Assembly: GCA_973895155.1 (NCBI GenBank)
Contig: OZ316899.1
Coordinates: forward strand, 2,687,455-2,751,454
Reading direction: 5' to 3'
DNA length: 64,000 nt
Source of the DNA: Marsupella aquatica
Taxonomy: Eukaryota; Plantae; Marchantiophyta
In this document: positions 1 to 64,000 of the stretch, piece after piece
Layout of the letters: the number at the start of each line of letters is the position of its first letter
Numbering within the stretch: position 1 is the first letter of the stretch
Notes under the pieces: generated by a model
The model's input: only the letters and a program-made list of their open reading frames with translations
What the model was told of the DNA's origin: nothing
The model's database searches: none
Position numbers and translations under genes: made by a program

Positions 1-3
1 AAA

Positions 4-1333
4 GTGTGGGATCCCCAAGGATTGGAGCAGTTGAAGCAGGATGCTGCTTATGTCCTCTGTGACTTGGAGATATACTTCCCCCCTACTTTCTTTGATGTTA
101 TGACTCATCTCCTAATCCATGTGGTAGAAGAGCTAGGGCAGTATGGGCCAGTCAGTACGAGATGGATGTACCCTATGGAGCGATACATGAAGTTGTTGAA
201 AGGTCATGTGAGAACATACTACAGGCCAGAGGCTTCCATGGCATTGGGGTACATTAAGGATGAGACGTTGGGGTTCCTAACAGAGTACATGGCTGGGTCT
301 GGTGAAGCTATGACAAGAGTTTGGAAATCTGGTGAAGATGATGGAGTGAGTGGCGAGGTTGTTGAAGATGTGGGACGTGCTGTGCAGCCGTCTGTTGCGA
401 TTTGAGACAAGGCTCATTCATATGTGCTGGCAAACACAGAGCCTATGCAACCATGGTGGAGGTGAGTGATTGAATTGACTTGCCTTTGTTGTGATGCTTC
501 TTGTCTATTCCAAGGGTGATCTTAGGTTGTCATGTGTTGTTTAGACCTAACTATGCCTGTACCTCATATTGCAGGGAATATGATATGCAAAAAGTTGCAC
601 ACTCTGGGCAGCAGGATCCCTTCCCACAGTTTGAGCAATGGATTTGGGTGGCAATTCGAGAGCATAGTAGACATCACCCAAATATGGAGAAGGATTTGTA
701 TCTCTATCTGTGCCACCACGATTGTCTATTCTGACCTACAAACGGATGAGAGCTCATGGAAATCATTATCGAGTGAGGGATGAGCAGGGTGACCATTGTG
801 TATCATATGATTGTGGTTTGATATCTGTGTTTGAGCAGAGAACCTCTGAAGAACAAAGGGGGTGGATGAAGATGGGTTACGTGGGGGAGTTGACAAACAT
901 TTGGGTCTTGAATTATGGTGACACAAGTGTCCCTGTAATATTGATGAAGGGAGCATGGGTGAAATCATAATGGCAGAGGCCAAGGGCCACCATGAAGCGT
1001 GATCCTGATGGGTTCTTGTTGGCCAATTTTAGGTCCAGAGTACCAGAATGGTCTGAGCCTTTTGTTTTCCCTAGCCAAGTTGAACAGACTTTCTTTCTAG
1101 ATGTGGAGGGGTCACATGACTGGAGGGTGGTATGCCATAGCCAAGCACGGAACAGGCGGATGGATGGAAGTAAAGTAGAGTTCAGTTTGGACGACCATGT
1201 TGCATTCGAGCATCCTAGTCAGGAGACTGTAGTTCCAACTCGAGCAGGGACCGACTTCATCTCGTTAACATTGAGAGAGACATATGATGAACCTGGGGAG
1301 ATGGAATATGATGAGGTTGATGATGTGCAATAG
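4..1333 (+). pseudogene. CACTA TnpD/Tnp2 transposase C-terminal part (DUF4218 + DUF4216)
   Basis: LEIYFPPTFFDVMTHLLIH...GPVSTRWMYPMERYMKLLKGHVR...PEASMALGY, then GYVGELTNIWVLNY and EPFVFPSQVEQTFF. In-frame stop at 968-970; GT-AG introns likely. Confidence 0.9.
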
Positions 1334-1509
1334 CAACAGCTGGCGATTGGCAAGTATGAGGTTGAGGATGACTACCTGCACAAAGTCACAGAACGGGAAT
1401 TGCTGCCTGGAATGATGTTTAGGATAGTTGGATATGCATGAAATTGATTGATACTTTGAATCTAGTGTGCTGATTCTCCCTGTTTGGTTGTGGGTGCTGT
1501 GCAGAAGCT

Positions 1510-4500
1510 ATGGGAGAAGAGGGTGAAGACATGGAGATAGACATGGGGCTTGGAGAGTGGGGTGAAGAGGAAAGATTGGATATGGATGGAGATCCAGATG
1601 CAGGGGGCTCACAGAAAAATGCACCTGTGCAGGATGCACAGGGCCCTCATCAAGTGCCAGGTAGGTGGGCAGCCAGAGAGAAATCACATAATCCATACCC
1701 TAGAAGGAGCCAGAGTTATTGGCAAGGGACGCCTGATGATTATGATGATGACTATGATGGAGCAGAAGATGGATGGGATGAATATGAACACCCAGAGCGT
1801 GGTAGAGACGGGTACAGAGGGCAATGGAAAGGCGAGGAGGATGATTGGACAAGTAAGTGCCTTGTGCTAGTGATTTTGTGATGGTAGTAGAGATTTAGCT
1901 CAATATGGACTTATCTGATGTCTAGCTAGGGCAAAGAGTTTATCTTACAGGTCCATCAGTGTGGCATGTACCTGTTGGTATGCAGACTCTGATTGGGACA
2001 ATCACAAAAACAACAAAGGCCATCCACGTTCAGATAGGAGGCAATCATTCACAGGCGGGAGAAACGGCGCTAATTCATCAAGACAAAGCAATTGGACAGG
2101 TGGTCCAAAACCATCTATGCGCCAAGGGAGAGGTAACTTGGTCATTGCAGAATTGCTCTGAAGTCCAGTGTATATTTGGCAGCAAAATTTATGCTTCATA
2201 CTTACCTAATGCATCCTGTAAATGTGCAGGGACTCCAGGGAGGTTTGGACAATGCAATCCAGGCCGTGGGGGGAGATCAGGCCGTGGAGGGACCCCAGGC
2301 CGTGGGGGGACACCAGGCCGTGGAGGGACACCTAGTAGCGCTTCAGGGAGTACCAAGGCAGGAGACAGTAACAAATTTGGTAAAGTAGAAGTGAATTCCG
2401 ATGGTTGGATAACTCCCACATGTGATGGTAAGAACCGTTGGCATTCTGACCTAAGAGGAGAAGTATTGCGTTGGTTAGATTTGAGCATTACAGAGTTTAG
2501 GAGTCAGAACAAAGCTGATTGGGCTGCTATCTGCAAGGACATTCTTGAGCGGTGGGACTATGTTGGTAATGATGGTAAGGGCCTAGTTGAAGATTGCATA
2601 TCAGATTATGCAATGAGGATTTTGAAACAAGAGAGGCATAGGTTGAAAAGGATGTGGATAGACAATGGTTCTAACAGGAGAATGCCACCACCCCCATCAT
2701 TGGAACTGGATCAATGGACACGGTTAATCAAAGGGTTCATGTCGGAGGCAGGACAGAGCAAGAGTGAACTGATGTCAAATGCTTGAGGCAAAGTGAAACA
2801 CCTTTTACAGGCTGGGAGAGGAAGTTATGCTCCAGTGAAAGAACAATTGGTAAGGCAGTGCCATGCCTGATAGTAAGCCTCAAACTTATCATCTTGCTAC
2901 CATTATTACATTTTCATTGACAATCAACACTTGGTTTCATTCATATGTATGTTGATGTGGACTGCAGAAGAAATTGACAGGTGAAGAACCATCAGCACAA
3001 GAAGTGAGAGAGGAGTTCATGAAACAAAGGAGTGAGGTGACAAGTGTGACTTCCAAACAGGTGATTATGTTGTAATTATGTATGTTCTGTGACTATTTGG
3101 CCTTGAGCATCAGAAAGAAATGTAATAGGAAGTAAGCAACCAGTTCTTGGGGACAGTTATTTGAGATATGTAAGCTGTGTTATGACAGGGAACTGTTACA
3201 ACTCTCACACAGATGTGTGAACTGTTGAAGTCATTAGAGTGTGGACTCCCTCGAGTGGAAACAAAATTGGCTGATCGTTTGGATATTGTGGAGGCATCTG
3301 TGGCAAACCTTCTTGCATCAGTGGAATCTAATTTCAAGCTTGTGATTGAAAAATTGGGTGGTTCCCAACCAAACAATGAGGGCAACATTTTACAAAGTGT
3401 GCCCTTGTTAACAAAAAAGGGAATTGACAAATCTAACACAGGTATGGAAATGACACCGGCCCATTGTTCGTTGTGTCCTATGTTCAATGTTAGAAGTAAG
3501 TTTTCATGAATTGAGTGAATGGTTTGAATGCAAGAAGAGTGGAGGCAAAGAAGGGCCCTCTAATCAGTAAGCAGAAGGGCAAGAAGGTTGCTGAGATAGG
3601 TAACCTGCTATGATCCAGTATGAATCATTTGATAAGTGCATGGAGTTTGCGAAGCTTAAGCAGGTTGGAGGTAATCTTTTCTGTAAGAACTGGTTGGATC
3701 AACTGGGATCTGAAGTGATATCATGATTGATGTATCAGGTGATTCAAAGAGCAATAATGAAAAAGATGTGCCCAGTGCCTCAGTGACCATAGCGCAAGAG
3801 TTATCAGGTAAGCTGATGCTTTAAATTCCTCTATATGAATGTTGAGAAACAATTCAGTGGTTAATAGATTCAACCTGAATATTGTGGTGTGTAAATTGAT
3901 CAGCAGAAGCAGACATGGAGGATCTGGCAATGGCAAAGAAGGGGAAGAAGGCTGTTCATAATGGTAAGGAGATAGTGACAACTTTGTGGTTGGTGACATG
4001 TACATTTTAGCACATGTGATGAGTGATTGACTTATGTTGGACATGACATTGAATTGTAGTTGATGCAGAGCTGACAGACTCTCAACCAAGTGGGAGCAGG
4101 GTGAAGCGACGTTGAAACTTGGGAGCAACATTGGATGCAAGTAAGATTGTAGATGCTTCAATTGAAGCAAGTACAATGTTGGCAGATACTGAGATGATGT
4201 TGCAGGGAAATCCTGCTACACAATTGGAAGTGTCAAATATGGATGCAGATTCTTTGAAGAAGAGTGTAGCCAATTCTCGATCACCAGCACAAAACACTCG
4301 TGCCAAAGTCATGACTCGCAACCAAGGTATGAATAATGTCATGTATAAGCCACCCAAGAAAGCCAAGAAAAACAGCCAGGGTAAGGTGGAGGTGATAGCC
4401 ACAACAGAGCCAGTCCATAATCTTCTATCATGGGAGGATGACTCACAGGTATGTGTGGGTATAGGCATTTTGCGACCGGATCATGCTAAATTCCACGGCA

Positions 4501-4664
4501 AAGTGGTCCCGGATGACCATGTAGTAGTGTTGTTGAATACATTGATTGTAGTTGATTGTAATTTGTCATTTCCGAATAGAGACGATGATCCACCTCAGGA
4601 AATAATTGCAGATGCAGTAGGATCTCTTGTGCTCTGGCCATCAGAGTGTGTTAGTCTGCAGTGA
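1510..4664 (+). pseudogene. CACTA ORF2 (TnpA-like), multi-exon, with a C-terminal Tnp1/DUF8039-like domain
   Basis: WHSDLRGEVLRWLDLSITEF...WDY segment (1959-2786) and C-terminal VGIGILRP..FHGKVVPDDHVVV...DAVGSLVLWP (4119-4664). Internal stops, e.g. 2784-2786. Confidence 0.75.
2259..2330 (+). repeat. 4 x 18-bp coding tandem repeat (PGRGG[RT])
   Basis: ccaggccgtggggggaga / tcaggccgtggagggacc / ccaggccgtggggggaca / ccaggccgtggagggaca. Confidence 0.9.
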
Positions 4665-5199
4665 CTGAATGCAAGTGTAGTTAGAATCAAGTGTATTGTG
4701 TCACATTTTGACATTGCCTTGGAAAGATCCAAGAAATATCTGTACCAATTTTTCCATTTGGTAAAGAGGATGAAGGAGCCGTTGTGTGTGACATTGATAT
4801 TTCTGAATTCTGTATGTATGAAACAAGTGATTGATGTCAAACTATGGCTCTATGGTGATTGTCTATGATACTTGAATCTGTTTTGTATCATTTCAGTATT
4901 AGTGTGTATGGTATAGAGGAATACTTTGTGACCTTCTTTGTAGTCTATGATGTTTGAATCTGTGAATTCATATTAGTGTACATGGTATAGAAGATGGCTT
5001 TCTGAAACTCTGTGTTCTAATGTTAACATGATGAATGGTGAGCTTATAGAGTGAGTTCATTCCAAGTACACAATAAAACATGAATGGAATGTGTGATTTG
5101 TGCACAAGAGTGAGTTCATTCCAAGTAGTATAGTGGGGTCTTCATCACTCATATCCAGTTGACATGAAAAACTTATACATACCCCACAAAGTGTTTACT

Positions 5200-5525
5200 T
5201 TAGTCATTTTATAAACCCACAAAGTATATTTAAAGACTACCCTCCATAACCTTTTTAGTCGTTCCCAACGACTCACCATCGCAGCCTATAAAAGACTGAA
5301 AACGACTCACCAAAGCTACCCACACAAAGACTACAATAGACTGAACATCTAGTCTATTAAACGACTTACAAACCAGTTCTATAAAGGACTCAGTTGATTA
5401 TAGTAACAAAACATACGACTCGCAGTCATAAAAAGGACTGGAGTCCTTCCCAGTCGTTTCCAAGTCATATACGGTACTGAATAGTTGTTTAATGGGGTCT
5501 AAATACCCCCCAGTTTCTACTAGTG
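5200..5525. repeat. CACTA1 3' subterminal repeats and terminal inverted repeat
   Basis: Clustered acgact/gactac/agtcgt motifs in both orientations, followed by the TAGTG end. Confidence 0.8.
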
Positions 5526-7664
5526 ACAGACATATGTACAACAATCATCTCGTGCTGCAAAGAAGCAATGGGAAGAGAACACAAGTGAGCGTTGCAAGTT
5601 GGGCATGAAGAAAGTTGCAATCACTGTATATTACTTGTGAAAGATCATGTTTGTGATTTATTGTTTGTCCTCTGTTATATTGTTTTCTTATGATGCATTG
5701 TGTGCAGATTTGGGACAATGATGTTGATCCTAGTGATCCATATTGGGCATGTTGGGGAGATGATCTTCGTGCTATGTGTATGGGTAAACTGAATCCTTCT
5801 ATCCGTGAGATTAAGAAGCAAGACTCAGGGGTTCTTCTTCATGTTTATGCTGTGTTGGAGAATAATTGGGACTATCTACAGGGGATTCTGTCAATGAAGA
5901 AGTTCAGGTCTCATTGTTCAGCAGTAATGAAAGTACAACGAGCAAGACTCCACAAACATTTTCAGGAAGGTGGGAGACGCATGGACAAGAAGCCCCCTGA
6001 GAATGTGAAACCTGAACATTGGAAGGCATTGTGTGAGTGGTGGCTGTCTCCAAAAGGGATGTCTAGCATTGACAAGATGAAGTATGCAAGATCTAAAGTC
6101 ATTAATCCATCAAGGGTTGGACAAGGTGGCTACTGTGGGAAGGAGTCTGACTTTGTAAGTATACAAGATTCATTTACAATTATTATGAATGTTTGTAAAC
6201 AACAAGTAGGCTTACAGCATGTGTCTTCCTCTGTTTTAGCAATTGGTATGCAAAGAAGCAAGAAGTTTCATTCTGATATGTTTTGTTTGGTTTCATTGTT
6301 CAGAAGAGAAAAAGAGGGAAAATCCACCTCTGTCAGAGCTACATTCTAGAGATGATATAATTAATCCATCAAGTGTGAGATCTGTCATAGGACAGGCCAC
6401 ACCATCTCATCGGAGAGGCAGAAAGTCAATTGTGAGTATAGTTCACAAGCCCAATTTGTGATTTCCAAATTGCCAGTTAAGTCTATGTGATATCCACTAA
6501 CTTTTGTATGATTGGTGAATGGTTGCAGACACCAATTTCCAAGGCTATGATGGGAGACGATGGTTATCTTATGTTGACTAAAATTGTGGATGCAATAAAT
6601 ATTGGGATAAGTACTGGGATGAGTGTTGGGTTTGACAAAATAGTAATAGTTTTGGCAAAACAGAACTAGAGTGAAGATGTGGAAGAAACCAAATCTGTCC
6701 CAGTTGGGTCAGGACCGTCTTCAATGCCCTCACGAATGAGTTCAGTTCTGAAAAGTCAATCGGGCCTGAAAAGTCATTCAGGCCGTAGTACTTCAGCTAT
6801 GAAACTAGACTTTTTGGTGGACTTGACCAAAGAAGGTATGTTCTTTACAGAGGACAATTAAAGTAGTGTAATGCATGCATGACTTGGATTAGTGAATGTT
6901 TTCTAATGTCTTGAAATGTTTATGGGCAGTTGAAGATGATCAGGGGATTGATGTCAATGCTGATGCGAAATACAATACTGTTGACCCAATGATTGTGAAA
7001 CAAGAGATCAATGAAGAAACAGAGGTGGTATACAGTTTGCCTGCACAGCATGATCAAGCAGGCAAAGTAAGTGGTGATTATTCATATGTTCATTATCCCA
7101 TGAATTTGTAATGTGAACCTAGTAGGGCATGGTTATGTAAGTTGTCTCACCCTAATCTGTTTTGCAGAAGATAATTGAAGCCGTGACACCTGAAGCTATT
7201 TGTACAAAGTCATCTGAAGAAGTCATGCTTGCAGAGTTTCCAAAGTCGGTACCTTCACCCTTTGTCTTGAAGGTGAGCAAAAGTAAATTATTGCTTTCAA
7301 TACATGTCTTATTCATTTATTTCCTGTAACTTGTCATTAACAACCTAATGAAATGATTGTATGAGTCTAATGAAATGGCTGTGTTATCTTGTTGATGTGT
7401 GCAAAATAGTTTAAAGTAGGAGACATGGTGAAATTGAAGTCACCAGTGGATCAGCAGGTGATTGCTATTGCAAAAATTGATGGAGTATGTGGAGTTGATC
7501 GATATTATGACAGCCTAGTTCCGATTGGCTTCTTGATTGTCAAAGCTGTTTCTATTTTGAATGGAGATGCACCTCTCCAAGAAAAACACCCAGAAGGCTT
7601 GGTAGCCCTCAAACATGTGAAGGGGCACCCATTTTTGTGGAGACAGAAGTTAACGAGGAAGTAG
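5526..7664 (+). pseudogene. CACTA2 ORF2 (TnpA-like), multi-exon, with C-terminal Tnp1/DUF8039-like domain
   Basis: WGDDLRAMCMGKLNPSIREIKKQ...WDY aligns by eye with CACTA1 WHSDLRGEVLRWLDLSITEFRSQ...WDY. The last exon VKLKSPVDQQVIAIAKI...KHVKGHPFLW ends at 7664. Confidence 0.7.
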
Positions 7665-8994
7665 GATTTGGTAATTGAGTAGTGCTTGCAATAGAGAATC
7701 CATGTGCTTGAAGAAGTGTATGGGTTCCTATAGGTAGCATGGATACTATTGTGCAACTATAACTCTCAGTTTTTGGATTCCCAGATGTGGATCACTCTGG
7801 AATTTTGTTGGTGTTTGAAATGATGATTTACTAAGTTGTATCATGTGGTGGATTGCATGATCGAGGACTACCATTTCTCTCCTTTTTCTCCACAAAAAGG
7901 ACTTGAGTCCTTGCCATTTTGCATTAAATGTGCAACATATCCCTCAATGGCCAAGATTGAGGATACGTATATCAAAGGCTAGATTTGAACTAGTGAACTG
8001 ATTCCATTAAATGAACTTTTTTGGATTTAGTAGGACCCTAGTAAAGCTTGCACTTGTATCCTCATATAGAGTACTTATGATGTGTTTAATGTCCTCAAGG
8101 CGAGTAGCCGTCGTTTACTTTTCAAAAAAAGGACTCGGAAGTCTTGGAAACCTACAATAAATGTCCTTGCAATCCCCGCCGGCCAGGACATTTTGAAAAC
8201 AAGGACTCCAAGTCCTTCCAACTTTGGCGCGATAGTCTCAACAGTAGTAAGGACTCGAGGACAAAGGGGTATTATTGAGAGTTTTATGCCTGAGCTATCA
8301 AATTTTACGAAGTGTTTCATGGTGGACACCAAGCAGCTTGAGGTCCATAGCCAAAATCAGTAGTGTTTGAGTGTTGGGGCAGGAAGAGAGAGCGACGAGA
8401 AATTGCAAACAAGTAGGTATTTTGCTGCACATTGCAAGATTGTCCATGTCGGCCCGGCCCATTCAAACCATTGAGATAATTACAGCCCGAGAGCTCTTGT
8501 CGTAGTAGAGTTTATTGGCAACAAAGGGAAGCTAGTGGAGGATGGCCAACTTACTTCCAGAAGCAATTTCATTGTTTTTTTCACATCTGAGCACTTTGAC
8601 GGGTCGCTGACATAGGTTTGGTTTGCACATGATCAAACTCTCAAAAATGATGGCTAGCATTCTTTTGATTCCTTAGCTGACTTTTTGATAGACCGTTGTA
8701 TGTACCCCTATCTGTTCGCGTGCTATTAACACGGGATTATCCGTCAGCTGCATTGGTTGGAGTAATGCAACCTTCTAATTCCGTTGTGTAATGCAGGTAG
8801 GCCGAGCGGGCGGTTTGTTTGAAGCCAGCGGAGGAAATTTTACCAGAGTCATTGGTGATTGAATCCAACCAACATCCATTTTCAATCCACAGAAGTCCTG
8901 AGGTAATAATGTAGGTGTTGGCTCGATACGCTTGCTTATACTTTGAGTTTTCGCCACAACTTTCCTCTGTACTAGCGTATTTTTGAATGCCGTC

Positions 8995-11495
8995 ATGGAT
9001 GCCTCAACTGATAATCCAAAAGCTCCTAGAACTTCTACTCTTGAGCTAGGAGAAATGGAGATAGTTACAGTCCCAGACCCTATTCTCCCTCGTAGCAGCA
9101 GAGTCTGGTCCACTAGCAAACCAACCACGTATGCCTCCCAAGCTACAGATCGTGCTTCTCCCAACTCTCCAACTCTTGTAGAGAGTATCAAAACTGCAAA
9201 ACCAAAGACTAAGGTGGAGCCGCCTCTAAAGCCATGGGATCCTAAAGATTATGTGAAGGACGCAAAGTATTTCCATGTCACATTTGGTCTTCCAAATGAA
9301 GGTGTTAATCCTCATAAGATCAAAGACATTTCCAAGGAGCAATTGGCCGAAGTGTTTGGAGAGAAAGACAGGAATGGGTATAAGTTGAGTCTTTGTGTGG
9401 GCCTCCCAATTGAGGAGGTTTTGCAGCTATCCCAAGTTGTGGATGGTTATGATGCACCAGTGAATGGATATATTCTTGTCTTTCACTTTCATCAAAGGGG
9501 CATATGCAGAAAGGATCCAAAGGCGAAAGGTGGACTGGTGTGTGTATGCGGTGTCCAAGCTGAAGGGGCAAATTGCCCAATGGGAGCGAGATGGCAAGGG
9601 TAAGCCAGATGGGCCTCCTTGCGTTAGGAGGTTGCGTCTGTATTCGCCACCAGTGCCTCAGGAATTTAGTGAAGATACTCAGAATCGGGTTAGGAAAAAG
9701 ATTTGTATCAAGCATCGAGCGCCAGGGGACAAAGCTCATCCGGGGACAGCCGATTCAGGAGCGGATTTTGGTAGCAAGGGAAGTGCACACAAGAGCGCAC
9801 ATCCCAAACCATTGGAGGCTGCCCTTTCTGCCCCCGCAACAATGCTTCTCCCTGCCAAGCCTATTTATCCTGTTGTCCCTATAGTGCCAAGAAGTCTTTT
9901 GCTTGCTATTCTGGATGGGCAAATAGTCACGATCAAATGCAGTCTTAGAGACACCCATGAGAGCATCAGTAAGGCTCAGAAGACTATGCAAGACTTGGAG
10001 GCAGCAAACGAGGATCATCCAAGACTCAGCTCTGGTCTGGTGGACCAACTTCAGAAACTACAGCAAGAATTGCAAGATGTGAGAATCAAAGTGAAGGCCG
10101 CAGACACCTTGTATGATGACATGTCAACGGAAATAGAGCTTGAGAAGCTCAAGGGAGAGCAAGATGAGGAGGTACAATGTCAGACCGTATATATACCTGT
10201 CCTGTGTCCATCAAACGATCTGTAGGCTGGATATATATGTTTAGTTGAGATGTTGGATTCAATTTAGCAGGATGAGACATTGATGCATTGACGATGAGCT
10301 GCAAATAATGTTGTCGTGTGCATATCTTTTTTGGGGTGGGCAGGAAAGCTATGTTGTTATCCTACAACAGAAGTTGGAGGAGGGTAACAAGGCCATGGAG
10401 GCTTTGAAGGAATTTGAGTCATTTATCCTAAAGGGGATGGCTACATTTGAGAAGCTCATTGAGACCGGGAAGAAGCGCTTTGAACAGTTACCACACAAGG
10501 TGTCTCGTTTGAAAGTTGTGGAATCACAGTTGGAAGGACATGTGAAGCGTTTGGAGTTGGCTGCAGCAGCTCAAAAGGCTGAATTGTCCATTTTGGAGCC
10601 TGTGTTGTCCAATCCATGTCCAGCATTGCAGCCTCGATTTGTTCCCACATCAACTACGATAGTGGGAACTGAAGTGTTTGTGAGTAATTGTCCAGTTTGT
10701 TGCCACGGGTATCATTGTTTCAATTGGGTTCCAGCAAGTTGTGGCCACGCCTATCATCCGCATTGTTTATTTACCTTGTTGGGGGATAAAACAAGGACAA
10801 GTTGTTGCTTTGCTTGTGGGGAACCCTTTTGTGAAGATTGGATTCGAAGTTGGGGTCTTCCAAAGAGAGCGGTAGACAAGCTACCGTCAGGTGAAGGCTC
10901 CTATATTCAGGATTTGAAGGCAACATGTGGGGCTAACAGTGCCCAGTTGGGCACACGTCATCACCTTTTGCAACAGATGCAGTCCACGCAAGTAGTGGTA
11001 TGTGTATAACCAGACTAGGCCTGCAGGTCATGTTTAGGTAGTTGGACAGTTTGAGTTTTTAGTTGGGCCATTAAGTGAATGTCGTCATTGTGTGTGCAGG
11101 AACAAGCCGAGGTCCAAGCAATAGTGTTGTTGAACAATGTGGACCACACTAGTGTGGTGCATGAACAGGGTGCCCCTGTGGATGAGTCTCCTGAAATGTC
11201 AATGTTCAATTCCACAGCAGCCATCACACTGCATGTGAGGAAGAAACAGAAGCAAGAGAGTGAAGTAGCTAGCAAGGTGACCAGTACCCCATTGACACCT
11301 CTTGAGCTTGGCACCTTGCCCTTCACTCCTGAGTCTCTCTCTCATGTTTCATTCAGGCAATTGTTGAACCTCGTTCAAACTGCAGCAGGAGAAACATCTC
11401 CTCCACAGTCCAGGAGTGCAATCCAATCCCAAGTTGTTCCTCCCACGTCATCAAACTCCAGGAAAAGATTGCAACTTCTTGTGAGAGACCCGTAG
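8995..11495 (+). pseudogene. Cargo gene of the Sola2-like element: unknown N-terminal domain, coiled coil and RING-H2 finger
   Basis: ORFs 8983-9603 and 9464-10225 are joined by a frameshift near 9480. Exon 10308-11009 has C-x2-C-x11-C-x-H-x2-H-x2-C-x13-C-x2-C (CPVC...SCGHAYHPHC...CFAC). The 3' end is uncertain and may extend to about 12490. Confidence 0.65.
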
Positions 11496-11699
11496 CAAAA
11501 GGAAGAAGGTTTTTCTCTGGGTGCTGTAAACTGAATAATATAGAAAATCGTTTTATGTGCAGCAAACTAAATCAGGGCGGAAAACAAGAGCCACTACTGT
11601 GAACTAGTTGTAGAGATCAAGCAGGTAACTATGGGCTTCCTACCTTGTGATTTTCTTTTGTCCTTTATTTGTTTGCCTTTGGTTGTCATTATGGTTTGT

Positions 11700-12030
11700 C
11701 ACACTAGCAGGACTCAGACAACAAGGGCCAAGGAGTTCAAGTCCTTCTTAAGGACTTTCAGTTCTCGCTTGAGCACTTGAAGTCCTTATTGGAGTCATGG
11801 GGCAAGGACTGGGAGTCCTTCGGCCATGACTAGGACTTGGAGTCCTTGGGCAGAGCCCTTGGGAAAGGACTAGTAGTCATTGGGAAAGGACCGGAGTCCT
11901 TGGGCAAGGACACTTAGTCCATCGACAAGAACACTGAGTCCTTGGCTAAGTCCTTTGGTAAGGACTCTAAGGATTTACCAAGGACTTGGAGTGAGGAAGG
12001 ACTTGAAGTCCTTGGGAAATCCTTGCAAAA
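11700..12030. repeat. Cluster of AAGGACT-N2-AGTCCTT palindromic motifs (Sola2-like element)
   Basis: Many aaggact/agtcctt half-sites and full sites, e.g. aaggactgggagtcctt and aggacttgaagtcctt. Confidence 0.85.
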
Positions 12031-15000
12031 GTCTGTGGAGTGAGAAAGTGCAAGAGTCTTTGGTTAGTTTGTTTGATTCACATTGTTGAATTCTTGATTT
12101 TGAGAATGAGGTGCTTCAGTTTTGCAGATGGAGAAGCTTAGCCTATATGATACTCTCCATGAGGTCAGGATTGATCAGATATGGGGTCTATGTGCTGGAG
12201 CCTTTACTTATGAAGGCTGTGGGGGAGTTTTGAGTGACGGCCATCCCTGCACCTTGGGAAAGCACAAACGGAGGTTGAGAATGCAGAATCCTGAGTCACC
12301 TTTAGGTCCTCGATCACGCAACAGACTCCAGCACTCTTGTTCTAGGGATGGGGAAGGAACATATATGTACTGTTTTGCTGTGCAGGTTGGCAATGTGGTG
12401 CTTCAAGTGAATGAAGCTAATGGTCTGCAGTTGATGGGGATCTCGGGCTTTACTTTGAACTACTGGCAAAGTGCGTTATTATGGTTTATGTGATTTTTTT
12501 CTATTGTTCTTTAGTCATGGCGAGCAACAGAACCATGCGGGTGTCCCCAAAGAAATCAAAATTATTGCCCCGCCGGTGAAATATTGAATATGTAATATTG
12601 AGTACATGCAAAAATGATAATTTAACTCTCTCAATTGAGAGACAAAGTGCCTCAAAACCAATAAAACTCCCACTGGGATAGACATTCAATATTGTCCTAG
12701 TAAAGCCCCTTCAGGGTCGGACGAGTAGAATGGGAAACCATGGAAAGAACCTGAAGACATCAAGTATTTAGGTGACAAGGAATCTGTTCATGGATATGGA
12801 TGGATTTAGGGTTTGTGCTACGTAAGCACTTTTCTGCAATTTTATAGAGGCACTTTAGCTACTCAGAAAAAGTCTTGAAAATTGTTAGCATAGAGATTGT
12901 AGATAGTAGAAGCAACGGCTTAAGATTCACCACTTTTGGAGTTTATGATTGAAGTGAAAAATAGTCAAAGATGATAGATTTGTATGTTTTGTCAAAAAAG
13001 TATAATGACACTTAGTCATTCCGACACTTTTGAGGGACACTACCATTACAACAGTACTTACACAATGTTACTGGTTCTGCCTAACGGGTTGTGACCAACC
13101 ATTGTTGATGCTAAAATGAAATGAAGGTGAAAAATAAGTCAATGCGCGCCTTACATTAAATCTCTGAACAATTTTACAGTTCCATAAAAACCAGCCTCGC
13201 CTACGAGACAGAATTCTTGGAAATCTTCATGTAAGACAAAACTAGCCTCACCTACGAGACTGAAACTTTGGATATCCTCATCACACACATCCAAAACCTA
13301 CAGAACCTACACCTGCAGCGAGTCTTACAGAACCTACACCTACAGCGAGTCATAAATGGCTTCTATAGTGTCTGAGTCTAGTGTGTAAAATCTAGCACCT
13401 CGTCCCTTGCCTCCCTTGGGCACGTCACATGGTGTCAAACCAAATCAAATGTGAATGACTTCCCCTGGGTGGCAGTAGCTGAAAGGAGAAGCAGAATTGA
13501 AGACAAACTTGTTTTCTGATCCTGGATATGGTTGGAACCACCTCCCCTTTATGGCCATGTCCCCTGCCTTGAATTGTACCTGGTACCCATCAGCAAAATT
13601 CTTTGTGATTGTGTGGAGCACCTCTTTGCACTGATAAATGTAGAAATCTACATTATCTTGATTTGGTTGACAAGCACGACATGCATAGAAATCTCCCAAT
13701 TGGACACATTCTGGCAGAGAGATGTTGTCAAGCAATCCTTCACCCTCTCCCATGTTCTGTACATTAGGTCTGACATCTGCCTGCAATACCCCTTTGACAA
13801 TCTCTAGGCAATACTTGCCTACCCATTCCTTGTTCTCACAATTCATTGGATCATCATCAACACAAGCTACACAAAAACAACTGAGCTCTCGAACTTGCAA
13901 CAATGTTGACAAACTCTTACTAAATCCATCAAAGCAGTGCAAAGATCTACAATCCTTGACTGGATCACAATCCCACTTCTTCCTTCTGTTTACAGTGCCA
14001 ACTGGAATTTCCCAAAAAACACGTCAAACGAGTTGCACATCACCATACTCTTGCAATTGACCAACGGCAAACTTGTCTTTGCAAAACTTCACCACATCTG
14101 ATGCACCCTCTAGACGATGACCATTGATGCCTTTCAGTTGCTCAGTTGCAAGCCCGGTCTTGATGTGACCTCCGAGAGCATCCTATTACAGCATACCAGA
14201 AACACAAATTAGAAGTCTCTTAGGTGTGCAAGTCTGGACATCCAACTCCATTAGAAACTTACTACACTTCAGTTGAAAGGCGGGTATTCACAGAATTGGT
14301 TGCAAACTAGTGTGTTCAAAAGATACTCACAACAACACCCTTCCCATGGCCAGAGGCATGGAAGAACCATTTCATCCATGCACCATACCTCGAGTAGTAC
14401 CTACTGACGTAATAAAACGGTCTGCAGGCCTTGAACTGAGAGGCAGCCCCATCAGACCAAACCCAATGTTGATCAACATGAATGCCCTGATCAGCCATCC
14501 ATTCCCAATGTGCATCCATGCAAGGTTGCACAAAAAGAGTGCCATGACAGTTATCGTCACTAATGTAGAAATGGTAATCGGCTATAATATCACGAGTCCT
14601 ATCAGCATTTTGTGCTGCTTGCACAGGCCTACCCACTGCAGCTTCAAGTGAATCGGCATCTTCCCTATGTCTATAGGTAACATGGATTAACAATGTCACT
14701 TGCTTATTGTCCCAATGTTGACTCTGAATCTCATTTTGAGGCAAAAAAGTGTAATTTTTTGAAAAATCTATTGAAGAAACAATTGTCCCTCTTGGAAATG
14801 TTTTGAGACATTGTCTAAATTGTCGCGACTGCCAATGTGCTCAAAAGTTATGCACAATAAATGTTTTCATGGTATCCAACACCGCCCTCTTAAAATCTAC
14901 CATGGGAGTTTTCTTATAAACCATCCTCAATCGCCTAGCCTTCTTTGTTGCGCTCTCTTCAGACCCTTTCTTTTTCTCTCTCTTTTGTTGGGCAGTGTCA

Positions 15001-15574
15001 TCCAGGTCATGATATTCAAACGACTGCCAATCGATCATTTGTTTTTGTGCAGGGTCCAACTCTTGAGTGCACCAATCCAACTTCTCTACTCCACATTTGT
15101 CACATTCACCTATAATACAGGCTTTTTGGTGGCACTCGTTCTCAGGCAATCTAGGACAGAGAGCTTCCTCTATCCAGCCACGAACTGAGGTTATGGACTT
15201 TGTAGATGCCATACAAGAAGAAATGGGTACAACACCTAAGGGTCTACAGATATCACATTCACAAGGACAGTCCTTATTGTGCTGGTGCCACCTAAATTTG
15301 TTAATTGCCTCTTTCAGTAAGTCCATCTCCACATGTTGTTTGCAGCAACAAACATTTTGGTCCTTCATCTTGCGAACATAATATGGCTTGAAGTATATGA
15401 ATGACCGCATCCCTACAGACACCCCATTCTGCTCCCTTGTGCACCAGTCACAAAATGCTGAATAGAATTGATACTGTAAACATACAAGAGAGTTTTATTA
15501 GAAATACTATAGCAAATAGACACCCTCAAATGTGCAGCCATAAAAATCCCTAGATATCTGGGTACTACTTACTT

Positions 15575-16586
15575 TTAGACTGAAGTCCTTCAGTAAGGGT
15601 TGGAATCCTCATTGGAAGACTACCAGCAAAGCTTAAGGACTAAAGTCCATCGGGGAGGAGTACTACAATCATTTGGTCAAAGCGCTTCACTCGTTGACAA
15701 AGGACTAGTCTATAGACGTAACACAACCCAGGACTATAGTCCTTGACAGAGGATTAAAGTCCTTATCGAAGGACTACATAGTCCTCTGATGAGGACTAAA
15801 GATAGTCCTCGACAAAGGAGTAAAGTACTTCAATAAGGACTACAATCCTTGAATAAAGACTATAATCCTTTACAAAGGAGTCAAGTCCTTAAGTAAGTAC
15901 TATAGTCCTTTACAAAGGAGTAAACACTTGAGTAAGGACTATAGTCCTTTACAAAGGACTACAGTTCTTGAAAGAATAAGGACTATAGTCCTTTATGAAA
16001 GCCCGTACCAAGGAGTAAAGTCCAAGGACTATTAGTAGTCCTGTTAAAAGGAGTAAAGTCCTTGAGAAAGGACTATAGTCCTTTACAAAGGAGTAAAGTC
16101 CTTGGGGAAGGACTATAGTCCTTTACGAAGTAGTAAAGTCCTTAGTAAGGACCATTAATAGTCCTTCACAAAGGAGTAAAGTCCTTTACAAAGTAGTAAA
16201 GTCCTTGAGTAAGGACTACAGTCCTTTACCAAGTAGTAAAGTCCTTGAGAAAGGACTATAGTTCTTTACAAAGTAGTAAAGTCCTTGAGTAAGGACTATA
16301 GTCCTTTACAAAGTAATAAAGTCCTTGAGTAAGGACTATTAATAGTCCTTCACAAAGGAGTGAAGTCCTTTACAAAGTAGTAAAGTCCTTCAGAAAGTCC
16401 TTTACAAAGTAGTAAAGTCCTTTGATAAGGACTATATAGTCCTGGGCAAAGGAGTACAGTCCTTTGTCTAAGGGCTACAGTCCTTTTCCCAGGCAAAGGA
16501 GTAGAGTCCTTTGCTAAGGACTATATAGTCCTTGACGCTTAGTGAGGCCCTTGGCTAAGGAGTATAGTTTTTATCCAAGGAGTAAA
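15575..16586. repeat. Intronic minisatellite-like array of aaggactatagtcctt / aaggagtaaagtcctt units (about 20-bp period)
   Basis: About 30 agtcctt-type units counted by eye. The array resumes at 27685-27900 on the far side of the MULE. Confidence 0.9.
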
Positions 16587-17493
16587 GGGTCATTGTAGCG
16601 TGCGAGGAAACAGTAAAAAAATTCCTCGCACGCTATCATTTTCTCCTTGGAATACCCAAAATTTGGCACGAAAACAACCTCGCTAGCAAAAAGTGACGCT
16701 CGCTAGCCTAAAAGGAACCTTCTATTCCACCTATTTATTTAACTCCCGTTGGGTTTAAAAAGAGATCCCGACGATGCATTGGTACATATTATGTATTCCC
16801 TGGACACGAACGGTCGTCGATGGCACCATAATTAAACATATAATTCTACAGTACATCAGGCCAGCGAAGTCGCTAGCCATAACTCTGCCCATAATTCTCG
16901 CACTAAATACTGCGGTCATGACCCACACGAAAATCACTCATTAGAAATCATGGGTGTAAACCGTTGCAGCAACAACACTAATCCGTATCATATCACGACA
17001 GAATCCAATGTCCCCTTCCTCATGAGTGAAGCGTGAAACGCGAAACCGTTTGAGAGGATCCGAGGCTCCGAAAATGCACTATATGTCATTCGGACCTCTC
17101 GACTCATCTCCATTCCTAACAGTGTTCTCATTATTTGACTTTCATCGTCTCCTCACTCTTTCGTGATCGTTTTTGCATCGCAGAGTAACTTCAATTGAGC
17201 TTGTGTTGTCATATCCGCGGGCGAGGAGGGGATCTGGTGTTCTCGGGTGTGTCGCATTCTTGCAAAGTTTTTGTCGCACAAAGAGATGTAAGTTTGATAC
17301 GGGAAGACCTCTTAACAGCAAATAGTATTATTGTTCATGAGAAAGTCTGGTTTTCCAAGTTCTCTTTTTCCTTCTCTTGGTTTTGCGCATTTTGACTCGA
17401 TCATCTTGGATTTTTTGAATGTGACTGTTTCTATTTGGTAAACACATGTTGAGAAAGTAATCTGATACACAGAAGCGTTTGTTACAGACATAA

Positions 17494-17922
17494 ATGGCAA
17501 AAAACGATGACCCTTCCGCTCCAAAACCCAAATGGGTTCTGGAGGTCCGCCGCTACAACGCCAAAACTGACGGCCCAATGGACTCGCCACCAAGCTCTCC
17601 TCCGGCAAGGAAGAGTGTTACCCCTCCGCTGAAGGCTAGATCATCATCCAGTCGGGTCCCGCCTGTTGCCTCTGCTTCAACTCAGCGACCTGCACTGCCG
17701 AAGGAAACAACTTCAAGCGTTGTTTCCAGAGCACCAATGTCTTCTCGCACAAACGTATCCGTTTCTAAGGGAGTTTCAAAGAAGCGGAAGAGAGAGGAGG
17801 AGGAGTCTTACTGGAGGGACATCGACATACACAACTACTGGACATCCGACATCCTAGCTTTGTTCGATTATGATACGGATTCGGAAACAGATTCAGACGC
17901 CTACAAGGCAACATCTCCATGA
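17494..17922 (+). CDS. Small uncharacterised ORF inside the MULE (142 aa, S/P-rich, basic KKRKR patch, acidic tail)
   Basis: Uninterrupted ATG-to-stop ORF; no recognisable domain. Confidence 0.4.
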   Translation: MAKNDDPSAPKPKWVLEVRRYNAKTDGPMDSPPSSPPARKSVTPPLKARSSSSRVPPVASASTQRPALPKETTSSVVSRAPMSSRTNVSVSKGVSKKRKREEEESYWRDIDIHNYWTSDILALFDYDTDSETDSDAYKATSP

Positions 17923-18808
17923 ATAGTACCCTATACGACAATCACTCCGCGTTGCGAACCCTCGTAGTTTTACAGTTAATCTCTGCCAAGTCCGTGACCT
18001 TAAAATGAAATGATCGGTAGGACACGGACATTTTGTCAGTTACAGATGTTTTGATAAATATTGGACAATATTCGAATAAAGCTTCGGAAGTTTTTTCAAT
18101 TTCATGAGTGCATACCTTGCTAGCGAGATCGCTAGTAAATATTGCCTACTGGTACTTGAGTGATTTACGTTGTGGATGACATGCGAGCACGGAAAACATC
18201 CTCTCTTCCTCCTACTATGATACAGTATCCGACTCTGACTCCGATGCGTACAAGGCAGGGAGCCATTGAATAGGAAACATTTGTAGGGGCATAAACATTT
18301 TGTAGACTGTGTCTATTTCGTAGATCTGGGATCCGAAAAAGTTCTTCGACACTCAATGTCCAACACAGTTGTAAGGGAGAACATCTTTGTTCATTTTGAA
18401 ATAACTTCTTGAGAAGACTGCCGACTGCAATGTTTGGACTTACAGTACTAGTTTTGCTAGCGACATCGCTAGTAAAACTATGCATGACTAAAATGGTTTG
18501 TTTTCTCGAATGTATATCCCAAAAACATTAAAATACATGAGTTATTGAACTCTACGTTATGTAGAACTTGGTCAAAAAGAAACCGTTTACGGGAAACCTA
18601 AAACTTTACTTTACGGGTTTAATACCAGAGACCTCGCTAGAAAAATAAACACTATTTCCGATACGTATAGAATAGTAATAGACCCTCGCTAACATTACAT
18701 ACACAATATAATTAGTGAGGTGGAGGACTTTCCTCTGTTCTGAAAACCAAAAAGGCGACAAAACTAGGGACGCTGAAACGTTCACCTCAACGGATAATAG
18801 AGATTAAG

Positions 18809-21800
18809 TCAACTACACTGCAACGGAATCAAACTCCTTACTTCAGCAACAGTCAGAATTGGCTGCTTCACAAGATCGTCTCTGTCTAGATTCAGTGAGA
18901 ACTTGTTTAAGTACACCCAGAGGAGGTGTTTACAAGACATATAGGGTCTTCCTCTCGTGTGTCTCTTGTAGAAGTCATCACATGAGCAAGAAGGAAAGCA
19001 ACACACTTGGACCCAGTACTTGTGTGCAATTTTCGAATCTGTCTCGTGAGTGACGATAAGATATTGCCATCCCCACCCGTTTCCGAGGCATATCTTCTCA
19101 CTTCCAATGACTCTCATATGTTCGTCAATCGTAGATCGAATGCGTTTGAGAAGCTCCGGGGTGTTCTGGAAACGTTGACGAACGCCTTTCCCATTCCGGG
19201 TCTTGAATCTACGGTTTGGAATACCAATGTCAACTCTTTCTGGGAAGGAGTTCACATCAATTCGGAGGTCAACACGATTTGGAGAGGAGAACGACCCAAT
19301 CGGTGCTGGATCAGAGTATGATAATCCTCTGATTTCAATCCCATTTCGAAGAAGAAAGTCAATCTCTGTTGGGGTCAGCCTGGTCCCACGCTGGACTTGC
19401 AATGCCTCAGGTGGTTCCGGAAGCTGGGCAAGAGTCCTTCTGCCACCTGTTTTATGGCACCTATTATTCGGACAGAAGTATAGAAGCTGACGATGTGGAG
19501 ATGACAACCTCAATCCGTGAATCGCAACACCAACCACTCCAGCCCGGAATGCCTTCATTCCAATTTCTTTGATGAGATTCTTGCACTCATCTCTTCCAAA
19601 CACACTTCGGTCCACTCGTCCATTGCAAACAGGTCCACTCCCTTTTCCACTCCGCCTCAAGTGCCAGGTCCCATATGTCACATCAACCTCTTCAACAACA
19701 GGGATCCTTCGGGGTGCATCCCGAATTTCATCCCGATTATTTTGAGGCTGTGGTATTTCTCCAACGTAGTTCGGGTCCTGTGTTGTATCTCCACGGCTAA
19801 GTTCTTCACCATCATCTGATATATTTATAACTTCACGAGGAAGAGAAGGTCCATGGCAAGTGGGGTTGTCTTCATCGCCAGGAAAGTCTGAAGGTCCACC
19901 AATATCAGAAGCACCGCTGAAGTTACCAAATTCTGTGTAAAGATTTCTTCTTTTCAAACTAGACCGCGATGCCACTGTGCGCAATATCTTATCATGTCTA
20001 TGAGAATCGTTTTCATGAATAGAAGCAGAAGCACTACCCTTCCGTTTCCCTGATGTTGTTCTAAGATCTCCATGTAAAGGCACAGTTCTATAGAACTCAT
20101 ATTTTCCAGATGATTCAAATAGTAGATTGGATGCCTTCTCATAGGCATCCATAGACCCCATTGTATCTGCATTTCTGAAGGCCAGCTCAAATATTGTAGG
20201 ACCATTCCCACGGTGACACCCTTCCAAGTATGCAGTGAACGCTGCAATCTGTCCGGCTGCTCGATTCTGGTCAACTTCACAGGCTTCAATCAAACCAATT
20301 TTCTTCTTCGGCTGGCAGGAACGCATTGATGCGTGAGCAGATTCAGCTCCCGCACAGTTTGGCATCAGAGCAGACTCCTTCGCAGTTTGCGTCTGAAAAA
20401 TGAGCAGAGTTAACACTTGTATTCACTAGCGATATGTCTATTTTGAGACAGTCTAATGTTTCAGTCGGTGACCAAAATACATTTACGAAAAGAAGTTTTA
20501 TTGCTAGCGATCTCGCTAGCTTAAACTCATCAGAAAGAATTCACCGTTACTCACCACACGAATAAAGTTACCCCATTGTCTCCACCGCACAACCCACCAT
20601 GAAATCCACCCTTGTAGTGATTTAAGCTTGGAAGGGTGACAATTCCCCTCTTTCCACCATTTTTGAATGTCTTCGGCGATACGATATGCTTCGACGTATG
20701 TTGGAGCAATTCTTAACTTCTCCCACATCTTATAGTGCTCCGCATGACACCCCTCCTTGATCCCCTCCAAAGTGTGTCTTCTGAGAGATTGAGAGAGATG
20801 GAACGCGTCACTATGCTCTTTCAGAGGATTTTTGACACCTCCAAAAAATACCCTTCTCACAGAAATCCAGCCAGCCTCCGCATTGTCTGCTATGAATCCT
20901 CCAATAATGGGATTATGCACTCCATTAACCTCCACGCAGTTTCAAGCGACTCTGTGTCTTCGGCTCTCAACTCGCAAGTGAAAATTGTACACAGAGCGCG
21001 GTAATTATGGTCATACACGTGTGCGCTGAAGGTCAACCATCCACTAGTGATACGATGCATCACGTCAAAACTGACCCACGAACCTTCCAATGCTCCTCCA
21101 GCCTCCATGCTCCTCAAAATTTCCACACCCGATCTAGGACCATTTGTACTCATTTTGAATACATGCGCTCGATCATTTCTGTTTCCTTGACCGGGAAACA
21201 GGTACCTCTGCACGAAAGGGAAATTGTTACGTGATTGCATTTCACGAAGTGAGTCAAGTTCTCCTTTTTTAGGATTATCCATCTTCACACTCCGAAGAAT
21301 AGCTTGGAACTTTGGAGCGGTAGAAACTACTCCGATCGAACTCCAAATTTCTTGTTGTTCTTCTCTCGACAACTGAGCCGATGATTCTGGATGCAATAGC
21401 GAGACAAGGTTCCCAATTGACTGGTTTCTCAGACGTGCAGGAGTTGAGACTGGATTCAACCGATGGACCCCTAAAACCACATCTTCCGCTATTTTTCTCG
21501 CAGAACGAGATTTTCCCTTCCAAACAGGGTGATCGTGGAATCCCATATGCACAGCCAATCTGGACATATTCATTGAAATGTGACTCTCCAAACCTGGCTT
21601 AGGGTACACATACAACAGTTTTGCCGGGCATTCTCGAATACAGAGAGGCCTCTCTTCACAGAAGCCACAGACAAGTCCTCCCTCACTCACTTGCTCTCCA
21701 AGACGAAAGATGTCAGGCAGCAACCCTTTCCCTTTGAAAGAGCAGTCATTTTTCACTCCAGTATGTTTCAACTTCCGGCAACCCAAATTATGGCATTCGA

Positions 21801-22598
21801 GAATTCCAGCGCAACGAACTTTTGACACAGCCCAATGAAACCTTGGCTTCAAATTCGCAGATGTAGTCACTAGTCTCGTCCAAGGATAGCCGTCCTTCTC
21901 TCGATCCATATCTTGGAGACCTCCTCCCCTCCCGGCCCCCTCGACTGGAGGAAGTTCAAAAACAACGTTACCATTGTATGTCGATGGCAGAGTCGAAACC
22001 TGACATTCATTCCATTGATTCCCTCTTCTAAATTGTGCAAGTTCACTCGCTCCACTGATATTGAGAAAAGCGTCATAGGCACTCATCCGATACACTGTGG
22101 TCATGCTATCCCCAGTCCTTTCAATTAAATTTGTCGCTAACCCTTCGGGTTCGGAACCATCTCGTGACTTCATCGAACCACAAGATGTGTCTTGCCTTAT
22201 ACTCTCTGGAGATATTTCAATGACCTCGGGAGCTCTGTCTTTGGGAGGCGTCCAAGATCAATCATAGGAGTTTGATGACCGGGATCTAATTCCATGGGTT
22301 CCAAAATGACATCAGGAAAATCATCTTTACTGGACAGAACCTCGACACAAGATCCAACCTTCAGCGTCCATACCTTCCCGGAAGTACTACTGTCCTCTCT
22401 CAACTCGTGACTCCTTGGCCCATTTTGAGAAGACAACTCAAACAACTTCATGACAAGGTCATCTTTTGGAATTCCAAAACGAGTTGCAAGGAATGACTCT
22501 GTCACCCTAACCTCCGACGAGTCAGGGGCACTTGGGAGTACCACCATGTCTCCCGTCATTCTACGCTCCAAAACCACCTTGGAATTCATCGTCATCAT
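18809..22598 (-). pseudogene. MULE transposase with WRKY/GCM-like Zn region, DDE core and SWIM finger
   Basis: FELPP...YPWTRLVTTS...CAGILEC; SFDVMHR (D1); FIADNAEAGW (D2); DAFH; AESAHASM (E); SWIM CSCDDF...CKHLLWV. Frameshifts near 22200 and 20930. Intron at about 20395-20550. Confidence 0.85.
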
Positions 22599-23261
22599 CT
22601 CTTCTCAACATACAAAAATACAACGACTATGTTTTGAATCGCACATATGAATCCTATTTGCAGGACCAAAACTGGGTTTTTCCCAACGGAAACAACAATC
22701 CAAAAAGATTGTCAGTCGATTCCCGTTGATTTTACCATTATTTTGTCTTTTACTCAACGTATAGGGACGTCTCTCATGCTAGCGATCTCGCTAGCTTGGT
22801 TTTGATAGTTTTATGGAAAGAAAATCGTTGATTTCAACTCTTTTAATGATACCTGTGTCATTGAGTTTATGCCAGCGATCTCGCTAGCCAAAAAGTCAAA
22901 CTGATTTTTGAGGAAGTTTACCGTTAGGATTCCGTTGGGAATAGTCAACCGGTACCATAATGTCAACGGTACAACTGGAGTATTATTTCTGGATAAGATT
23001 ATCGGTCGTGAAGGTTGTTGTTTGGGTTTTCCAAAAAGTACAACTAGTGGTCCCTGCCAGGAGATTTTTGTTATTCCTTACATCATACTGTCGATCATTG
23101 TCAGTATTCACTATCGTAACTCTGTAAGGCTTCGGAGGGAGTTCGTAGCAGTTTGTACGGCGTCCTAATTCTCCGAAAGGAGGTGCTCTGTGGACGTTTT
23201 TGACGCGTGCAGCCGCTGTAGTCTCCGGGCTCGAGCACTCTTCTCCAAAGGGTTTTATTTC

Positions 23262-26200
23262 ATGGAGTCATCCTTGTCTCCAGAGAGTATTTCTTCGAGA
23301 GGATCGTTTCAGTCGAGGGAGTCGACAAGGAGAGAAACTAGGTCCACAGCGAACAAGAAAGCGCTTGCAGCGGGATTGAAGACTCCAAGGCGGGCCAAGA
23401 TGGTGACAGCGGTAGATGTAGTTGCTCCTATGTTTGATCCGAGCGCTTCGGAACCTTACACGGTTGTCATAAACCGTCATCTTCACTCGTTTGGAGTGAA
23501 TGAGTTCGGATTTGCATTGGCTCCCCCCCGAATTCCTCTGTGCCGGATGAGAAACATGCAGATTGTCCGGTCTCTGCAGAAGGATTCCACTGCGATAGAC
23601 ACATTGAAGTCCGAGTTCAAAACGCAGGGTTACATCGAGGATGCGCCTCAATTTTACGTTCAGATGACAAACGAGGATGGAGAAATCCAGATCTGTACAG
23701 ATGCCATCCGCGAAACTTGGGATGATATTTGGGTGTTGCAAAACGAGGAGTTTGAGCGCGAATGTGATTCTCATGTTTCTTTCCAGATCCTCAAGGACAA
23801 AATGTTCTGTGTTTTCGATGGAAACCATCGATTGTATTCGTGGAGCCAACTGGCAGAGGAACATCCGGATGATATTAAGTACCATCCTCGAGTGGTCTGC
23901 AAGATCTTTAAGGGTGAAAAGAACTCTTTCGTTCAGATCGAGTTGGCTATGCACGCATTGAACAGGTGGGACTTCTCATGATAAGATAGTTCTGAAATTT
24001 CATTTTTACCGAGTCACTTTCAGCTAGCGATCTCGCTAACATGAGGCATGTTGTGGCAGGTTAACTCAATGTCATGTAGAGAATTCCTGGGTTTTGGAGG
24101 CTGAACGCGTCCAGAAGATTCTGAACAATGACTTATCCGTTTACAAAGATATCATCGACGCTGAGAATTACAAACTTTTCCAGCAGAAGATGGCCAATGT
24201 GCGAAAGGCCGCATGGTATTCGAAGAACATGACGCTGGATGCCTGCACTTATATTCTATCCGCTGCTAACATTGCATCGCAGACCGAGGACCTTAAGAAG
24301 AAATTTTCTCTTAAGGAGGCTCAAGGCGAGCCCCTTTCCAAGGCTGCACAGGACTTAGCAATGCGTGACATGATGAAAGAACAACTTGCTGATTGGAATG
24401 TGAAAGTTCCAAAGATCGGTCCATTACTAAATCCTGAGTTTGGAGACTTTTTCAAGAAATGTGTCGAAATGCATAACTACTGCGAGAACAAGAGAAAGGA
24501 GGCCCAGAGAACAGATGACAAAGGCAGGGGAAATGTTTCTTGTGGTCTTGATCGAGCTCGATTGTTCACTGGTGTGACCTCTTTATCCCCAGAGCTCCGA
24601 TGTACACTCCTGGAGGCACAGTGTTGTCCTGAGCTTCGGAAAAAATTCTTTCATCCAGGTCAATTCTCAGATGGTGAGACTAAGCTTTGGCTTCATCGTT
24701 GGGCAGTGTGGGAGCAAGTCGAGTCAATTTCGTCTTCCCTCATGTCTGAAATTGTTTCTGAGGTAATGCATACTATCCCTGAGTCGAGGATCCTTACGTC
24801 TTCAGAGAAGACGAAAGCTTCGCTAATCCTTGACATTGAGGAGGATTTTGAGGATTTCCAAACTCGTGTGAAAACTCATTTTTTCAAGCAGATTTGGCCA
24901 CCCAAGACAGGAGAGAAGGTAGACATTACATTGTTTCGGAGGAGAGCGAAGAGATACACGTATCGATTTTTTGTAGACAGAGAAGTAGCAGACAAATTTT
25001 ACTGGTGGTCCTACCCAGCCTGTTTCTCCCCATGGATAGCTGGGGTTAAAGAGGACCCTACAAGTGATAAGTTTGGGGAATATTGTATGTTTCCTTGCGA
25101 GGGAAGTGAAGCTCCAAGGAGATTGAGCGAGTGGGAGGTTCTTCATTGTCCATGGTATTTGGACTCGGACAAATGGTCTGTGACATTTGACACTGCAGAG
25201 AAAGCAGCTCTTCACATGATCAATCGAGGATTCCTTCCGGAATCTTACATCTCCGAGTCCAAATTGGCACCCACTGATGCTGAAGTTGGTGGTTGCGAGG
25301 CGATGGAAAAAGCTTGTCTTGGTGTAGCTGCCATAGTGGATAGGAGTCGAGCACGGAAGCCAAGAAAAGGAGCATTGAAGGACACATCCAAAGATGGGTC
25401 CCAGATTTCCGGAAAGCCAAGTAAGTCTGTTAATTGTATGTTACTTTTTATTTTTAAGTCCGGATGTGTGTCGAATATACAGACACTAATGTCTTTTGCT
25501 TCACAGAGAGGAGGAAGGGAGCGGCTTCTGAGAGTTTGAAGAGTGGAGCAGATGATGGTGAGGAACCTCAGTCCCCAGATGCCGAAGTCACAACAAAGAG
25601 CGCAGTGGATTTAGGAAGTATAAAACGTTTGAAACGGAAGCGGAACATCCAGATTCTTTCAGATTCGGACGATGAGGAAGTTTCAGTTGCTCAAGGTGTT
25701 GCTCGGATGTGTGGTTTGAAGATGGATGGGCAGCGACATTTCCTGGCTCGTAGCAATTTGACCGATACTGCAAACTCAATTAGCGTAAGTAAAGTGAGGC
25801 CATCTTGGATGGGAGATGGAGATCGATGGATTACTGGGATGTCAAAGAGCGTAGAGTGCCCGAACCATGTCGTAATTAATGGAAAGCCTTATGCTGGGAT
25901 TGGAGCACATTTGGGATTCATTTCTCTTCCAACTGGGCATAGAACAAGCGTTACAGACAAACAGGTTCCGTCTTGGAATGTTTGGAGCGAGAAACTCCCA
26001 TATTATTTTTTTGGAGTGATGAGACCAATGCTTTCAGATGATGGATATGTTGCTGTCTTGCACAGCTCAGACTTCAATCACATGAGGCAAATATTTACGG
26101 CAGTCGAGCAAAAAAACAAATTCAAACATGTGCAGCAATATACCATTTTGTTGTCCACCCCTTTATGGAGGGCAGATATGGATATTGAGGTAGTTATCCC

Positions 26201-26878
26201 TTGAATTTCTTGAGAGTTTTAATGCTAGCGATGTCGCTAACAAAATTATAATTTTCAGCTACCAAACATATCTGGTTTATGTGTTAATTTTCTATTTTCC
26301 GACTAAGTTAATGCTAGCGAGCTCGCTAACAAAGTTAGCATTGTTTCTGGTGTATTTTGGTTTTTATGCAGGTGTGCACTCTCATCCTGGATGTTTTTTG
26401 TCGGGTGGAATTTAGTGCAAAGATTCCTAAAGACCCAGCGTATGTTCCATTGACGTCTTCGGAAGATGCAAGACATAAGTCAATGTTGAGTGTTTGTTAC
26501 CCTAAGACTGACCCCTGTCCAGAAGCGGCTGTTGCTGGATCAAAAAGGCTTTCAATTGGGTTCATGCAAGCCGTGATGGAATTCCTCACGAAGCCCAGAG
26601 ATATAGTCCTTGACTAGACTGTGTGTGACGGTAGCTCGTTTTTTGTCGGAGAATTCTCCGGGAGATTTGTTGTCGGTGTTGAAGACAGGGACATTCTCCA
26701 TTGCTGTGCAGAAAAAACTTTAAACAGTGTTCTGGCGAGGCATTCGAGCAAGGCAAAGCAGATTAGGGATCAGCCAGCCAAGGTTAATCAAGACGCTGGG
26801 TCGGATGATGAGTTCACGATTCCAGGGGATGAACAGGCTGGGCCTTCAAGCGAGAAAGACAAATTCGACCTGGAGTAA
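23262..26878 (+). CDS. MULE cargo gene: ParB/Srx-like N-terminal domain plus C-terminal beta-class N4C/N6A DNA methyltransferase-like fold (about 1085 aa; one in-frame TAG)
   Basis: Exons 23262-23965, 24060-25420, 25507-26189 and 26372-26878 splice in frame at GT-AG. Motifs FCVFDGNHRLYSW (about 23800-23845), HLGFISLPTG (degenerate motif IV position) and KRLSIGFMQAVMEFLTKPRDIVLD*TVCDGSSFFVGEFSGRFVVGVED (motif X/I/II pattern). TAG at 26615-26617. A further 3' exon (26913-27320) is possible. Confidence 0.7.
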
Positions 26879-29459
26879 AGTACTTGGCCTCTTCTGATGT
26901 CGGACTCCCTATTTGGTTTCTTTTGTTTCTTTATTTTGTTGCTCTTCGTCAACTGATGTCGGTGGTTGCGTCAGTGATAGGAGGGTGGATTGGTTTTCTG
27001 AGGAGAGATTCCGTCTTCGGAGGGAAGTTCAGGAGTCCATTGTGGTTACTCCTGAGAAGCCTTTTACTCTTCCATGCTATGCTGAGACATCGGCGAGGCA
27101 AGTTGATGAAGATCCTGTTATCTTGACTTGGGAATCAAAAGGACTTCGGTCCATGAGAGGTGCTCGAAGATATCTGGATTGTTCAAGGTTTATCGACAAT
27201 GAGGCGGGGACAGTCCGTCAGTATTTAGATGAGTCTGCCGAGTCCACAGAGAGGGAGACCAGTAGCGATCCTAGTAGTAGTGACATCTCTGATGAATCAG
27301 AGGATGAAGTTTATGACTGAACAAGTAAGAGGAAGTAGGACTGGATGTACTGGTCGAAGTTGACTCTTACCGTTTTTCTGTCTTGAAGTTGTTGGCGATC
27401 CAACCTCTCAATGTAAAGAGGTTCCATATTTTGATGGGAGTTTCTAGTTTTGGTGATCCTTTTTAGATGATTAAAACGTGTGTGGCTCAAGTATGGAATA
27501 CTTATGAAAATCATGCAGGATTTTTCATTGTCATATTCTTTTCATTATTGTAAGAGGTGGAAAACTAAGACTGTTTGGGCATTGTTTTCGTGGAATGTGA
27601 GAGAAATTTATCCGCCAGAATGCTTCGCTAACAATGTTGCCTCGCTAGCAAAATCTCCTGTTTCCTCGCACCGTACAACTCCTCAGGAGTAAAGTCCTTT
27701 GACTAAGGACTTCACTGCTATCCATACTCCTGAGTCAAGGACTATATAGTCCTTAGTGATTAACTAGATAGTACTTTGCCAAGGACTCAACTCGTTTCTC
27801 ATGCCAGACTTCACTTGACAAGGATTCAACAGTGCTTCCTGAAGGCCTAGATAGTCAGTCCTGAAGGAATTTTCCTGGAACAGAGTCCTTCCTGCTAGGC
27901 TATATAGGACGTCAGGTCTCACAAAATTATTCAGATCCTACCTTAAAGAAAAAACTAGGCGGTTACAGCAGAGCACAATGGCTAAAGCACACATGAAGGA
28001 AAACTACTTCTCAACATCTGCAGATCGTATTATGAGTTAAAATCAAAAGTGGCAAATCAATCATGGAGAATTTCTCACCTGTGTATCCTCCAGCTAGTGC
28101 ACTTGATGTGTTTCATACATTTTCCGCCCTAGTTGCAATCTGGCTTCATTGTTCTTACATGGAGAAATCCGAGTGTGGGTTTCCCAAAAGTGTTCCACCT
28201 GTTTTTGAACTTCATCAGAAATCTTATCTCGACGTACCTTTCTTTCCCCCATAGGATAAGTTTTTTCACGATCTTCATCAATCTGCATCCTGATCTTAGA
28301 TGCCCTATGAAGATTTTGCCGTTGTATACCCAAAGCTTGAGCTAGAGATGTCTGCTGCCTTCTATCTACACATGTCTTTCCTACAAGTGCTGACAAAACT
28401 TGGTAGTTTGCAGCAAGATGGTCTTTGCGCTTCCCTTGCTTCACTATGCTCAAGGTTTTCCTCACATCACATAATGCAGCAGCTACAGCCCAATCAATTT
28501 TAGGCGAACCTAGTCTTGTAGACTGGTACTTCTTCAAGTATTTGTGCAACCAGATACCAGATAGTACTGCCCTCCTTGCACCTACATTGAATGTAGCGGT
28601 CTTCTCCAAAATGTACCTAACTATATCTGATAACACAATTGTAATGCACCTTCTCTTTTGGTTGGGAGTTACACCATCTTCTGGAACAGAGCGCTTGCTC
28701 CTTTGGTACTCAAATCTCTTCCCGTCTGCATCCTTCCTCCTCTTCTCAAGAATGGAATCACAACCACAATTATCGTGCTCACCTTTATTTAGTGGATGAA
28801 GGTGGGCTGCATGCACTTGAGTGCAAGCAGTTTGGGTGCTCTGCCTTGGCATTTGAATGTGGGCGTTGACCTGTGTTGGAATGCTTGCCCTTAGGGTCCT
28901 CCGCCTAGACTCTAAAATCTCAAAATGGCATGAATGCGCAGCCTCCTTGAGATTTTCACTTTCTTCCCGGGCTGTACGCAACATCACAGCGGTAGCTTCA
29001 TGAGCCTCACTAGTAATTCTCATTGCCTCTTATTGCCCAGCAGCCAATAACTCTCTGTGCCTTCGGTTGCCATCAATCACTAAATCTTGACATTGCTGCT
29101 TAGCACTCTCCATCATGAGATTGCACTGTTGTTGTGTTTCATGAATCATTTCATCAATGGTAACTGCCTGTTGACCACCTATGTGCTGACCATTTGCTAT
29201 TTGCTCTTGTCTTTTCAACTTGGATTTGCAATTTGCCAACCTTTGCTTCTCCAACCTCTCTCTTGCTAGGGCATCGGATACCTGATTAAGAGTAGCCATT
29301 TCAGCCTAATCATGGAGCATCAAATACGTCGGGGTGTTCAACTTCCTTTACCAATCAAAGGCCGCCCACCCTCATAGAATCAAATTCACCTACGTCCCAG
29401 GGATCCAATTTCAATTCATGACTTAGAACATACCTCACAAAATCATCACATTTAATCTC

Positions 29460-30500
29460 TAGACTTGCTACCCTTCCTGATCGAGTCCAATGCAACTTCT
29501 CCTCTTGAAAAAGAAAAGCCCTAAGAAAGCCTTTCAAACTGGGAACTCCCTAAATTGTGTCAATCATCAAATACTCTGTCTAGCTAGTGTCCTTGCTTCT
29601 CCAGTCCAAAGCAACTTCTCCTCTTCAAAACAAAAGCAAATCAATTTAATTTAATGTTCCTCAATTCTGTTCACGATAGCTGCCAATACTGATTTGATTG
29701 ACTGCTTGACCTTCCTCTCCATGCTCTTTCTTGAAGTTCCTATTCAGATTCAAATGTACGTCGGCAGCAAAGCTTCAGACCCTAATAAATCTGCAGCTTC
29801 ATTGAACCTCCTTTTTGCACTCATTCCCCATGCTCTGAAGGCAACACGGATTTATCAGAGCATGGATCTCACATCATACCACGGATCTTGCTCTTTCAAT
29901 CAATTTAACCCAATCATAGAACTTTCCAGAGTTGCTACCTATTTTGCTTTCCACAAGGCTAGGTATTTTAAAGGCCACTGTTGGTCATTCCAGACTTTAA
30001 CGCAACTTGGACTCTTGTTAACAAACAAAGCCTTTCAAAATTTAAGCTACTCTAATTCTGTCAATCATCACATACTCTGTCCACCGTCCTTGCTTCTTCA
30101 GTGCAAAGAAAAATCTCCTCTTTGAAAACAAAAGCATTGAGGCATATATTTACCTCAATTCTGCCGATGATGGCTGCTAGTGAGTGATTTGAATCAATGT
30201 TCAACCCTTTGATCCTCTTCAGACCTCCTTTGCACTCTTTCCCAAAGTTCCTGTCATCATCAGCAATGCTTCAGACCCTAATAAAACTTGCAGCTTCATT
30301 GCCCTCCTTTTTACGCTCATTCCCCTTGCTCATGCTGGGATTTGAATGTCATCCGCAAAGCTTCAGACGCAAATTAAATCTGCAGCTTGATTGGCTGTTT
30401 GGCAGAGCTTCAGGTAAACCCTACCCTCCTTTTTGCATGAGCTCATTCCCCATGCTTTGAAGGCAACACAAATTAGAACATCTTGAATCTCACATCATCG
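29460..30500. repeat. Degenerate ~500-bp tandem duplication upstream of the Sola2-like transposase
   Basis: Paired blocks such as aagcctttcaaa...tcaatcatca.atactctgtc at about 29527 and 30028, and gcttcagaccctaataaa..gcagcttcattg at about 29772 and 30267. Confidence 0.7.
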
Positions 30501-32607
30501 CCTCTTGAATGAATTCTCACAGAGGCATCCATCTTGTGCTTCACGAGGCTAAGTATGCACCCTTGCGCGCGGCTTCGATACTTTCTGAACAAATTGTAGC
30601 TCGCGCCTAAGTGAGAAGGACTCTCACTCCTAGATTTTGAAAATTCCCTGTGGAACTAGTAGCGCCAACGACATTCTTCCACAGAACTAGTTGTCCAACT
30701 GTAAATTACATGTCCGGACAAAAAATGAGTTTCCCCAAAGGACTTTGACTCCTTGTTTTTGAAAAGTCCTCCACGCAGAACTAATAGCGCCAGCACTCTC
30801 CTAGAGAACCGATTGTCCTTCACTCATAAATTATAGTTGCGATAAGAAAGGGGTTACCTCGGGAGCTGAAATACTAATGAATGCGTCTTATACGCATTTG
30901 ATTTGTTTAAGTCCTTTTTGACTTTAGATGTGCTAATCTTGGCCGTTGATAGTCCTTTGGATTAGTGAAAGGACTGGAGACTTTTTGCCTCCTTTGGTAG
31001 TCCTCAATCTTGCAATGCACCATGTGTCAAATTTTGCTGATTCTGTATATGAGACATGTGAGATTTTTGTTATTAATTGTGAGTGTTTACATTTTAGGGT
31101 TTAGAACTCTAAAACTAATGACTCTAAATCTAGTGATCAATATACTCCAATGTACTTTCATTCAAGTTCTATAATACACCCAAATCTAGTGATCAATACA
31201 CTCCAATGTACTCTCATCCAAGTTCTATAATACACCCAAATCACTATATTTGCAGTGATACTAGACTATGGTCATACTACTATGACTATAGTTATCATCA
31301 ATCTGATGTTCGTCACCCATTTTAAAGTTGTAACATAGCAATCTATAATACTTAAGATGTAGTCATATAGCAAGTAATAATGGATTGAATGATATATCTA
31401 TAAATAGGGTCATATAACAAATAACAAAATCTCTACAATTACTACTTCAATTTGAGATATATAACAAGTACTTAAATTGAAAAATAATATATCTTTATTA
31501 CATCAAACTTGGGTATATAACATGTAGTAAGTATGTCAAAATATTTCATGTTATCACTTCAAATTTAGTGATAGGACAAGTCTAAAAGGTGGTTTGGTTA
31601 TGACTTCAATTCTAGTCATATAACTAGTATTAAATGTGTGACACAAAGTATCTTTCACACTCAAAATCTAGTCATATATTGGCAAGGGCTATATAATTTC
31701 TACTTGAATGCTAGTCATGAAATAAGTTGTTTAAGGTTCAAGGTGCATTGACCACAATTGACTTTTGACAAATGTCACCCCCAAGGATTGTGGAGATCTA
31801 GGTATCATTTGTTAAAAAAATTCACAATAGTAGTTGTTTTGGGCAAAATTTAAACAACTATTATTTTTCTAGTTATTTAAGACCGTTGGGTTTGAAAGCG
31901 ATGGTGACATAAAACACTCATACGTTTTGAGTTCTTGTTATAAACAACTTTATGCTCAATACCACTACTTGTCTAAAACGACTGACATTAGTGCACTCAA
32001 ACCATTGAGTTGTAAATTGTCCGTTATTACTCTGAAACAAGTGAATTAGGTAGTGATAAAATTCCAATTTCCTTCTAGTGCAGAGCGCTATCGACTTCAA
32101 GGGAAGGAGGTGGCTAATCCTTCAAAGGATGGGTTGAATGACAACGACTCCAACGCAACTGGAAGCGAGGACAATGCTGAAGCGGAATCGGAGGAAGAGG
32201 GTCAGGACCCAGAAGAGGGACTGATCCCAGCCTTGAGAGGGCTGAACACGGAACCAGAGGATGACGTCGAGCCGGATGTCATCGTGGATAATTTGACCAA
32301 GGAAAACCAGGGCAATGCGGGTGATGCCTCAGCCCCGAGAGGTCATGGTGCTCGCAAGACGCGGGGAGTGTCACCAAAATCCACGAGAGAACCTAAGGAC
32401 AGGCGGCCTGCAAAGGAAAGAGGGTTAGAGGACCGTCCTCATACAACCCCCTGATACAACCCGCAAGGGCCCAGCCGCTGACAACGGTCTGGGTCCGTTG
32501 ACTCAAGACCAACGACTCATTTATGAGCAGTCAAACACAACAAGGGGGCCCAGATTAAGTACTTACTTAGTCTTGGTAGTCAGAGTGCGACGCATCCCGA
32601 GGGGGGG

Positions 32608-34470
32608 ATGGTAGTTGGACGGAGTATGTTTCAAGTGAACCAGCTACCGACTCCTCCAACTTATGACGTGGTCTACGAGTAGAGTGGACAAAAGTTCCTG
32701 AGTTGGCTCTCCACAATGGAGATTCATCTCCAAGCGTGTGTTGAGCGTTCCACTTAGGCTACCGCAACCGCTCCTTACCTGAAGGACTATGCCTTGACTT
32801 GGTACAAGTCATGGAAGAAGACACGAGAGGACTCCTCCTTGCCGTTAACTTGGGAAAACCTGGTTGAGGGACTCCATGCTCATGTCACCACTAAGTACCC
32901 GGAGTAGCACGCTCAGAATGTGTAACGGAGATGAGCTTCAGGGGTGATATCCAAAAGTTCATCACTTATTACCAGAATCAGTTGGCGTGTATCCCGGCGG
33001 GACAAGAGACCCTACATACACAGCTTCACAACTTTATAGTGAAGCTCCCGCCGTTGCTCACGGAAAAGTTGCAAGAAAAGCGTCATGAGTTCAAAACGCT
33101 TTTTGACGCCTTTGACAAGGCCACTACATTGGTGAATAACCGATCGGACTTGGCGAAGGTGGGTGGCAAGGGATCTGAGGGGGAAGCTGGGAAAGCAAAA
33201 GGTCGCGGGAATAAGCGTAAGCAACTTGAGGGGGCGGGGGCCGGTGGTTTGGATCCCCAACCCCACAATGGAGAAGCTAAGCAAAACCGGAAGGCCGACA
33301 ACTTCAAGAAAGGAACCTCATCGGCGCAAAAAGCAAAGAAGCAAGCACTCATGGAGTAGAGGTGGGCGGAAGGTTTGTGCTTCACGTGTGGTGCCATGGG
33401 CCATCAAAGTAAGGATTGTTCCATGAAAGGTGGAAAGCCAAGCGGAGATGGAGGGCAGAAGAGCATTGAGGTAAGTATCACTCTAACCAAACCCTTAGTA
33501 GGTGACAAGGTCCCTGTAGGGGATGTTCCTGCCGGAGAGAAGGTGTTGTTGCGAGAGAAGATACCTAAGGTTAAGACAATGGATCCTGAAAAACTGATTT
33601 TTGTGAATGTCACTTCTAACGGTAATCTGGGTGTTGCTTTGGTAGATACAGGCGCGACCGCCTGTTTCATAAGTGGGCAGGCGGTAGCACGTCTTGGGGT
33701 GGACGTGCAAGAGTTGCTGCAACCGTTAGTGTGCAAGTTTGCCAACGACACAAATGGGGTAGTATCAAGAGTAGTACATAGACTTTGAGTAGAGGTCATA
33801 GGCAAACAACAAAATTTTGTTAGTCAGGAGATGTTCTACGTTCTAGACGGTCTAGCCGTAGACTTCATTTTGTTGGTAGGTTATCTCAGGAAGCACAATG
33901 TTACCTTGAAATCGGGGGGTGAAGTGCTCCATTTTCCCAATAAGGGCGGTGAGCCCATTGTTGTACACAAAATTACCAAAAATAAAGAAAGAGTTCTTAA
34001 AGTAAGTAAAGTGTCGTGGTTGTCTCCGTGTGTATCGGCAAAGCAATGGTGGAAAGACTTCAAGGGTGGACATGAATGTTTCTTCTTTCATCTCCACCCA
34101 GTTAAGGAGGCTGCTTTGTAGCCAAAGGTTAATTTGGCTAAGGTTGGGCCCGTTGTGGTCGAATTCCTAAAATTTTAGAGGAATTCAATGACGTGCTCTC
34201 GCAGAAGCTACCTAAAGGTTTACCCCCGCGGAGAGAAGTGGATCACCAAGTTGAGTTGGAGCCGGGTTTGGCTCCTCAGGCTAAAGCTCCTTATGGTCTG
34301 AACCTGAATGAGCAAATGATGTTCAAGAACGCCTTGGAATAATTGATCAACCAAGGGTTCATTCACCCTAGTAAGAGTCCTTACGGGGCGCCCGCGCTGT
34401 TTGTGTCCAAAAAGGATGGTACTTTGAGATTGTGCGCAGATTACCAGGCCCTCAATAAGCAGACGGTAAA
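32608..34470 (+). pseudogene. Gypsy A gag, protease and RT N-terminus
   Basis: Zn knuckle CFTCGAMGHQSKDC; protease ALVDTGAT; [38 protein letters not shown]. Several stops. Confidence 0.9.
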
Positions 34471-34519
34471 ATCAACCTATTCATTAAAAGTGTATTATTA
34501 TTTGATTTATGTACTTCTG

Positions 34520-34815
34520 GGCTTGAAAAAGTGTACATTTGGCCAATAAAAATGTACATTTGGGGATAGAAAAGTGTACAATTGGCCTAAAGAGTGTACA
34601 TTTTGGCAATGAAAAGTGTATATTTGAGCATCAAAATAGGTACATTTGAACTTAAAAAGTGTACATTTGAATACATTTGGCCTAAAACGTGTACATTTGA
34701 GTAAAAAATGCATACATTTGGCTTTAAAAGTGTACATTTAAGTGCATTTGGTCTAGAAAGTGTAGCTTTGAGTGCAACAAAGTGTACATTTGGCCTAAAA
34801 AGTGTACATTTTCCT
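34520..34815. repeat. Left subterminal array of AAAGTGTACATTT motifs
   Basis: More than 10 copies of aaa(g)tgtacattt. Confidence 0.9.
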
Positions 34816-35047
34816 AGCAACTCTTATTATAATCACTTAAAAGAAAGGAATGAATAGAAAAATATTTTTATTTATGCAAAACAAAACATTCATATTCATA
34901 ACGATCAAACCTTTAGGAAATTAGGAGATAATATAATTAACACTCAAATAACTAGTACGTAACTTACTATGTTAGAATGAGTGACTATCTTACATAAAAA
35001 CTAGTAACTATCTAATTATACCTTGAGTTTGCTAGTAACAACTAAGT

Positions 35048-38000
35048 CTACTTGTCCATCCTTTGGAGATAACTTTGGACAATTTGTAGAACATTTCGAG
35101 GATTCTTCAAACCTCTGCTCGCCATGTTTTCTTCTTTCATTCCAGATTTAAAACCATACATTGCAGAATTTGCATACTGCCAATGTTGAGTGTTCTCACC
35201 AAACCCTAGATCGCGTTCCCATGTCTTAGTGGACATGAACAATTTAGATACCGTGCACTCTCAGTCACATCAAGTTTAGAGTATTTAGGCCTCCACCATT
35301 CGACTAGAAACATTGGAGCAGAGGAGGGTTTGTTGAAGCAGTAGTTGGGATTTCATTCTTAGGGTCCACTGAACCCAAAGCCCTCACCAACCAGAAATGA
35401 CCTCCACCGTTTTTCTTCTCCCAGTCATCCTCGGGTCGAAGAAATACAAAGTTCCCTTCACAAATATCCTTTAGGGGAATCCACCGTCCTTGTTCTCTCT
35501 CAACTCGAGATCCAACAAATGGTGCTACTTGATCTTCCATCTCTTCCAAGACCTCATTTTGAAGAGCCGTCATCTCTGCATTCTCCTCATCTTCACTTGG
35601 AGGACCATTTTGTTCCAGTTGGTTGACCTTGTAACCAGTGCCGTGGTTAGTCTTAGGCCAAAATCTGTTTTTCAAGGGAAATTGAGTACTTCCCTCCCCT
35701 TCTAGTGCAAGGCCATTTGTCAACAACTCCACAATTCTCTCCCAATATTTCACAAGAGGAAATTTTTCCTTATATGCTATAGATGTCTCATCAGTGCAAC
35801 TCCTTCTCAAAAAATCAAGGTACTTGTTAAGAAATGGGATAATCTCTTCAGATTTTTTGTGTATCTCTCCAATGGATTAGCTAAGGGCTCTCCACTAGGT
35901 AAAAGAAGAGAATTTGTTGTCAAATCTGTTGCCCAAATGCACCTTCCATCAACTGGAGCCCAAGCCTGCTTTACATGAGACTTATACTGAAATATTGGTA
36001 CATTATCTCTCATAGAGAAAAGAAATGATACGGGTTTTGATCCTCACCATGTTGGGTGGAGACCGTCTCCATCTAACTCTCGGCTGCATCTTCAAAACCA
36101 ATATACCTATTCATTGGAATAGTCTTTGGTTCCAAATATCCCTTAAAAAATGCATCAAAGTCAAGAAGGGCTTGAAAGAAAGGTCTATGAGGTTCCAAAT
36201 AAAGGCCATCCAACATGTCACCTGTCTTGTCTCCATTGTACTCCCCAAGGTCTTGAAGACACTTAGCCAAGGATGTCACAGTGAAATTGGCATCTCCTGG
36301 CCAAAGGCCAGTGACACTAAAGTGTGCATAAACTCCAGGATCCCTACCATGGGTCAACATCCCTATGAGAGCAATAGGTAGTGGCATTCCATGACCTGAA
36401 AGCGATTTAGGAGTACTGACCATTTTTGGAATCCACGTCTTTATTTGATCCATCTTGTCGTGAATGATGCAAAGATATTCTCCTGGATGTTGCTTGGCCA
36501 TCACTCGATGAGTATAATAAACATATCTACGTGACATTTGCTCACGAAGATGTTGCGCTTGTTTTTCTTCAATTTTAGCATGTACTTTTTTCCTTCTTTC
36601 TTGCATCAAACTATCTTTATATTCACAACAAAGAGTACACTTGGCAAATGCACCATCTTTGTGGAAACTGAAGTTTGCAAATGATTTGCTCCAAATCTTG
36701 TACAGAGTATTCTTTGTAACTGGAGGAAGGCCCTCGTCCTTCATCTTTGTTCTCACATCTTCCAGAATCTCCAACTTGTAACACGCTGGAAGACGATACT
36801 CAATGGAGTCTGTCCCATGAGCCCCAACATAAGGTATATGAGGCATGGGTTCCGCATTTCGAGTCAAAAAATCCTACAATAGAGCTCGTGCATGCAAGGT
36901 ATTTGACCTTGTTTTCATGGAGCCCGTGTTTCCATGGAACCCAAATTTGCAACCTTCCACATATCTCCTTTTGTAATCATAATATTTTGTGTGGCTAAAG
37001 CCATGGATAATTGCAAATGCATGTCTACATACGACCATACCCTTGAGAACATGGTGCCCCTTATCACAAACATCATCTTCTCTGTAGTGGAAGAGGTTGA
37101 AAATGTGTGATGTTTTTGACTCGCTAGAATACCGTGAAATTCTATCCGAATATCTTCTATGTCTTCTCTTGGCATAGTCAAACAACATTTCTACTTGCAA
37201 AAATTCTCTCTTTTAATTTCATCAATCGAAGCTTCCGTTGTTTTTGAAACTGCCTTGGTTTCCAACAACCTTCTCTTCTTTTCAATCGGATCTACATGAC
37301 TCCTCTTGTTGAAATTGTATGGCCTTGTGTGCGGCATTCCTCTATCATTAATATTTGGATAGAGATCATCCCTATCCACTGACTCCATCCTCTCTGAACC
37401 TTCAACCAAAATATCCGACAAAAATTTCTCATTTGCAAGTAGATTTGTTGAATCAATTTGCCATCGAACCAAAGTAATTACTCCCCTATGGATGTTGGGA
37501 AAGTATTGTGATTCCACCACATCTTTCACAGCAATCCCGACACGGTCCTCGCCAAGGATTTCATCATCAACCGCCACCGTTTGTTGAGGCATAGTGGTAG
37601 TCCCTGTGGCAACCCTATTGGTTCGATCTGAACCAATGTATAGTTTGACCAACTTTGACATCCAATTTGACCGTTGGAAATAGTCACAATTAGTTTTAGA
37701 AATTTCGGCTGATGGAGACTCCACAACAAAACTCCGCTCTATGTCAATATTGTCACCCGCATCCTTCTTTGAGAAACTCTTTCTACTTCGGACATCCGCT
37801 ACATCCCAGAGAACCCATGAGTCTTTTGCCTCATCAATTGTTTCAGCCCCACTATGTTTGTAAGGTAAAACCCTACTCCCATGAATGACATCAGTGACCC
37901 TCACACTGATCCGTGATTCACCAAGTAAAATGTTGTGACATTTGTCCATTGGATTTGTATTAAAAACAACTCCAAGGGCTACACAACACCCAGAGATGAA

Positions 38001-38210
38001 CATTTCAACCTCGTCCCCTTGCCTTAGAGTGGTTGATGAGTCCTCCTCTACAATTGGATTTTTCTCCAAATTACTCTCCGGTCGATTTGAACAACTACCT
38101 ACACTGATGCGTTTTTGAGAATTTGTTGTTGCTGATAGATATGCGCAAGACAAATCCCAAATAATGCAAGAATCAATGGCATCAAAAAGGTTTTCTACCC
38201 GAGGCATCAA
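35048..38210 (-). pseudogene. DUF7869/Sola1-like transposase with two N-terminal Tnp1/DUF8039-like repeats; catalytic core apparently deleted
   Basis: FAKCTLC...H.......R.VY...R...KQHPGEYLCIIHDKMDQIKTWIP...LIGMLTHG...WPGDANFTVTSL. The LQLDN..NKN and VGHTHEDID motifs expected next are missing. Stops and frameshifts at about 37190 and 36870. Confidence 0.75.
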
Positions 38211-38544
38211 AAATGATAGTTTTGCGGTTTGGTCAAAAACTTTGTCAATGAGAACGCCAATTCAATTCTCTCTCAACAATATATTTTGAACACTATCCTC
38301 CGAATTGATTTTTTGAACTATCCCGCTTGCAAAGTTGTAACCATCAATAGTCAATATCACATTGTCGCCTCTCACAAATGTTCCCATCATTCTTTCACCT
38401 GCACAATTTGAAATGTAAATTATTAGTTAAAGATGATCCCAACTAGGAAGCGGAAAGTTGTCAATCCTATCTAGGGACAGCGCATATGACGCATAAAAAA
38501 CCATGAACCTAATACCCAAACTGCGGATATAGATGATCCCTATC

Positions 38545-39370
38545 TAGCCCTAAAATCCTTTATTACTAAATATCCAGACGTTGGATAGGGATGATCCCTG
38601 TCCAAATAGTGGATAGGGTCACTATCCAAAATGGCAGATAAAGATCATCCTTGTCCAAACAACGGATAGGGATGATCCCTGTCCAAATGAAGGATAGGGT
38701 GATCCTTGTCCAAACAACAGATAGGGATGATCCCTGTCCAAATGGCGGATTAGGTGATCCTTGTCCAGGCAGCGCATAGGGATGATCCCTGTCCAAATGG
38801 CTGATATTGATGATCCCTGCCCAAACGGCGGAAAGGGATGATCCCTATCCAAATGGTGGATAGAGATGATCCCTGTTCAAATGGCGGATAGAGATGATCC
38901 CTGTACAAATGGCGGATATTGATGATCCCTGTCTACATGATGGATAGAGATGATCCCTGTCCAAATGGTGGATAGGGTTGATCCCTATCCAAATGGCGGA
39001 TAGAGATGATCCCTGCCCAAATGGCGGAAAATGGTGATCCATGTTCAAATGGTGGATAGAGATGATCCCTGTCCAAATGGCGGATAGAGATGATTCCTGT
39101 CCAAATGGTGGATAGAGATGATCCCTGTCCAAATGGCGGATAGAGATGATCCCTGTCCAAAAGGCCGATAGGGATCATCCTTGTCCAAGTGGAGGATAGG
39201 GATCATCTCTATCCAAAAAGCTGACATGGACAATCCAAGTATGTAGACGTGAATCTAAAGATAGTAAGATCCATGTCCAAATGGTGGATAGGGATGATCC
39301 CTATCCAAACAGCTGACAAGGACAATCCAATTATTTAAGTAAACTTGATCTCTAGACAATAAGATCCCTA
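38545..39370. repeat. 28-bp tandem array (atggcggatagagatgatccctgtccaa) between the transposase and the cargo gene
   Basis: About 20 degenerate copies of a quasi-palindrome GGATAGAGA-TGA-TCCCTGTCC. Confidence 0.9.
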
Positions 39371-40459
39371 TCCTGAGTTTCACTAGTCCAATCTTCTCAA
39401 TTCAACTAAATCAGACAACCCTAGGTATCTAATGATTTCAAAATTTGCAAATATCAATGGAATATTTTTCAATTCAAGAGTAATTAATTGAGAGTTACCT
39501 ATATTGGAAATGATTCTTCAACCCCAAAGTCACTTGATTTTATGCTATCATTTTACTAACTGTCAACCTAATGACTAAAATATAGTGTTGAAGGGTAGCT
39601 ATATGTAAGCTTGTTAACTAGATGCTTCCATAGTGTGGAAGGAACAAATTTTCTTGCGTATATCTAAAATAAAAGAGGAGAGGTTAAAACTGGATGTTTG
39701 GCGATTCTTTATAAATTCCAAAGTTTCTCAATAGAGCTCCGTAATAAACGGAGCTATTACGGAGCTTGTTGAGAGACTGAATGAAAATCTAAGAAGGAAA
39801 ATAACAATGAGGTGGCTCAAGGGGTTCTTATACCATTGTTCAAAAGGGATGGAGTGTAATTCTCGTTGTCAAAGATGAGGCAAAGCGATAAGGCGCAATC
39901 AACCTTCACCAGCGGCAGAGAATTAGGGCTTGAGGGCACGCAGCATGATAAAGGGGTGGGTTCGGCCTCACATTGTCGGCCTCACATCATTGGCCGTACA
40001 TTGTCAGCCTCGCCCTTGGGAGGGGGTAAAGGAGGCAAGAGGTCCTCTCTTGACCTCGTTCTTCATTTCTCCTCCTCCGCTTCTCCTCCTCCTCCACCGC
40101 TCCTCCTCCTCCGCTCTTGCTCCTGTTGTGCTTCCGCTCATCTCAATCCTCCGCTCCTCCTCCTCCTCCGCTCTTGCTCTTGTTGTGCTTTCGCTCCTCT
40201 TGTGCTTCCTCCTCCATTGCTACTCAGTCTCCACCGCCGCCACATTAGTTGCCCTAGATCTAACGCCCCTTGATCCGCCACGTGTCCAGATTGCCACGTG
40301 TTCAAATATGGAGTCAAGTAGACCTATTCAAGTGGACTTGACTACAGAGCCAACAGAGGAGACGGATCTCTCCTCCATTGCGGATGTGGTAGATACAGCC
40401 CTGGAGGATTCTAGAGCCTTTCAATTGCTCAACCCAAGTGAGTACCTGAAGTTTTAGGC

Positions 40460-41040
40460 ACTGGACAAAGATCATCCCTATCCAGTTGGATAGAGATGAT
40501 CTCTATCCAAGTAGAGGATAATGATAATTTCTATTAGTAATTCGATACGGATCATTCCCATCCTCTCTATGGATAGAGATCATCCCTGTCCAGTTGGATA
40601 GAGATGATCTCTATCCAAGCATAGGATAGTAAAGTTCAATAGAGATGTTAGTAATTCAATACAGATTGTTAACATTCTCTACCTTGATAGAGATCATCCC
40701 TGTCCAATTGGATAGAGATGATCTCTATCCAAGCATCAGCTAGTAAATTTTGATAGAGATGTTAGCAATTCAATACAGATCGTTAACATTCTCTACCTGG
40801 ATAGAAATCATCCTTGTCAAGTTGGATAGAGATGTTAGTAATTCAATAGTAATCCTTGTCCAGTTGGATAGAGATGATCTCTATCCAAGCAGAGGGTAGT
40901 GATGATTTGTATTAGTAATTGCATATAGATAATTCCAATCCTATGTTTGAAATCATCTCTGTCCAGTTGGATGGGGATGATCTCTATCCAAGGAAGGGAG
41001 AGTGACCTCTAGTCAAAATTGATAGAGATCATCTCTGTCC
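40460..41040. repeat. Intron-1 array (about 110-bp units) with the perfect palindrome TTGGATAGAGA-TGA-TCTCTATCCAA
   Basis: Exact copies at 40486-40510, 40594-40618, 40708-40732 and 40864-40888. Confidence 0.9.
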
Positions 41041-42729
41041 AAACTTATAGAGAACCCCAAATTTCCAGTGACAAAACTAATAATTATGCATGGTTGTGGC
41101 AATTGCAGGAAGTACTCTCAATGCATTGAAACCACCAATTTCAGAGGCAGATTGTTCTGAGGGAGTCTTGCTTGAGCAGAGCAACCCAAACTTCCGTTGG
41201 GGCCTTGAGTTCTCCAGAGTTGATTTTGATTATCTTAGCACAACAAAGAGACAAGAACCAGTGTTGTGCATAAAGGTCAGAATGTCAGAAGGAGAGACTC
41301 TTGTAATTGGACTTGTAGTCTTCGTTGGAATTGAAGGAAGAGGATTTGTTTCAGTCATTCTTGAGCTCCATGAAAGAATAAGGTGGGTTAAACTTCATCT
41401 CCCATCAAAGGCGTATTCCTCAGAGTTCAATATCAAGTGGTCTGCAGCTGGAGAACTTGGCATGTTGTCAATGGGATTTTTCCCAAAATCATATTCAGCT
41501 CAGAAAGTGATTGCAAGAGTGAAGGGGATTCTTCCACCCGACCTCATGTATGGGTTCCAATATGTGAAGCTAAATATCCATAAAAACCAAGGGAATTATA
41601 CAATGTCGGTGACATGGATTTTAAATAATCTGCTCGACAAGGCAGGTTTCCTATCTTCAGAGTTAAGTGTTTGGCTTGATAAGAGCATTGCATTTGATGA
41701 GGAGTTTGTGATGGATAATGCAAAAAAGTGGACAATTCACTACCCAAGCCGATGAATGTTCCACCGGTAGCGGTGAACAAGCTTCCACCTGTAGTTGTTA
41801 ACACGGAAGTTCCCAAGCCACCAAAAGTATCCCAGGAGACAACAGGGACCGCAAGAACAACAGCTGGGACCGCAGGAACAACAGTTGGGACAAGCACCAA
41901 AAGAGTGGTAGGGAGGCAAAGACAAGGAGAGAGCAAGGAGCACGAGAAAATTGAGACACTGCCAAAGGAACCCGAGAAGAAGCCAATAGGGAAGAAGAAA
42001 TAGAAGACTGACAAGTCTATCGTGCGGTCAACCCCTGCGGAAGTACAGATGCTCCCAGAAGATGAGGGAGACAAACTTGATGCCCGTGAGGAGAAGAAGG
42101 TCTTAGAAGGAAATGATGTTCTCCAGAGAATAGAGCAGTACTATACTTTTGGTATAAATGAACTGTTTTCTATTCCAGTGGAGAAAATTTTGCCTGCACC
42201 GGCAAGATTATGTTATAGGATGCTCAATAGTACCCATGTGAAGCACATAGCCAAATCCATGGTCAAAAACCTTGGACATGAACCTCATGTCGCGGACCTG
42301 CTTCCTTACAATCCGAAGCTTAGAAAGTTGCTCCATTTTGACAGCACGGAGAACGACTGCAAAGACTTTCTTGCAGGTGTGAAGAAAGGCGAGATTGGCT
42401 TCTTTGCCATCAGTGGGCAACATTCGGCTAGGGCGGCCAAGTGGGTTCTCAAATGGGCCAAAATTGATGCCAAGTTGATAGTATTGGCAAAAAAGTTAAA
42501 ATACAGGAAGTCTAGATTATTGTCAGACCTTACACCATCGGCTATATTGGTTGAGCACTCAATGAGATCAAATGCCATCAATTCAATGATGGTGTTTCAA
42601 AGATACAATTGTTCATGCAAGGAAACAATTCCTTGAATGCGGAGCACCAAGAAAGCCAAAGCACGGGGATAACAAGTCAAATGCCCAAGACAATCAGAAA
42701 TTTCAGGTGAGAAACGCTTTTCTTGTTTG

Positions 42730-43220
42730 GAGAGAGATGGTCTCTATCCAAGAGTATGACCGTCCGCTACATTGATTTTAGTTCAATATATTTTTGATTA
42801 TGACTTGGATGGAGATGGTCTCTGTCCAAGAGTGAGACCGTCCGTTTCAAAGATTTTACTTCATTCTACTTTTGGTTTTGACTTGGATGGAGATGGTCTC
42901 TGTCCAAGAGTGTCACCGTCTGTTCCAGAGATTTTTCTTCATTCTACTTTTGGTTTTGACTTGGATGGAGATGGTCTCTGTCCAAGACTGTCATCGTCCG
43001 TTCCATAGATTTCTCTTCATTCTACTTTTGGTTTTGACTTGGATGGAGATGGTCTCTGTCCAAGAGTGTCATCGTCCGTTCCATAGATTTATCTTCATTC
43101 TACTTTTGGTTTTGACTTGGATGGAGATGGTCTCTGTCCAAGAGTGTCATCGTCCTTTCCATAGATTTCTCTTCATTCTACTTTTGGTTTTGACTTGGAT
43201 GGAGATGGTCTCTATCCAAG
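42730..43220. repeat. Intron-2 array, 6 x 78 bp, each unit with TTGGATGGAGA-TGG-TCTCTGTCCAA
   Basis: gacttggatggagatggtctctgtccaag recurs with a 78-bp period from about 42802 to 43220. Confidence 0.9.
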
Positions 43221-43247
43221 AGTGTGAATTTTGGTTAATTTAGATAA

Positions 43248-43433
43248 TGTTAGAATATATTTAACCCTTAGCCCATATGATACAAAGAGGTATGCAATAC
43301 CTAGATATAAAGAGACACAAGACTAGGAAAGGGTAGTTACAACTACCCCAATGTACAACATATAATAAGCCACATTGGCTTAAGGGAATAATCAATCATC
43401 TTTGTTGGTGTATATACATTTCATAACTTAACA
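43248..43433 (+). repeat. Copia 5' LTR
   Basis: tgttagaata...cataacttaaca. Confidence 0.97.
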
Positions 43434-43591
43434 CGTTATCAGCACATGATTTTGCTCCTCCAACAACTCTCGAGCTACTCATAGGCCTCTTGTGAATTTC
43501 TTTTTTCTGTGAACGAAGCATCGAACGAAATTCCCCAAGACACATTTTTTCTTTTCTTTCGCCAAGTACACCACAAAAATTTTCATCGACT

Positions 43592-46500
43592 ATGACTACA
43601 TTGGAGAAGCTCCAATTCCCATTGCTCACAACAGATGGCGACAATTATTTATCTTGGGCACATAATACAAAAATTGTTCTCAACATGAAAGGCCTCGGCG
43701 ACATTATCTTAGCAGATATCAATGGCACATTACAACAAAAGGCTCAGGCACTATATATCATTCGCCATCACCTCGCTGCCGAACTACAACTTGAATACCT
43801 TACAGAGTTTAATCCTCGAGTCCTATGGGATGCTCTCAAATTGAGATTCGACCATCTGCGTCTAATTTCCCTACCAGATGCACGAAATGAATGGATTCAT
43901 TTACGAGTTCTAGACTACCCTACAATTGCGAAATTCAATAGCGCCTTATTTCGGATAACTGCTCAGCTAGCAGCCTGCGGCGAACCAATCGATGAAGCAG
44001 CAAAGATCGAAAAGACTCTTTCTACATTCTCGGCAGCGAACATGCAGTTATCACAGATTTATAGACAACGCCATTTCACCCAATTCTCAGATTTGATTGC
44101 AGTCATGCTCCTGGCTGAAAAGAATGACCTCCTCCTTCTGAGGAACTCTCGCGAGCGACCACCAGGCACGCTTCCTAAACCGGAAATACAATTCATGAAT
44201 ACCAATAGAGGTAATTCCTCTTACAATCGACCTCGTGGCCAATTTAAAGGCAATCCAAGTCGTTTTAATCAATTCCACAAGAGACAACATTTTCGCACAG
44301 ACAAAGGCAAAAACTTCAAGCCTCTCATGAATTCTTGGTATCGTAACCCCAACCATATGCCAAATAAACCTGCACAGAATTACCCCACAAATAATCAGCC
44401 CAAGTGTTTCCGTTGCGGTGGGATAGGGCATATCCAAAAGAATTGTAGAATTCAAGCTCACCTAGTCAAACTATACCAGGCCTCCCTCAAAACATCCAAC
44501 ACCTTAACAGCCGCACATCACTTGGAGATTGATGACGATCTCTCCAAATATACGCTTGCACCTCCCCCACCAGAGGTCCATATAATATCACATGGAGTAA
44601 ATGACACATCTCTCGCCGGTGCTGATATTTGCATTCTTGACAGCGGCACTTCTCACTCCATCCTAAAAGACAAATGTTATTTCCAGCACATATACCCATC
44701 AAATAGACCTGTGACTACTATCACAGGTATAAACCAATTAGAGGAAGGCCATGGACCTGCCCAACTTACCCTTCCTCAAGGCACAACCATTAAAATTGCA
44801 TCTGCCATATATGCCCCACTCGCGACACGAAACTTACTAAGTTTCCATGATGTCCGTCAAAACAATCTCCACATACGCTCTGCACCCAACAACCACAGAA
44901 ACTCTCTACAGATTTTTCGAGAAACTGATAATGGCCCCATCACAGTACTAGAGACATTACTACTCCATCCCCCCGGCGTTTATGCCACTAAGATCATGTC
45001 TTACAATTCCCAACGACAACAATTATCCCCAACAGAATTATGGCATATCCGCCTAGGCCACCCAGGCCCAGGGATGTACCATAAAATTATGAAGAACACC
45101 ATTGGCATACCAAAAGGAGTACACCCATCCACGAAGTTAGACACTTGCATCCCCTGTGCACAAGGCAAATTTATCACTCATCCAGCTTCCACTAAGAACA
45201 CCTATCAAATCCCTGACTTCCTCTCACAGATCAATGTGGACGTCTGCGGACCTATTGATCCACCGAGTGGACCATTTAGGTTTTTCCTAGTAATGATCTG
45301 CTCCTCAACCAAATGGTCCTCTGTTTCTTTAATTTCCACCAGAAACCTTGTCTTTGCCAGACTGCTAACACAGCTTATACGTCTTCGCACTCAATTCCCT
45401 GACTCTCCTACCAAAATAATTCGAATTGATAATGCTGGCGAATTTACATCACCAGCATTCGATGACTTCTGTCAAGTCCTGGGCATCACAATTCAATACT
45501 CAGTACCATATGTACATTTCCAGAATGGTACTGCAGAGGCATTAATAAAACGTTTACAGATGATCTCAAGACCTATGCTATTACAGACACAACTCCCACT
45601 TACAGCCTGGGGACATGCTATACTCCATGGCGCTGCACTAGTGCGATATAGACCATCGGCTTTTAATATTTACACACCACACCAACTAGCATATGGCTCT
45701 ATACCAGATATTACACACCTGAAAGTGTTTGGCTGCCTTGTTCTGGTACCCATTCTTGGCCCCAAGCACACCAAGATGGGACCACAGCGTCGACGTGGCA
45801 TCTATATTGGCTACGACTCTCCCTCGATAATAAGGTATCTCGAACCCACCACTGCTGATGTGTTTCGAGCTCGATACCAGGACTGTAAATTCTGTGAAGA
45901 CACCTTCCCAACACTTCTAACTCCAGCACAACTCTCCAAACAGCCTGTCTCAACACACACATTAGACTGGACAACAAAGGATCCATTCTAGAATGATCCT
46001 CGTACTCAATTGACAAACGATGAAGTGAAACGCATTCTGAACCTCCATCAAATTATGGAGAAAATACCTGACGCATTTAATGATGCTACAAATGTAACAA
46101 AATCACATATAGATGCAGCCAATACTCCTGCGAGAATTCATATACCAGATACTCGAGCCACAGACCTCGCTCCCAAGGCTAAGCGAGGCAGACCTTCAGG
46201 TTCCAAAGACTCTAGACCACGGCAGAAGACACCTGTATCAACACATTTATCCTTACAATTACCGCCAATTATACAAGATGACAATGAAGAAATATCCATC
46301 CACTATATGCATACTGGACATTTATGGCATCGAAATTTAACTGAACCAGATGAGCATTTTGCTTTTCTTATATCCCAGGATATAACTAAAGATTTACCAG
46401 AACCCCGGACAATTAAAGAAGCACAACAACGACCAGACTGGCCCAAATGGAAATCTGCTATTAACTCCGAACTTGATTCTCTGATATCTCGCCAAGTTTT

Positions 46501-48267
46501 TGGAGAACTCCGAATCATCCCTGCTGCACAACACCTAACTGGGTATAGGATTATATTGATACGCAAACATAATGCCGCAGGTGAAGTAATCCGCTATAAA
46601 GCCAGACTCGTGGCTAGAGGCTACACGCAAATATATGGCAAAGATTACGACCTTACTCATTCACCGGTCATGGACTCCATTACCTACCGATATCTGATTG
46701 CTTTTCCCTCACACATCAAATTCGTATGCATCTAATGGACGTGGTAACTGCTTACCTTTACGGTATACTTGATACTGACATACAAATGCAAGCTCCACCT
46801 GAATTAATTCAGAGGGTAATTTTCCACATTAAGGGGGAGCATACAACCTCCCCAACCCCGGACCTAAAGTCGGGTATTGATAAGATTGTCCCTACACAGG
46901 ACTTTAAGGACCATCTCATTCACTCAGGCCAGATGATACCTACTGAAATACATGACTCATCAGCGGTCCAAAATAAAAAGGCCCAGCAAATTGCTAGTGG
47001 TGAACAGTCAGCGGATTCACCATTGAATTATACTGACTTACTCGCTGAGGTAAATCCTGTTCACCACAGAATCAATAAAGCCAAGAAATCAGAGAAAGCA
47101 TTTGCTGTACAGGTTCTTAGGTCACTCTATGGTTTAAAGCAGAGTGGCCGCATCTGGTATAAACGTTTCCGTGCAGAGATGCTTGCACTTGGTTTTGTGA
47201 ATGAGGACATTGCCCCTTGCCTTTTTATCAAAAGACATGGCACTGAATTTATAATCATAGCCATATATGTCGACGATATTAACCTAATGGGTACTAAACT
47301 CATTATGGATCAAACCATTACCACACTTAAGAGCATATTTGAAATGAAGGATATTGGTCAACCCCTATTCTGTATTGGCATTCAATTTGAACATTTATCC
47401 AGCGGTATTCTTATTCATCAATCTACATATACCAGAAAACTATTAAAACAATTCAACATGGACAAAAGCTATCCAGTCACGACACCTATGGAAATTCGAT
47501 CTTCAGACACATCCAGAGATCTGTATAAGCGCAGGACCGAACACGAACCAATCTTAGGCCCAGAGAAACCTTACCTCTCTGCTATAGGAGCCTTGATGTA
47601 CCTGGCGAATCAAACTCGCCCAGACATCTCTTTCGCTGTCCACTTGCTTGCTCGACACAGCTCCCAACCGACTATTAGACATTGGAATGGCATTAAGAGG
47701 ATACTGCGCTACCTTCAAGGTACAATCGATACTGGCCTCTATTACCCTAAAGATGTGCCTAATGAATTGATTGGTTACGCAGATGCAGGTTACCTTACAG
47801 ACCCCGATGATGCGAAATCCCAGACGGGATATGTATTTCTACAAGGACATACAGCCATATCATGGAAAAGTACCAAGCAAACTTTGACGACCACATCCTC
47901 CAACCATGCGGAAATCATAGCACTATACGAAGCTAGCCGAGAATGCCTGTGGCTTCGACAGCTTATCAATCATATCCAGTCGTCTACAGGCCATGCAATT
48001 CTTACCAAGCCTACTATCATCTACGAGGATAACAACCCTTGTGTTGATCAGATAGTTAAGGGCTTCATCAAGGGCGATCGAATCAAACATATTGCCCCCA
48101 AATTTTTCCACACGCATGAACAACACGGGGACCAAATCAACGTTCAATGGATACCTTCTAAAGATAATCGCGCTGACCTTTTTACAAAGCCCTTACCTCG
48201 CATTCTCCACGAAGCGCATTCGATTGGAATAGGACTCCGTAGATTATCGGACTTCACTGCAATCTGA
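43592..48267 (+). pseudogene. Copia gag-PR-INT-RT-RH polyprotein with one stop (45989-45991) and one frameshift (about 46715)
   Basis: DGDNYLSW; CFRCGGIGHIQKNC; ILDSGTSH; LWHIRLGHPG; IRIDNAGEF; KMGPQRRRGIYIGYDSPSIIRYLEP; YKARLVARG; YVDDINL; GYADAGY; IIYEDN. Confidence 0.95.
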
Positions 48268-48576
48268 CTTTTCCACCTCTTCCACGATACCTCCTCTGTT
48301 CTATGCATATTCTACTGAACGTATGTTCTCCATACTCGAACATTTCGACACATCCTATCAAACACTCGTTTAGATTTAGCCATACATGATTACACTCCTT
48401 TCTTACTAGTTTTAACTCATTACATGTAAGGTAGTGACACTCTTTTTACCCCAGAAGAAAGCAGGGGGTTTTTAATGAGGTCATACCCCAATGAGTTTTT
48501 CCATTATACTCAGAACTAGACTTAAATTTATTTCCTAAATGGTTACTTTAAGAAACATAAAGTAACCAAGGGGGAG

Positions 48577-48762
48577 TGTTAGAATATATTTAACCCTTAG
48601 CCCATATGATACAAAGAGGTATGCAATACCTAGATATAAAGAGACACAAGACTAGGAAAGGGTAGTTACAACTACCCCAATGTACAACATATAATAAGCC
48701 ACATTGGCTTAAGGGAATAATCAATCATCTTTGTTGGTGTATATACATTTCATAACTTAACA
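48577..48762 (+). repeat. Copia 3' LTR
   Basis: Matches the 5' LTR base for base by eye. Confidence 0.97.
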
Positions 48763-51322
48763 GATAAATCTATGGAACATTCCCCCCAATTTTTGATTGC
48801 AGGATTATTTGGCATTGGCCAGGATGACCATGGGGAGAAAAGACTTGAAAAATGTTTACTAGTTGCTTTTTGCCGAGAATGATTTTTGAGTTATGGCGGT
48901 TAGTGTGCCAAATGTGGATTGACGGAAATCTTCCCGATGGAGCTGGTACACAAGGAAACAAAAGGTCCGAAAATGCGATAACGGTTGCAATGTTTCATTG
49001 TTTTGATGGCGAAATCTCAAATAGAGATTTGACCAGAATTTTGAACAAGGTGAAGTCAGGTCAAGATTTATTGAAGAAGGATCCGACAAATAAGTCAGAT
49101 GTTCCAGCGATAGAGGAGTTTGCAAAGGAGGTGAAGATATTGATCAAATTGAAGTCTGTTATTGGAGATTACTACTTCAAGAAGGATCCAAATAACTTCC
49201 CAGCAGACACTCAATGGGTTAAAGTAATTGAGGTCCTCCCATTGTTAGGTGCCAAGTCGGAGTTGAACAGGTGCCGAAGAGCGGCTGGTGAAGTATGGTT
49301 GACAAATTTATTGAAGTCTAATCATACAAAGGAGAGTGAGATATTGCCAATGACATTGGTGATGCGTCTAGATGATATTTACTGTCAGAAGTTTGGCGGT
49401 GGGACAAGTTCTCGGACTCAGCCATGGGTCACATTTTTTAGTAACAACCTAATGAAGACAGTGGATCCGGAGTCGTTGGAAGAACAATCTCCAACATGCC
49501 CTCTTGTGATTGTTGATTTCAGCCGACTTCAACAGAAGGAGTGGATTGAAGCAGAAATTGTGGTCCTCTTCCAATATATAGTAGAGCTACCACGGAATCC
49601 CACCATCGTTGTGATGATAACTGTCCATCCGGGTTATCTTGTACTGAATGTCCTAAGCGCTCTTTGTAAATTAGGACATTCAAGAACTTTGAGCATTCAC
49701 ATTGAGTATGGGAGTTATTATCAAGATGATCAACCTCACCCTCATGACTCATGTTGGAAGGGAGGAATAGAAGAAGTTATCTTTGCCAAAATTTCTCGCA
49801 AACAAAACGTCAGTTGGGATGAAGTGTTCAAGCCCAACCAAATGAAGCCAAAATGGGTGTATGGTGAAGAGGATACTGATTTTGTGGTCGAGAAGATCAA
49901 AAGGAATGGAACGGCAAAGGGAAAGGACACGGACGAGGAGTCAATGAATGAAGATCTACGAAATGTGGTGACCCCAGAAGAGGCGGCAATACTTCTGCAC
50001 ATGGCACCTCAATTTGAGACTGTTGGGGCTCGTAGTGGATGGGTGAATCCTCATGCCAAACCCATCCCAATGATCCAAAAGATCATCAAACATTATCCAA
50101 ACCAAGGGATTTGATTCTTGACTTTTTCTCTAGTGGTCAAGTGATGAAGACATCCCTTTTTTCTCAACGTGAATGTTTTGTTTGTTGTGACTCTCAACAT
50201 GAGAGACATTTTGTGGAAGCATACGCTTCGTTCCTTTTTGAGAGGGTTCCCACCATCAAAGATCGTTATGATCGCTATAATGTCGGTGGAAGTTTTAGAC
50301 ATTGGGAACCCTCTTCTGCCGCTGTTGCTGTTGATGATGAATCAAATGGTGATCAAGAAGATGGAGCTGACCAATCAGTCAAAGGGGATGGGCCATCAGA
50401 GGGGGCATATGTGAAGAATTTGGATGACCGAGTTGGCGAGGGTGAAAATATTGACCCTGTGGAAGACGATATGATTGTTGGATTTGCACCTTGTAGTTCA
50501 CCAATTACAGATGTTGCCCCCATGGGCCCCAACGAGGGCCAGGTTGATGATAACTTGGATAGAGATGGTCTCCATCCACAAGTGCCTGGACAAGAGATGG
50601 AGAAGATGAGAGAATCAGAAGTTGATACATTTGAGAAATTTTCTTCAAACAACCTTCTCAATCAAGGTGCAGAGAGGCATGGTGAGTCCAATGAACTTGA
50701 CACATTGGGATTGAGACCAGAGACCATCCAAGTACCTGACATTCCCGTGAATGAAGCAAGTGCATCCACGACTGCTGACAACCAGGCAGGTGCTTCAATT
50801 TGTCCTGATACACTCTTTTTTGCTTCTGATGGCAAATTAGTGTTTGTTCGGTCACAATCAAGAAGTCCTGTTATCCTTCCACTCTCAAAAAAGAAAGGGA
50901 AGAGAGTAGGATCAACGGGATATAAGTCACTTGAATATGATTGTCGATGTTACGTGTGGAAAAGTGGACCAGATGTAGGAACCAAAGTACCGTTGGATGC
51001 TGCTCAATCAATTTTGAACAATGACTCGTACAAAAAGCAAAAAGAGATCCAGCTTATAGAAGCAAAGAATTGGGATTGATAACTCCAGTTTGATCTGCAC
51101 CTTATTGAGAGTACCTCTGATGTCAACTATGAGATCCAACAGGAGCTTGGTGATGATATCTTGATTGATGAATATGGATCTCATTGTTAGCCAAGGGCTT
51201 ACTAAGATTTAGCCATGTGATCTTATCAATTTGATATAATCTTAATAGTCTGTATAATTATACTTCAAGCCTAACAATTAGAGCATCAGTATCAATATCC
51301 ATTTCCTCTTTACGGTTTCTCA

Positions 51323-52110
51323 ATGAATACGGTCAGTATGCATATTTTCTTTGTGGTTGGCCACTTGTGTTTTTGGATTGAGACCATCTCTATCCAAACT
51401 TCAAATGTGTTTTTTTCTCTAAGATTGGTATTTGTTGCACTTGCAGAACCAAGACCTTGTTCCATCAAGCGCAAAATGCTGATTTTGGATCTTAACAAAA
51501 TACTTTGGGATTCGGTTGAATTCCAAAGCAAGGGCAAATCCAGAAATGTTGTGACCCCAAGTGGAGTGCATTGGGATAGAAAAAATGGAATTAGTCGCAT
51601 GTATACAGAAAGGCCAGGGCTCCACGAGTTTCTAAAGTTAGTTTTTGACCGATTTGATGTTGCAATTTGGACATGTGCTGGGATACAACGAACAGTGAAA
51701 ATGTTGAACATGATGTTCACTGCTGAGGAGCGATTGAAACTTAAGTTTGTATTCACATAGGTGGAAGCCTTTGACATAGGCATTCAAAGGCGTGACATTA
51801 CAAACGGAAAGGCAAATGTGCTACTGAAGGATGCCTCGTGGATGACTCCCCCCTTAAGGCATTTGCCAACCCAAGCATGACCGGACTATTTCCAGTGCCC
51901 TACACGCATGCCAATCATGGAGATAATTTTCTTCTAACAATTCTTTGGCCTTGTCTTGAGAAATTATCACATGCAAGTGACATTAGATGTTATCTTCTTC
52001 TGAATTCTCCATTGTGGTCTCTATTGCACATAAAGAGAGACAAGGTAAAAAATGAAATTACTTATGATCAACTTAGTAAGAGATGTGCAACAAAAAGTTG
52101 GAAGTCATAG
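51323..52110 (+). pseudogene. FCP1/NIF-homology HAD phosphatase-like cargo gene
   Basis: KMLILDLNKIL...ERPGLHEFLKLVFDRFDVAIWT...DDSPLKAFANP. Stop at 51758-51760 and a frameshift or deletion near 51835. Confidence 0.75.
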
Positions 52111-52709
52111 TTTACGCATAGTGTGTTGGACCTCAATAGCAATGAGATTCCTTGGAACGTGAAGCATCGTATATGTAGTTTACGTCATGAGGCAAAACTT
52201 GACGATGCACTTGTCATCTCACTTGCTAAAGCATTTGTAGGACGGGACTATGGGTCCATATAGAGAAAATCCCAGACACTTTTTGCGGGAGACTATAGCC
52301 ATTAGGAACAACACCACCAAGTTTCAGCTCCCTGAAAATAAAGAGACTTGCAACCATGACAATAGGGTAGATAGTAGAGGAGACAGGGGCACGTGCTCAA
52401 ATACGCATTGTAAGAGCATTTTATTTAGAGATCTGACTCATGTTAAGCCCTTTAGATAGAAGAAATACATTGTAAATTGTATATTGTATATTATTTTATA
52501 ATCTATTTGGAGAACTTGTGTCCTTTTGTTCACACATTATCAAGGGTATTTGGGCTTCTTTGTGCTGAAATGTTTTTATAAGTATCATCTCAATCCTACT
52601 ATTCTTTGTGAATTAATAAATAATGATCTCTATCCTATTATTCTTTGTGAATTAATAAATAATATAATATGTATTGTTTATTAATATAATACTAATATGA
52701 TTTGGCCTA

Positions 52710-52812
52710 TAAAGTGTACATTTAGGGACCAAAAAGTGTACATTTGGGTTTCTTAAAGTGTACATTTGGGTTTCTTAAAGTGTACATTTGGGGACATGAA
52801 AGTGTACATTTC
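52710..52812. repeat. Right subterminal AAAGTGTACATTT motifs of the Sola1-like element
   Basis: Five copies just inside the right TIR. Confidence 0.9.
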
Positions 52813-52862
52813 AAGACTGATTTGTGAACAAAAGAAAATACACTTTTAATGAATAGGCTGAT

Positions 52863-54100
52863 TAAAGAACAAGTAACCGTTACCTCATATGGATGACCTC
52901 TTCGATTGCCTCTCCGGGGCTAAGAAGTTTTCAAAGGTGGACTTGTGGTCTGGGTATTACCAGATCCGCATGGCTAAGGGAGACGAGTATAAGACCGCGA
53001 TGCGCACAAGGTTCGGATCCTATGAGTTTTTGGTTTTGCCGTTCAGGTTATGTAATGCAACCGCAACGTTCATGAAGATGATGAATACCATCTTCCATGA
53101 CTTGTTGGACCAAGGAGTGGTCGTCTTTATTGACGACATCCTAATCTACTCAAAAACATTGGAGGAACATGAGCAGTTGCTCAGAGAAGTGTTCTCTCGC
53201 CTTTGTAAGGCTCATCTCTTTGCTAAACCTAGCAAGTGTAAGTTTGCGATGAACGAGATTCAGTTCCTCGGCCATACCTTTACCCCGGAAGGGATTACGC
53301 CTAGTCAGGACAAGCTTAAGGAGATCAAAGAATGGGAGGGCTCGTCCAATGTGAGGCAAGTTAGAGCCTTCTTAGGATTTACGGGGTTCTATCGGAGATA
53401 CATGAAAGACTATGCGAGGATCGCAAGGCCCCTAAACGTGCTAACGTTGAAAAACAAAGTGTTTGTGTGGACACAGGATTGAGAGTTAGCATTCCAAGAA
53501 CTTAAGCGGCTAATGATAACGCCGCCGATTCTAAAGTTACCCAAAATGGGGAAACCGTTCAAGATTTGGACAGACGCAAGTGATTATGCCATTGGCGCCT
53601 GTCTTCACCAAGACGGGCGTCCTATGGCCTTCCAGTCATGTAAGTTGGAAAATCACTGGATCACACCGGAAAGGGAAATGTATGTTGTGATCTATGCGTT
53701 AAAGAAGTGGGAGATTTACCTTAAGAACGGTCCCAAAGTGGTAATCCACATAGATAGCTTGCCGGTTGGGTACTTCAGTTCAAAGCCAAGACTAAACCCC
53801 AAGGAAATGCGCTGGCAGATGTTCTTGGCGGATTTCAATTTTGAAGTCCGCCACGTTCCAGGGAAGACAAATACGGCAGCTGACGCGTTATTGCGTAAGG
53901 ACCAACATTGTGTCAATGGGATGACGATGCTCAAATCTGAGTGGCCAAAGGTTTTGGCTGCGGCATATGGGGATGACAAGTTAGCTAAGGAACGGCAAAG
54001 CAATGGGTGCAGCCAAGGCAAGGTAAGGCACGTATCATTGGGGTTGGATACGACACATAATGTACAGTTATCGCGATACAAGCAGAGGTGCGTGTACATA
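52863..54100 (+). pseudogene. Gypsy A RT, RNase H and linker
   Basis: FSKVDLWSGYYQIR; VFIDDILIYS; FLGFTGFYRR; WTDASDYAIGA; NTAADAL. Confidence 0.95.
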
Positions 54101-56851
54101 TGTCACGCGATTGACATGGGTCTTAACACCAAAAATGTCACTATGGGTGCCAAAACCATCTCCTTGTACCTGAGGATCACGAAGGGATGTTGTGAAGGCC
54201 GGTAAACACCAATTTATGCCCTTAACACCAGATTATCATAGCAAGACTCTATCACACATCACCCAAGCTCAATCCCTAGGAACCAAGGTTGGGAATCAGA
54301 TCCTGTGCTCATGGTAGTTCTAGTGAGAAGGGGTCCTCATATTGGGCCGTACACACAGGGCCCTAGCGCTACGGTGCGCATATGTCTATATGTATGCTTA
54401 CTATCATAGGTATATTTCTATTCCGCCGCCGGAATGTACCCATAAACCAGTGACTCTTGACTGATTCTCGACTTAGGGACTTCTAAGCCATTGCCCCACC
54501 ACTCTACCATTCCACTCTCAGCAATCAGAGCTGTGACAGCCCTCACCCAACCCACTTCAATGCACCTGGTACACCTCTCAGTGGCGCTGCTAGTCCCATC
54601 ATACACTCAGATTGCCTCACACACACACACATCCATGAGAGAAATGAGGCCTAAGAGGAAAACTCAATTAGATTCAAAGATGTGCACAATCGTTCATTGA
54701 GAACACTTGATCCGAACAATAGGCCCAAAGGCTGTCTCCTCCAGATTGCGACGTGCTTGCCCTGCAAGCCTTGTGCTTGCCATGCAAGCTCAATCTTGAA
54801 CCTGAGCCCGGCTCACTCCAGATTGCGACGGCAGATTGGACTCGAACCAATCCCGTACTTGCCTTGCAAACTCAATCCTGAACTCAACCTCCTTCACTGA
54901 ACTTCATTCTTGGGGACACGTACAGATCTCACACCTCCATTTCAGAATGTCAAGTTACGCATGCACAGTTGACTCAACTTCAAAGCTGGTACCAGGCCTA
55001 ACGACGATCTACCCCAGACTATAATGAAGCCCGGCCTCATGCTTGCCCTGCAAGCTCAACCCTGGCCATAAATCCCTTAGTGCTCTCTACCAGACAAAGG
55101 CCGGGACTCCCCATGGATCACGTAGCCTTGCCAGACTGAACTGTAAATGTTCCTCCTGCTGCCCCTCAATCAGAGTCTCAGCCTTCCTAATGTGCTCACC
55201 GCAAATCACATTGAAATCCTCCCCACAATTTACAATCACCAACACATCACCTATCACCAAGGCTCTGTATTGGGGGAAAAGAACCCAGTTGTGTTGCCTA
55301 CTAGAAAGAGCCAAATCTAGCTTGCAAACCTGGTCAACTGTTGCTGTGAAGTGTGGCTGATTACTCCCTAAGTAATAGCACAACCCAGCTCTCCCCAGCA
55401 CACAGCTTCCAAGCCCAGCCTTCCTTGCACAAAGCTCCTCCCTGCTGCTCAGTCTACGTGAGATCACACAACTAAAGTCCCCCCTGCCTCTACCGGGGGG
55501 GCTGCTCTATATACTCTCATACTGAGCCCAAATGGGTGGATACTACGCTGCTGGAGCCCCATCCCAGCCCTAACAGAGCCGCCACTATCTCTAACTACTG
55601 AACCCTAACTCACAACTTTATTTCTATCTCGAATTGACTATGTACTTTGGATTTGGCCATCCTCCATGGTTTTTGCAAGCTTGCGCCTCCTCTCCCGATT
55701 TCTCTATTCAACCATTTGTTGCGTGGATAGTAGCGTTGGAAGCGGCTTGAGCTCCTCTTTCCAACGAGATCAATTATAGCCAATTTGGGCAAATGCAAAG
55801 AAAGTTATGCCTCCGCAACCGAGAGGGGGTACTCACTGCTATGCTAACCCGAGTTACATAGCTAACCCGAGTTTGGCTAGCCTAGCTATCCTATGTAACC
55901 CGAGTAGAGCTAACCCGTGGTCTCGGGTTAGGCCACTACCTGCTATCCGCTAACCTAGGCTAAGCTGAGCCCGAACCCGAACTTACCTATGCTAACGCAA
56001 GCCCGAGTTCAGTCTAACCCGGGATCAATCTAATCTGAACCCTGGTTAAGCCTAAGCTGTGCTGACCCGAGCTAAGCTGAAGTCGTGCTTACATGAGTTA
56101 AGCTGAAGCCGTGCTTACATGAGTTAAGCTGAAGCCGTGCTCACATAAGCTAAGCCGTGGCCGAGCTTAGGTTAACCCGAAACCGAAGCCGAATCCGCTA
56201 ATTCCGGCCAAAAGTTAACCCGTCACACTAATCAGACCGTATCTGCCTTAATACACCTCCGTTTCCCAAGTGTTATATATCTATTTTACTCGCCTTGACC
56301 AGATCTTTCCAATGCTCTTTACAGATCTGGATTTGGTGACGTATTGAATGAGATATAGTCGTCGACCACCCTCGACATAGCCTTTTATTTCCCTAACATT
56401 CTAAGACTAGACTATGAACCACTAACCTAACTAACAAAATTAAGCTACACACCCAAGACATTGAAATTTCATCCTGAGCACAATCACCATACCCCACAAC
56501 TTCATATTCAGCTATGGAGACTCGCTTCCTTGAATTATCACGCCTACCTCCGTACCGGCGTCTTGAAGAGCCTCCATGCTCCATCTTGCTTGTCAAGAAG
56601 ATGGTATGCTTGAAGAGCTAAATCCTCTCTTCCCCAGTTTCTCCTTTGTGGCCTTGACAGTGACTACCTCAATTGTGTTGCCTTGGTTGTGCAGTCTTCA
56701 AGCTGAAATACATTTATCCCTACTCTTAACGTCACGATTGCCCTTATTCTTGCCCGCTTGCTAATTGTCATGCAATATCAATAGCTACTCCTTGCATACA
56801 ACAACCTAGTTAATCAGATTATTAAATAAGGACCATGTCATCGGCGTCACA
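54101..56851. mobile_element. Solo LTR (2751 bp) of an unrelated LTR family, inserted in the gypsy A integrase Zn-finger region
   Basis: Ends TGtcacgc...gcgtcaCA; TSD ACATA at 54096-54100 and 56852-56856. Removing it restores YKQRCVYI-PESLRLEVLQKYHD. No recognisable coding domain. Internal 3 x 26-bp repeat at 56074-56151. Confidence 0.85.
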
Positions 56852-56856
56852 ACATA

Positions 56857-58176
56857 CCAGAGTCTCTAAGGTTAGAGGTTCTGCAAAAGTACCACGACTT
56901 GCCCTGGGGAGGGCATGGAGGACAAGCCGCTACGTATCGCAGCATGTCGCAAGATGTGTATTGGCCGGACATGAAGCAATCGGTCCTTCAACACGTGCAA
57001 AGTTGTTACTTGTGCCAAAAGAACCGAACGGTCTATAGGGCAAAAGGAGGACTGTTGCAACCCTTACCAGTAGTTGCGGCTCCATGGGAGTCTATCTCCA
57101 TGGACTTCATTGTTGGGTTACCTGAGTCCCACGGCAGTAACTCCATCTTAACAATTGTGGATTGTTTTTCCAAGATGGCGTATTTCCTGCCTACTACAAA
57201 GATGGTTTCGGCCCGAGAGGTTGCCGGTCTAGTGTTTGACAATGTCTTCCGACAATGGGGATTGCCGTTGCATATCCTGTTTGATTGCGATACCAAGTTC
57301 ATGGGCCATTTTTGGAAGGCGTTGTTCCGGTTATCTGGAACGGACCTGACTAGGGGATCGGCATACCATCATGAGACGGATGGCCAAACGGAACGGGTTA
57401 ATGGTATCGTGGAGGACTACTTGCGTCACTTTGTGATGGCCAATCAAAAGGATTGGGCAAAGCACTTAACAATGCTTAACTCGACCAAGCATTCGGCGAT
57501 GGGGTTTGCGCCGTTTGTGTTGGCCACAGGGAGGACGCCAAGGGCGCCCTCTTGGTTTATAAATCCAGAAGCTTGGCGGACGGAAAGCAAGGTTCCTTCT
57601 ACGGACAATTTTATTCGAGAGCGGCGCCTAGTTGTGGAAGCCACTACCAAGGGTATGACCCTTGCCCAAAGTCGGTACAAGGAGCAAGGGGATAAATATC
57701 GACGTCAGGTAAGCTTTGAAATTGGGGAGAGCGTCTAGTTGCAGTTGAGACTTGAGCAATACCACGGGAACATAAGTAGGAAGCTGGCTCCTAGATATGC
57801 GGGGCCCTATTGCATTATACGATGGGCCCACAAGGATAATCCAGTTTTGGTGGTGTTGGAGACACCCAAGGAAATGGGCGTGGGCAAAAGCTACCAAGTT
57901 AGCCGGCTCAAGAAGTTTGTCAAAGACGATGATCCCAACCAGGATCAGGTCTTGCTTCCAGATGCCATGTTGGTGGAGGACGCTGAGGAGTTTGAGGTGG
58001 AGGCAATTCTGGACCACCATTACAAACGCAAATTGGGAAGGCAAATCTTGGAGTATTTGGTGAAGTGGGCTGGCTATGACCAGGCCAAGAGTACTTGGGA
58101 ACCGGAAGAAAATTTGGGTAATGCATCAGAGATCCTTGGAAGCTATTGTAAGCAAAGTGGCCTACCGCCGTTGTGA
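56857..58176 (+). pseudogene. Gypsy A integrase plus chromodomain
   Basis: H-x4-GH...C..CQ; PWESISMDFIVGLP; HHETDGQTERVN; LAPRYAGPY; FEVEAILDH...YLVKWAGY...STWEPEENL. Stop at 57736-57738. Confidence 0.95.
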
Positions 58177-58609
58177 ACTGGTACAGGCAACTGTAGCTAC
58201 CTTTGTGAGTTGTATCCTAGTTTCACTCCTCTCGGCCTCTTAAGGATAAAGTTGGATTGCGTTGGTGCTAGAGGTTGTTGGGCGGCCGATTTGCTCTTTG
58301 CGAGTGGAAGTTGATGATGTCCGCCTTACATCTGTGGGCAGACTAGTTCAAACAAAGGGGAGTGCCCCAAGGGGAGGACAAGGGGTCCGACGAGTTTGGA
58401 GTTAGCTTACCCGTTTGGACTGACATCCTACTTGGATAAGTGGGATAGGTTGGAATTTCCTAAGTCTGCAATGTGCATACCAACCTGGTTTGCATCAGCC
58501 TTATGGGCAAACCATTTGTTACCTCATAAAATTTTTAAGGCCCAAAGTGGTCTAGGCATGTTGGAACGTTTACTGAGGTCACGCGGACATGACCATTTTT
58601 AAAGGGGGG

Positions 58610-59995
58610 TGCAAGTCGCAGAACTTGACTACCTTAACACTTAGCTCCGGCATCGCTGACTCCGACGCAGTCGCAGAACTTGACTACCTTAACACCTAGC
58701 TCTGGCGTCGCTGACTCCGATGCCGAGCTCCCTTATGGTCCAGGCCCGGATAGGGCATCCGGGGAGGACTTAGCATGGGGAGACTTGTGGGCAATGAGAC
58801 GTGGCACTAGCGAGGCAAGGAGCCAAGCTGGGGACACACACTAAGGACTTGGACTAGCTGATAGCTGGTCGGGTCAAGGGGAAATGGGCCGGGCTCAAGG
58901 ATGGCTGTCCGGACCTCTGGATGGAATTTGAGTTCTAAGGGCTTGAGTGTGAGCTCCTCTTGGGCCCAAGGCCAATGGAGTTGACGCCATGGGCAACGGA
59001 CGCTTGGGGCGCAAGTTACGGCCCGATCCGCGTTGGGCCAGTTGAGGGCCCCAAGCGGCGAGGAGACCTGAGGGCCTAGGCATGGGCACTGGGTCGGCCC
59101 GATCACAATGGGCTAAGGCACTCCGCTTGCGGATGCCTAACCAGAAAGTTATGGGCGTTGCCAGTTGGTGGCTCGCCCATTATGCGCGATAGGATCCGGG
59201 TCTGGGGGCCGCCAAACGGAAATGACGATATCTTCCTAACGAGAAGTCCGTTGGGGGACTTCTTGGGTGCATTGTAAAGCTCTTGAGGAGGGCTACGCTG
59301 TCCTGAGCTCATCTGGGTTTGGGGGCACCATGGGTTCTTGTGGTTTGCGGGTGTTAGCTCACCCACTTGCCAAATCTTGCCGAACAGCAGCCAAGTTGCG
59401 TTCAGTCTCCCAAGGGAGCTTGCGTTGGGGAGGCAAGGCCAAGTAGGTACGGAGGCTGAGTTCCAAGAGTGCTCGGCCCCTAGACCATCAGTGGGGCAAA
59501 CCGGGAGTTGGTTGCTAGAGTCGGGGCCTTTCTGGTCCGGGCGTGTTGGGACAAGCTACGCTAATTGGGCCATGAGCATGTCCTGGGGTCAGGGCGGTCA
59601 GTTGGTGATGGATAGGTGCAAGGGGGAACCCGGGCCACGCCCAAGGAAGGAGCTGTCCTGGACGGACAGTGGGCGTGGGTTCTGGTTCTGGCTTATGGCA
59701 TCGGGAGGACCTATCGCTGACCTATTTACCAACGTCTGTTGAGCTTGAGTAGGATGCTAGACATGGCGAGTTCTAGATCCTGAAGGGTTACTTATCGAGG
59801 TGCTTGGTTGCTTGTGCAGATAGGGAGGACCGTCGAGTAGCGGTCGTGTTAGAGAGCAAGTGCGGCTTCGTATGGGAGGGGCCGCTGGCGGTGCAAGGGG
59901 CACTAGTTTACTTGCTCAAGGTATTCCGTGGAGGCGTCCAGGCACCAAGGGCACTTAGGCGTGAGTGCTGGGATTGGTGAGGGCGCTGGGTGGCA
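58610..59995 (+). repeat. Gypsy A 3' LTR (right boundary inferred)
   Basis: Starts TG directly after the PPT. The right end is placed at ...gggtggCA, where the gypsy B protease codons (AVVD) begin on the opposite strand. Internal 2 x 55-bp repeat at about 58614-58723. Confidence 0.55.
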
Positions 59996-62026
59996 ATGTC
60001 CACCACTGCCTTCCATTCCTTCCAGCTGACACTCGCTCTCGCTCAAGCCCAGTATCCATCTTGGTAAGCATAACCATTCCCTTTCATCAAGCCCATGACA
60101 TGAATGGTCCTCGATTGCGCAGTAATGCCTTCTCGCTCTTTCCCTTAAGTTGGGTCCCTGTTTGCCACAGACTCAGCTTTGCTTCCGGTTCCCATGAGCT
60201 CCTCTTCCGCATCAAAGGACTCATTGTCCAAGTCCATGAGCTCCTCTTCCGCATCGAAGAACTCATCGTCCATGAGCTCCCCTCCAAGGGACTTGATCCT
60301 CTTTGGCATCCCCAAGTCTGACCCTTCGGGGCTAGCAAGCTTGCTTCCTGAACCCATGGACACCCCAATAGTGTAAGTTTGGAAACTCCCTATTTCCGTC
60401 TCGCTAGCCTCCCCCATCAACGTGTGAGGGCCCTCTTTGTAAATCCGTTTCCTCTTGGATCTCTCCAATCTTGCCTCCTGGATATCTCGCCTCATAATGC
60501 CAAAGAACTCGGCATTGGTAAACCCCTAAGCCTGTTGGCTCCAGAATTTCTCAGCTACAACCTCCGGGTACATAGCCTGGTCAACATCCCTGCCAAGCAC
60601 CCACCCTGGATCCTTTCTGATCGGTTTCCCTCTTTCCGGCTCTTTCTCACTCATTTCCTCATCTTTGAACCTAACCCTCCTTTCCTTGTCTCAAGTATCC
60701 CGCCTCTCTCGTTCCCCTGATTGAGATGGAGTGTCATCCTCATTGGTCTTCTTCCTTTTCGACTCAACCAAAGCATCCCAACTAGCCCCAACCTCAACCG
60801 TTATTGCATTGATCAGCACCGGGTCACTCCATCCGGATCTCTCTCGCACCAGATCTGCCAAGCGCTTGTAAAACTTGTCTGTTTCCGTCACGGGGCCATC
60901 CAACTCCACATAGTAAACATTCACTTCCAGGTGCGAAGAGGACGCCTCTTTGACTCACTTCCCAGCTCGCTTCTCAGCCAAAGCCTTCATGCCTCCCTTG
61001 TTGGAGTTGAATGGAATCGGCTCCTCAGTATCGGCAAACAATATCTTTTTTTGACCAACTTCACCGATGAACTTGATCAACCCTTTATCCGCAGCTTCCC
61101 TCAAGTCCAAGCACTCCCGCTTGTCATGCTCTTTGTTGTCGCACCACATGCATGGCCAACTCTGCATCTCTTGCTTCCTCTCGGGAGCACTCGCAACCCT
61201 TGGTTTTGGGATTCTCAACCGCATGTGCCGCCAAATTCTTTAGGTTTTGCATCATTTCCACGAGATCATCCATCGCTGGTTTGATCTCATCCCTCGCTGG
61301 CTCTCGCTTTGCTTTCCTCAATATTGGTTCCGGCGGCCTTAGGTTGAGAGTGGCAACCTCCTTGTCCAGCTCTCGCCGCCGGTGTCAATTGCTCACTTCC
61401 GACACCGCTTTCTCAACTTGGTTCCAATCGTTAGACAACGTAACTCTCAAAGGTTCCAACAGCTCCATCGCGTTCTCAAGCTCCTCTTGAAGGTCCTCAT
61501 CGGCTGCCCTCAAGAAGAGCGTCAAGCACTGCAACTCGATGATCCACACATCCCTCTTTGGTAATTGAGACACCCTTCTCTTGAACTCCCTTAGAAGCTC
61601 TTGCGACCGCTTCAGCTTCTTGTTCCTGTCATTCACCCAATCCAAGAAGGTAGTCTGCGTGACCCAATCAGCATCCTTCGCTTGGAACTCCTCTTTCATC
61701 TTCTGGTCAAAGTCATCCCAGCCCTCAGCTCACTCAACGATGGTTCGCACCGTCAAACTCAACTCCTTCTCAACCAGCACCATGAACTCTTTCACTGCCG
61801 TCCCTTTGTCCAACTTGTAGACAACTGCTTCTGTCAAGTAAGACTTAAGGTAGCTTGTCACATTTCTCCCATCGAACTGCCCATTCTCCTTCACCTCTTG
61901 GAGACACCGAGTAGTTCTATTTGCTTCTCTGTTCGCCCTTTCCGCCTCAAGCTCTTCCTTCCTTATGGTTCTCATCATCGACATGACGACGCTCAAAATT
62001 TGATCGACTTTGTCATAGTCACCCAT
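59996..62026 (-). pseudogene. Gypsy B gag and protease start
   Basis: Chain of stop- and frameshift-broken ORFs at 61730-62044, 61385-61699, 60955-61224, 60691-60924 and 60145-60495. Confidence 0.75.
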
Positions 62027-62048
62027 CTTGTCCAATCGCCCCAAGGAC

Positions 62049-62066
62049 TCCCCAGTATGGTCGCCA
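62049..62066 (-). promoter_or_regulatory. Primer-binding site of gypsy B (tRNA-Arg-like)
   Basis: The minus strand reads TGGCGACCATACTGGGGA, 1 nt after the LTR end; similar to plant tRNA-Arg PBS TGGCGACTCCACTGGGGA. Confidence 0.7.
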
Positions 62067-62067
62067 A

Positions 62068-64000
62068 TGTCGCAAGGACAAGAAGTTAGGGGCTCCTTGG
62101 GTAAACTACGTGTTTTTGGCTGCGATTGGGACAGGCGACAAGCACTTTTTGGAGCAAACTCTCACTCCTTTATTTATTTTTACTTTTCTCTCAATGGTTA
62201 CAATGGGTGCCCTTGAGTAAGCTTGCTTGCAAGAGTCTGGTAGCTGACCCTACGGCGGGCCGCTACCTCTAACTTGTCAAGCTAAACTCCTCAAGTGGCT
62301 ATCTACTCAAAATCTGACGGAAAAACTCTCCTCCTTAGCTCACAAAACCAAAACTTGACTAGCTACTCGACTAGTCCTAACAGCTCACAAGAAACTCGAG
62401 CCTGGATCAACGAGACTCCAAGCTCGAGAACCTACACCGGATCCAACACTTGCACAAAACACCAAAATTGTTGCACAAAAGTTGAATTCCACAGAACGCA
62501 GCGGAACTCACAGGACGGAACACAACAAAACTCAATAGACAACCGCCAATCGCAATGAGCCAAAGCCCAAGGCTTAAATAGCATCCAAAACCAACCTTCC
62601 AGTCTGAGTTAGCTGACATCAGCGAGGCTCATCCAAACTCCAAGCCTGGTGACTCACCCAAACACCAAACCTGGTGACAACGAGTCACCCAAACATCAAA
62701 CCTCAATCCATCCAATCAAGCAACCTGTCCAAGTCAGCATGCACGCAACCGAACAGGGACGCCTCGCCCATCAGTTCCTATAAAAACCATGCATCGTGCT
62801 CTATGTTGTAGGCAAATAAAAGTGAAAGCGAGGCAAATAAGAAAAGGGTGAGGCAAGGAAAAAGAAACGGCCCCTAATGGGCTCGAGCCTAGGGCTTTGC
62901 GCCCCCCTCTCCTTATGAGCTCCCAAAGAGGTGGGGGCTATGAGCTCCCCCCCTCTTAAATGCTCTTTGGGCCTCATGCTTGGCTCGAATGTACTCCCTT
63001 CTGTTTAATGCAGCATAGGGCCTCGTGCCCTCTACTAGCACTCGCTTCCCCCTCCTCTCCTTGGCTTGTGCTCAGCTCCCCCTTGCTTTTAATGCTTCAT
63101 AGGGCCTTGTGCCCTCTCCCTCTTGTGCAAAAATCTACTCCCAAGAGAAGGGAGTCTGTACTCCCCCCCTCTCTTAATGCTGGCAACAAAAGGTCAAGGC
63201 TAGAATGAGGCAAGGAGGAGGCGAAAGAAAAATGGGACCCCCCCTATATGAGTAAGGAGGACTGGAGGAGCGAAGGGAGGGTGCGTGGCCCTATGCGCGG
63301 CTTTGGGGCATTGATGAGCCCCGCATGTGTATACTCAAGCTGCAAGTAGGGCAACAGCAGGACTAGGAGGCAGCTCGCGATGGCAGCTGCCAAGTAGAGA
63401 AAAGGGGTCGCGGCCAGGAAACAGCTCGCGACCGAAGCCGCCTGAACAAAATGGAAAAAAGGGGAGAAATTGGCCGAAAACACCAAAAATGGCCTTGCAT
63501 ATGTCGATCAGCAGCAAGTCGCCTCCACTTCGCGGCAATCGATTGGCAGTCAAAAGTAGGTTTTGCTGCGGCCGGCAATTGACGGAGGCAACACTCAACG
63601 GAAGGGATCACGGACGCACCTAGGAAGGAAAAGTTGGGTTCCAATAGAAACGTTATGTGTATACTTACACATAACGCGACATTAAACCCATAATTTCAAC
63701 CCGTCCCTCCATTGTTGCTCAAAGAAATTGCACCGACTTCGACGGGAAAATGTCAACTGTCTCGAGCAATTGAGAAGCACAACGTCTCTGATCTTGTTCC
63801 CCTCACCACAGTTCTTCTTGAATAAAAGGCGTAAGAGAAATAAATGTACTGAAATTGAATAAAAAACTGGCGGGATGCCAAGATCGGCCAGGAGCATCTG
63901 ACGAATCACTATGTGAATCCCGTGTACGGAATCGACGAGCATTTTTTGAGTTCTATCAACAATGATTCAAGAAGAACTGAAAACCAACAAAGAAAGACAT
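62068..64000 (-). repeat. Gypsy B 5' LTR (outer end not located, possibly beyond the window)
   Basis: Non-coding sequence upstream of the PBS, beginning tgtcgc on the plus strand. Confidence 0.55.

Follow-up and report, generated by a model that had tools for sequence, protein, structure and literature searches.

Two unrelated DNA transposons of Marsupella aquatica carry accessory genes with ParB-like and methylase-like domains alongside element-specific palindromes

Why would two transposons with unrelated transposases each carry a second gene that joins a ParB-like to a methylase-like domain? The question is raised by a stretch of 64,000 nucleotides from Marsupella aquatica (GCA_973895155.1 OZ316899.1:2687455-2751454), here called the window, with positions counted from its first letter. 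A preliminary description had read the same layout in two elements of this window, namely a minus-strand transposase, a palindromic spacer and a plus-strand cargo gene, and this layout was confirmed within exact boundaries given by target site duplications (TSDs) and terminal inverted repeats (TIRs). The features of element 1 are:

16587-27684, whole element 1, boundaries exact from TSD and TIRs
16578-16586 (left) and 27685-27693 (right), 9-bp TSD, AGGAGTAAA
16587-16613, plus strand, left TIR; partner 27658-27684, imperfect, 21/27 matching
18809-22598, minus strand, MULE-like transposase; ORFs 22197-22598, 20890-22173, 20516-20935 and 18809-20416
22599-23261, spacer between the divergent genes; GCTAGCGA-NN-TCGCTAGC palindromes at 22778-22795 and 22871-22888
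23262-27320, plus strand, cargo 1 gene of about 1,150 aa, oriented away from the transposase gene; exon positions set by homology
23262-23969, plus strand, exon, ParB/Srx-like, motif DGNHRL..W
24052-25425, plus strand, exon, helical region with no assigned family
25458-26198, plus strand, exon, N-terminal half of the methyltransferase (MTase), reading SLPT where motif IV is expected
26360-26851, plus strand, exon, MTase motifs X and I
26615-26617, plus strand, in-frame stop in motif I, Trp in three homologues (L001, L002, L003)
26982-27320, plus strand, exon
16862, 18121, 18458, 20505, 22780, 22873, 24025, 26226 and 26315, palindromes, all non-coding, spanning 16862-26328

Element 1 is a genuine cut-and-paste transposon of MULE-like type, and its copy in the window is now dead. 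Its transposase had no match in Pfam even at E 10, the MULE DDE domain PF10551 included. The nearest named Atlas clusters, which are language-model neighbours with scores of 0.84-0.90, carry MULE, ZSWIM RNaseH-like and FLYWCH domains, and a SWIM-like CxC-x16-CxH motif (CSCDDFYKRHTRGRPYMSCKH) is readable at the C-terminus, in ORF 18809-20416, with no match to Pfam SWIM. The frame is broken near 20923-20953, where the copy in Calypogeia fissa has a single ORF. A 20-nt array to the left of the element was considered as a part of it and rejected, as this array is the insertion target. Over the spacer and cargo 1 (22600-27400), four runs found 557-1541 contig pieces of 90-100% identity, and the cargo 1 region is repeated as much as the adjoining spacer, so that this stretch is multi-copy.

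The features of element 2 are:

34471-52862, whole element 2, boundaries exact from TSD and TIRs
34467-34470 (left) and 52863-52866 (right), 4-bp TSD, TAAA
34471-34496, plus strand, left TIR, 26 bp; partner 52837-52862, 25/26 matching
34506-34815 and 52676-52832, subterminal AAAGTGTACATTT repeats
35051-38426, minus strand, DUF7869-type transposase; ORFs 35304-35810, 36073-36867, 36874-37200 and 37191-38210
38525-41040, spacer; 21-nt palindrome GGATAGRGAT-N-ATCYCTRTCC arrayed in 28-nt units (38548-39322) and 114-nt units (40426-41003)
41090-51079, plus strand, cargo 2 gene of about 1,100 aa, oriented away from the transposase gene
41090-42772, plus strand, 5' part of cargo 2: N-terminal exon 41090-41755, basic linker, ParB-like exon 42022-42636
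42649-43247, tandem array of 78-nt units within the cargo 2 intron, with a variant form of the element 2 palindrome
43248-48762, plus strand, Copia LTR retrotransposon nested in the cargo 2 intron; 186-nt LTRs 100% identical, 5-bp TSD GATAA
48852-51079, plus strand, 3' exon of cargo 2: helical region, then beta-class MTase fold
51323-52414, plus strand, third gene, NIF/FCP1-like phosphatase fold (PF03031)

Element 2 is likewise a genuine cut-and-paste transposon with a dead copy in the window. It splits a gypsy-type RT ORF, which is restored when the two flanks are joined as an empty site. We call it Sola-like by its 4-bp TSD, TAAA here and CATA in the C. fissa element; Bao, Jurka and Kapitonov are said to have reported 4-bp TSDs for the Sola superfamily in 2009. 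The transposase was matched to DUF7869 only (E 4e-40 in the C. fissa copy L009), for which no mention was found in the published literature, and the N-terminal part of the transposase of a C. fissa DUF7869 copy contains a Transposase_23 repeat (TNP1/En/Spm-like). No relationship between the transposases of the two elements was detected by blastp, which bears out that two unrelated types of DNA transposon are involved. The C. fissa copy of the element 2 type lacks the Copia insertion. The third gene matches PF03031 with E 2e-7, above the profile cut-off, and L005, L007 and L009 likewise have it conserved on the downstream side of their cargo gene. It reads DLNK where DxDxT is expected in the window and in L009, and DCNG in L007, so that the second Asp of the DxDx(T/V) motif is missing; in the window copy its frame breaks near 51825 and 52250-52293.

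The N-terminal domain of cargo 1 is supported as a ParB/Srx fold by its predicted structure. The domain model has pLDDT > 90, a Foldseek probability of 0.97 and a VIA Z of 8.4 (rmsd 2.4 Å over 92 residues), and nearly all of its top PDB matches belong to ParB, Noc, KorB or Srx. DGNHRL, which is of the Gly-x-x-Arg phosphate-binding motif type (GERR, GGCHR, DGQHR), does not vary among 23 cargo 1 sequences, and two homologues matched DUF1015 at 2e-4. In cargo 2, the corresponding exon reads IPVE..CYR.. and AISGQHSARAA, and SGQHSA(R/Q)A at the Gly-x-x-Arg phosphate-binding motif suggests a ParB-like domain. Neither cargo matched ParB_N (PF02195) or a member of its clan in Pfam. The N-terminal ParB/Srx domain that had been read in both proteins is therefore upheld by structure for cargo 1, suggested by motif for cargo 2, and not matched in Pfam for either. 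The 450 aa middle region of cargo 1 had no match to anything, and neither an HTH nor any other DNA-binding domain could be recognised in the cargo proteins.

A C-terminal circularly permuted beta-class amino-MTase fold, also proposed before, is supported for cargo 2 by its model and for both families by profiles. The cargo 2 model matched CcrM, M.BceJIV, PvuII, HpyAVI and RsrI in the PDB (Foldseek E 1e-8 to 1e-6, TM up to 0.72 by target), with the rotifer N4CMT (8s9m) also among the top matches, and shows the permuted Rossmann order, in which motif IV precedes motifs X and I. Both cargo families also have profile matches among these enzymes, the two hits being M.RsrI (5e-6) and M1.HpyAVI (1.7e-5), and P0022 exceeds the gathering score that Pfam sets for the beta-class MTase PF01555. 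What did not stand is the catalytic motif. In beta-class enzymes, (D/N/S)PP(Y/F/W) binds the target amino group, and [DNS]PP[YFW] has zero matches on the plus strand of either cargo gene. At the motif IV position, which was placed by strand position in the structure model and not by residue-level superposition, the cargo 1 family has [S/A/Y][L/T/F]PT, with P and T invariant in 7 homologues, and most aligned cargo 2 homologues have D-F-[S/T/A/G]-R (LVIVDFSRL in the window). Motifs X and I read NPHAKP..KPRDLILDFFSSGQ in cargo 2, where motif I (DFFSGGQ) appears degraded relative to FxGxG; cargo 1 homologues have DWxxGxG, in which GxG is kept, and the window copy has the stop and CDG. Since another sequence stands in place of motif IV in all members of the two families, with the motif X/I block retained, methylation is doubtful and, judged from these motifs, the domains would be pseudoenzymes. 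The earlier suggestion that the cargo marks its own DNA by N4C/N6A methylation is thus not supported in that form.

The great sequence difference between the two cargo proteins was borne out as well, as no kinship beyond the folds was detectable (hhalign probability <1%), which fits independent capture or a very old divergence alike. Both window copies are pseudogenes: cargo 1 by its in-frame stop, and element 2 by frameshifts, one of them in cargo 2 near 50090-50126 as judged against three homologues that are intact, and by the nested Copia.

Both elements also contain their own palindromes, as had been described. Within the window, TAGCGA-NN-TCGCTA is confined to element 1, where it occurs nine times (0.02 expected); the MULE of C. 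fissa contains it 13 times, and TCGCTAGC half-sites lie beside the TIRs near both ends of element 1 (16680, 16700, 16870, 27642). The internal palindrome of element 2 differs from its subterminal repeats, so that two motif sets are present; it also occurs at 37357 inside the transposase ORF, encoding VDRDDLYP, and its sequence is not conserved in the C. fissa copy. L002 and L003 have GCTAACGG-NN-CCGTTAGC, and L009 has CCTCGAGA-NNN-TCTCGAGG, at matching non-coding positions. Each lineage thus has a private palindrome of 20-24 bp, spread over introns, in several lineages those of the cargo gene, and spacers; it changes with the element lineage, and cores resembling restriction sites (GCTAGC, GAGCTC, CTCGAG) are found among them.

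In the liverwort C. fissa, both architectures are whole, consisting of transposase and cargo and, for element 2, the NIF-like gene, at 23-61% amino acid identity. Gene order and orientation are repeated, and the DUF7869 element has the same TIR core as element 2 with its own TSD.

We tentatively favour, at somewhat less than an even chance, a putative palindrome-binding accessory protein that is not an active methylase. This conserved protein begins with a ParB/Srx-like domain, continues with a long helical region and ends in a permuted beta-class MTase fold, which may serve as a DNA- or cofactor-binding module. Probably as a dimer, it would bind the element's own 20-24 bp palindromes, with predicted targets in introns, in the intergenic spacer and, in the MULE, in the subterminal regions, and could act in self-recognition or regulation of the element, comparable to En/Spm TnpA or VANDAL VANC. 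That a multi-copy module occurs in two unrelated TSD-flanked types, recurs in C. fissa and is accompanied by its own palindromes fits a protein that loads onto or recognises its own DNA. The half-sites beside both TIRs of element 1 count against this, as the transposase could be the binder instead, and so do the absence of a recognisable DNA-binding domain and of a Pfam ParB_N match and the divergent sequence of the element 2 palindrome in C. fissa. A bolder form, which we consider unlikely, is a eukaryotic analogue of ParB-parS, in which an NTP-switch ParB-like domain and a dead methylase read palindromes and load on, spread along or bridge the element's DNA, and which two or more unrelated superfamilies of transposase would have taken up. 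If true, it could act on the chromatin state of the element, on its excision complex or on whether an excised copy is retained.

It is doubtful, though a serious alternative, that the palindromes are independent of the cargo and are transposase-binding or promoter elements or spreading hairpin repeats, the cargo being a passenger with another role, such as an NTP-dependent nuclease or sensor like DndB or GmrSD DUF262, or a host-directed one. The half-sites of element 1 adjoin the TIRs like transposase sites, one palindrome of element 2 lies within the transposase ORF, and subterminal repeats are common in cut-and-paste transposons; moreover, we take DGNHR of cargo 1 to resemble the DGQHR/DGQQR type of the ParB-like domains in DndB and DUF262 proteins. 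However, element 2 already possesses a separate set of subterminal repeats, and the palindromes in the cargo introns of several lineages change together with the element. Less probable are active N6-adenine or N4-cytosine MTases with an unorthodox active site, which would methylate the palindromes or flanking DNA as a self-mark against silencing or for the timing of transposition. Unusual active sites do occur, the beta-class fold is complete in the cargo 2 model, the motif X/I block is maintained and cargo 1 homologues retain its GxG, and the palindrome cores are of the kind that such enzymes read. Beta-class 4mC writers of bacterial origin also work in the liverwort Marchantia (bioRxiv 10.1101/2021.02.12.428880) and in rotifers (PMC8885841). 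Against this stand the replacement of motif IV by DFSR or [S/A/Y][L/T/F]PT throughout and the apparently degraded motif I of cargo 2. An accidental collection of host genes or other element fragments between transposon ends might be suspected from two broken copies and from the acceptance of nested insertions by element 2, but is highly improbable, because C. fissa holds the same architectures and TIR core with an independent TSD, and cargo 1 is as repeated as its neighbouring spacer.

No publication was found that describes such a transposon-borne ParB-MTase-like module, which looks like an undescribed self-recognition system of transposons. On the ParB-parS reading, structural look-alikes with both domains, whose accessions presumably belong to Chara and Nematostella, suggest that the module may be widespread in eukaryotes. 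Phage ParB-methylase fusions have a matching domain order and are the likely ultimate source; among the structural neighbours of the cargo 2 model is a phage cluster with ParB_N + N6_N4_Mtase. Phage and plasmid fusions (PF02195 + PF01555) share the two folds and their order, and MTase motif X/I is recognisable by profile; the cargo genes, in contrast, are eukaryotic, spliced and about 1,100 aa long with a helical insert of 200-450 aa, have lost motif IV, have a ParB part too diverged for Pfam, and reside in DNA transposons with element-specific palindromes. DN4MT1 of the liverwort Marchantia and N4CMT of rotifers have the same MTase fold class but are active host genes. We know of no ParB domain or transposon context for either. 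DN4MT1 has no extra domains (PMC8885841). Dam-LTR retrotransposons show that eukaryotic transposable elements recruited a prokaryote-type DNA methylase, with transfers between element classes (bioRxiv 10.64898/2026.05.21.726589); those enzymes are alpha-class with a preserved catalytic pocket, whereas the cargo folds are beta-class, lack motif IV and are fused to ParB in DNA transposons.

The nearest language-model neighbours of the ParB-like exon of cargo 1 are DUF3723 clusters, a likeness that is not alignment-based, and DUF3723 models resemble ParB and DndB. To our knowledge, no MTase fold has been reported together with DUF3723. It is a recurrent accessory gene of fungal Starship elements (bioRxiv 10.1101/2021.12.13.472469), which use tyrosine recombinases, unlike the two elements here. 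En/Spm TnpA, MuDR MURB, VANDAL VANC and the Harbinger Myb-like protein are likewise encoded by a second gene, divergent from the transposase, in an autonomous cut-and-paste element with element-specific short DNA motifs. The cargo proteins differ from these in their unrelated folds, the motifs are perfect palindromes of 20-24 bp in introns as well as spacers, and, unlike in those systems, the same kind of module is found with two transposase superfamilies.

Both transposons lie in TE-rich eukaryotic DNA of about 43% GC, and the window's proteins have their nearest named relatives in the liverworts Calypogeia fissa and Riccia sorocarpa, which points to a liverwort or a near relative as the source. 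The ends assigned in the preliminary description to the MULE-like element (E1) and to the Sola-like element with a DUF7869 transposase (E2) proved exact, as target-site duplications (TSDs) and terminal inverted repeats (TIRs) fall at precisely these positions, and the anatomy of both elements is secure:

16587-27684: E1, with the 9-bp TSD AGGAGTAAA and inverted ends matching at 21/27 positions
18809-22598, minus strand: E1 transposase ORFs, with a SWIM-like CxC-x16-CxH at the C-terminal end
23262-27320, plus strand: accessory gene of E1 (cargo 1), five conserved exons set by homologues at about 43% identity from four assemblies
34471-52862: E2, with the TSD TAAA and ends matching at 25/26 positions
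41090-51079: accessory gene of E2 (cargo 2), whose 420-aa exon found 64 relatives in a full HMMER search
43248-48762: Copia LTR retrotransposon nested in E2, with 100% identical 186-nt LTRs, TG..CA ends and the 5-bp TSD GATAA
51323-52414: third gene of E2, NIF/FCP1-like (PF03031, E 2e-7), downstream of cargo 2

E1 is surrounded by a 20-nt tandem array that spans 15576-16586 and resumes at 27685-27870. The GGACTATAGTCC units on the left were considered as subterminal repeats of the MULE, but this is ruled out by the TSD and by the array running on beyond the right end; for the same reasons the array is the insertion target of E1 and lies outside the element. In this array, which the MULE insertion splits, AAGGACTATAGTCCTT palindromes alternate with AAGGAGTAAAGTCCTT units, and it could be the subterminal part of a further element. 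When E2 is taken out together with one TAAA, a gypsy-type reverse-transcriptase frame uninterrupted by E2 is obtained, which is equivalent to an empty site. The two parts of this ORF lie at 34300-34470 and 52867-53482, and the rejoined frame keeps one stop (..QTVKNK*PLPHMDD..). The young Copia element, whose gag-int and RT-RNaseH ORFs are long, inserted into an intron of cargo 2, next to a 78-nt tandem array.

No similarity was seen between the two transposases. Those ORFs in E1 had no Pfam match, even at E 10. A MULE-like assignment is reasonable, if not proven, because of the SWIM-like motif, the 9-bp TSD and the nearest named language-model neighbours, which carry MULE, ZSWIM RNaseH-like and FLYWCH domains. 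The frame changes near 20.93 kb, and the C. fissa counterpart is a single ORF. For E2, the minus-strand ORFs give a DUF7869 match that is weak in the window and reaches E 4e-40 in the C. fissa copy; the searchable literature makes no mention of this family. Sola elements have a 4-bp TSD according to their original description, and that of E2 fits. In the C. fissa copy the N-terminal transposase ORF also matches Transposase_23 (TNP1/En/Spm family); the enzyme may thus combine a DUF7869 catalytic core with a DNA-binding module of CACTA type. Two such Transposase_23 repeats lie in this ORF, at 4094-5284 on the minus strand of the C. fissa locus (L009).

The claim that the ParB-methyltransferase (MTase) gene is a transposon cargo has held, since the combination of transposase and cargo recurs in C. 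fissa. One locus there (L008) has the E1 architecture, with a minus-strand transposase 39-53% identical and all five cargo exons on the plus strand; its left end was searched for and not found. L009 holds the entire E2 architecture without the Copia element, in the order subterminal repeats, transposase (37-61% identity), N-terminal exon, ParB exon, MTase exon and NIF gene, with a TIR core common to E2 and its own 4-bp TSD, CATA. In contigs of four public runs, the spacer and cargo 1 (22600-27400) are covered by 557-1541 pieces at 90-100% identity, so that cargo 1 is no less repetitive than the spacer next to it; these contigs behave like DNA assemblies, with exon-exon joints absent. This coverage and the C. 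fissa copies argue against single-copy host genes. A Riccia sorocarpa locus (L010) was rejected as a further copy, since it retains no more of cargo 2 than duplicated pieces of the helical region.

Pfam found nothing for ParB, MTase or MULE in the window ORFs, so that homologues and profiles were needed. With these, the folds proposed earlier were recovered, the ParB fold by a model of cargo 1, and the MTase fold by a model of cargo 2 and by profiles for both genes. The ParB-like exon of cargo 1 has 20 database relatives with an invariant DGNHRL..W motif, and the model from their alignment reaches a pLDDT >90 across the domain. Its PDB matches are nearly all ParB, Noc, KorB, sulfiredoxin or other ParB/Srx-fold proteins, with a Foldseek probability of 0.97 at weak E-values (best 0.08) and, for VIA, a Z of 8.4 and an rmsd of 2.4 Å over 92 residues. 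Pfam ParB_N did not match this exon, and PDB profile searches with it and with the middle region of cargo 1 gave nothing. The MTase domain of cargo 1 is split by an intron; its last large exon finds M1.HpyAVI/DpnA at 1.7e-5 and CcrM at 0.04 by profile, and PF01555 at 1.7e-5, under the Pfam threshold. At 26615-26617 the copy in the window has a stop codon in place of the Trp of three homologues.

For cargo 2, the longer homologue P0022 exceeds the PF01555 gathering score and P0005, P0012 and P0008 fall slightly below it, while the family profile reaches M.RsrI at 5e-6. The MTase model (pLDDT 85) matches CcrM, M.BceJIV, M.PvuII, M1.HpyAVI, M.RsrI, M.MboIIA and rotifer N4CMT (E 1e-8 to 1e-5), and its structural neighbours include a phage cluster combining ParB_N and N6_N4_Mtase. 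Motifs X and I read NPxAKP...GDTVLDFFSGGQ. An upstream exon with IPVE..CYR and AISGQHSARAA, conserved in L009 and a further homologous locus (L007), appears ParB-like. Compared with three intact homologues, cargo 2 in the window is frameshifted at about 50.10 kb.

The same domain order is found in AlphaFold DB clusters that include 706-1005-aa proteins with an N-terminal ParB-like and a C-terminal MTase part, such as A0A388MEC1, which we take to be from Chara braunii, and A7RT40, presumably from Nematostella vectensis. Among phages, tblastn gave weak matches to motifs X and I and nothing more. Of the entries A7RT40 and A0A388L0S8, a protein of 714 aa under the name 'translation initiation factor 5B' matches both models and is probably a mis-annotated member of this family, and a 900-aa 'Reverse transcriptase Ty1/copia-type domain-containing' protein matches the MTase-like model and may owe its name to a transposon fusion.

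As the preliminary description had noted, the two cargo proteins differ greatly in sequence. The sole blastp match between their ORF pieces covers 10 residues, KPRD(I/L)(V/I)LD, at E 0.06, and in hhalign the profiles of the ParB, middle and MTase regions stay at probabilities <1%. This does not support a close common origin; the genes are related solely in fold and domain order, which is compatible with independent capture as well as with very old divergence.

Each element has its own palindromes. E1 contains nine TAGCGA-NN-TCGCTA sites (expected 0.02) with the full form TTGCTAGCGA-NN-TCGCTAGCAA, all in its non-coding DNA, including the spacer and three cargo introns. Written as GCTAGCGA-NN-TCGCTAGC, the half-site TCGCTAGC also adjoins both ends of E1. 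The C. fissa MULE has 13 copies of the same palindrome despite proteins that are 33-53% identical, and two other cargo 1 loci have GGCTAACGG-NN-CCGTTAGCC instead, in 8-9 copies each. E2 has about 40 sites GGATAGRGAT-N-ATCYCTRTCC in three arrays and as single copies, with none in the rest of the window. As this palindrome is unlike the subterminal AAAGTGTACATTT repeats, E2 has two separate sets of cis-motifs. Its C. fissa counterpart uses a different palindrome, GCCTCGAGA-NNN-TCTCGAGGC, at matching places, namely the spacer, the ParB/MTase intron and directly before the NIF gene. Three of the four palindromes of that locus (7895-7960, 12878-12920) are flanked by TGGTAAGT, which resembles the 5' splice-site consensus. 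A third lineage-specific palindrome occurs in the degraded R. sorocarpa relative, with ten TCTGTTTACG-NN-CGTAAACAGA at 6882-13463 around the duplicated fragments. One perfect E2 palindrome (37357-37377) lies within the N-terminal transposase ORF and encodes VDRDDLYP; similar peptides (DRDHLYPPFGQGSS) are encoded by ORFs across the 28-nt arrays, which may therefore have grown out of a coding segment, or the reverse.

What the cargo does must be judged from its catalytic motifs. At the position of motif IV, (D/N/S)PP(Y/F/W) in beta-class amino-MTases, most aligned cargo 2 family members have (L/I/V)DF(S/T/A)R, and cargo 1 has [S/A/Y][L/T/F]PT, with Pro and Thr invariant, in the exon before the last large one. 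The NIF-like gene, conserved in three homologous loci (L005 3183-4154, L007 3934-4977, L009 12952-14088), has DLNK or DCNG in place of DxDxT, so that all three enzyme-like domains of E2 have non-canonical catalytic motifs. Of the methyltransferase cargo proposed earlier, the fold and the motif X/I block stand, and the missing motif IV argues against ordinary amino-methylation. An active, unorthodox methylase is improbable in our view, given the replacement of this motif in both families. Rather unlikely, if less so, is that the palindromes belong to the transposase or are RNA-level features and that the cargo has another role. We tentatively prefer, at somewhat less than an even chance, that the cargo protein binds the palindromes and acts as a regulator or self-recognition factor of its element. 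Protein and DNA would then form a recognition pair evolving together with the element, which is suggested by the retained fold and motif X/I block, the ParB-like domain and the lineage-specific palindromes.

Eukaryotic DNA transposons have few accessory genes, and these are poorly understood. If the preferred reading as palindrome binder is true, transposons of two unrelated superfamilies would carry, together with cognate palindromes, a self-recognition or anti-silencing device of a new class, and if the catalytic motif is indeed dead, a DNA-methylase pseudoenzyme joins the enzyme folds reused as readers. A phage-type ParB-methylase architecture is also documented here as established and diversified in land-plant genomes, which is relevant to where the bacterial-type 4mC methylase of liverwort sperm came from. 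Searches of the literature for ParB with Mutator, N6_N4_Mtase in eukaryotic TEs and DUF7869 returned no prior description of the module. Its nearest published parallels are the DUF3723 genes of Starships, the Dam-carrying retrotransposons, and the host 4mC writers DN4MT1 and N4CMT.

Follow-up and report, generated by a model that had tools for sequence, protein, structure and literature searches.

A pseudogene copy in Marsupella aquatica of a conserved Mutator-like transposon accessory gene with GNHR and methyltransferase-like domains

The gene at positions 23262-26878 of the window (the whole 64,000-nt stretch of Marsupella aquatica DNA that was analysed) is a recently inactivated pseudogene of a functional family. 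The family is a previously undescribed helper gene of Mutator-like transposons (MULEs) in liverwort-type genomes, and no prior description of it was found in the literature searched. We put at roughly one in two the probability that the gene product is a non-catalytic DNA-recognition factor specific to its own element, similar in role to the VANC proteins of other MULEs. The intact protein would have about 1100-1200 amino acids and consist of a GNHR domain, a helical region of about 450 aa and a methyltransferase domain of the beta class, and would not methylate DNA.

The gene model read from the window sequence comprises four exons on the plus strand, all introns being GT..AG, with a spliced coding length of 3255 nt (1084 codons and TAA) and a sole internal stop at codon 998 (TAG, 26615-26617). 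This agrees with the original prediction of four exons spliced in frame with a single lesion, and the sequence motifs that it had pointed out were each located. Exon 1 (23262-23965) encodes a low-complexity N-terminal tail and a conserved ParB/Srx-like domain of the DGQHR type; an IPLCRM motif lies at 23532-23549 and the DGNHR motif at 23817-23831 (aa 186-190). Intron 1 (94 nt, 23966-24059), the position of which is kept in relatives, contains one palindrome of the element (24024-24039). Exon 2 (24060-25420) encodes a family-specific, mostly helical middle region of about 450 aa, in which domain searches found no known domain; homologue searches gave 118 homologues, 19 of them below 1e-30. Intron 2 (86 nt, GTAAGT..AG, 25421-25506) is free of palindromes. 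In exon 3 (25507-26189) a basic/acidic linker precedes the region of motifs IV to VIII, which makes up the first half of the beta-class methyltransferase-like domain; ISLPTG (25920-25937, aa 827-832) stands there at the position of catalytic motif IV. Intron 3 (182 nt, 26190-26371) carries two palindromes of the element (26225-26240 and 26314-26329), and exon 4 (26372-26878) encodes the remaining half of the methyltransferase-like domain, the region of motifs X, I and II with DIVLD-stop-TVCDGSS (26600-26638) and GRFVVGVED (26660-26686), and an acidic tail ending in TAA.

The splice junctions are backed by comparison, since the spliced window protein is collinear over its full length with the 1207-aa Riccia protein P0122 (KAL3677308.1), gapless over junctions 1 and 3, and the homologous reading frames in L004-L006 are interrupted at the same places as the window exons. 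Contigs from four sequencing runs of unrecorded kind cross the introns unspliced, i.e. they are genomic-type contigs.

The window copy itself is inactivated. The TAG occupies the 'P' position in the canonical VLDPF of motif I; L006, one of the relatives, has W there, whereas M, L or F occurs in others, and judging from these residues TGG is a plausible ancestor codon. The stop stands directly ahead of a degenerate SAM loop, TVCDGSS (26618-26638), read as V-C-D-G, in which the first glycine of G-x-G has become cysteine. This change is found in the window copy only: a paralogue from the same genome (TIGDGSA) and all relatives retain the glycine. A frameshift at about 20893-20899 disrupts the DDE core of the neighbouring transposase; it is the one of the two previously claimed transposase frameshifts that was borne out against the continuous Riccia frame. 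Because of the TAG at 26615, the Gly-to-Cys change in the SAM loop and the frameshifted transposase, the copy is regarded as a pseudogene. The earlier description of the gene as nearly intact was therefore abandoned, and the idea of a SAM-binding pseudo-enzyme found no support for the window copy, where the first glycine of the SAM loop is a cysteine.

As had been proposed, the gene is borne by a MULE. It adjoins a divergently oriented transposase gene on the minus strand (18809-22173; ORF pieces 22173-20890, 20935-20516 and 20416-18809) with a SWIM-type CxCx15CxH motif (18926-18988, minus strand). The MULE assignment is based on this motif and on a weak match of the Riccia transposase homologue to PF21056 (ZSWIM1-3 RNaseH-like); the Pfam MULE/SWIM models gave no match. 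The divergent pair, with the transposase on the minus and the accessory gene on the plus strand, occurs also in Riccia sorocarpa (L001) and in L002, and a homologous gene with 30-45% protein identity lies in the same position beside the transposase in at least three assemblies, R. sorocarpa and two others among them. A small ORF of 135 aa (26913-27320, plus strand) lies downstream of the gene and is conserved there in L001 of Riccia as well as in L004-L006. Kinship with a second 'ParB + MTase-like' gene in the window (42022-51079) was also considered; tblastn and hhalign found none (E 0.08-0.56), and that gene was treated as independent.

The ends of the element are bounded only by subterminal palindrome arrays. 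On the left, the 16-nt palindrome AAGGACT-AT-AGTCCTT is repeated with a 20-nt period (15576-16584); further copies lie on the right (27690-27776), where the 23 nt at 27734-27756 match 16514-16536 perfectly in inverted orientation. A second palindrome, CTAGCGA-N2-TCGCTAG, occurs 10 times between 16861 and 26329 (at 16861, 18120, 18457, 18625, 20504, 22779, 22872, 24024, 26225 and 26314), against 0.08 copies expected, always in spacers or introns of the element and nowhere outside it within the 64 kb. Each element has two distinct classes of palindrome: those of the ends, and those of the introns or the promoter spacer. L004 has 20 palindrome copies (0 expected), found in all three introns, the Riccia element has 24 in its ends and promoter spacer, and the palindromes of L006 and L008 have different half-sites; in L002 no over-represented perfect palindrome was found. 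The sole invariant of these lineage-specific palindromes is a CpG in each half-site. That each element has CpG-centred palindromes of its own suggests a self-recognition system. The palindromes may be linked to the transposase, or to the small ORF downstream, just as well as to the accessory protein.

The alternative that survives best is that the protein is a MURB-like transposition cofactor, or a ParB-type nickase or NTPase that aids the transposase, and that the palindromes are transposase-binding sites unrelated to it. The conserved divergent pairing with the transposase is consistent with such a role, as are the subterminal repeat arrays, which are classic transposase-binding sites. MULEs often require transposase-binding accessory proteins (PMC12973397), and nicking of DNA is possible for ParB-like domains fused to methylases (PMC5512222). 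However, two palindrome classes per element fit two DNA-binding proteins better than one, and in L003 a homologue of the N-terminal domain adjoins a DUF7869-type gene, i.e. a different transposase. We consider a cofactor role of this kind rather unlikely.

For the N-terminal domain 227 homologues were found, of which 40 were aligned (alignment A3). The G, N, H and R of the motif are invariant in all 40 and the D is present in at least 90%. The recurrent weak matches were to ParB/Srx-type families only: the TIGR03187 DGQHR model matched four of the 40 members, the window copy included, below threshold (best E 0.012; window exon 1 E=0.038, 13.7 bits against a cut-off of 58.85), DUF1015 matched four of 40, likewise below threshold and aligned on the motif (best 0.0042, in a relative), and DUF6551 also recurred. 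Language-model (atlas) features of exon 1 pointed to DUF3723 (score 0.95, 182 of 256 features shared), and the structural neighbours of that atlas match were ParB_N, DndB and DUF1015; no DUF3723 (PF12520) match was found with Pfam at E<=1. Pfam, PADLOC and NCBIfam gave nothing above threshold on the window pieces, and a tblastn search of exon 1 against phages gave no relevant match. Searches of the PDB with profiles A2 and A3 yielded no ParB, only spurious ribosomal-protein matches, and an N-terminal model from a 14-sequence alignment (pLDDT 56.6) resembled no entry of pdb, atlas, afdb_clusters or pdb_via_wide. The predicted order of secondary structures in the domain is compatible with ParB/Srx, in a model that is itself poor. 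The ParB-like character originally proposed is thus retained in part: the invariant GNHR and the recurrent weak ParB/Srx-type matches speak for it, whereas nothing exceeded a threshold and the fold searches were empty. Judging from these sequence comparisons, the domain most likely belongs to the ParB/sulfiredoxin superfamily, in a DGQHR/DndB-like branch. A canonical partition ParB of the ParABS type was rejected, as the window pieces gave no Pfam match to ParB_N, HTH_ParB or ParB_C and the element contains no ParA-like gene.

Over its C-terminal 250 aa the protein is homologous to N6A/N4C DNA methyltransferases of the beta class, which upholds the predicted amino-methyltransferase fold. A family profile that includes the clade of the window copy (A4) matched only beta-class DNA amino-methyltransferases in the PDB: M1.HpyAVI (5hek, E=5.6e-9), CcrM (6.9e-6, over profile positions 26-228 of 241) and TTHA0409 (2e-4), with further matches to MboIIA, RsrI and rotifer N4CMT. 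In Foldseek the top 34 rows obtained with a low-confidence model of the Riccia domain (pLDDT 46.6) were all beta-class N6A/N4C DNA methyltransferases, with CcrM at 2.5e-9, the lowest E value. The motifs follow the permuted beta-class order, with IV-VIII before X and I-III. The Pfam model PF01555 gave no match at E<=1 on the window pieces, the Riccia members scored 23.7-26.2 bits, just below the 26.7 cut-off, and the relative P0134 carries a precomputed PF01555 match. The UniRef name 'trimethylguanosine synthase', given to some members, was rejected, the best matches all being DNA amino-methyltransferases.

Motif IV reads SLPT (window), CFPH, FLPK, STPT and DLPT in five lineages; none has the consensus (D/N/S)PP(Y/F/W), and family-wide only the second proline is conserved. 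The degenerate DPPY position pointed out for the window copy was thus found in every lineage examined, and since it is degenerate across the family, a role other than that of a writer appears reasonable. From its motifs, the methyltransferase domain would clearly be a pseudo-enzyme. In relatives the G-x-G of motif I (GLG or GCG; GGWG in Riccia) and the GR..G.E/D stretch of motif II are kept.

It seems improbable that the protein is instead a working DNA methyltransferase whose catalytic loop is non-canonical and which would mark the palindromes (6mA or 4mC) for self-recognition or protection from silencing. In favour of this, most lineages keep the beta-class fold together with the glycines of the SAM loop and the acidic residue of motif II, and the proline of motif IV and the LP...L.D.G...H block following it are conserved; moreover, bacterial ParB-methylase fusions are active enzymes (PMC5512222). 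On the other hand, motif IV begins with S, C, F, S or D depending on the lineage, the aromatic residue that stacks on the target base is replaced by T, H, K, T or T, and the catalytic position has no conserved chemistry in lineages otherwise under purifying selection.

Between Riccia subfamilies (P0122 vs P0133) pS was 0.79, i.e. saturated, and pN 0.23. Among copies in the species of the window, 16 of the 26 best-supported coding variants were synonymous and the other 10 non-synonymous (P=0.003, neutral value 0.33). Very recent, near-identical Riccia copies had a dN/dS of about 1.4 on 36 changes, which is about neutral and based on few changes. The dN/dS comparison suggested with the original prediction thus gave constraint at depth and neutrality among the near-identical copies, and because the latter evolve neutrally, selection is inferred from the deeper comparisons only. 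Neutral evolution of recent copies is as expected for dead copies.

Capture of a host or bacterial gene fragment as functionless cargo in the style of Pack-MULEs is disfavoured and highly improbable, for although the stop in the window copy and the neutral evolution of the recent Riccia copies would suit it, in at least three assemblies the gene keeps, at 30-45% protein identity, its position and orientation beside homologous transposases, its intron positions are conserved, its synonymous sites are saturated against a pN of 0.23, and no stand-alone host paralogue was seen.

If the protein is a non-catalytic, element-specific recognition factor, as we prefer, it would bind as a dimer to the CpG-centred palindromes that its element carries in the introns, the promoter spacer and the ends. 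Its GNHR pocket may act as an NTP-dependent switch or as a nickase. The methyltransferase module, which is predicted to have lost the catalytic tetrapeptide but kept its fold, along with the glycines of the SAM loop and the acidic residue of motif II in most lineages, may serve as a reader that binds DNA and/or SAM. For the element this would amount to self-recognition, either as a VANC-like shield from silencing by host CG methylation or in assembly of the transposition complex. More tentatively, a ParB-like/methyltransferase-like module in the style of bacterial mobile elements may have become a non-catalytic self-recognition protein acting on parS-like CpG palindromes that co-diversify with it, shielding the element from CG methylation or marking it for the transposase. 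If this is true, it would be a second anti-silencing system of transposons after VANC, and a mechanistically different one.

Few accessory proteins of transposons are known and their workings are poorly understood, and VANC is the only well-studied sequence-specific anti-silencing factor. The present gene, conserved and selected, probably unites two domains typical of prokaryotic DNA-modification and partition machinery. If the protein reads the palindromes, it would provide a tractable system for studying transposon self-recognition and evasion of CG methylation in early land plants, and would show how a dead methyltransferase can be put to new use in reading DNA.

VANDAL MULEs encode VANC proteins, which bind motifs specific to their element in non-coding DNA (PMC5735166, PMC10398659). 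Like VANC of Arabidopsis, the window family is a MULE accessory gene associated with lineage-specific short motifs in non-coding DNA that diversify with the element. However, the motifs of VANC differ from CpG palindromes, the VANC protein lacks a methyltransferase-like domain as well as a GNHR domain, and the likeness is drawn from the motif side, not from a demonstrated relationship in sequence. MURB of maize MuDR is likewise the second gene of an autonomous MULE and needed alongside the transposase, but its architecture is unrelated. The two genes of MuDR are convergent, whereas the window pair is divergent.

Among prokaryotic systems, ParB-methylase fusions of bacteria and phages have the architecture PF02195 plus PF01555. 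One of them, the bacterial ParB-methylase Bce_0392 of Bacillus cereus, is cited in PMC5512222. These fusions share with the window family a ParB/Srx-type N-terminus followed by an amino-methyltransferase, and carriage on mobile DNA; they are prokaryotic proteins of about 400-450 aa whose DPPY is canonical and whose activity is proven. The window family differs in its 450-aa helical insert, long linker, lost catalytic motif, introns and eukaryotic MULE location, and its ParB assignment is sub-threshold. With M1.HpyAVI/DpnA, CcrM, M.MboIIA, M.RsrI and rotifer N4CMT it shares a homologous domain in permuted order, motif IV preceding motif I, but motif IV is degenerate and PF01555 is silent on the window copy, with relatives just under the cut-off. 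The DGQHR/DndB-type proteins of Dnd systems have D-G-x-H-R in the same local context and gave the best, though weak, matches (TIGR03187, TIGR04172); they partner with DNA-modifying enzymes, but are prokaryotic and stand-alone, and exon 1 at 13.7 bits lies far under the cut-off of 58.85. Dpd is another DNA-modification system with ParB-like proteins of this type.

The DUF3723 genes of fungal Starship elements, which resemble exon 1 in the language-model comparison, are, like the window family, conserved cargo of large DNA transposons with no function assigned; they are fungal rather than plant genes, and no methyltransferase domain has been reported in them. Inactive methyltransferase domains are contained in DIRS1 elements (PMC4738411). 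The DIRS1 domain and METTL14 belong to other methyltransferase clades (MT-A70, PCIF1-like), with RNA-related roles proposed, but they resemble the window family in that the fold was retained under selection after the catalytic tetrapeptide was lost, and the DIRS1 domain is also borne by a transposon.

The four-exon gene at 23262-26878 (+) is best read as coding for an element-encoded accessory protein, which would combine a probable NTP-binding pocket of the ParB/Srx type with a catalytically dead beta-class methyltransferase module. The methyltransferase and pseudo-enzyme parts of this reading are supported, and the ParB part is plausible. The gene family is real and widespread. An exhaustive search with exon 2 gave 118 relatives, 19 of which fell below 1e-30; those with a species name belong to two liverworts, Riccia sorocarpa and Calypogeia fissa. 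Riccia has many paralogues (51-94 % identity), and an N-terminal-domain profile matched 227 proteins from assemblies of genomes and metagenomes. No account of the accessory-gene family turned up in searches of the literature.

The DNA of the window is eukaryotic, and its introns are short and of the GT-AG type. As in the original prediction, four exons (23262-23965, 24060-25420, 25507-26189 and 26372-26878), separated by introns of 94, 86 and 182 nt, each with GT at its start and AG at its end, are spliced to 3255 nt, i.e. 1084 codons and TAA, with a TAG at 26615-26617 (codon 998) as the sole internal stop. The predicted motifs were likewise found in the translated gene model, i.e. DGNHR (23817-23831), ISLPTG at the position of catalytic motif IV (25920-25937), DIVLD*TVCDGSS (26600-26638) and GRFVVGVED (26660-26686). 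Along its full length the spliced protein aligns with the Riccia protein P0122 (KAL3677308.1, 1207 aa), gapless at junctions 1 and 3, and the reading frames of related loci break at positions matching the exon ends; the predicted exon structure is supported by this comparison with relatives. On this gene, four sequencing runs gave hundreds of short contigs of genomic type (90-100 % identity), which crossed the introns and contained no spliced joints.

The gene had been considered nearly intact, but the window copy is a pseudogene: the stop at codon 998 occupies the P of VLDPF, a position filled by W, M, L or F in relatives, and Cys replaces the first glycine of the SAM loop. A paralogue in runs X3 and X4 reads T-I-G-D-G-S-A at this loop position. 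Transitions dominate the differences between genomic copies at 22900-27100, G>A being the commonest class in each of the four runs, at 31-51 places apiece, while C>T exceeds T>C in X3 and X4 only; deamination of methylated cytosines would be expected to leave such a bias. L005 (~214-675) and L006 (~1440-1877), two diverged copies in the same assembly, have a stop where the window codes Arg (A-I-R-E-T-W), which fits either shared ancestry or a repeated CGA-to-TGA mutation of a methylated CpG.

Upstream of the gene, three ORF pieces at 22173-18809 (-) form a transposase with a C-terminal SWIM-type CxCx15CxH motif. It was matched by neither the MULE nor the SWIM models of Pfam, and its Riccia homologue weakly matched ZSWIM1-3 RNaseH-like; the element is likely a MULE. 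Compared with the continuous Riccia frame, one of the two anticipated frameshifts was seen, within the DDE core (~20893-20899). Just downstream of the gene lies a small ORF of 135 aa (26913-27320, +), which matched no family and could be the element's third conserved gene.

The palindrome CTAGCGA-N2-TCGCTAG occurs ten times in the window (0.08 expected), confined to 16861-26329 and always in spacers or introns, including introns 1 and 3 of the gene and the divergent-gene spacer; half-sites also occur at 16680, 16700, 27625 and 27642. A second palindrome, AAGGACT-AT-AGTCCTT, 16 nt long, forms arrays in the subterminal regions or ends of the element (15576-16584 and 27690-27776), and two further clusters of it to the left (5384-8249 and 11740-12007) are possibly fragments of related elements. 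The related locus L004 (1-5810) has 20 copies of CTAACGA-N2-TCGTTAG (0 expected), distributed over the three introns and the two flanks. In its orthologous gene, the 22-nt palindrome TTACTAACGA-N2-TCGTTAGTAA is present six times in intron 1, which is thereby swollen to ~680 nt, three times in intron 2 and four times in intron 3. The palindrome of L006 is GGCTAACGG-N3-CCGTTAGCC. In the Riccia loci L001 and L007 the promoter spacer has CCGGCGA-N3-TCGCCGG and the ends have CCAGCGG-N3-CCGCTGG, and the more divergent L008 has CGGCGGA-N-TCCGCCG. The presence of a CpG within every half-site is the single constant among these lineages; no palindromic repeat of this sort was found in L002. We infer that the accessory protein may recognise the palindromes of its element because the two occur together, the sites have a dimer-type symmetry, and there is a precedent in VANC, the anti-silencing proteins of VANDAL MULEs which read motifs of their own elements (PMC5735166, PMC10398659). 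The transposase could equally be the binder, and so could the small downstream ORF.

The arrangement of these genes is conserved. A homologue of the transposase (38 % identity) sits upstream of P0122 in the Riccia locus L001, in divergent orientation, and the pair of transposase and accessory gene recurs at ~31 % identity in L002, a locus of another assembly. The accessory gene occurs together with the small ORF in L004-L006, and small-ORF homologues have the same position in these three loci and in L001 (14004-14120). A casual Pack-MULE capture is therefore excluded. Maintenance of the accessory protein by purifying selection in active element lineages is the best-supported view. In Riccia, the comparison of P0122 with P0133 shows saturation at synonymous sites (140 differences at 177 sites) and a pN of 0.23, and P0122 and the near-identical P0130 are roughly neutral (6 synonymous and 30 non-synonymous changes). 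These pairs fit the usual transposon pattern, in which active lineages are under selection and individual copies decay. Among copies in the window species, the best-supported 26 coding differences, from the best-supported 40 of 267 variant sites, comprise 16 synonymous and 10 non-synonymous changes (binomial P 0.003, with a transition-weighted neutral fraction of 0.33).

Pfam matched nothing in the window gene's own pieces, and PF01555 (N6_N4_Mtase) scored 23.7-26.2 bits on Riccia members, below the Pfam cut-off of 26.7. With a C-terminal profile built from the window pieces, the closer relatives L004-L006, L002 and Riccia paralogues, the best ten matches in the PDB sequence set were all beta-class DNA amino-methyltransferases, including M1.HpyAVI/DpnA (5.6e-9), CcrM (6.9e-6, spanning nearly the whole domain) and TTHA0409 (2e-4), and also M.MboIIA, M.RsrI, rotifer N4CMT and M.PvuII. 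With a low-confidence AlphaFold model of the Riccia domain (pLDDT 46.6), the top 34 Foldseek rows were all beta-class N6A/N4C DNA methyltransferases (CcrM 2.5e-9). The homology to methyltransferases is therefore established, in agreement with the predicted fold. UniRef labels P0120, P0122, P0123 and P0133 of Riccia 'Trimethylguanosine synthase', a name rejected on the same searches. The degeneracy noticed at motif IV extends to the family: the window has SLPT, L004-L006 have CFPH, FLPK and STPT, and Riccia has DLPT or DMPS, so that they share the second proline alone, and none of them has the aromatic residue. Since the 'G.F.Q.L.E..T..GD.V.D' lead-in, the G-x-G loop and 'GR..(V/I)G.E/D' are kept in relatives, the family looks, from its motifs, like a selected pseudo-enzyme, possibly still SAM-binding.

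In an alignment of 40 N-terminal domains DGNHR never varies at its G, N, H or R; Y78, W107, W111 and F118 are likewise invariant, and IPLCR is nearly so; many homologues stop directly after 'MH..N', the position of intron 1. Language-model features of exon 1 fell in DUF3723 clusters (score 0.95, 182 of 256 features), and the closest structural neighbours of that match include ParB_N, DndB and DUF1015. All profile matches were below threshold. In Pfam, DUF1015 (best 0.0042, aligned on the motif) and DUF5531, of unknown function, were the most frequent, each in four of the 40 members, and DUF6551 matched one; DUF1015 and DUF6551 are members of the ParB clan. The most frequent NCBIfam family was TIGR03187 DGQHR (four members, including window exon 1 at 0.038), and the Dnd-associated DGQHR model matched one member. 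ParB was not found in PDB profile searches, and fold searches with the structure model (pLDDT 56.6) gave no match. The 'ParB-like' label is backed by the invariant motif and the sub-threshold matches but not by any search above threshold, and these weak, convergent signs make a ParB/Srx fold likely. Dnd systems use ParB-like domains (PMC5512222). The GNHR-domain family also travels with another transposon type, as in L003 (10001-10717 and 14005-14451) a homologue adjoins a DUF7869-type gene and not the SWIM transposase.

A second putative ParB/methyltransferase-like gene (42022-42636 and 48852-51079, +; motifs NPHAKP and SKPRDLILDFF) is interrupted by a Ty1/copia-type gag-pol insertion (43592-48267); its homology to the accessory-gene family was undetected by hhalign (E 0.08-0.56). 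The family and its palindromes merit further study. The catalogued eukaryotic ParB-associated methyltransferases belong to different clades (PMC4738411), and by architecture the nearest relatives of the accessory protein are the bacterial ParB-methylase fusions (PMC5512222). For the retention of dead methyltransferases, METTL14 and the methyltransferase domain of DIRS1 provide precedents (PMC4738411).

Follow-up and report, generated by a model that had tools for sequence, protein, structure and literature searches.

A decayed helper gene with ParB-like and amino-methylase folds in a Sola1-type transposon of the liverwort Marsupella aquatica

A ParB/sulfiredoxin fold and a beta-class amino-methyltransferase fold are fused in one gene inside a transposon of the liverwort Marsupella aquatica. 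The stretch of DNA analysed, 64,000 nucleotides in all, is called the window. The copy of the gene in the window is a dead pseudogene. The preferred reading, to which a probability of about 0.6 is given, is that 40308–51190 is a helper pseudogene in a Sola1-type cut-and-paste transposon, and that its protein would have been a former phage-type fusion with an inactive methylase that targeted the palindromes of the element. The features of the element are as follows.

34471–34494, + strand: left terminal inverted repeat, preceded by the 4-bp target duplication TAAA (34467–34470)
35304–38210, − strand: transposase gene remnants, four open reading frames (ORFs), weak DUF7869 match
38583–39217, no strand: first palindrome array, with about 23 copies of a 28-nt unit and the variant core GGGATGATCCC
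40308–40437, + strand: putative exon 1, read off the sequence; the join 40437 to 41109 would preserve the frame
40461–41053, no strand: second palindrome array, within intron 1, with the core GAGATGATCTC
41109–42706, + strand: exon 2, with a conserved N-terminal region, then a basic linker, then the ParB-like domain
42100–42594, + strand: ParB/sulfiredoxin-fold domain with invariant SGQHS (42409–42426 with the preceding I)
42727–43225, no strand: third palindrome array, within intron 2, with 6.4 copies of a 78-nt unit and the core GAGATGGTCTC
43248–48762, + strand: Copia-type LTR retrotransposon in intron 2, identical 186-nt LTRs, GATAA target duplication
48803–51190, + strand: exon 3, with the helical region, then the methylase-like fold, the acidic stretch and the conserved C-terminal tail
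49515–49526, + strand: motif IV position, DFSR after strand beta-4 (DPPY in canonical enzymes)
50043–50191, + strand: block resembling motif X (VNPHAKP), motif I (DFFSSGQ) and strand beta-2 (ECFVCCD), which the family profile aligns with M.RsrI
51323–52110, + strand: NIF/CTD-phosphatase-like gene or exon (PF03031, 31 bits)
52839–52862, − strand: right terminal inverted repeat, matching the left one at 23 of 24 nt; TAAA at 52863–52866

The element spans 34471–52862 (18.4 kb) and has 24-nt inverted ends. Sola1 transposons reportedly make a 4-bp target duplication. Terminal inverted repeats and a 4-bp duplication, the end features of Sola1, were found in the window (TAAA) and in an element of another liverwort, Calypogeia (L001, 2514–16254; AGAG). 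DUF7869 was the sole transposase domain detected in the two elements, with 18 bits for the window transposase and 113 bits for its Calypogeia counterpart. The inverted ends, the 4-bp duplication and the 113-bit match bear out the Sola1/DUF7869-like assignment made in a preliminary description of this DNA. Helper gene and DUF7869 transposase are encoded on opposite strands. The order of transposase, helper and NIF gene is the same in L001, so this three-gene layout is common to both elements. Six loci have a NIF-like gene downstream of the helper; the pairing is seen in the elements of the two liverwort species and on four more short contigs.

The motifs on which the preliminary description relied are present. 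IPVEKI (42172–42189) and ISGQHS (42409–42426) both lie within the ORF 42022–42636. VNPHAKP (50043–50063) is encoded in the ORF 48852–50114, and DFFSSGQ (50120–50140) in the ORF 50039–51079, the frame of which differs by one. The copia element occupies intron 2, between exons 2 and 3, as had been proposed; its coding region is broken up into three ORFs, and its 3' end is 40 nt upstream of the splice acceptor at 48802/48803. The segments on its two sides belong to the same gene. The ParB-like and methylase-like halves share a single open frame in the relative P0073 (1009 aa), and splicing in P0001, a gene model of Calypogeia fissa, joins the exons across the equivalent intron. The gene end had been placed at 51079; it is at about 51190, beyond a double stop at 51077–51082. 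Judged from P0073, intact relatives have at least about 1,000 residues, and the window exons sum to about 1,350. The domain order is N-terminal region, basic linker, ParB/sulfiredoxin fold, helical region, beta-class amino-methyltransferase fold, acidic disordered stretch and C-terminal tail.

The window copy has no continuous reading frame. At least eight frameshifts or stops were counted, in agreement with the heavy decay noted earlier. Exon 2 has frameshifts near 41728–41755 and 42593–42618 and a TAG at 42001–42003. In the 5' part of exon 3, there is a TAG at 48860–48862, where relatives encode W, and a loss of 2 nt near 48882; other copies, on short collapsed-repeat contigs from reads, have TGG and the 2 extra bases. 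The 3' part of exon 3 contains the double stop and a frameshift near 50103–50109. The latter, at the run caaggga, is the predicted 1-base frameshift that splits the VNPHAKP/DFFSSGQ block, whereas the copy from Calypogeia and nine further relatives have the block in one frame. The suggestion that SSG was derived from SGG also held: the window has AGT, Calypogeia has GGA, and G is found in 8 of the 9 relatives covering the column. This G-to-A change equals C-to-T on the opposite strand. The dN/dS values of near-identical copies were 1.16 (40 changes) and 0.43 (5 changes), which are uninformative for lack of power.

For the ParB-like domain, the piece encoded in the window itself was modelled with AlphaFold (pLDDT 89.8). 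The top 43 Foldseek matches were all ParB, Noc, sulfiredoxin, KorB, PadC, SbnI or ParB-like Atu1540. VIA-align, which is independent of Foldseek, ranked eight ParB/Srx-fold chains at Z 8.2–5.2, with the next chain at 3.3. Two independent aligners thus support, at the level of fold, the ParB/sulfiredoxin assignment of the modelled piece and with it the ParB-like identity first proposed from a motif. Clusters of ParB_N and DndB are among the Atlas neighbours of the piece; the Atlas also gave a hint of fungal DUF3723 (0.95). The Pfam search of the piece returned no ParB_N or DndB above the gathering score. Among the relatives, the best DndB match had an E of 0.0022, in 3 of 26 members and below the cut-off, and the sole match of the ParB-like profile to PDB sequences was a spurious fimbrial one. 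SGQHS is invariant in the aligned relatives (26/26). The arginine of the phosphate-binding GxxR (Box II or P-motif) is absent, with S in all 26 at the position where DGQHR/GCHR has R. Since SGQHS has no arginine, the domain would lack canonical nucleotide binding. The profile of the helical region had no Pfam or PDB sequence match, with no ParB HTH or dimerisation domain detected, and the N-terminal region had no match in the PDB.

The methylase-like fold was modelled from the closest intact relative, 45% identical, so the model (pLDDT 85) describes that relative and not the window copy. Each of the first 42 Foldseek matches was an N6A/N4C amino-methylase of the N6_N4_Mtase kind, and the lowest E was 4e-7. 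Structural alignment gave Z 18.6 for CcrM and Z 16 for M.RsrI (model residues 198–482 against chain residues 37–300), and the family profile matched M.RsrI with E 9.4e-8. PF01555 (cut-off 26.7 bits) was detected in the L001 ORF (27.9 bits) and in P0024 (29.2 bits), and was below threshold in the window's own split pieces. The model shows the permuted beta-class order IV...VIII, X, I, II in a Rossmann-like fold. The modelled structure, the M.RsrI profile match and PF01555 in two relatives support the beta-class amino-methylase fold that had been suspected from the motif block.

The family resembles CcrM, M.RsrI, M.BceJIV and M.PvuII in whole-domain structure (Z 16–18.6) and in motif order, but differs from beta-class amino-methylases in its motifs. 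HPTQKP...DFFAGSG of M.RsrI pairs with NPxAKP...DFFSGG of the family, in which the glycine loop is shorter by one residue; the window copy reads DFFSSG. The region from strand 7 to motif X is short. Neither DPPY nor SPPY is present, and a search for [DNSE]PP[YFWHL] in six long relatives found zero occurrences. Where motif IV is expected, after strand beta-4, the family has DF[SAT]R; its D and its F are each conserved in 27 of the 29 sequences. Judged from this motif in place of DPPY, the methylase fold probably no longer transfers methyl groups. The conservation of D and F suggests that the site may serve another chemistry.

In an exhaustive search, the 420-aa piece of the window had 64 relatives at E ≤ 1e-3, 19 of them at E ≤ 1e-30. 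These numbers, like the invariance of SGQHS, speak against a chance resemblance. The named relatives, from Calypogeia fissa and Riccia sorocarpa, belong to multi-copy families. Pfam found only copia and NIF domains among all window pieces, with no match in the helper-gene copy, and NCBIfam gave no useful match. A DDE/Tc5 transposase identity for the 420-aa piece, from an Atlas feature search (0.75), was below a useful level and was rejected.

Helper genes of this kind have been reported elsewhere. The accessory gene of Sola1-1_Ec32 of Ectocarpus encodes a protein of more than 1,000 aa in which a ParB-like domain precedes a DNA methylase domain of N4C/N6A type, and similar genes of green and red algae are cited in the same paper (PMC12477816). 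The liverwort family is like it in the giant Sola1 element, the position opposite the transposase strand, the length of more than 1,000 aa and the domain order. It differs in the liverwort host, and DF[SAT]R, SGQHS and the linked NIF-phosphatase gene may be further differences. Fusions of a ParB-CTPase with N6_N4_Mtase are reported to be enriched in phages (PMC12704722), and some structural neighbours of the methylase model in the Atlas are phage clusters with ParB_N plus N6_N4_Mtase. These phage and prophage proteins have the same two folds in identical order, but are shorter; the liverwort family lacks the P-motif arginine and has extra N-terminal, helical, acidic and C-terminal regions. PAG3 of the Plavaka transposons of the red alga Bostrychia is also an accessory protein of giant transposons with a ParB-like N-terminal domain, but its partner domain is a 2OG oxygenase and not a methylase fold, and the transposon superfamily is another; PAG3 adjoins tandem inverted-repeat arrays and was proposed to bind its own element (bioRxiv 10.1101/2025.02.11.637652). 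A MULE-borne gene in the window itself (23190–26204) is likewise a transposon helper gene with a similar pair of domain types, in the same genome. Its motif DGNHR keeps the arginine, whereas the Sola1-type helper has SGQHS, and the transposon superfamilies differ. BLASTP and profile comparison found no sequence similarity between the two genes. This is consistent with the earlier statement that they are independent, although a separate origin is not provable by lack of similarity.

The palindrome core GAGAYNRTCTC was matched 15 times in the window (0.3 expected) and 18 times in L001 (0.14 expected). Every match was inside the element in both species. The transposase is an equally possible candidate for the binder of the palindromes. 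Under the preferred reading, the architecture would descend from phage-type ParB-methylase fusions, with methyl transfer lost from the methylase fold and canonical nucleotide binding lost from the ParB-like domain. The protein would then be a DNA-targeting factor recognising the GAGAYNRTCTC arrays of its own element, and it may act jointly with the adjoining NIF-type phosphatase in regulation or protection of the element.

Intact members could instead be working non-canonical N6A/N4C DNA methylases that mark the palindromes of their own element, as proposed for the algal transposon proteins. The complete beta-class fold is retained. Conservation extends to motif X (NPxAKP), to the DFFSGG glycine loop and to an acidic residue that follows strand beta-2; 27 of 29 sequences have the motif IV aspartate, and methylation was predicted for the Ectocarpus protein (PMC12477816). 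The motif IV reading DF[SAT]R, the lack of [DNSE]PP[YFWHL] in the six long relatives and a glycine loop one residue short of that of M.RsrI make such activity rather unlikely. A role in the mechanics of transposition, as a ParB-like partition or synapsis factor that bridges or condenses the palindrome arrays or tethers excised DNA, would suit the ParB-like fold and the multi-copy, conserved, element-specific arrays. The P-motif arginine, on which NTP binding by ParB-fold proteins depends (PMC12704722), is however serine in 26 of 26 relatives, and the Pfam and PDB sequence searches revealed neither a ParB HTH nor a dimerisation domain; we regard this role as distinctly improbable.

Giant transposons commonly have unrelated cargo (PMC12477816), and the gene might be a captured host gene or a horizontally acquired gene of no use to the element. 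The identical position and orientation of the gene in both liverwort elements, next to the same NIF gene, the helper–NIF pairing on four more short contigs and the multi-copy families of the named relatives make passive cargo very improbable. MpDN4MT1 denotes the Marchantia host N4-cytosine methylases that write sperm 4mC. A broader proposal, which we consider doubtful and quite improbable as a whole, is that liverwort Sola1-type elements have a self-recognition module. It would consist of a reader with ParB-like and inactivated methylase folds, the NIF-type phosphatase and the GAGAYNRTCTC arrays, and would mark, shield or regulate the element's own DNA; the beta-class methylase lineage of these transposons is perhaps related to MpDN4MT1.

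Transposon helper genes of the ParB-methylase kind are already published from the brown alga Ectocarpus, and the liverwort family is a further case. It widens the range of such helpers from algae to land plants, with Calypogeia fissa, Riccia sorocarpa and, as the third case, the genome of the window. Both folds appear to have been kept under long-term constraint without the textbook catalytic residues of either, which argues for a DNA-targeting or regulatory role and not for plain methylation. The palindrome core confined to the element in two species, together with the consistently linked phosphatase gene, makes this a concrete system of protein and site that is testable.

The DNA of the window is eukaryotic, and named relatives of the studied genes were from liverworts throughout (Calypogeia fissa and Riccia sorocarpa). 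The terminal motif ATCA[AG]CCTATTCATTAAAAGTGTA had exactly two matches in the window, at 34471 (+) and 52862 (-), with 0 expected, and TAAA adjoined each copy. These paired inverted ends and the TAAA at each indicated that 34471-52862 is a single cut-and-paste element, 18.4 kb long and bounded by a 4-bp target duplication.

Features of the element in the window
35304-38210, minus strand, transposase remnants with a weak DUF7869 match
within 34471-52862, plus strand, helper gene, 5' of the NIF / CTD-phosphatase-like unit
near 41728-41755, frameshift in the helper gene
42001-42003, TAG stop in the helper gene
42172-42189, IPVEKI in the ParB-like part
42409-42426, ISGQHS in the ParB-like part
near 42593-42618, frameshift in the helper gene
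43248-48762, copia (two identical LTRs of 186 nt; target duplication GATAA)
48860-48862, TAG stop (W in relatives; TGG in contigs of related copies)
near 48882, 2-nt loss (related copies have an additional TC)
50043-50063, VNPHAKP, in an ORF one frame apart from that of DFFSSGQ
near 50103-50109, frameshift in the helper gene
50120-50140, DFFSSGQ
51077-51082, double stop in the helper gene
51323-52110, plus strand, NIF / CTD-phosphatase-like unit (PF03031, 31 bits)

The window copy of the helper gene is a pseudogene, as heavily decayed as the preliminary description had proposed. Past the double stop, the frame runs on to ...IDEYGSHC, with a stop at 51188-51190; this end corresponds to the ...EYGSF end of relatives. 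Both the ISGQHS motif and the preceding IPVEKI were located as described. The methylase-signature block, thought to be split by a 1-base deletion, changes frame at 'caaggga'; in the Calypogeia copy and other relatives it is unbroken and has SGG in place of SSG, in agreement with the suggested derivation of SSG from SGG. The relative P0016 (L005) has DFFSSG; its sister P0073, from the environmental contig L003 and of the same 90% cluster, has DFFSGG. The G-to-S change in P0016, the same as that of the window copy, is apparently of independent origin.

The copia lies in intron 2, its 3' end 40 nt upstream of the acceptor 48802/48803. Its LTRs are identical, so the insertion is very recent. The copia coding region is in three ORFs (43592-45991, 46010-46735, and 46726-48267). 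The preliminary description would have been refuted had the segments on its two sides belonged to different genes. P0073 (1009 aa) is one unbroken ORF containing both SGQHS and DFFSGG, and in the Calypogeia gene model P0001 the ParB-like exon ends in KFQ and joins directly the next exon, which aligns to the window from 48803 on. Therefore, the single-gene reading stands. The L003 gene (271-3300) has no intron, unlike the liverwort copies, which have one after the ParB-like exon. An N-terminal region of about 200 residues of the helper protein was conserved (window 41109-41755; Calypogeia locus L001 9014-9487), with no match in Pfam or PDB sequences.

No Pfam model matched the ParB-like piece of the window; among 26 relatives, DndB was the commonest sub-threshold match (3/26, best E 0.0022). 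In the alignment of these relatives, only the SGQHS columns were invariant. The AlphaFold2 model of the window's own 165 residues with this alignment had a pLDDT of 89.8 and a pTM of 0.85. The first 43 Foldseek rows against PDB were ParB, Noc, sulfiredoxin, PadC, KorB, SbnI, and Atu1540 (E from 2e-3). VIA-align against 48,161 representative chains, run without Foldseek, gave PadC (Z 8.2), KorB (8.1), serine kinase SerK (7.3), pNOB8 ParB (6.7), sulfiredoxin (6.2), SbnI (6.0), Atu1540 (5.5), and human Srx (5.2), the next being 3.3. These Z values are middling, yet the top rows are one fold and cover the domain. At the level of fold, the ParB-like identity was borne out by both searches. Atlas neighbours included phage ParB_N and bacterial DndB clusters; in the language-model atlas, nearest to 42022-42636 were fungal clusters with DUF3723 (score 0.95, 184 shared features). 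The SGQHS serine occupies the position of the phosphate-binding arginine of the ParB fold. Since changing this arginine is reported to abolish NTP binding (PMC12704722), canonical nucleotide binding by the domain is doubtful.

An exhaustive search with the 420-aa methylase-side piece gave 64 relatives, several of which matched PF01555, two above the cut-off. The model of relative P0007 residues 1-520 (45% identity to the window piece) had a pLDDT of 85. In Foldseek, every one of its first 42 matches was an N6A/N4C amino-methylase of N6_N4_Mtase type. VIA-align gave CcrM at Z 18.6 over 219 residues, and model residues 198-482 matched M.RsrI chain 37-300 at Z 16, over the whole catalytic domain with the DPPY strand included. 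The family profile also matched M.RsrI (E 9.4e-8), placing NPxAKP...GDTVLDFFSGG opposite HPTQKP...GSTVLDFFAGSG. The methylase-like fold of the family is certain, and the proposed beta-class assignment held. Strand beta-4 of the family is followed by DF[SAT]R, whose D and F were each present in 27/29 sequences, and [DNSE]PP[YFWHL] occurred nowhere in six long relatives. Catalysis by the usual mechanism would be unlikely.

A counterpart was found in Calypogeia L001, where a 13.7-kb element at 2514-16254 had related ends (ATCACAGTATTCATTAAAACTGGA) and an AGAG target duplication. Its minus-strand transposase had 40-65% identity to that of the window (DUF7869, 113 bits), and it also held the helper and NIF genes. 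This pairing was seen again on the short contigs L003, L004, L005, and L006 and in Riccia. The PF03031 gene shared the strand of the helper gene and was always 3' of it in the window, L001 (14465-15472), L003 (3572-4510), L004 (3339-4154), L005 (3988-4629), and L006 (3273-4184). Either the two genes form a conserved cassette, or the PF03031 unit is an additional exon.

Subterminal 21-22-nt direct repeats occur at both ends of the window element (34509-34811 and 52710-52811) and of the L001 element (2553-2675 and 16091-16184), with ACATTTGG in common; the transposase probably binds these repeats. For the palindrome core GAGAYNRTCTC, the window had 15 sites (36059-51390) where 0.3 were expected, and L001 had 18 (4293-15858) where 0.14 were expected; every match was inside the element. 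Helper-gene introns 1 and 2 contain the core in both species; the surrounding repeat units differ between the two. The core was absent from the Riccia locus L002. Since the subterminal repeats differ in sequence from these palindromes, the internal arrays may be free to act as candidate sites for another protein.

A 21.5-kb Sola1 element of Ectocarpus has a 1104-aa ParB-like + N4C/N6A methylase gene on the strand opposite the transposase (PMC12477816), the same arrangement as in the window element. In Bostrychia, a ParB-like accessory protein is linked with adjoining inverted-repeat arrays (bioRxiv 10.1101/2025.02.11.637652). ParB + N6_N4_Mtase fusions are enriched in phages (PMC12704722), and atlas structural neighbours of the methylase model include such phage clusters. 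The MULE-borne ParB-like + methylase-like gene of the same window had no sequence similarity to the helper gene by BLASTP or profile comparison; at 23190-23981 it has DGNHR with the arginine kept, whereas the Sola1-borne family lacks that arginine. The finding is real and its first reading correct: the helper gene is a decayed copy of an already-known transposon helper gene type, here in liverworts. Its noteworthy features are the degenerate active-site motifs, the linked phosphatase, and the conserved palindrome specific to the element.
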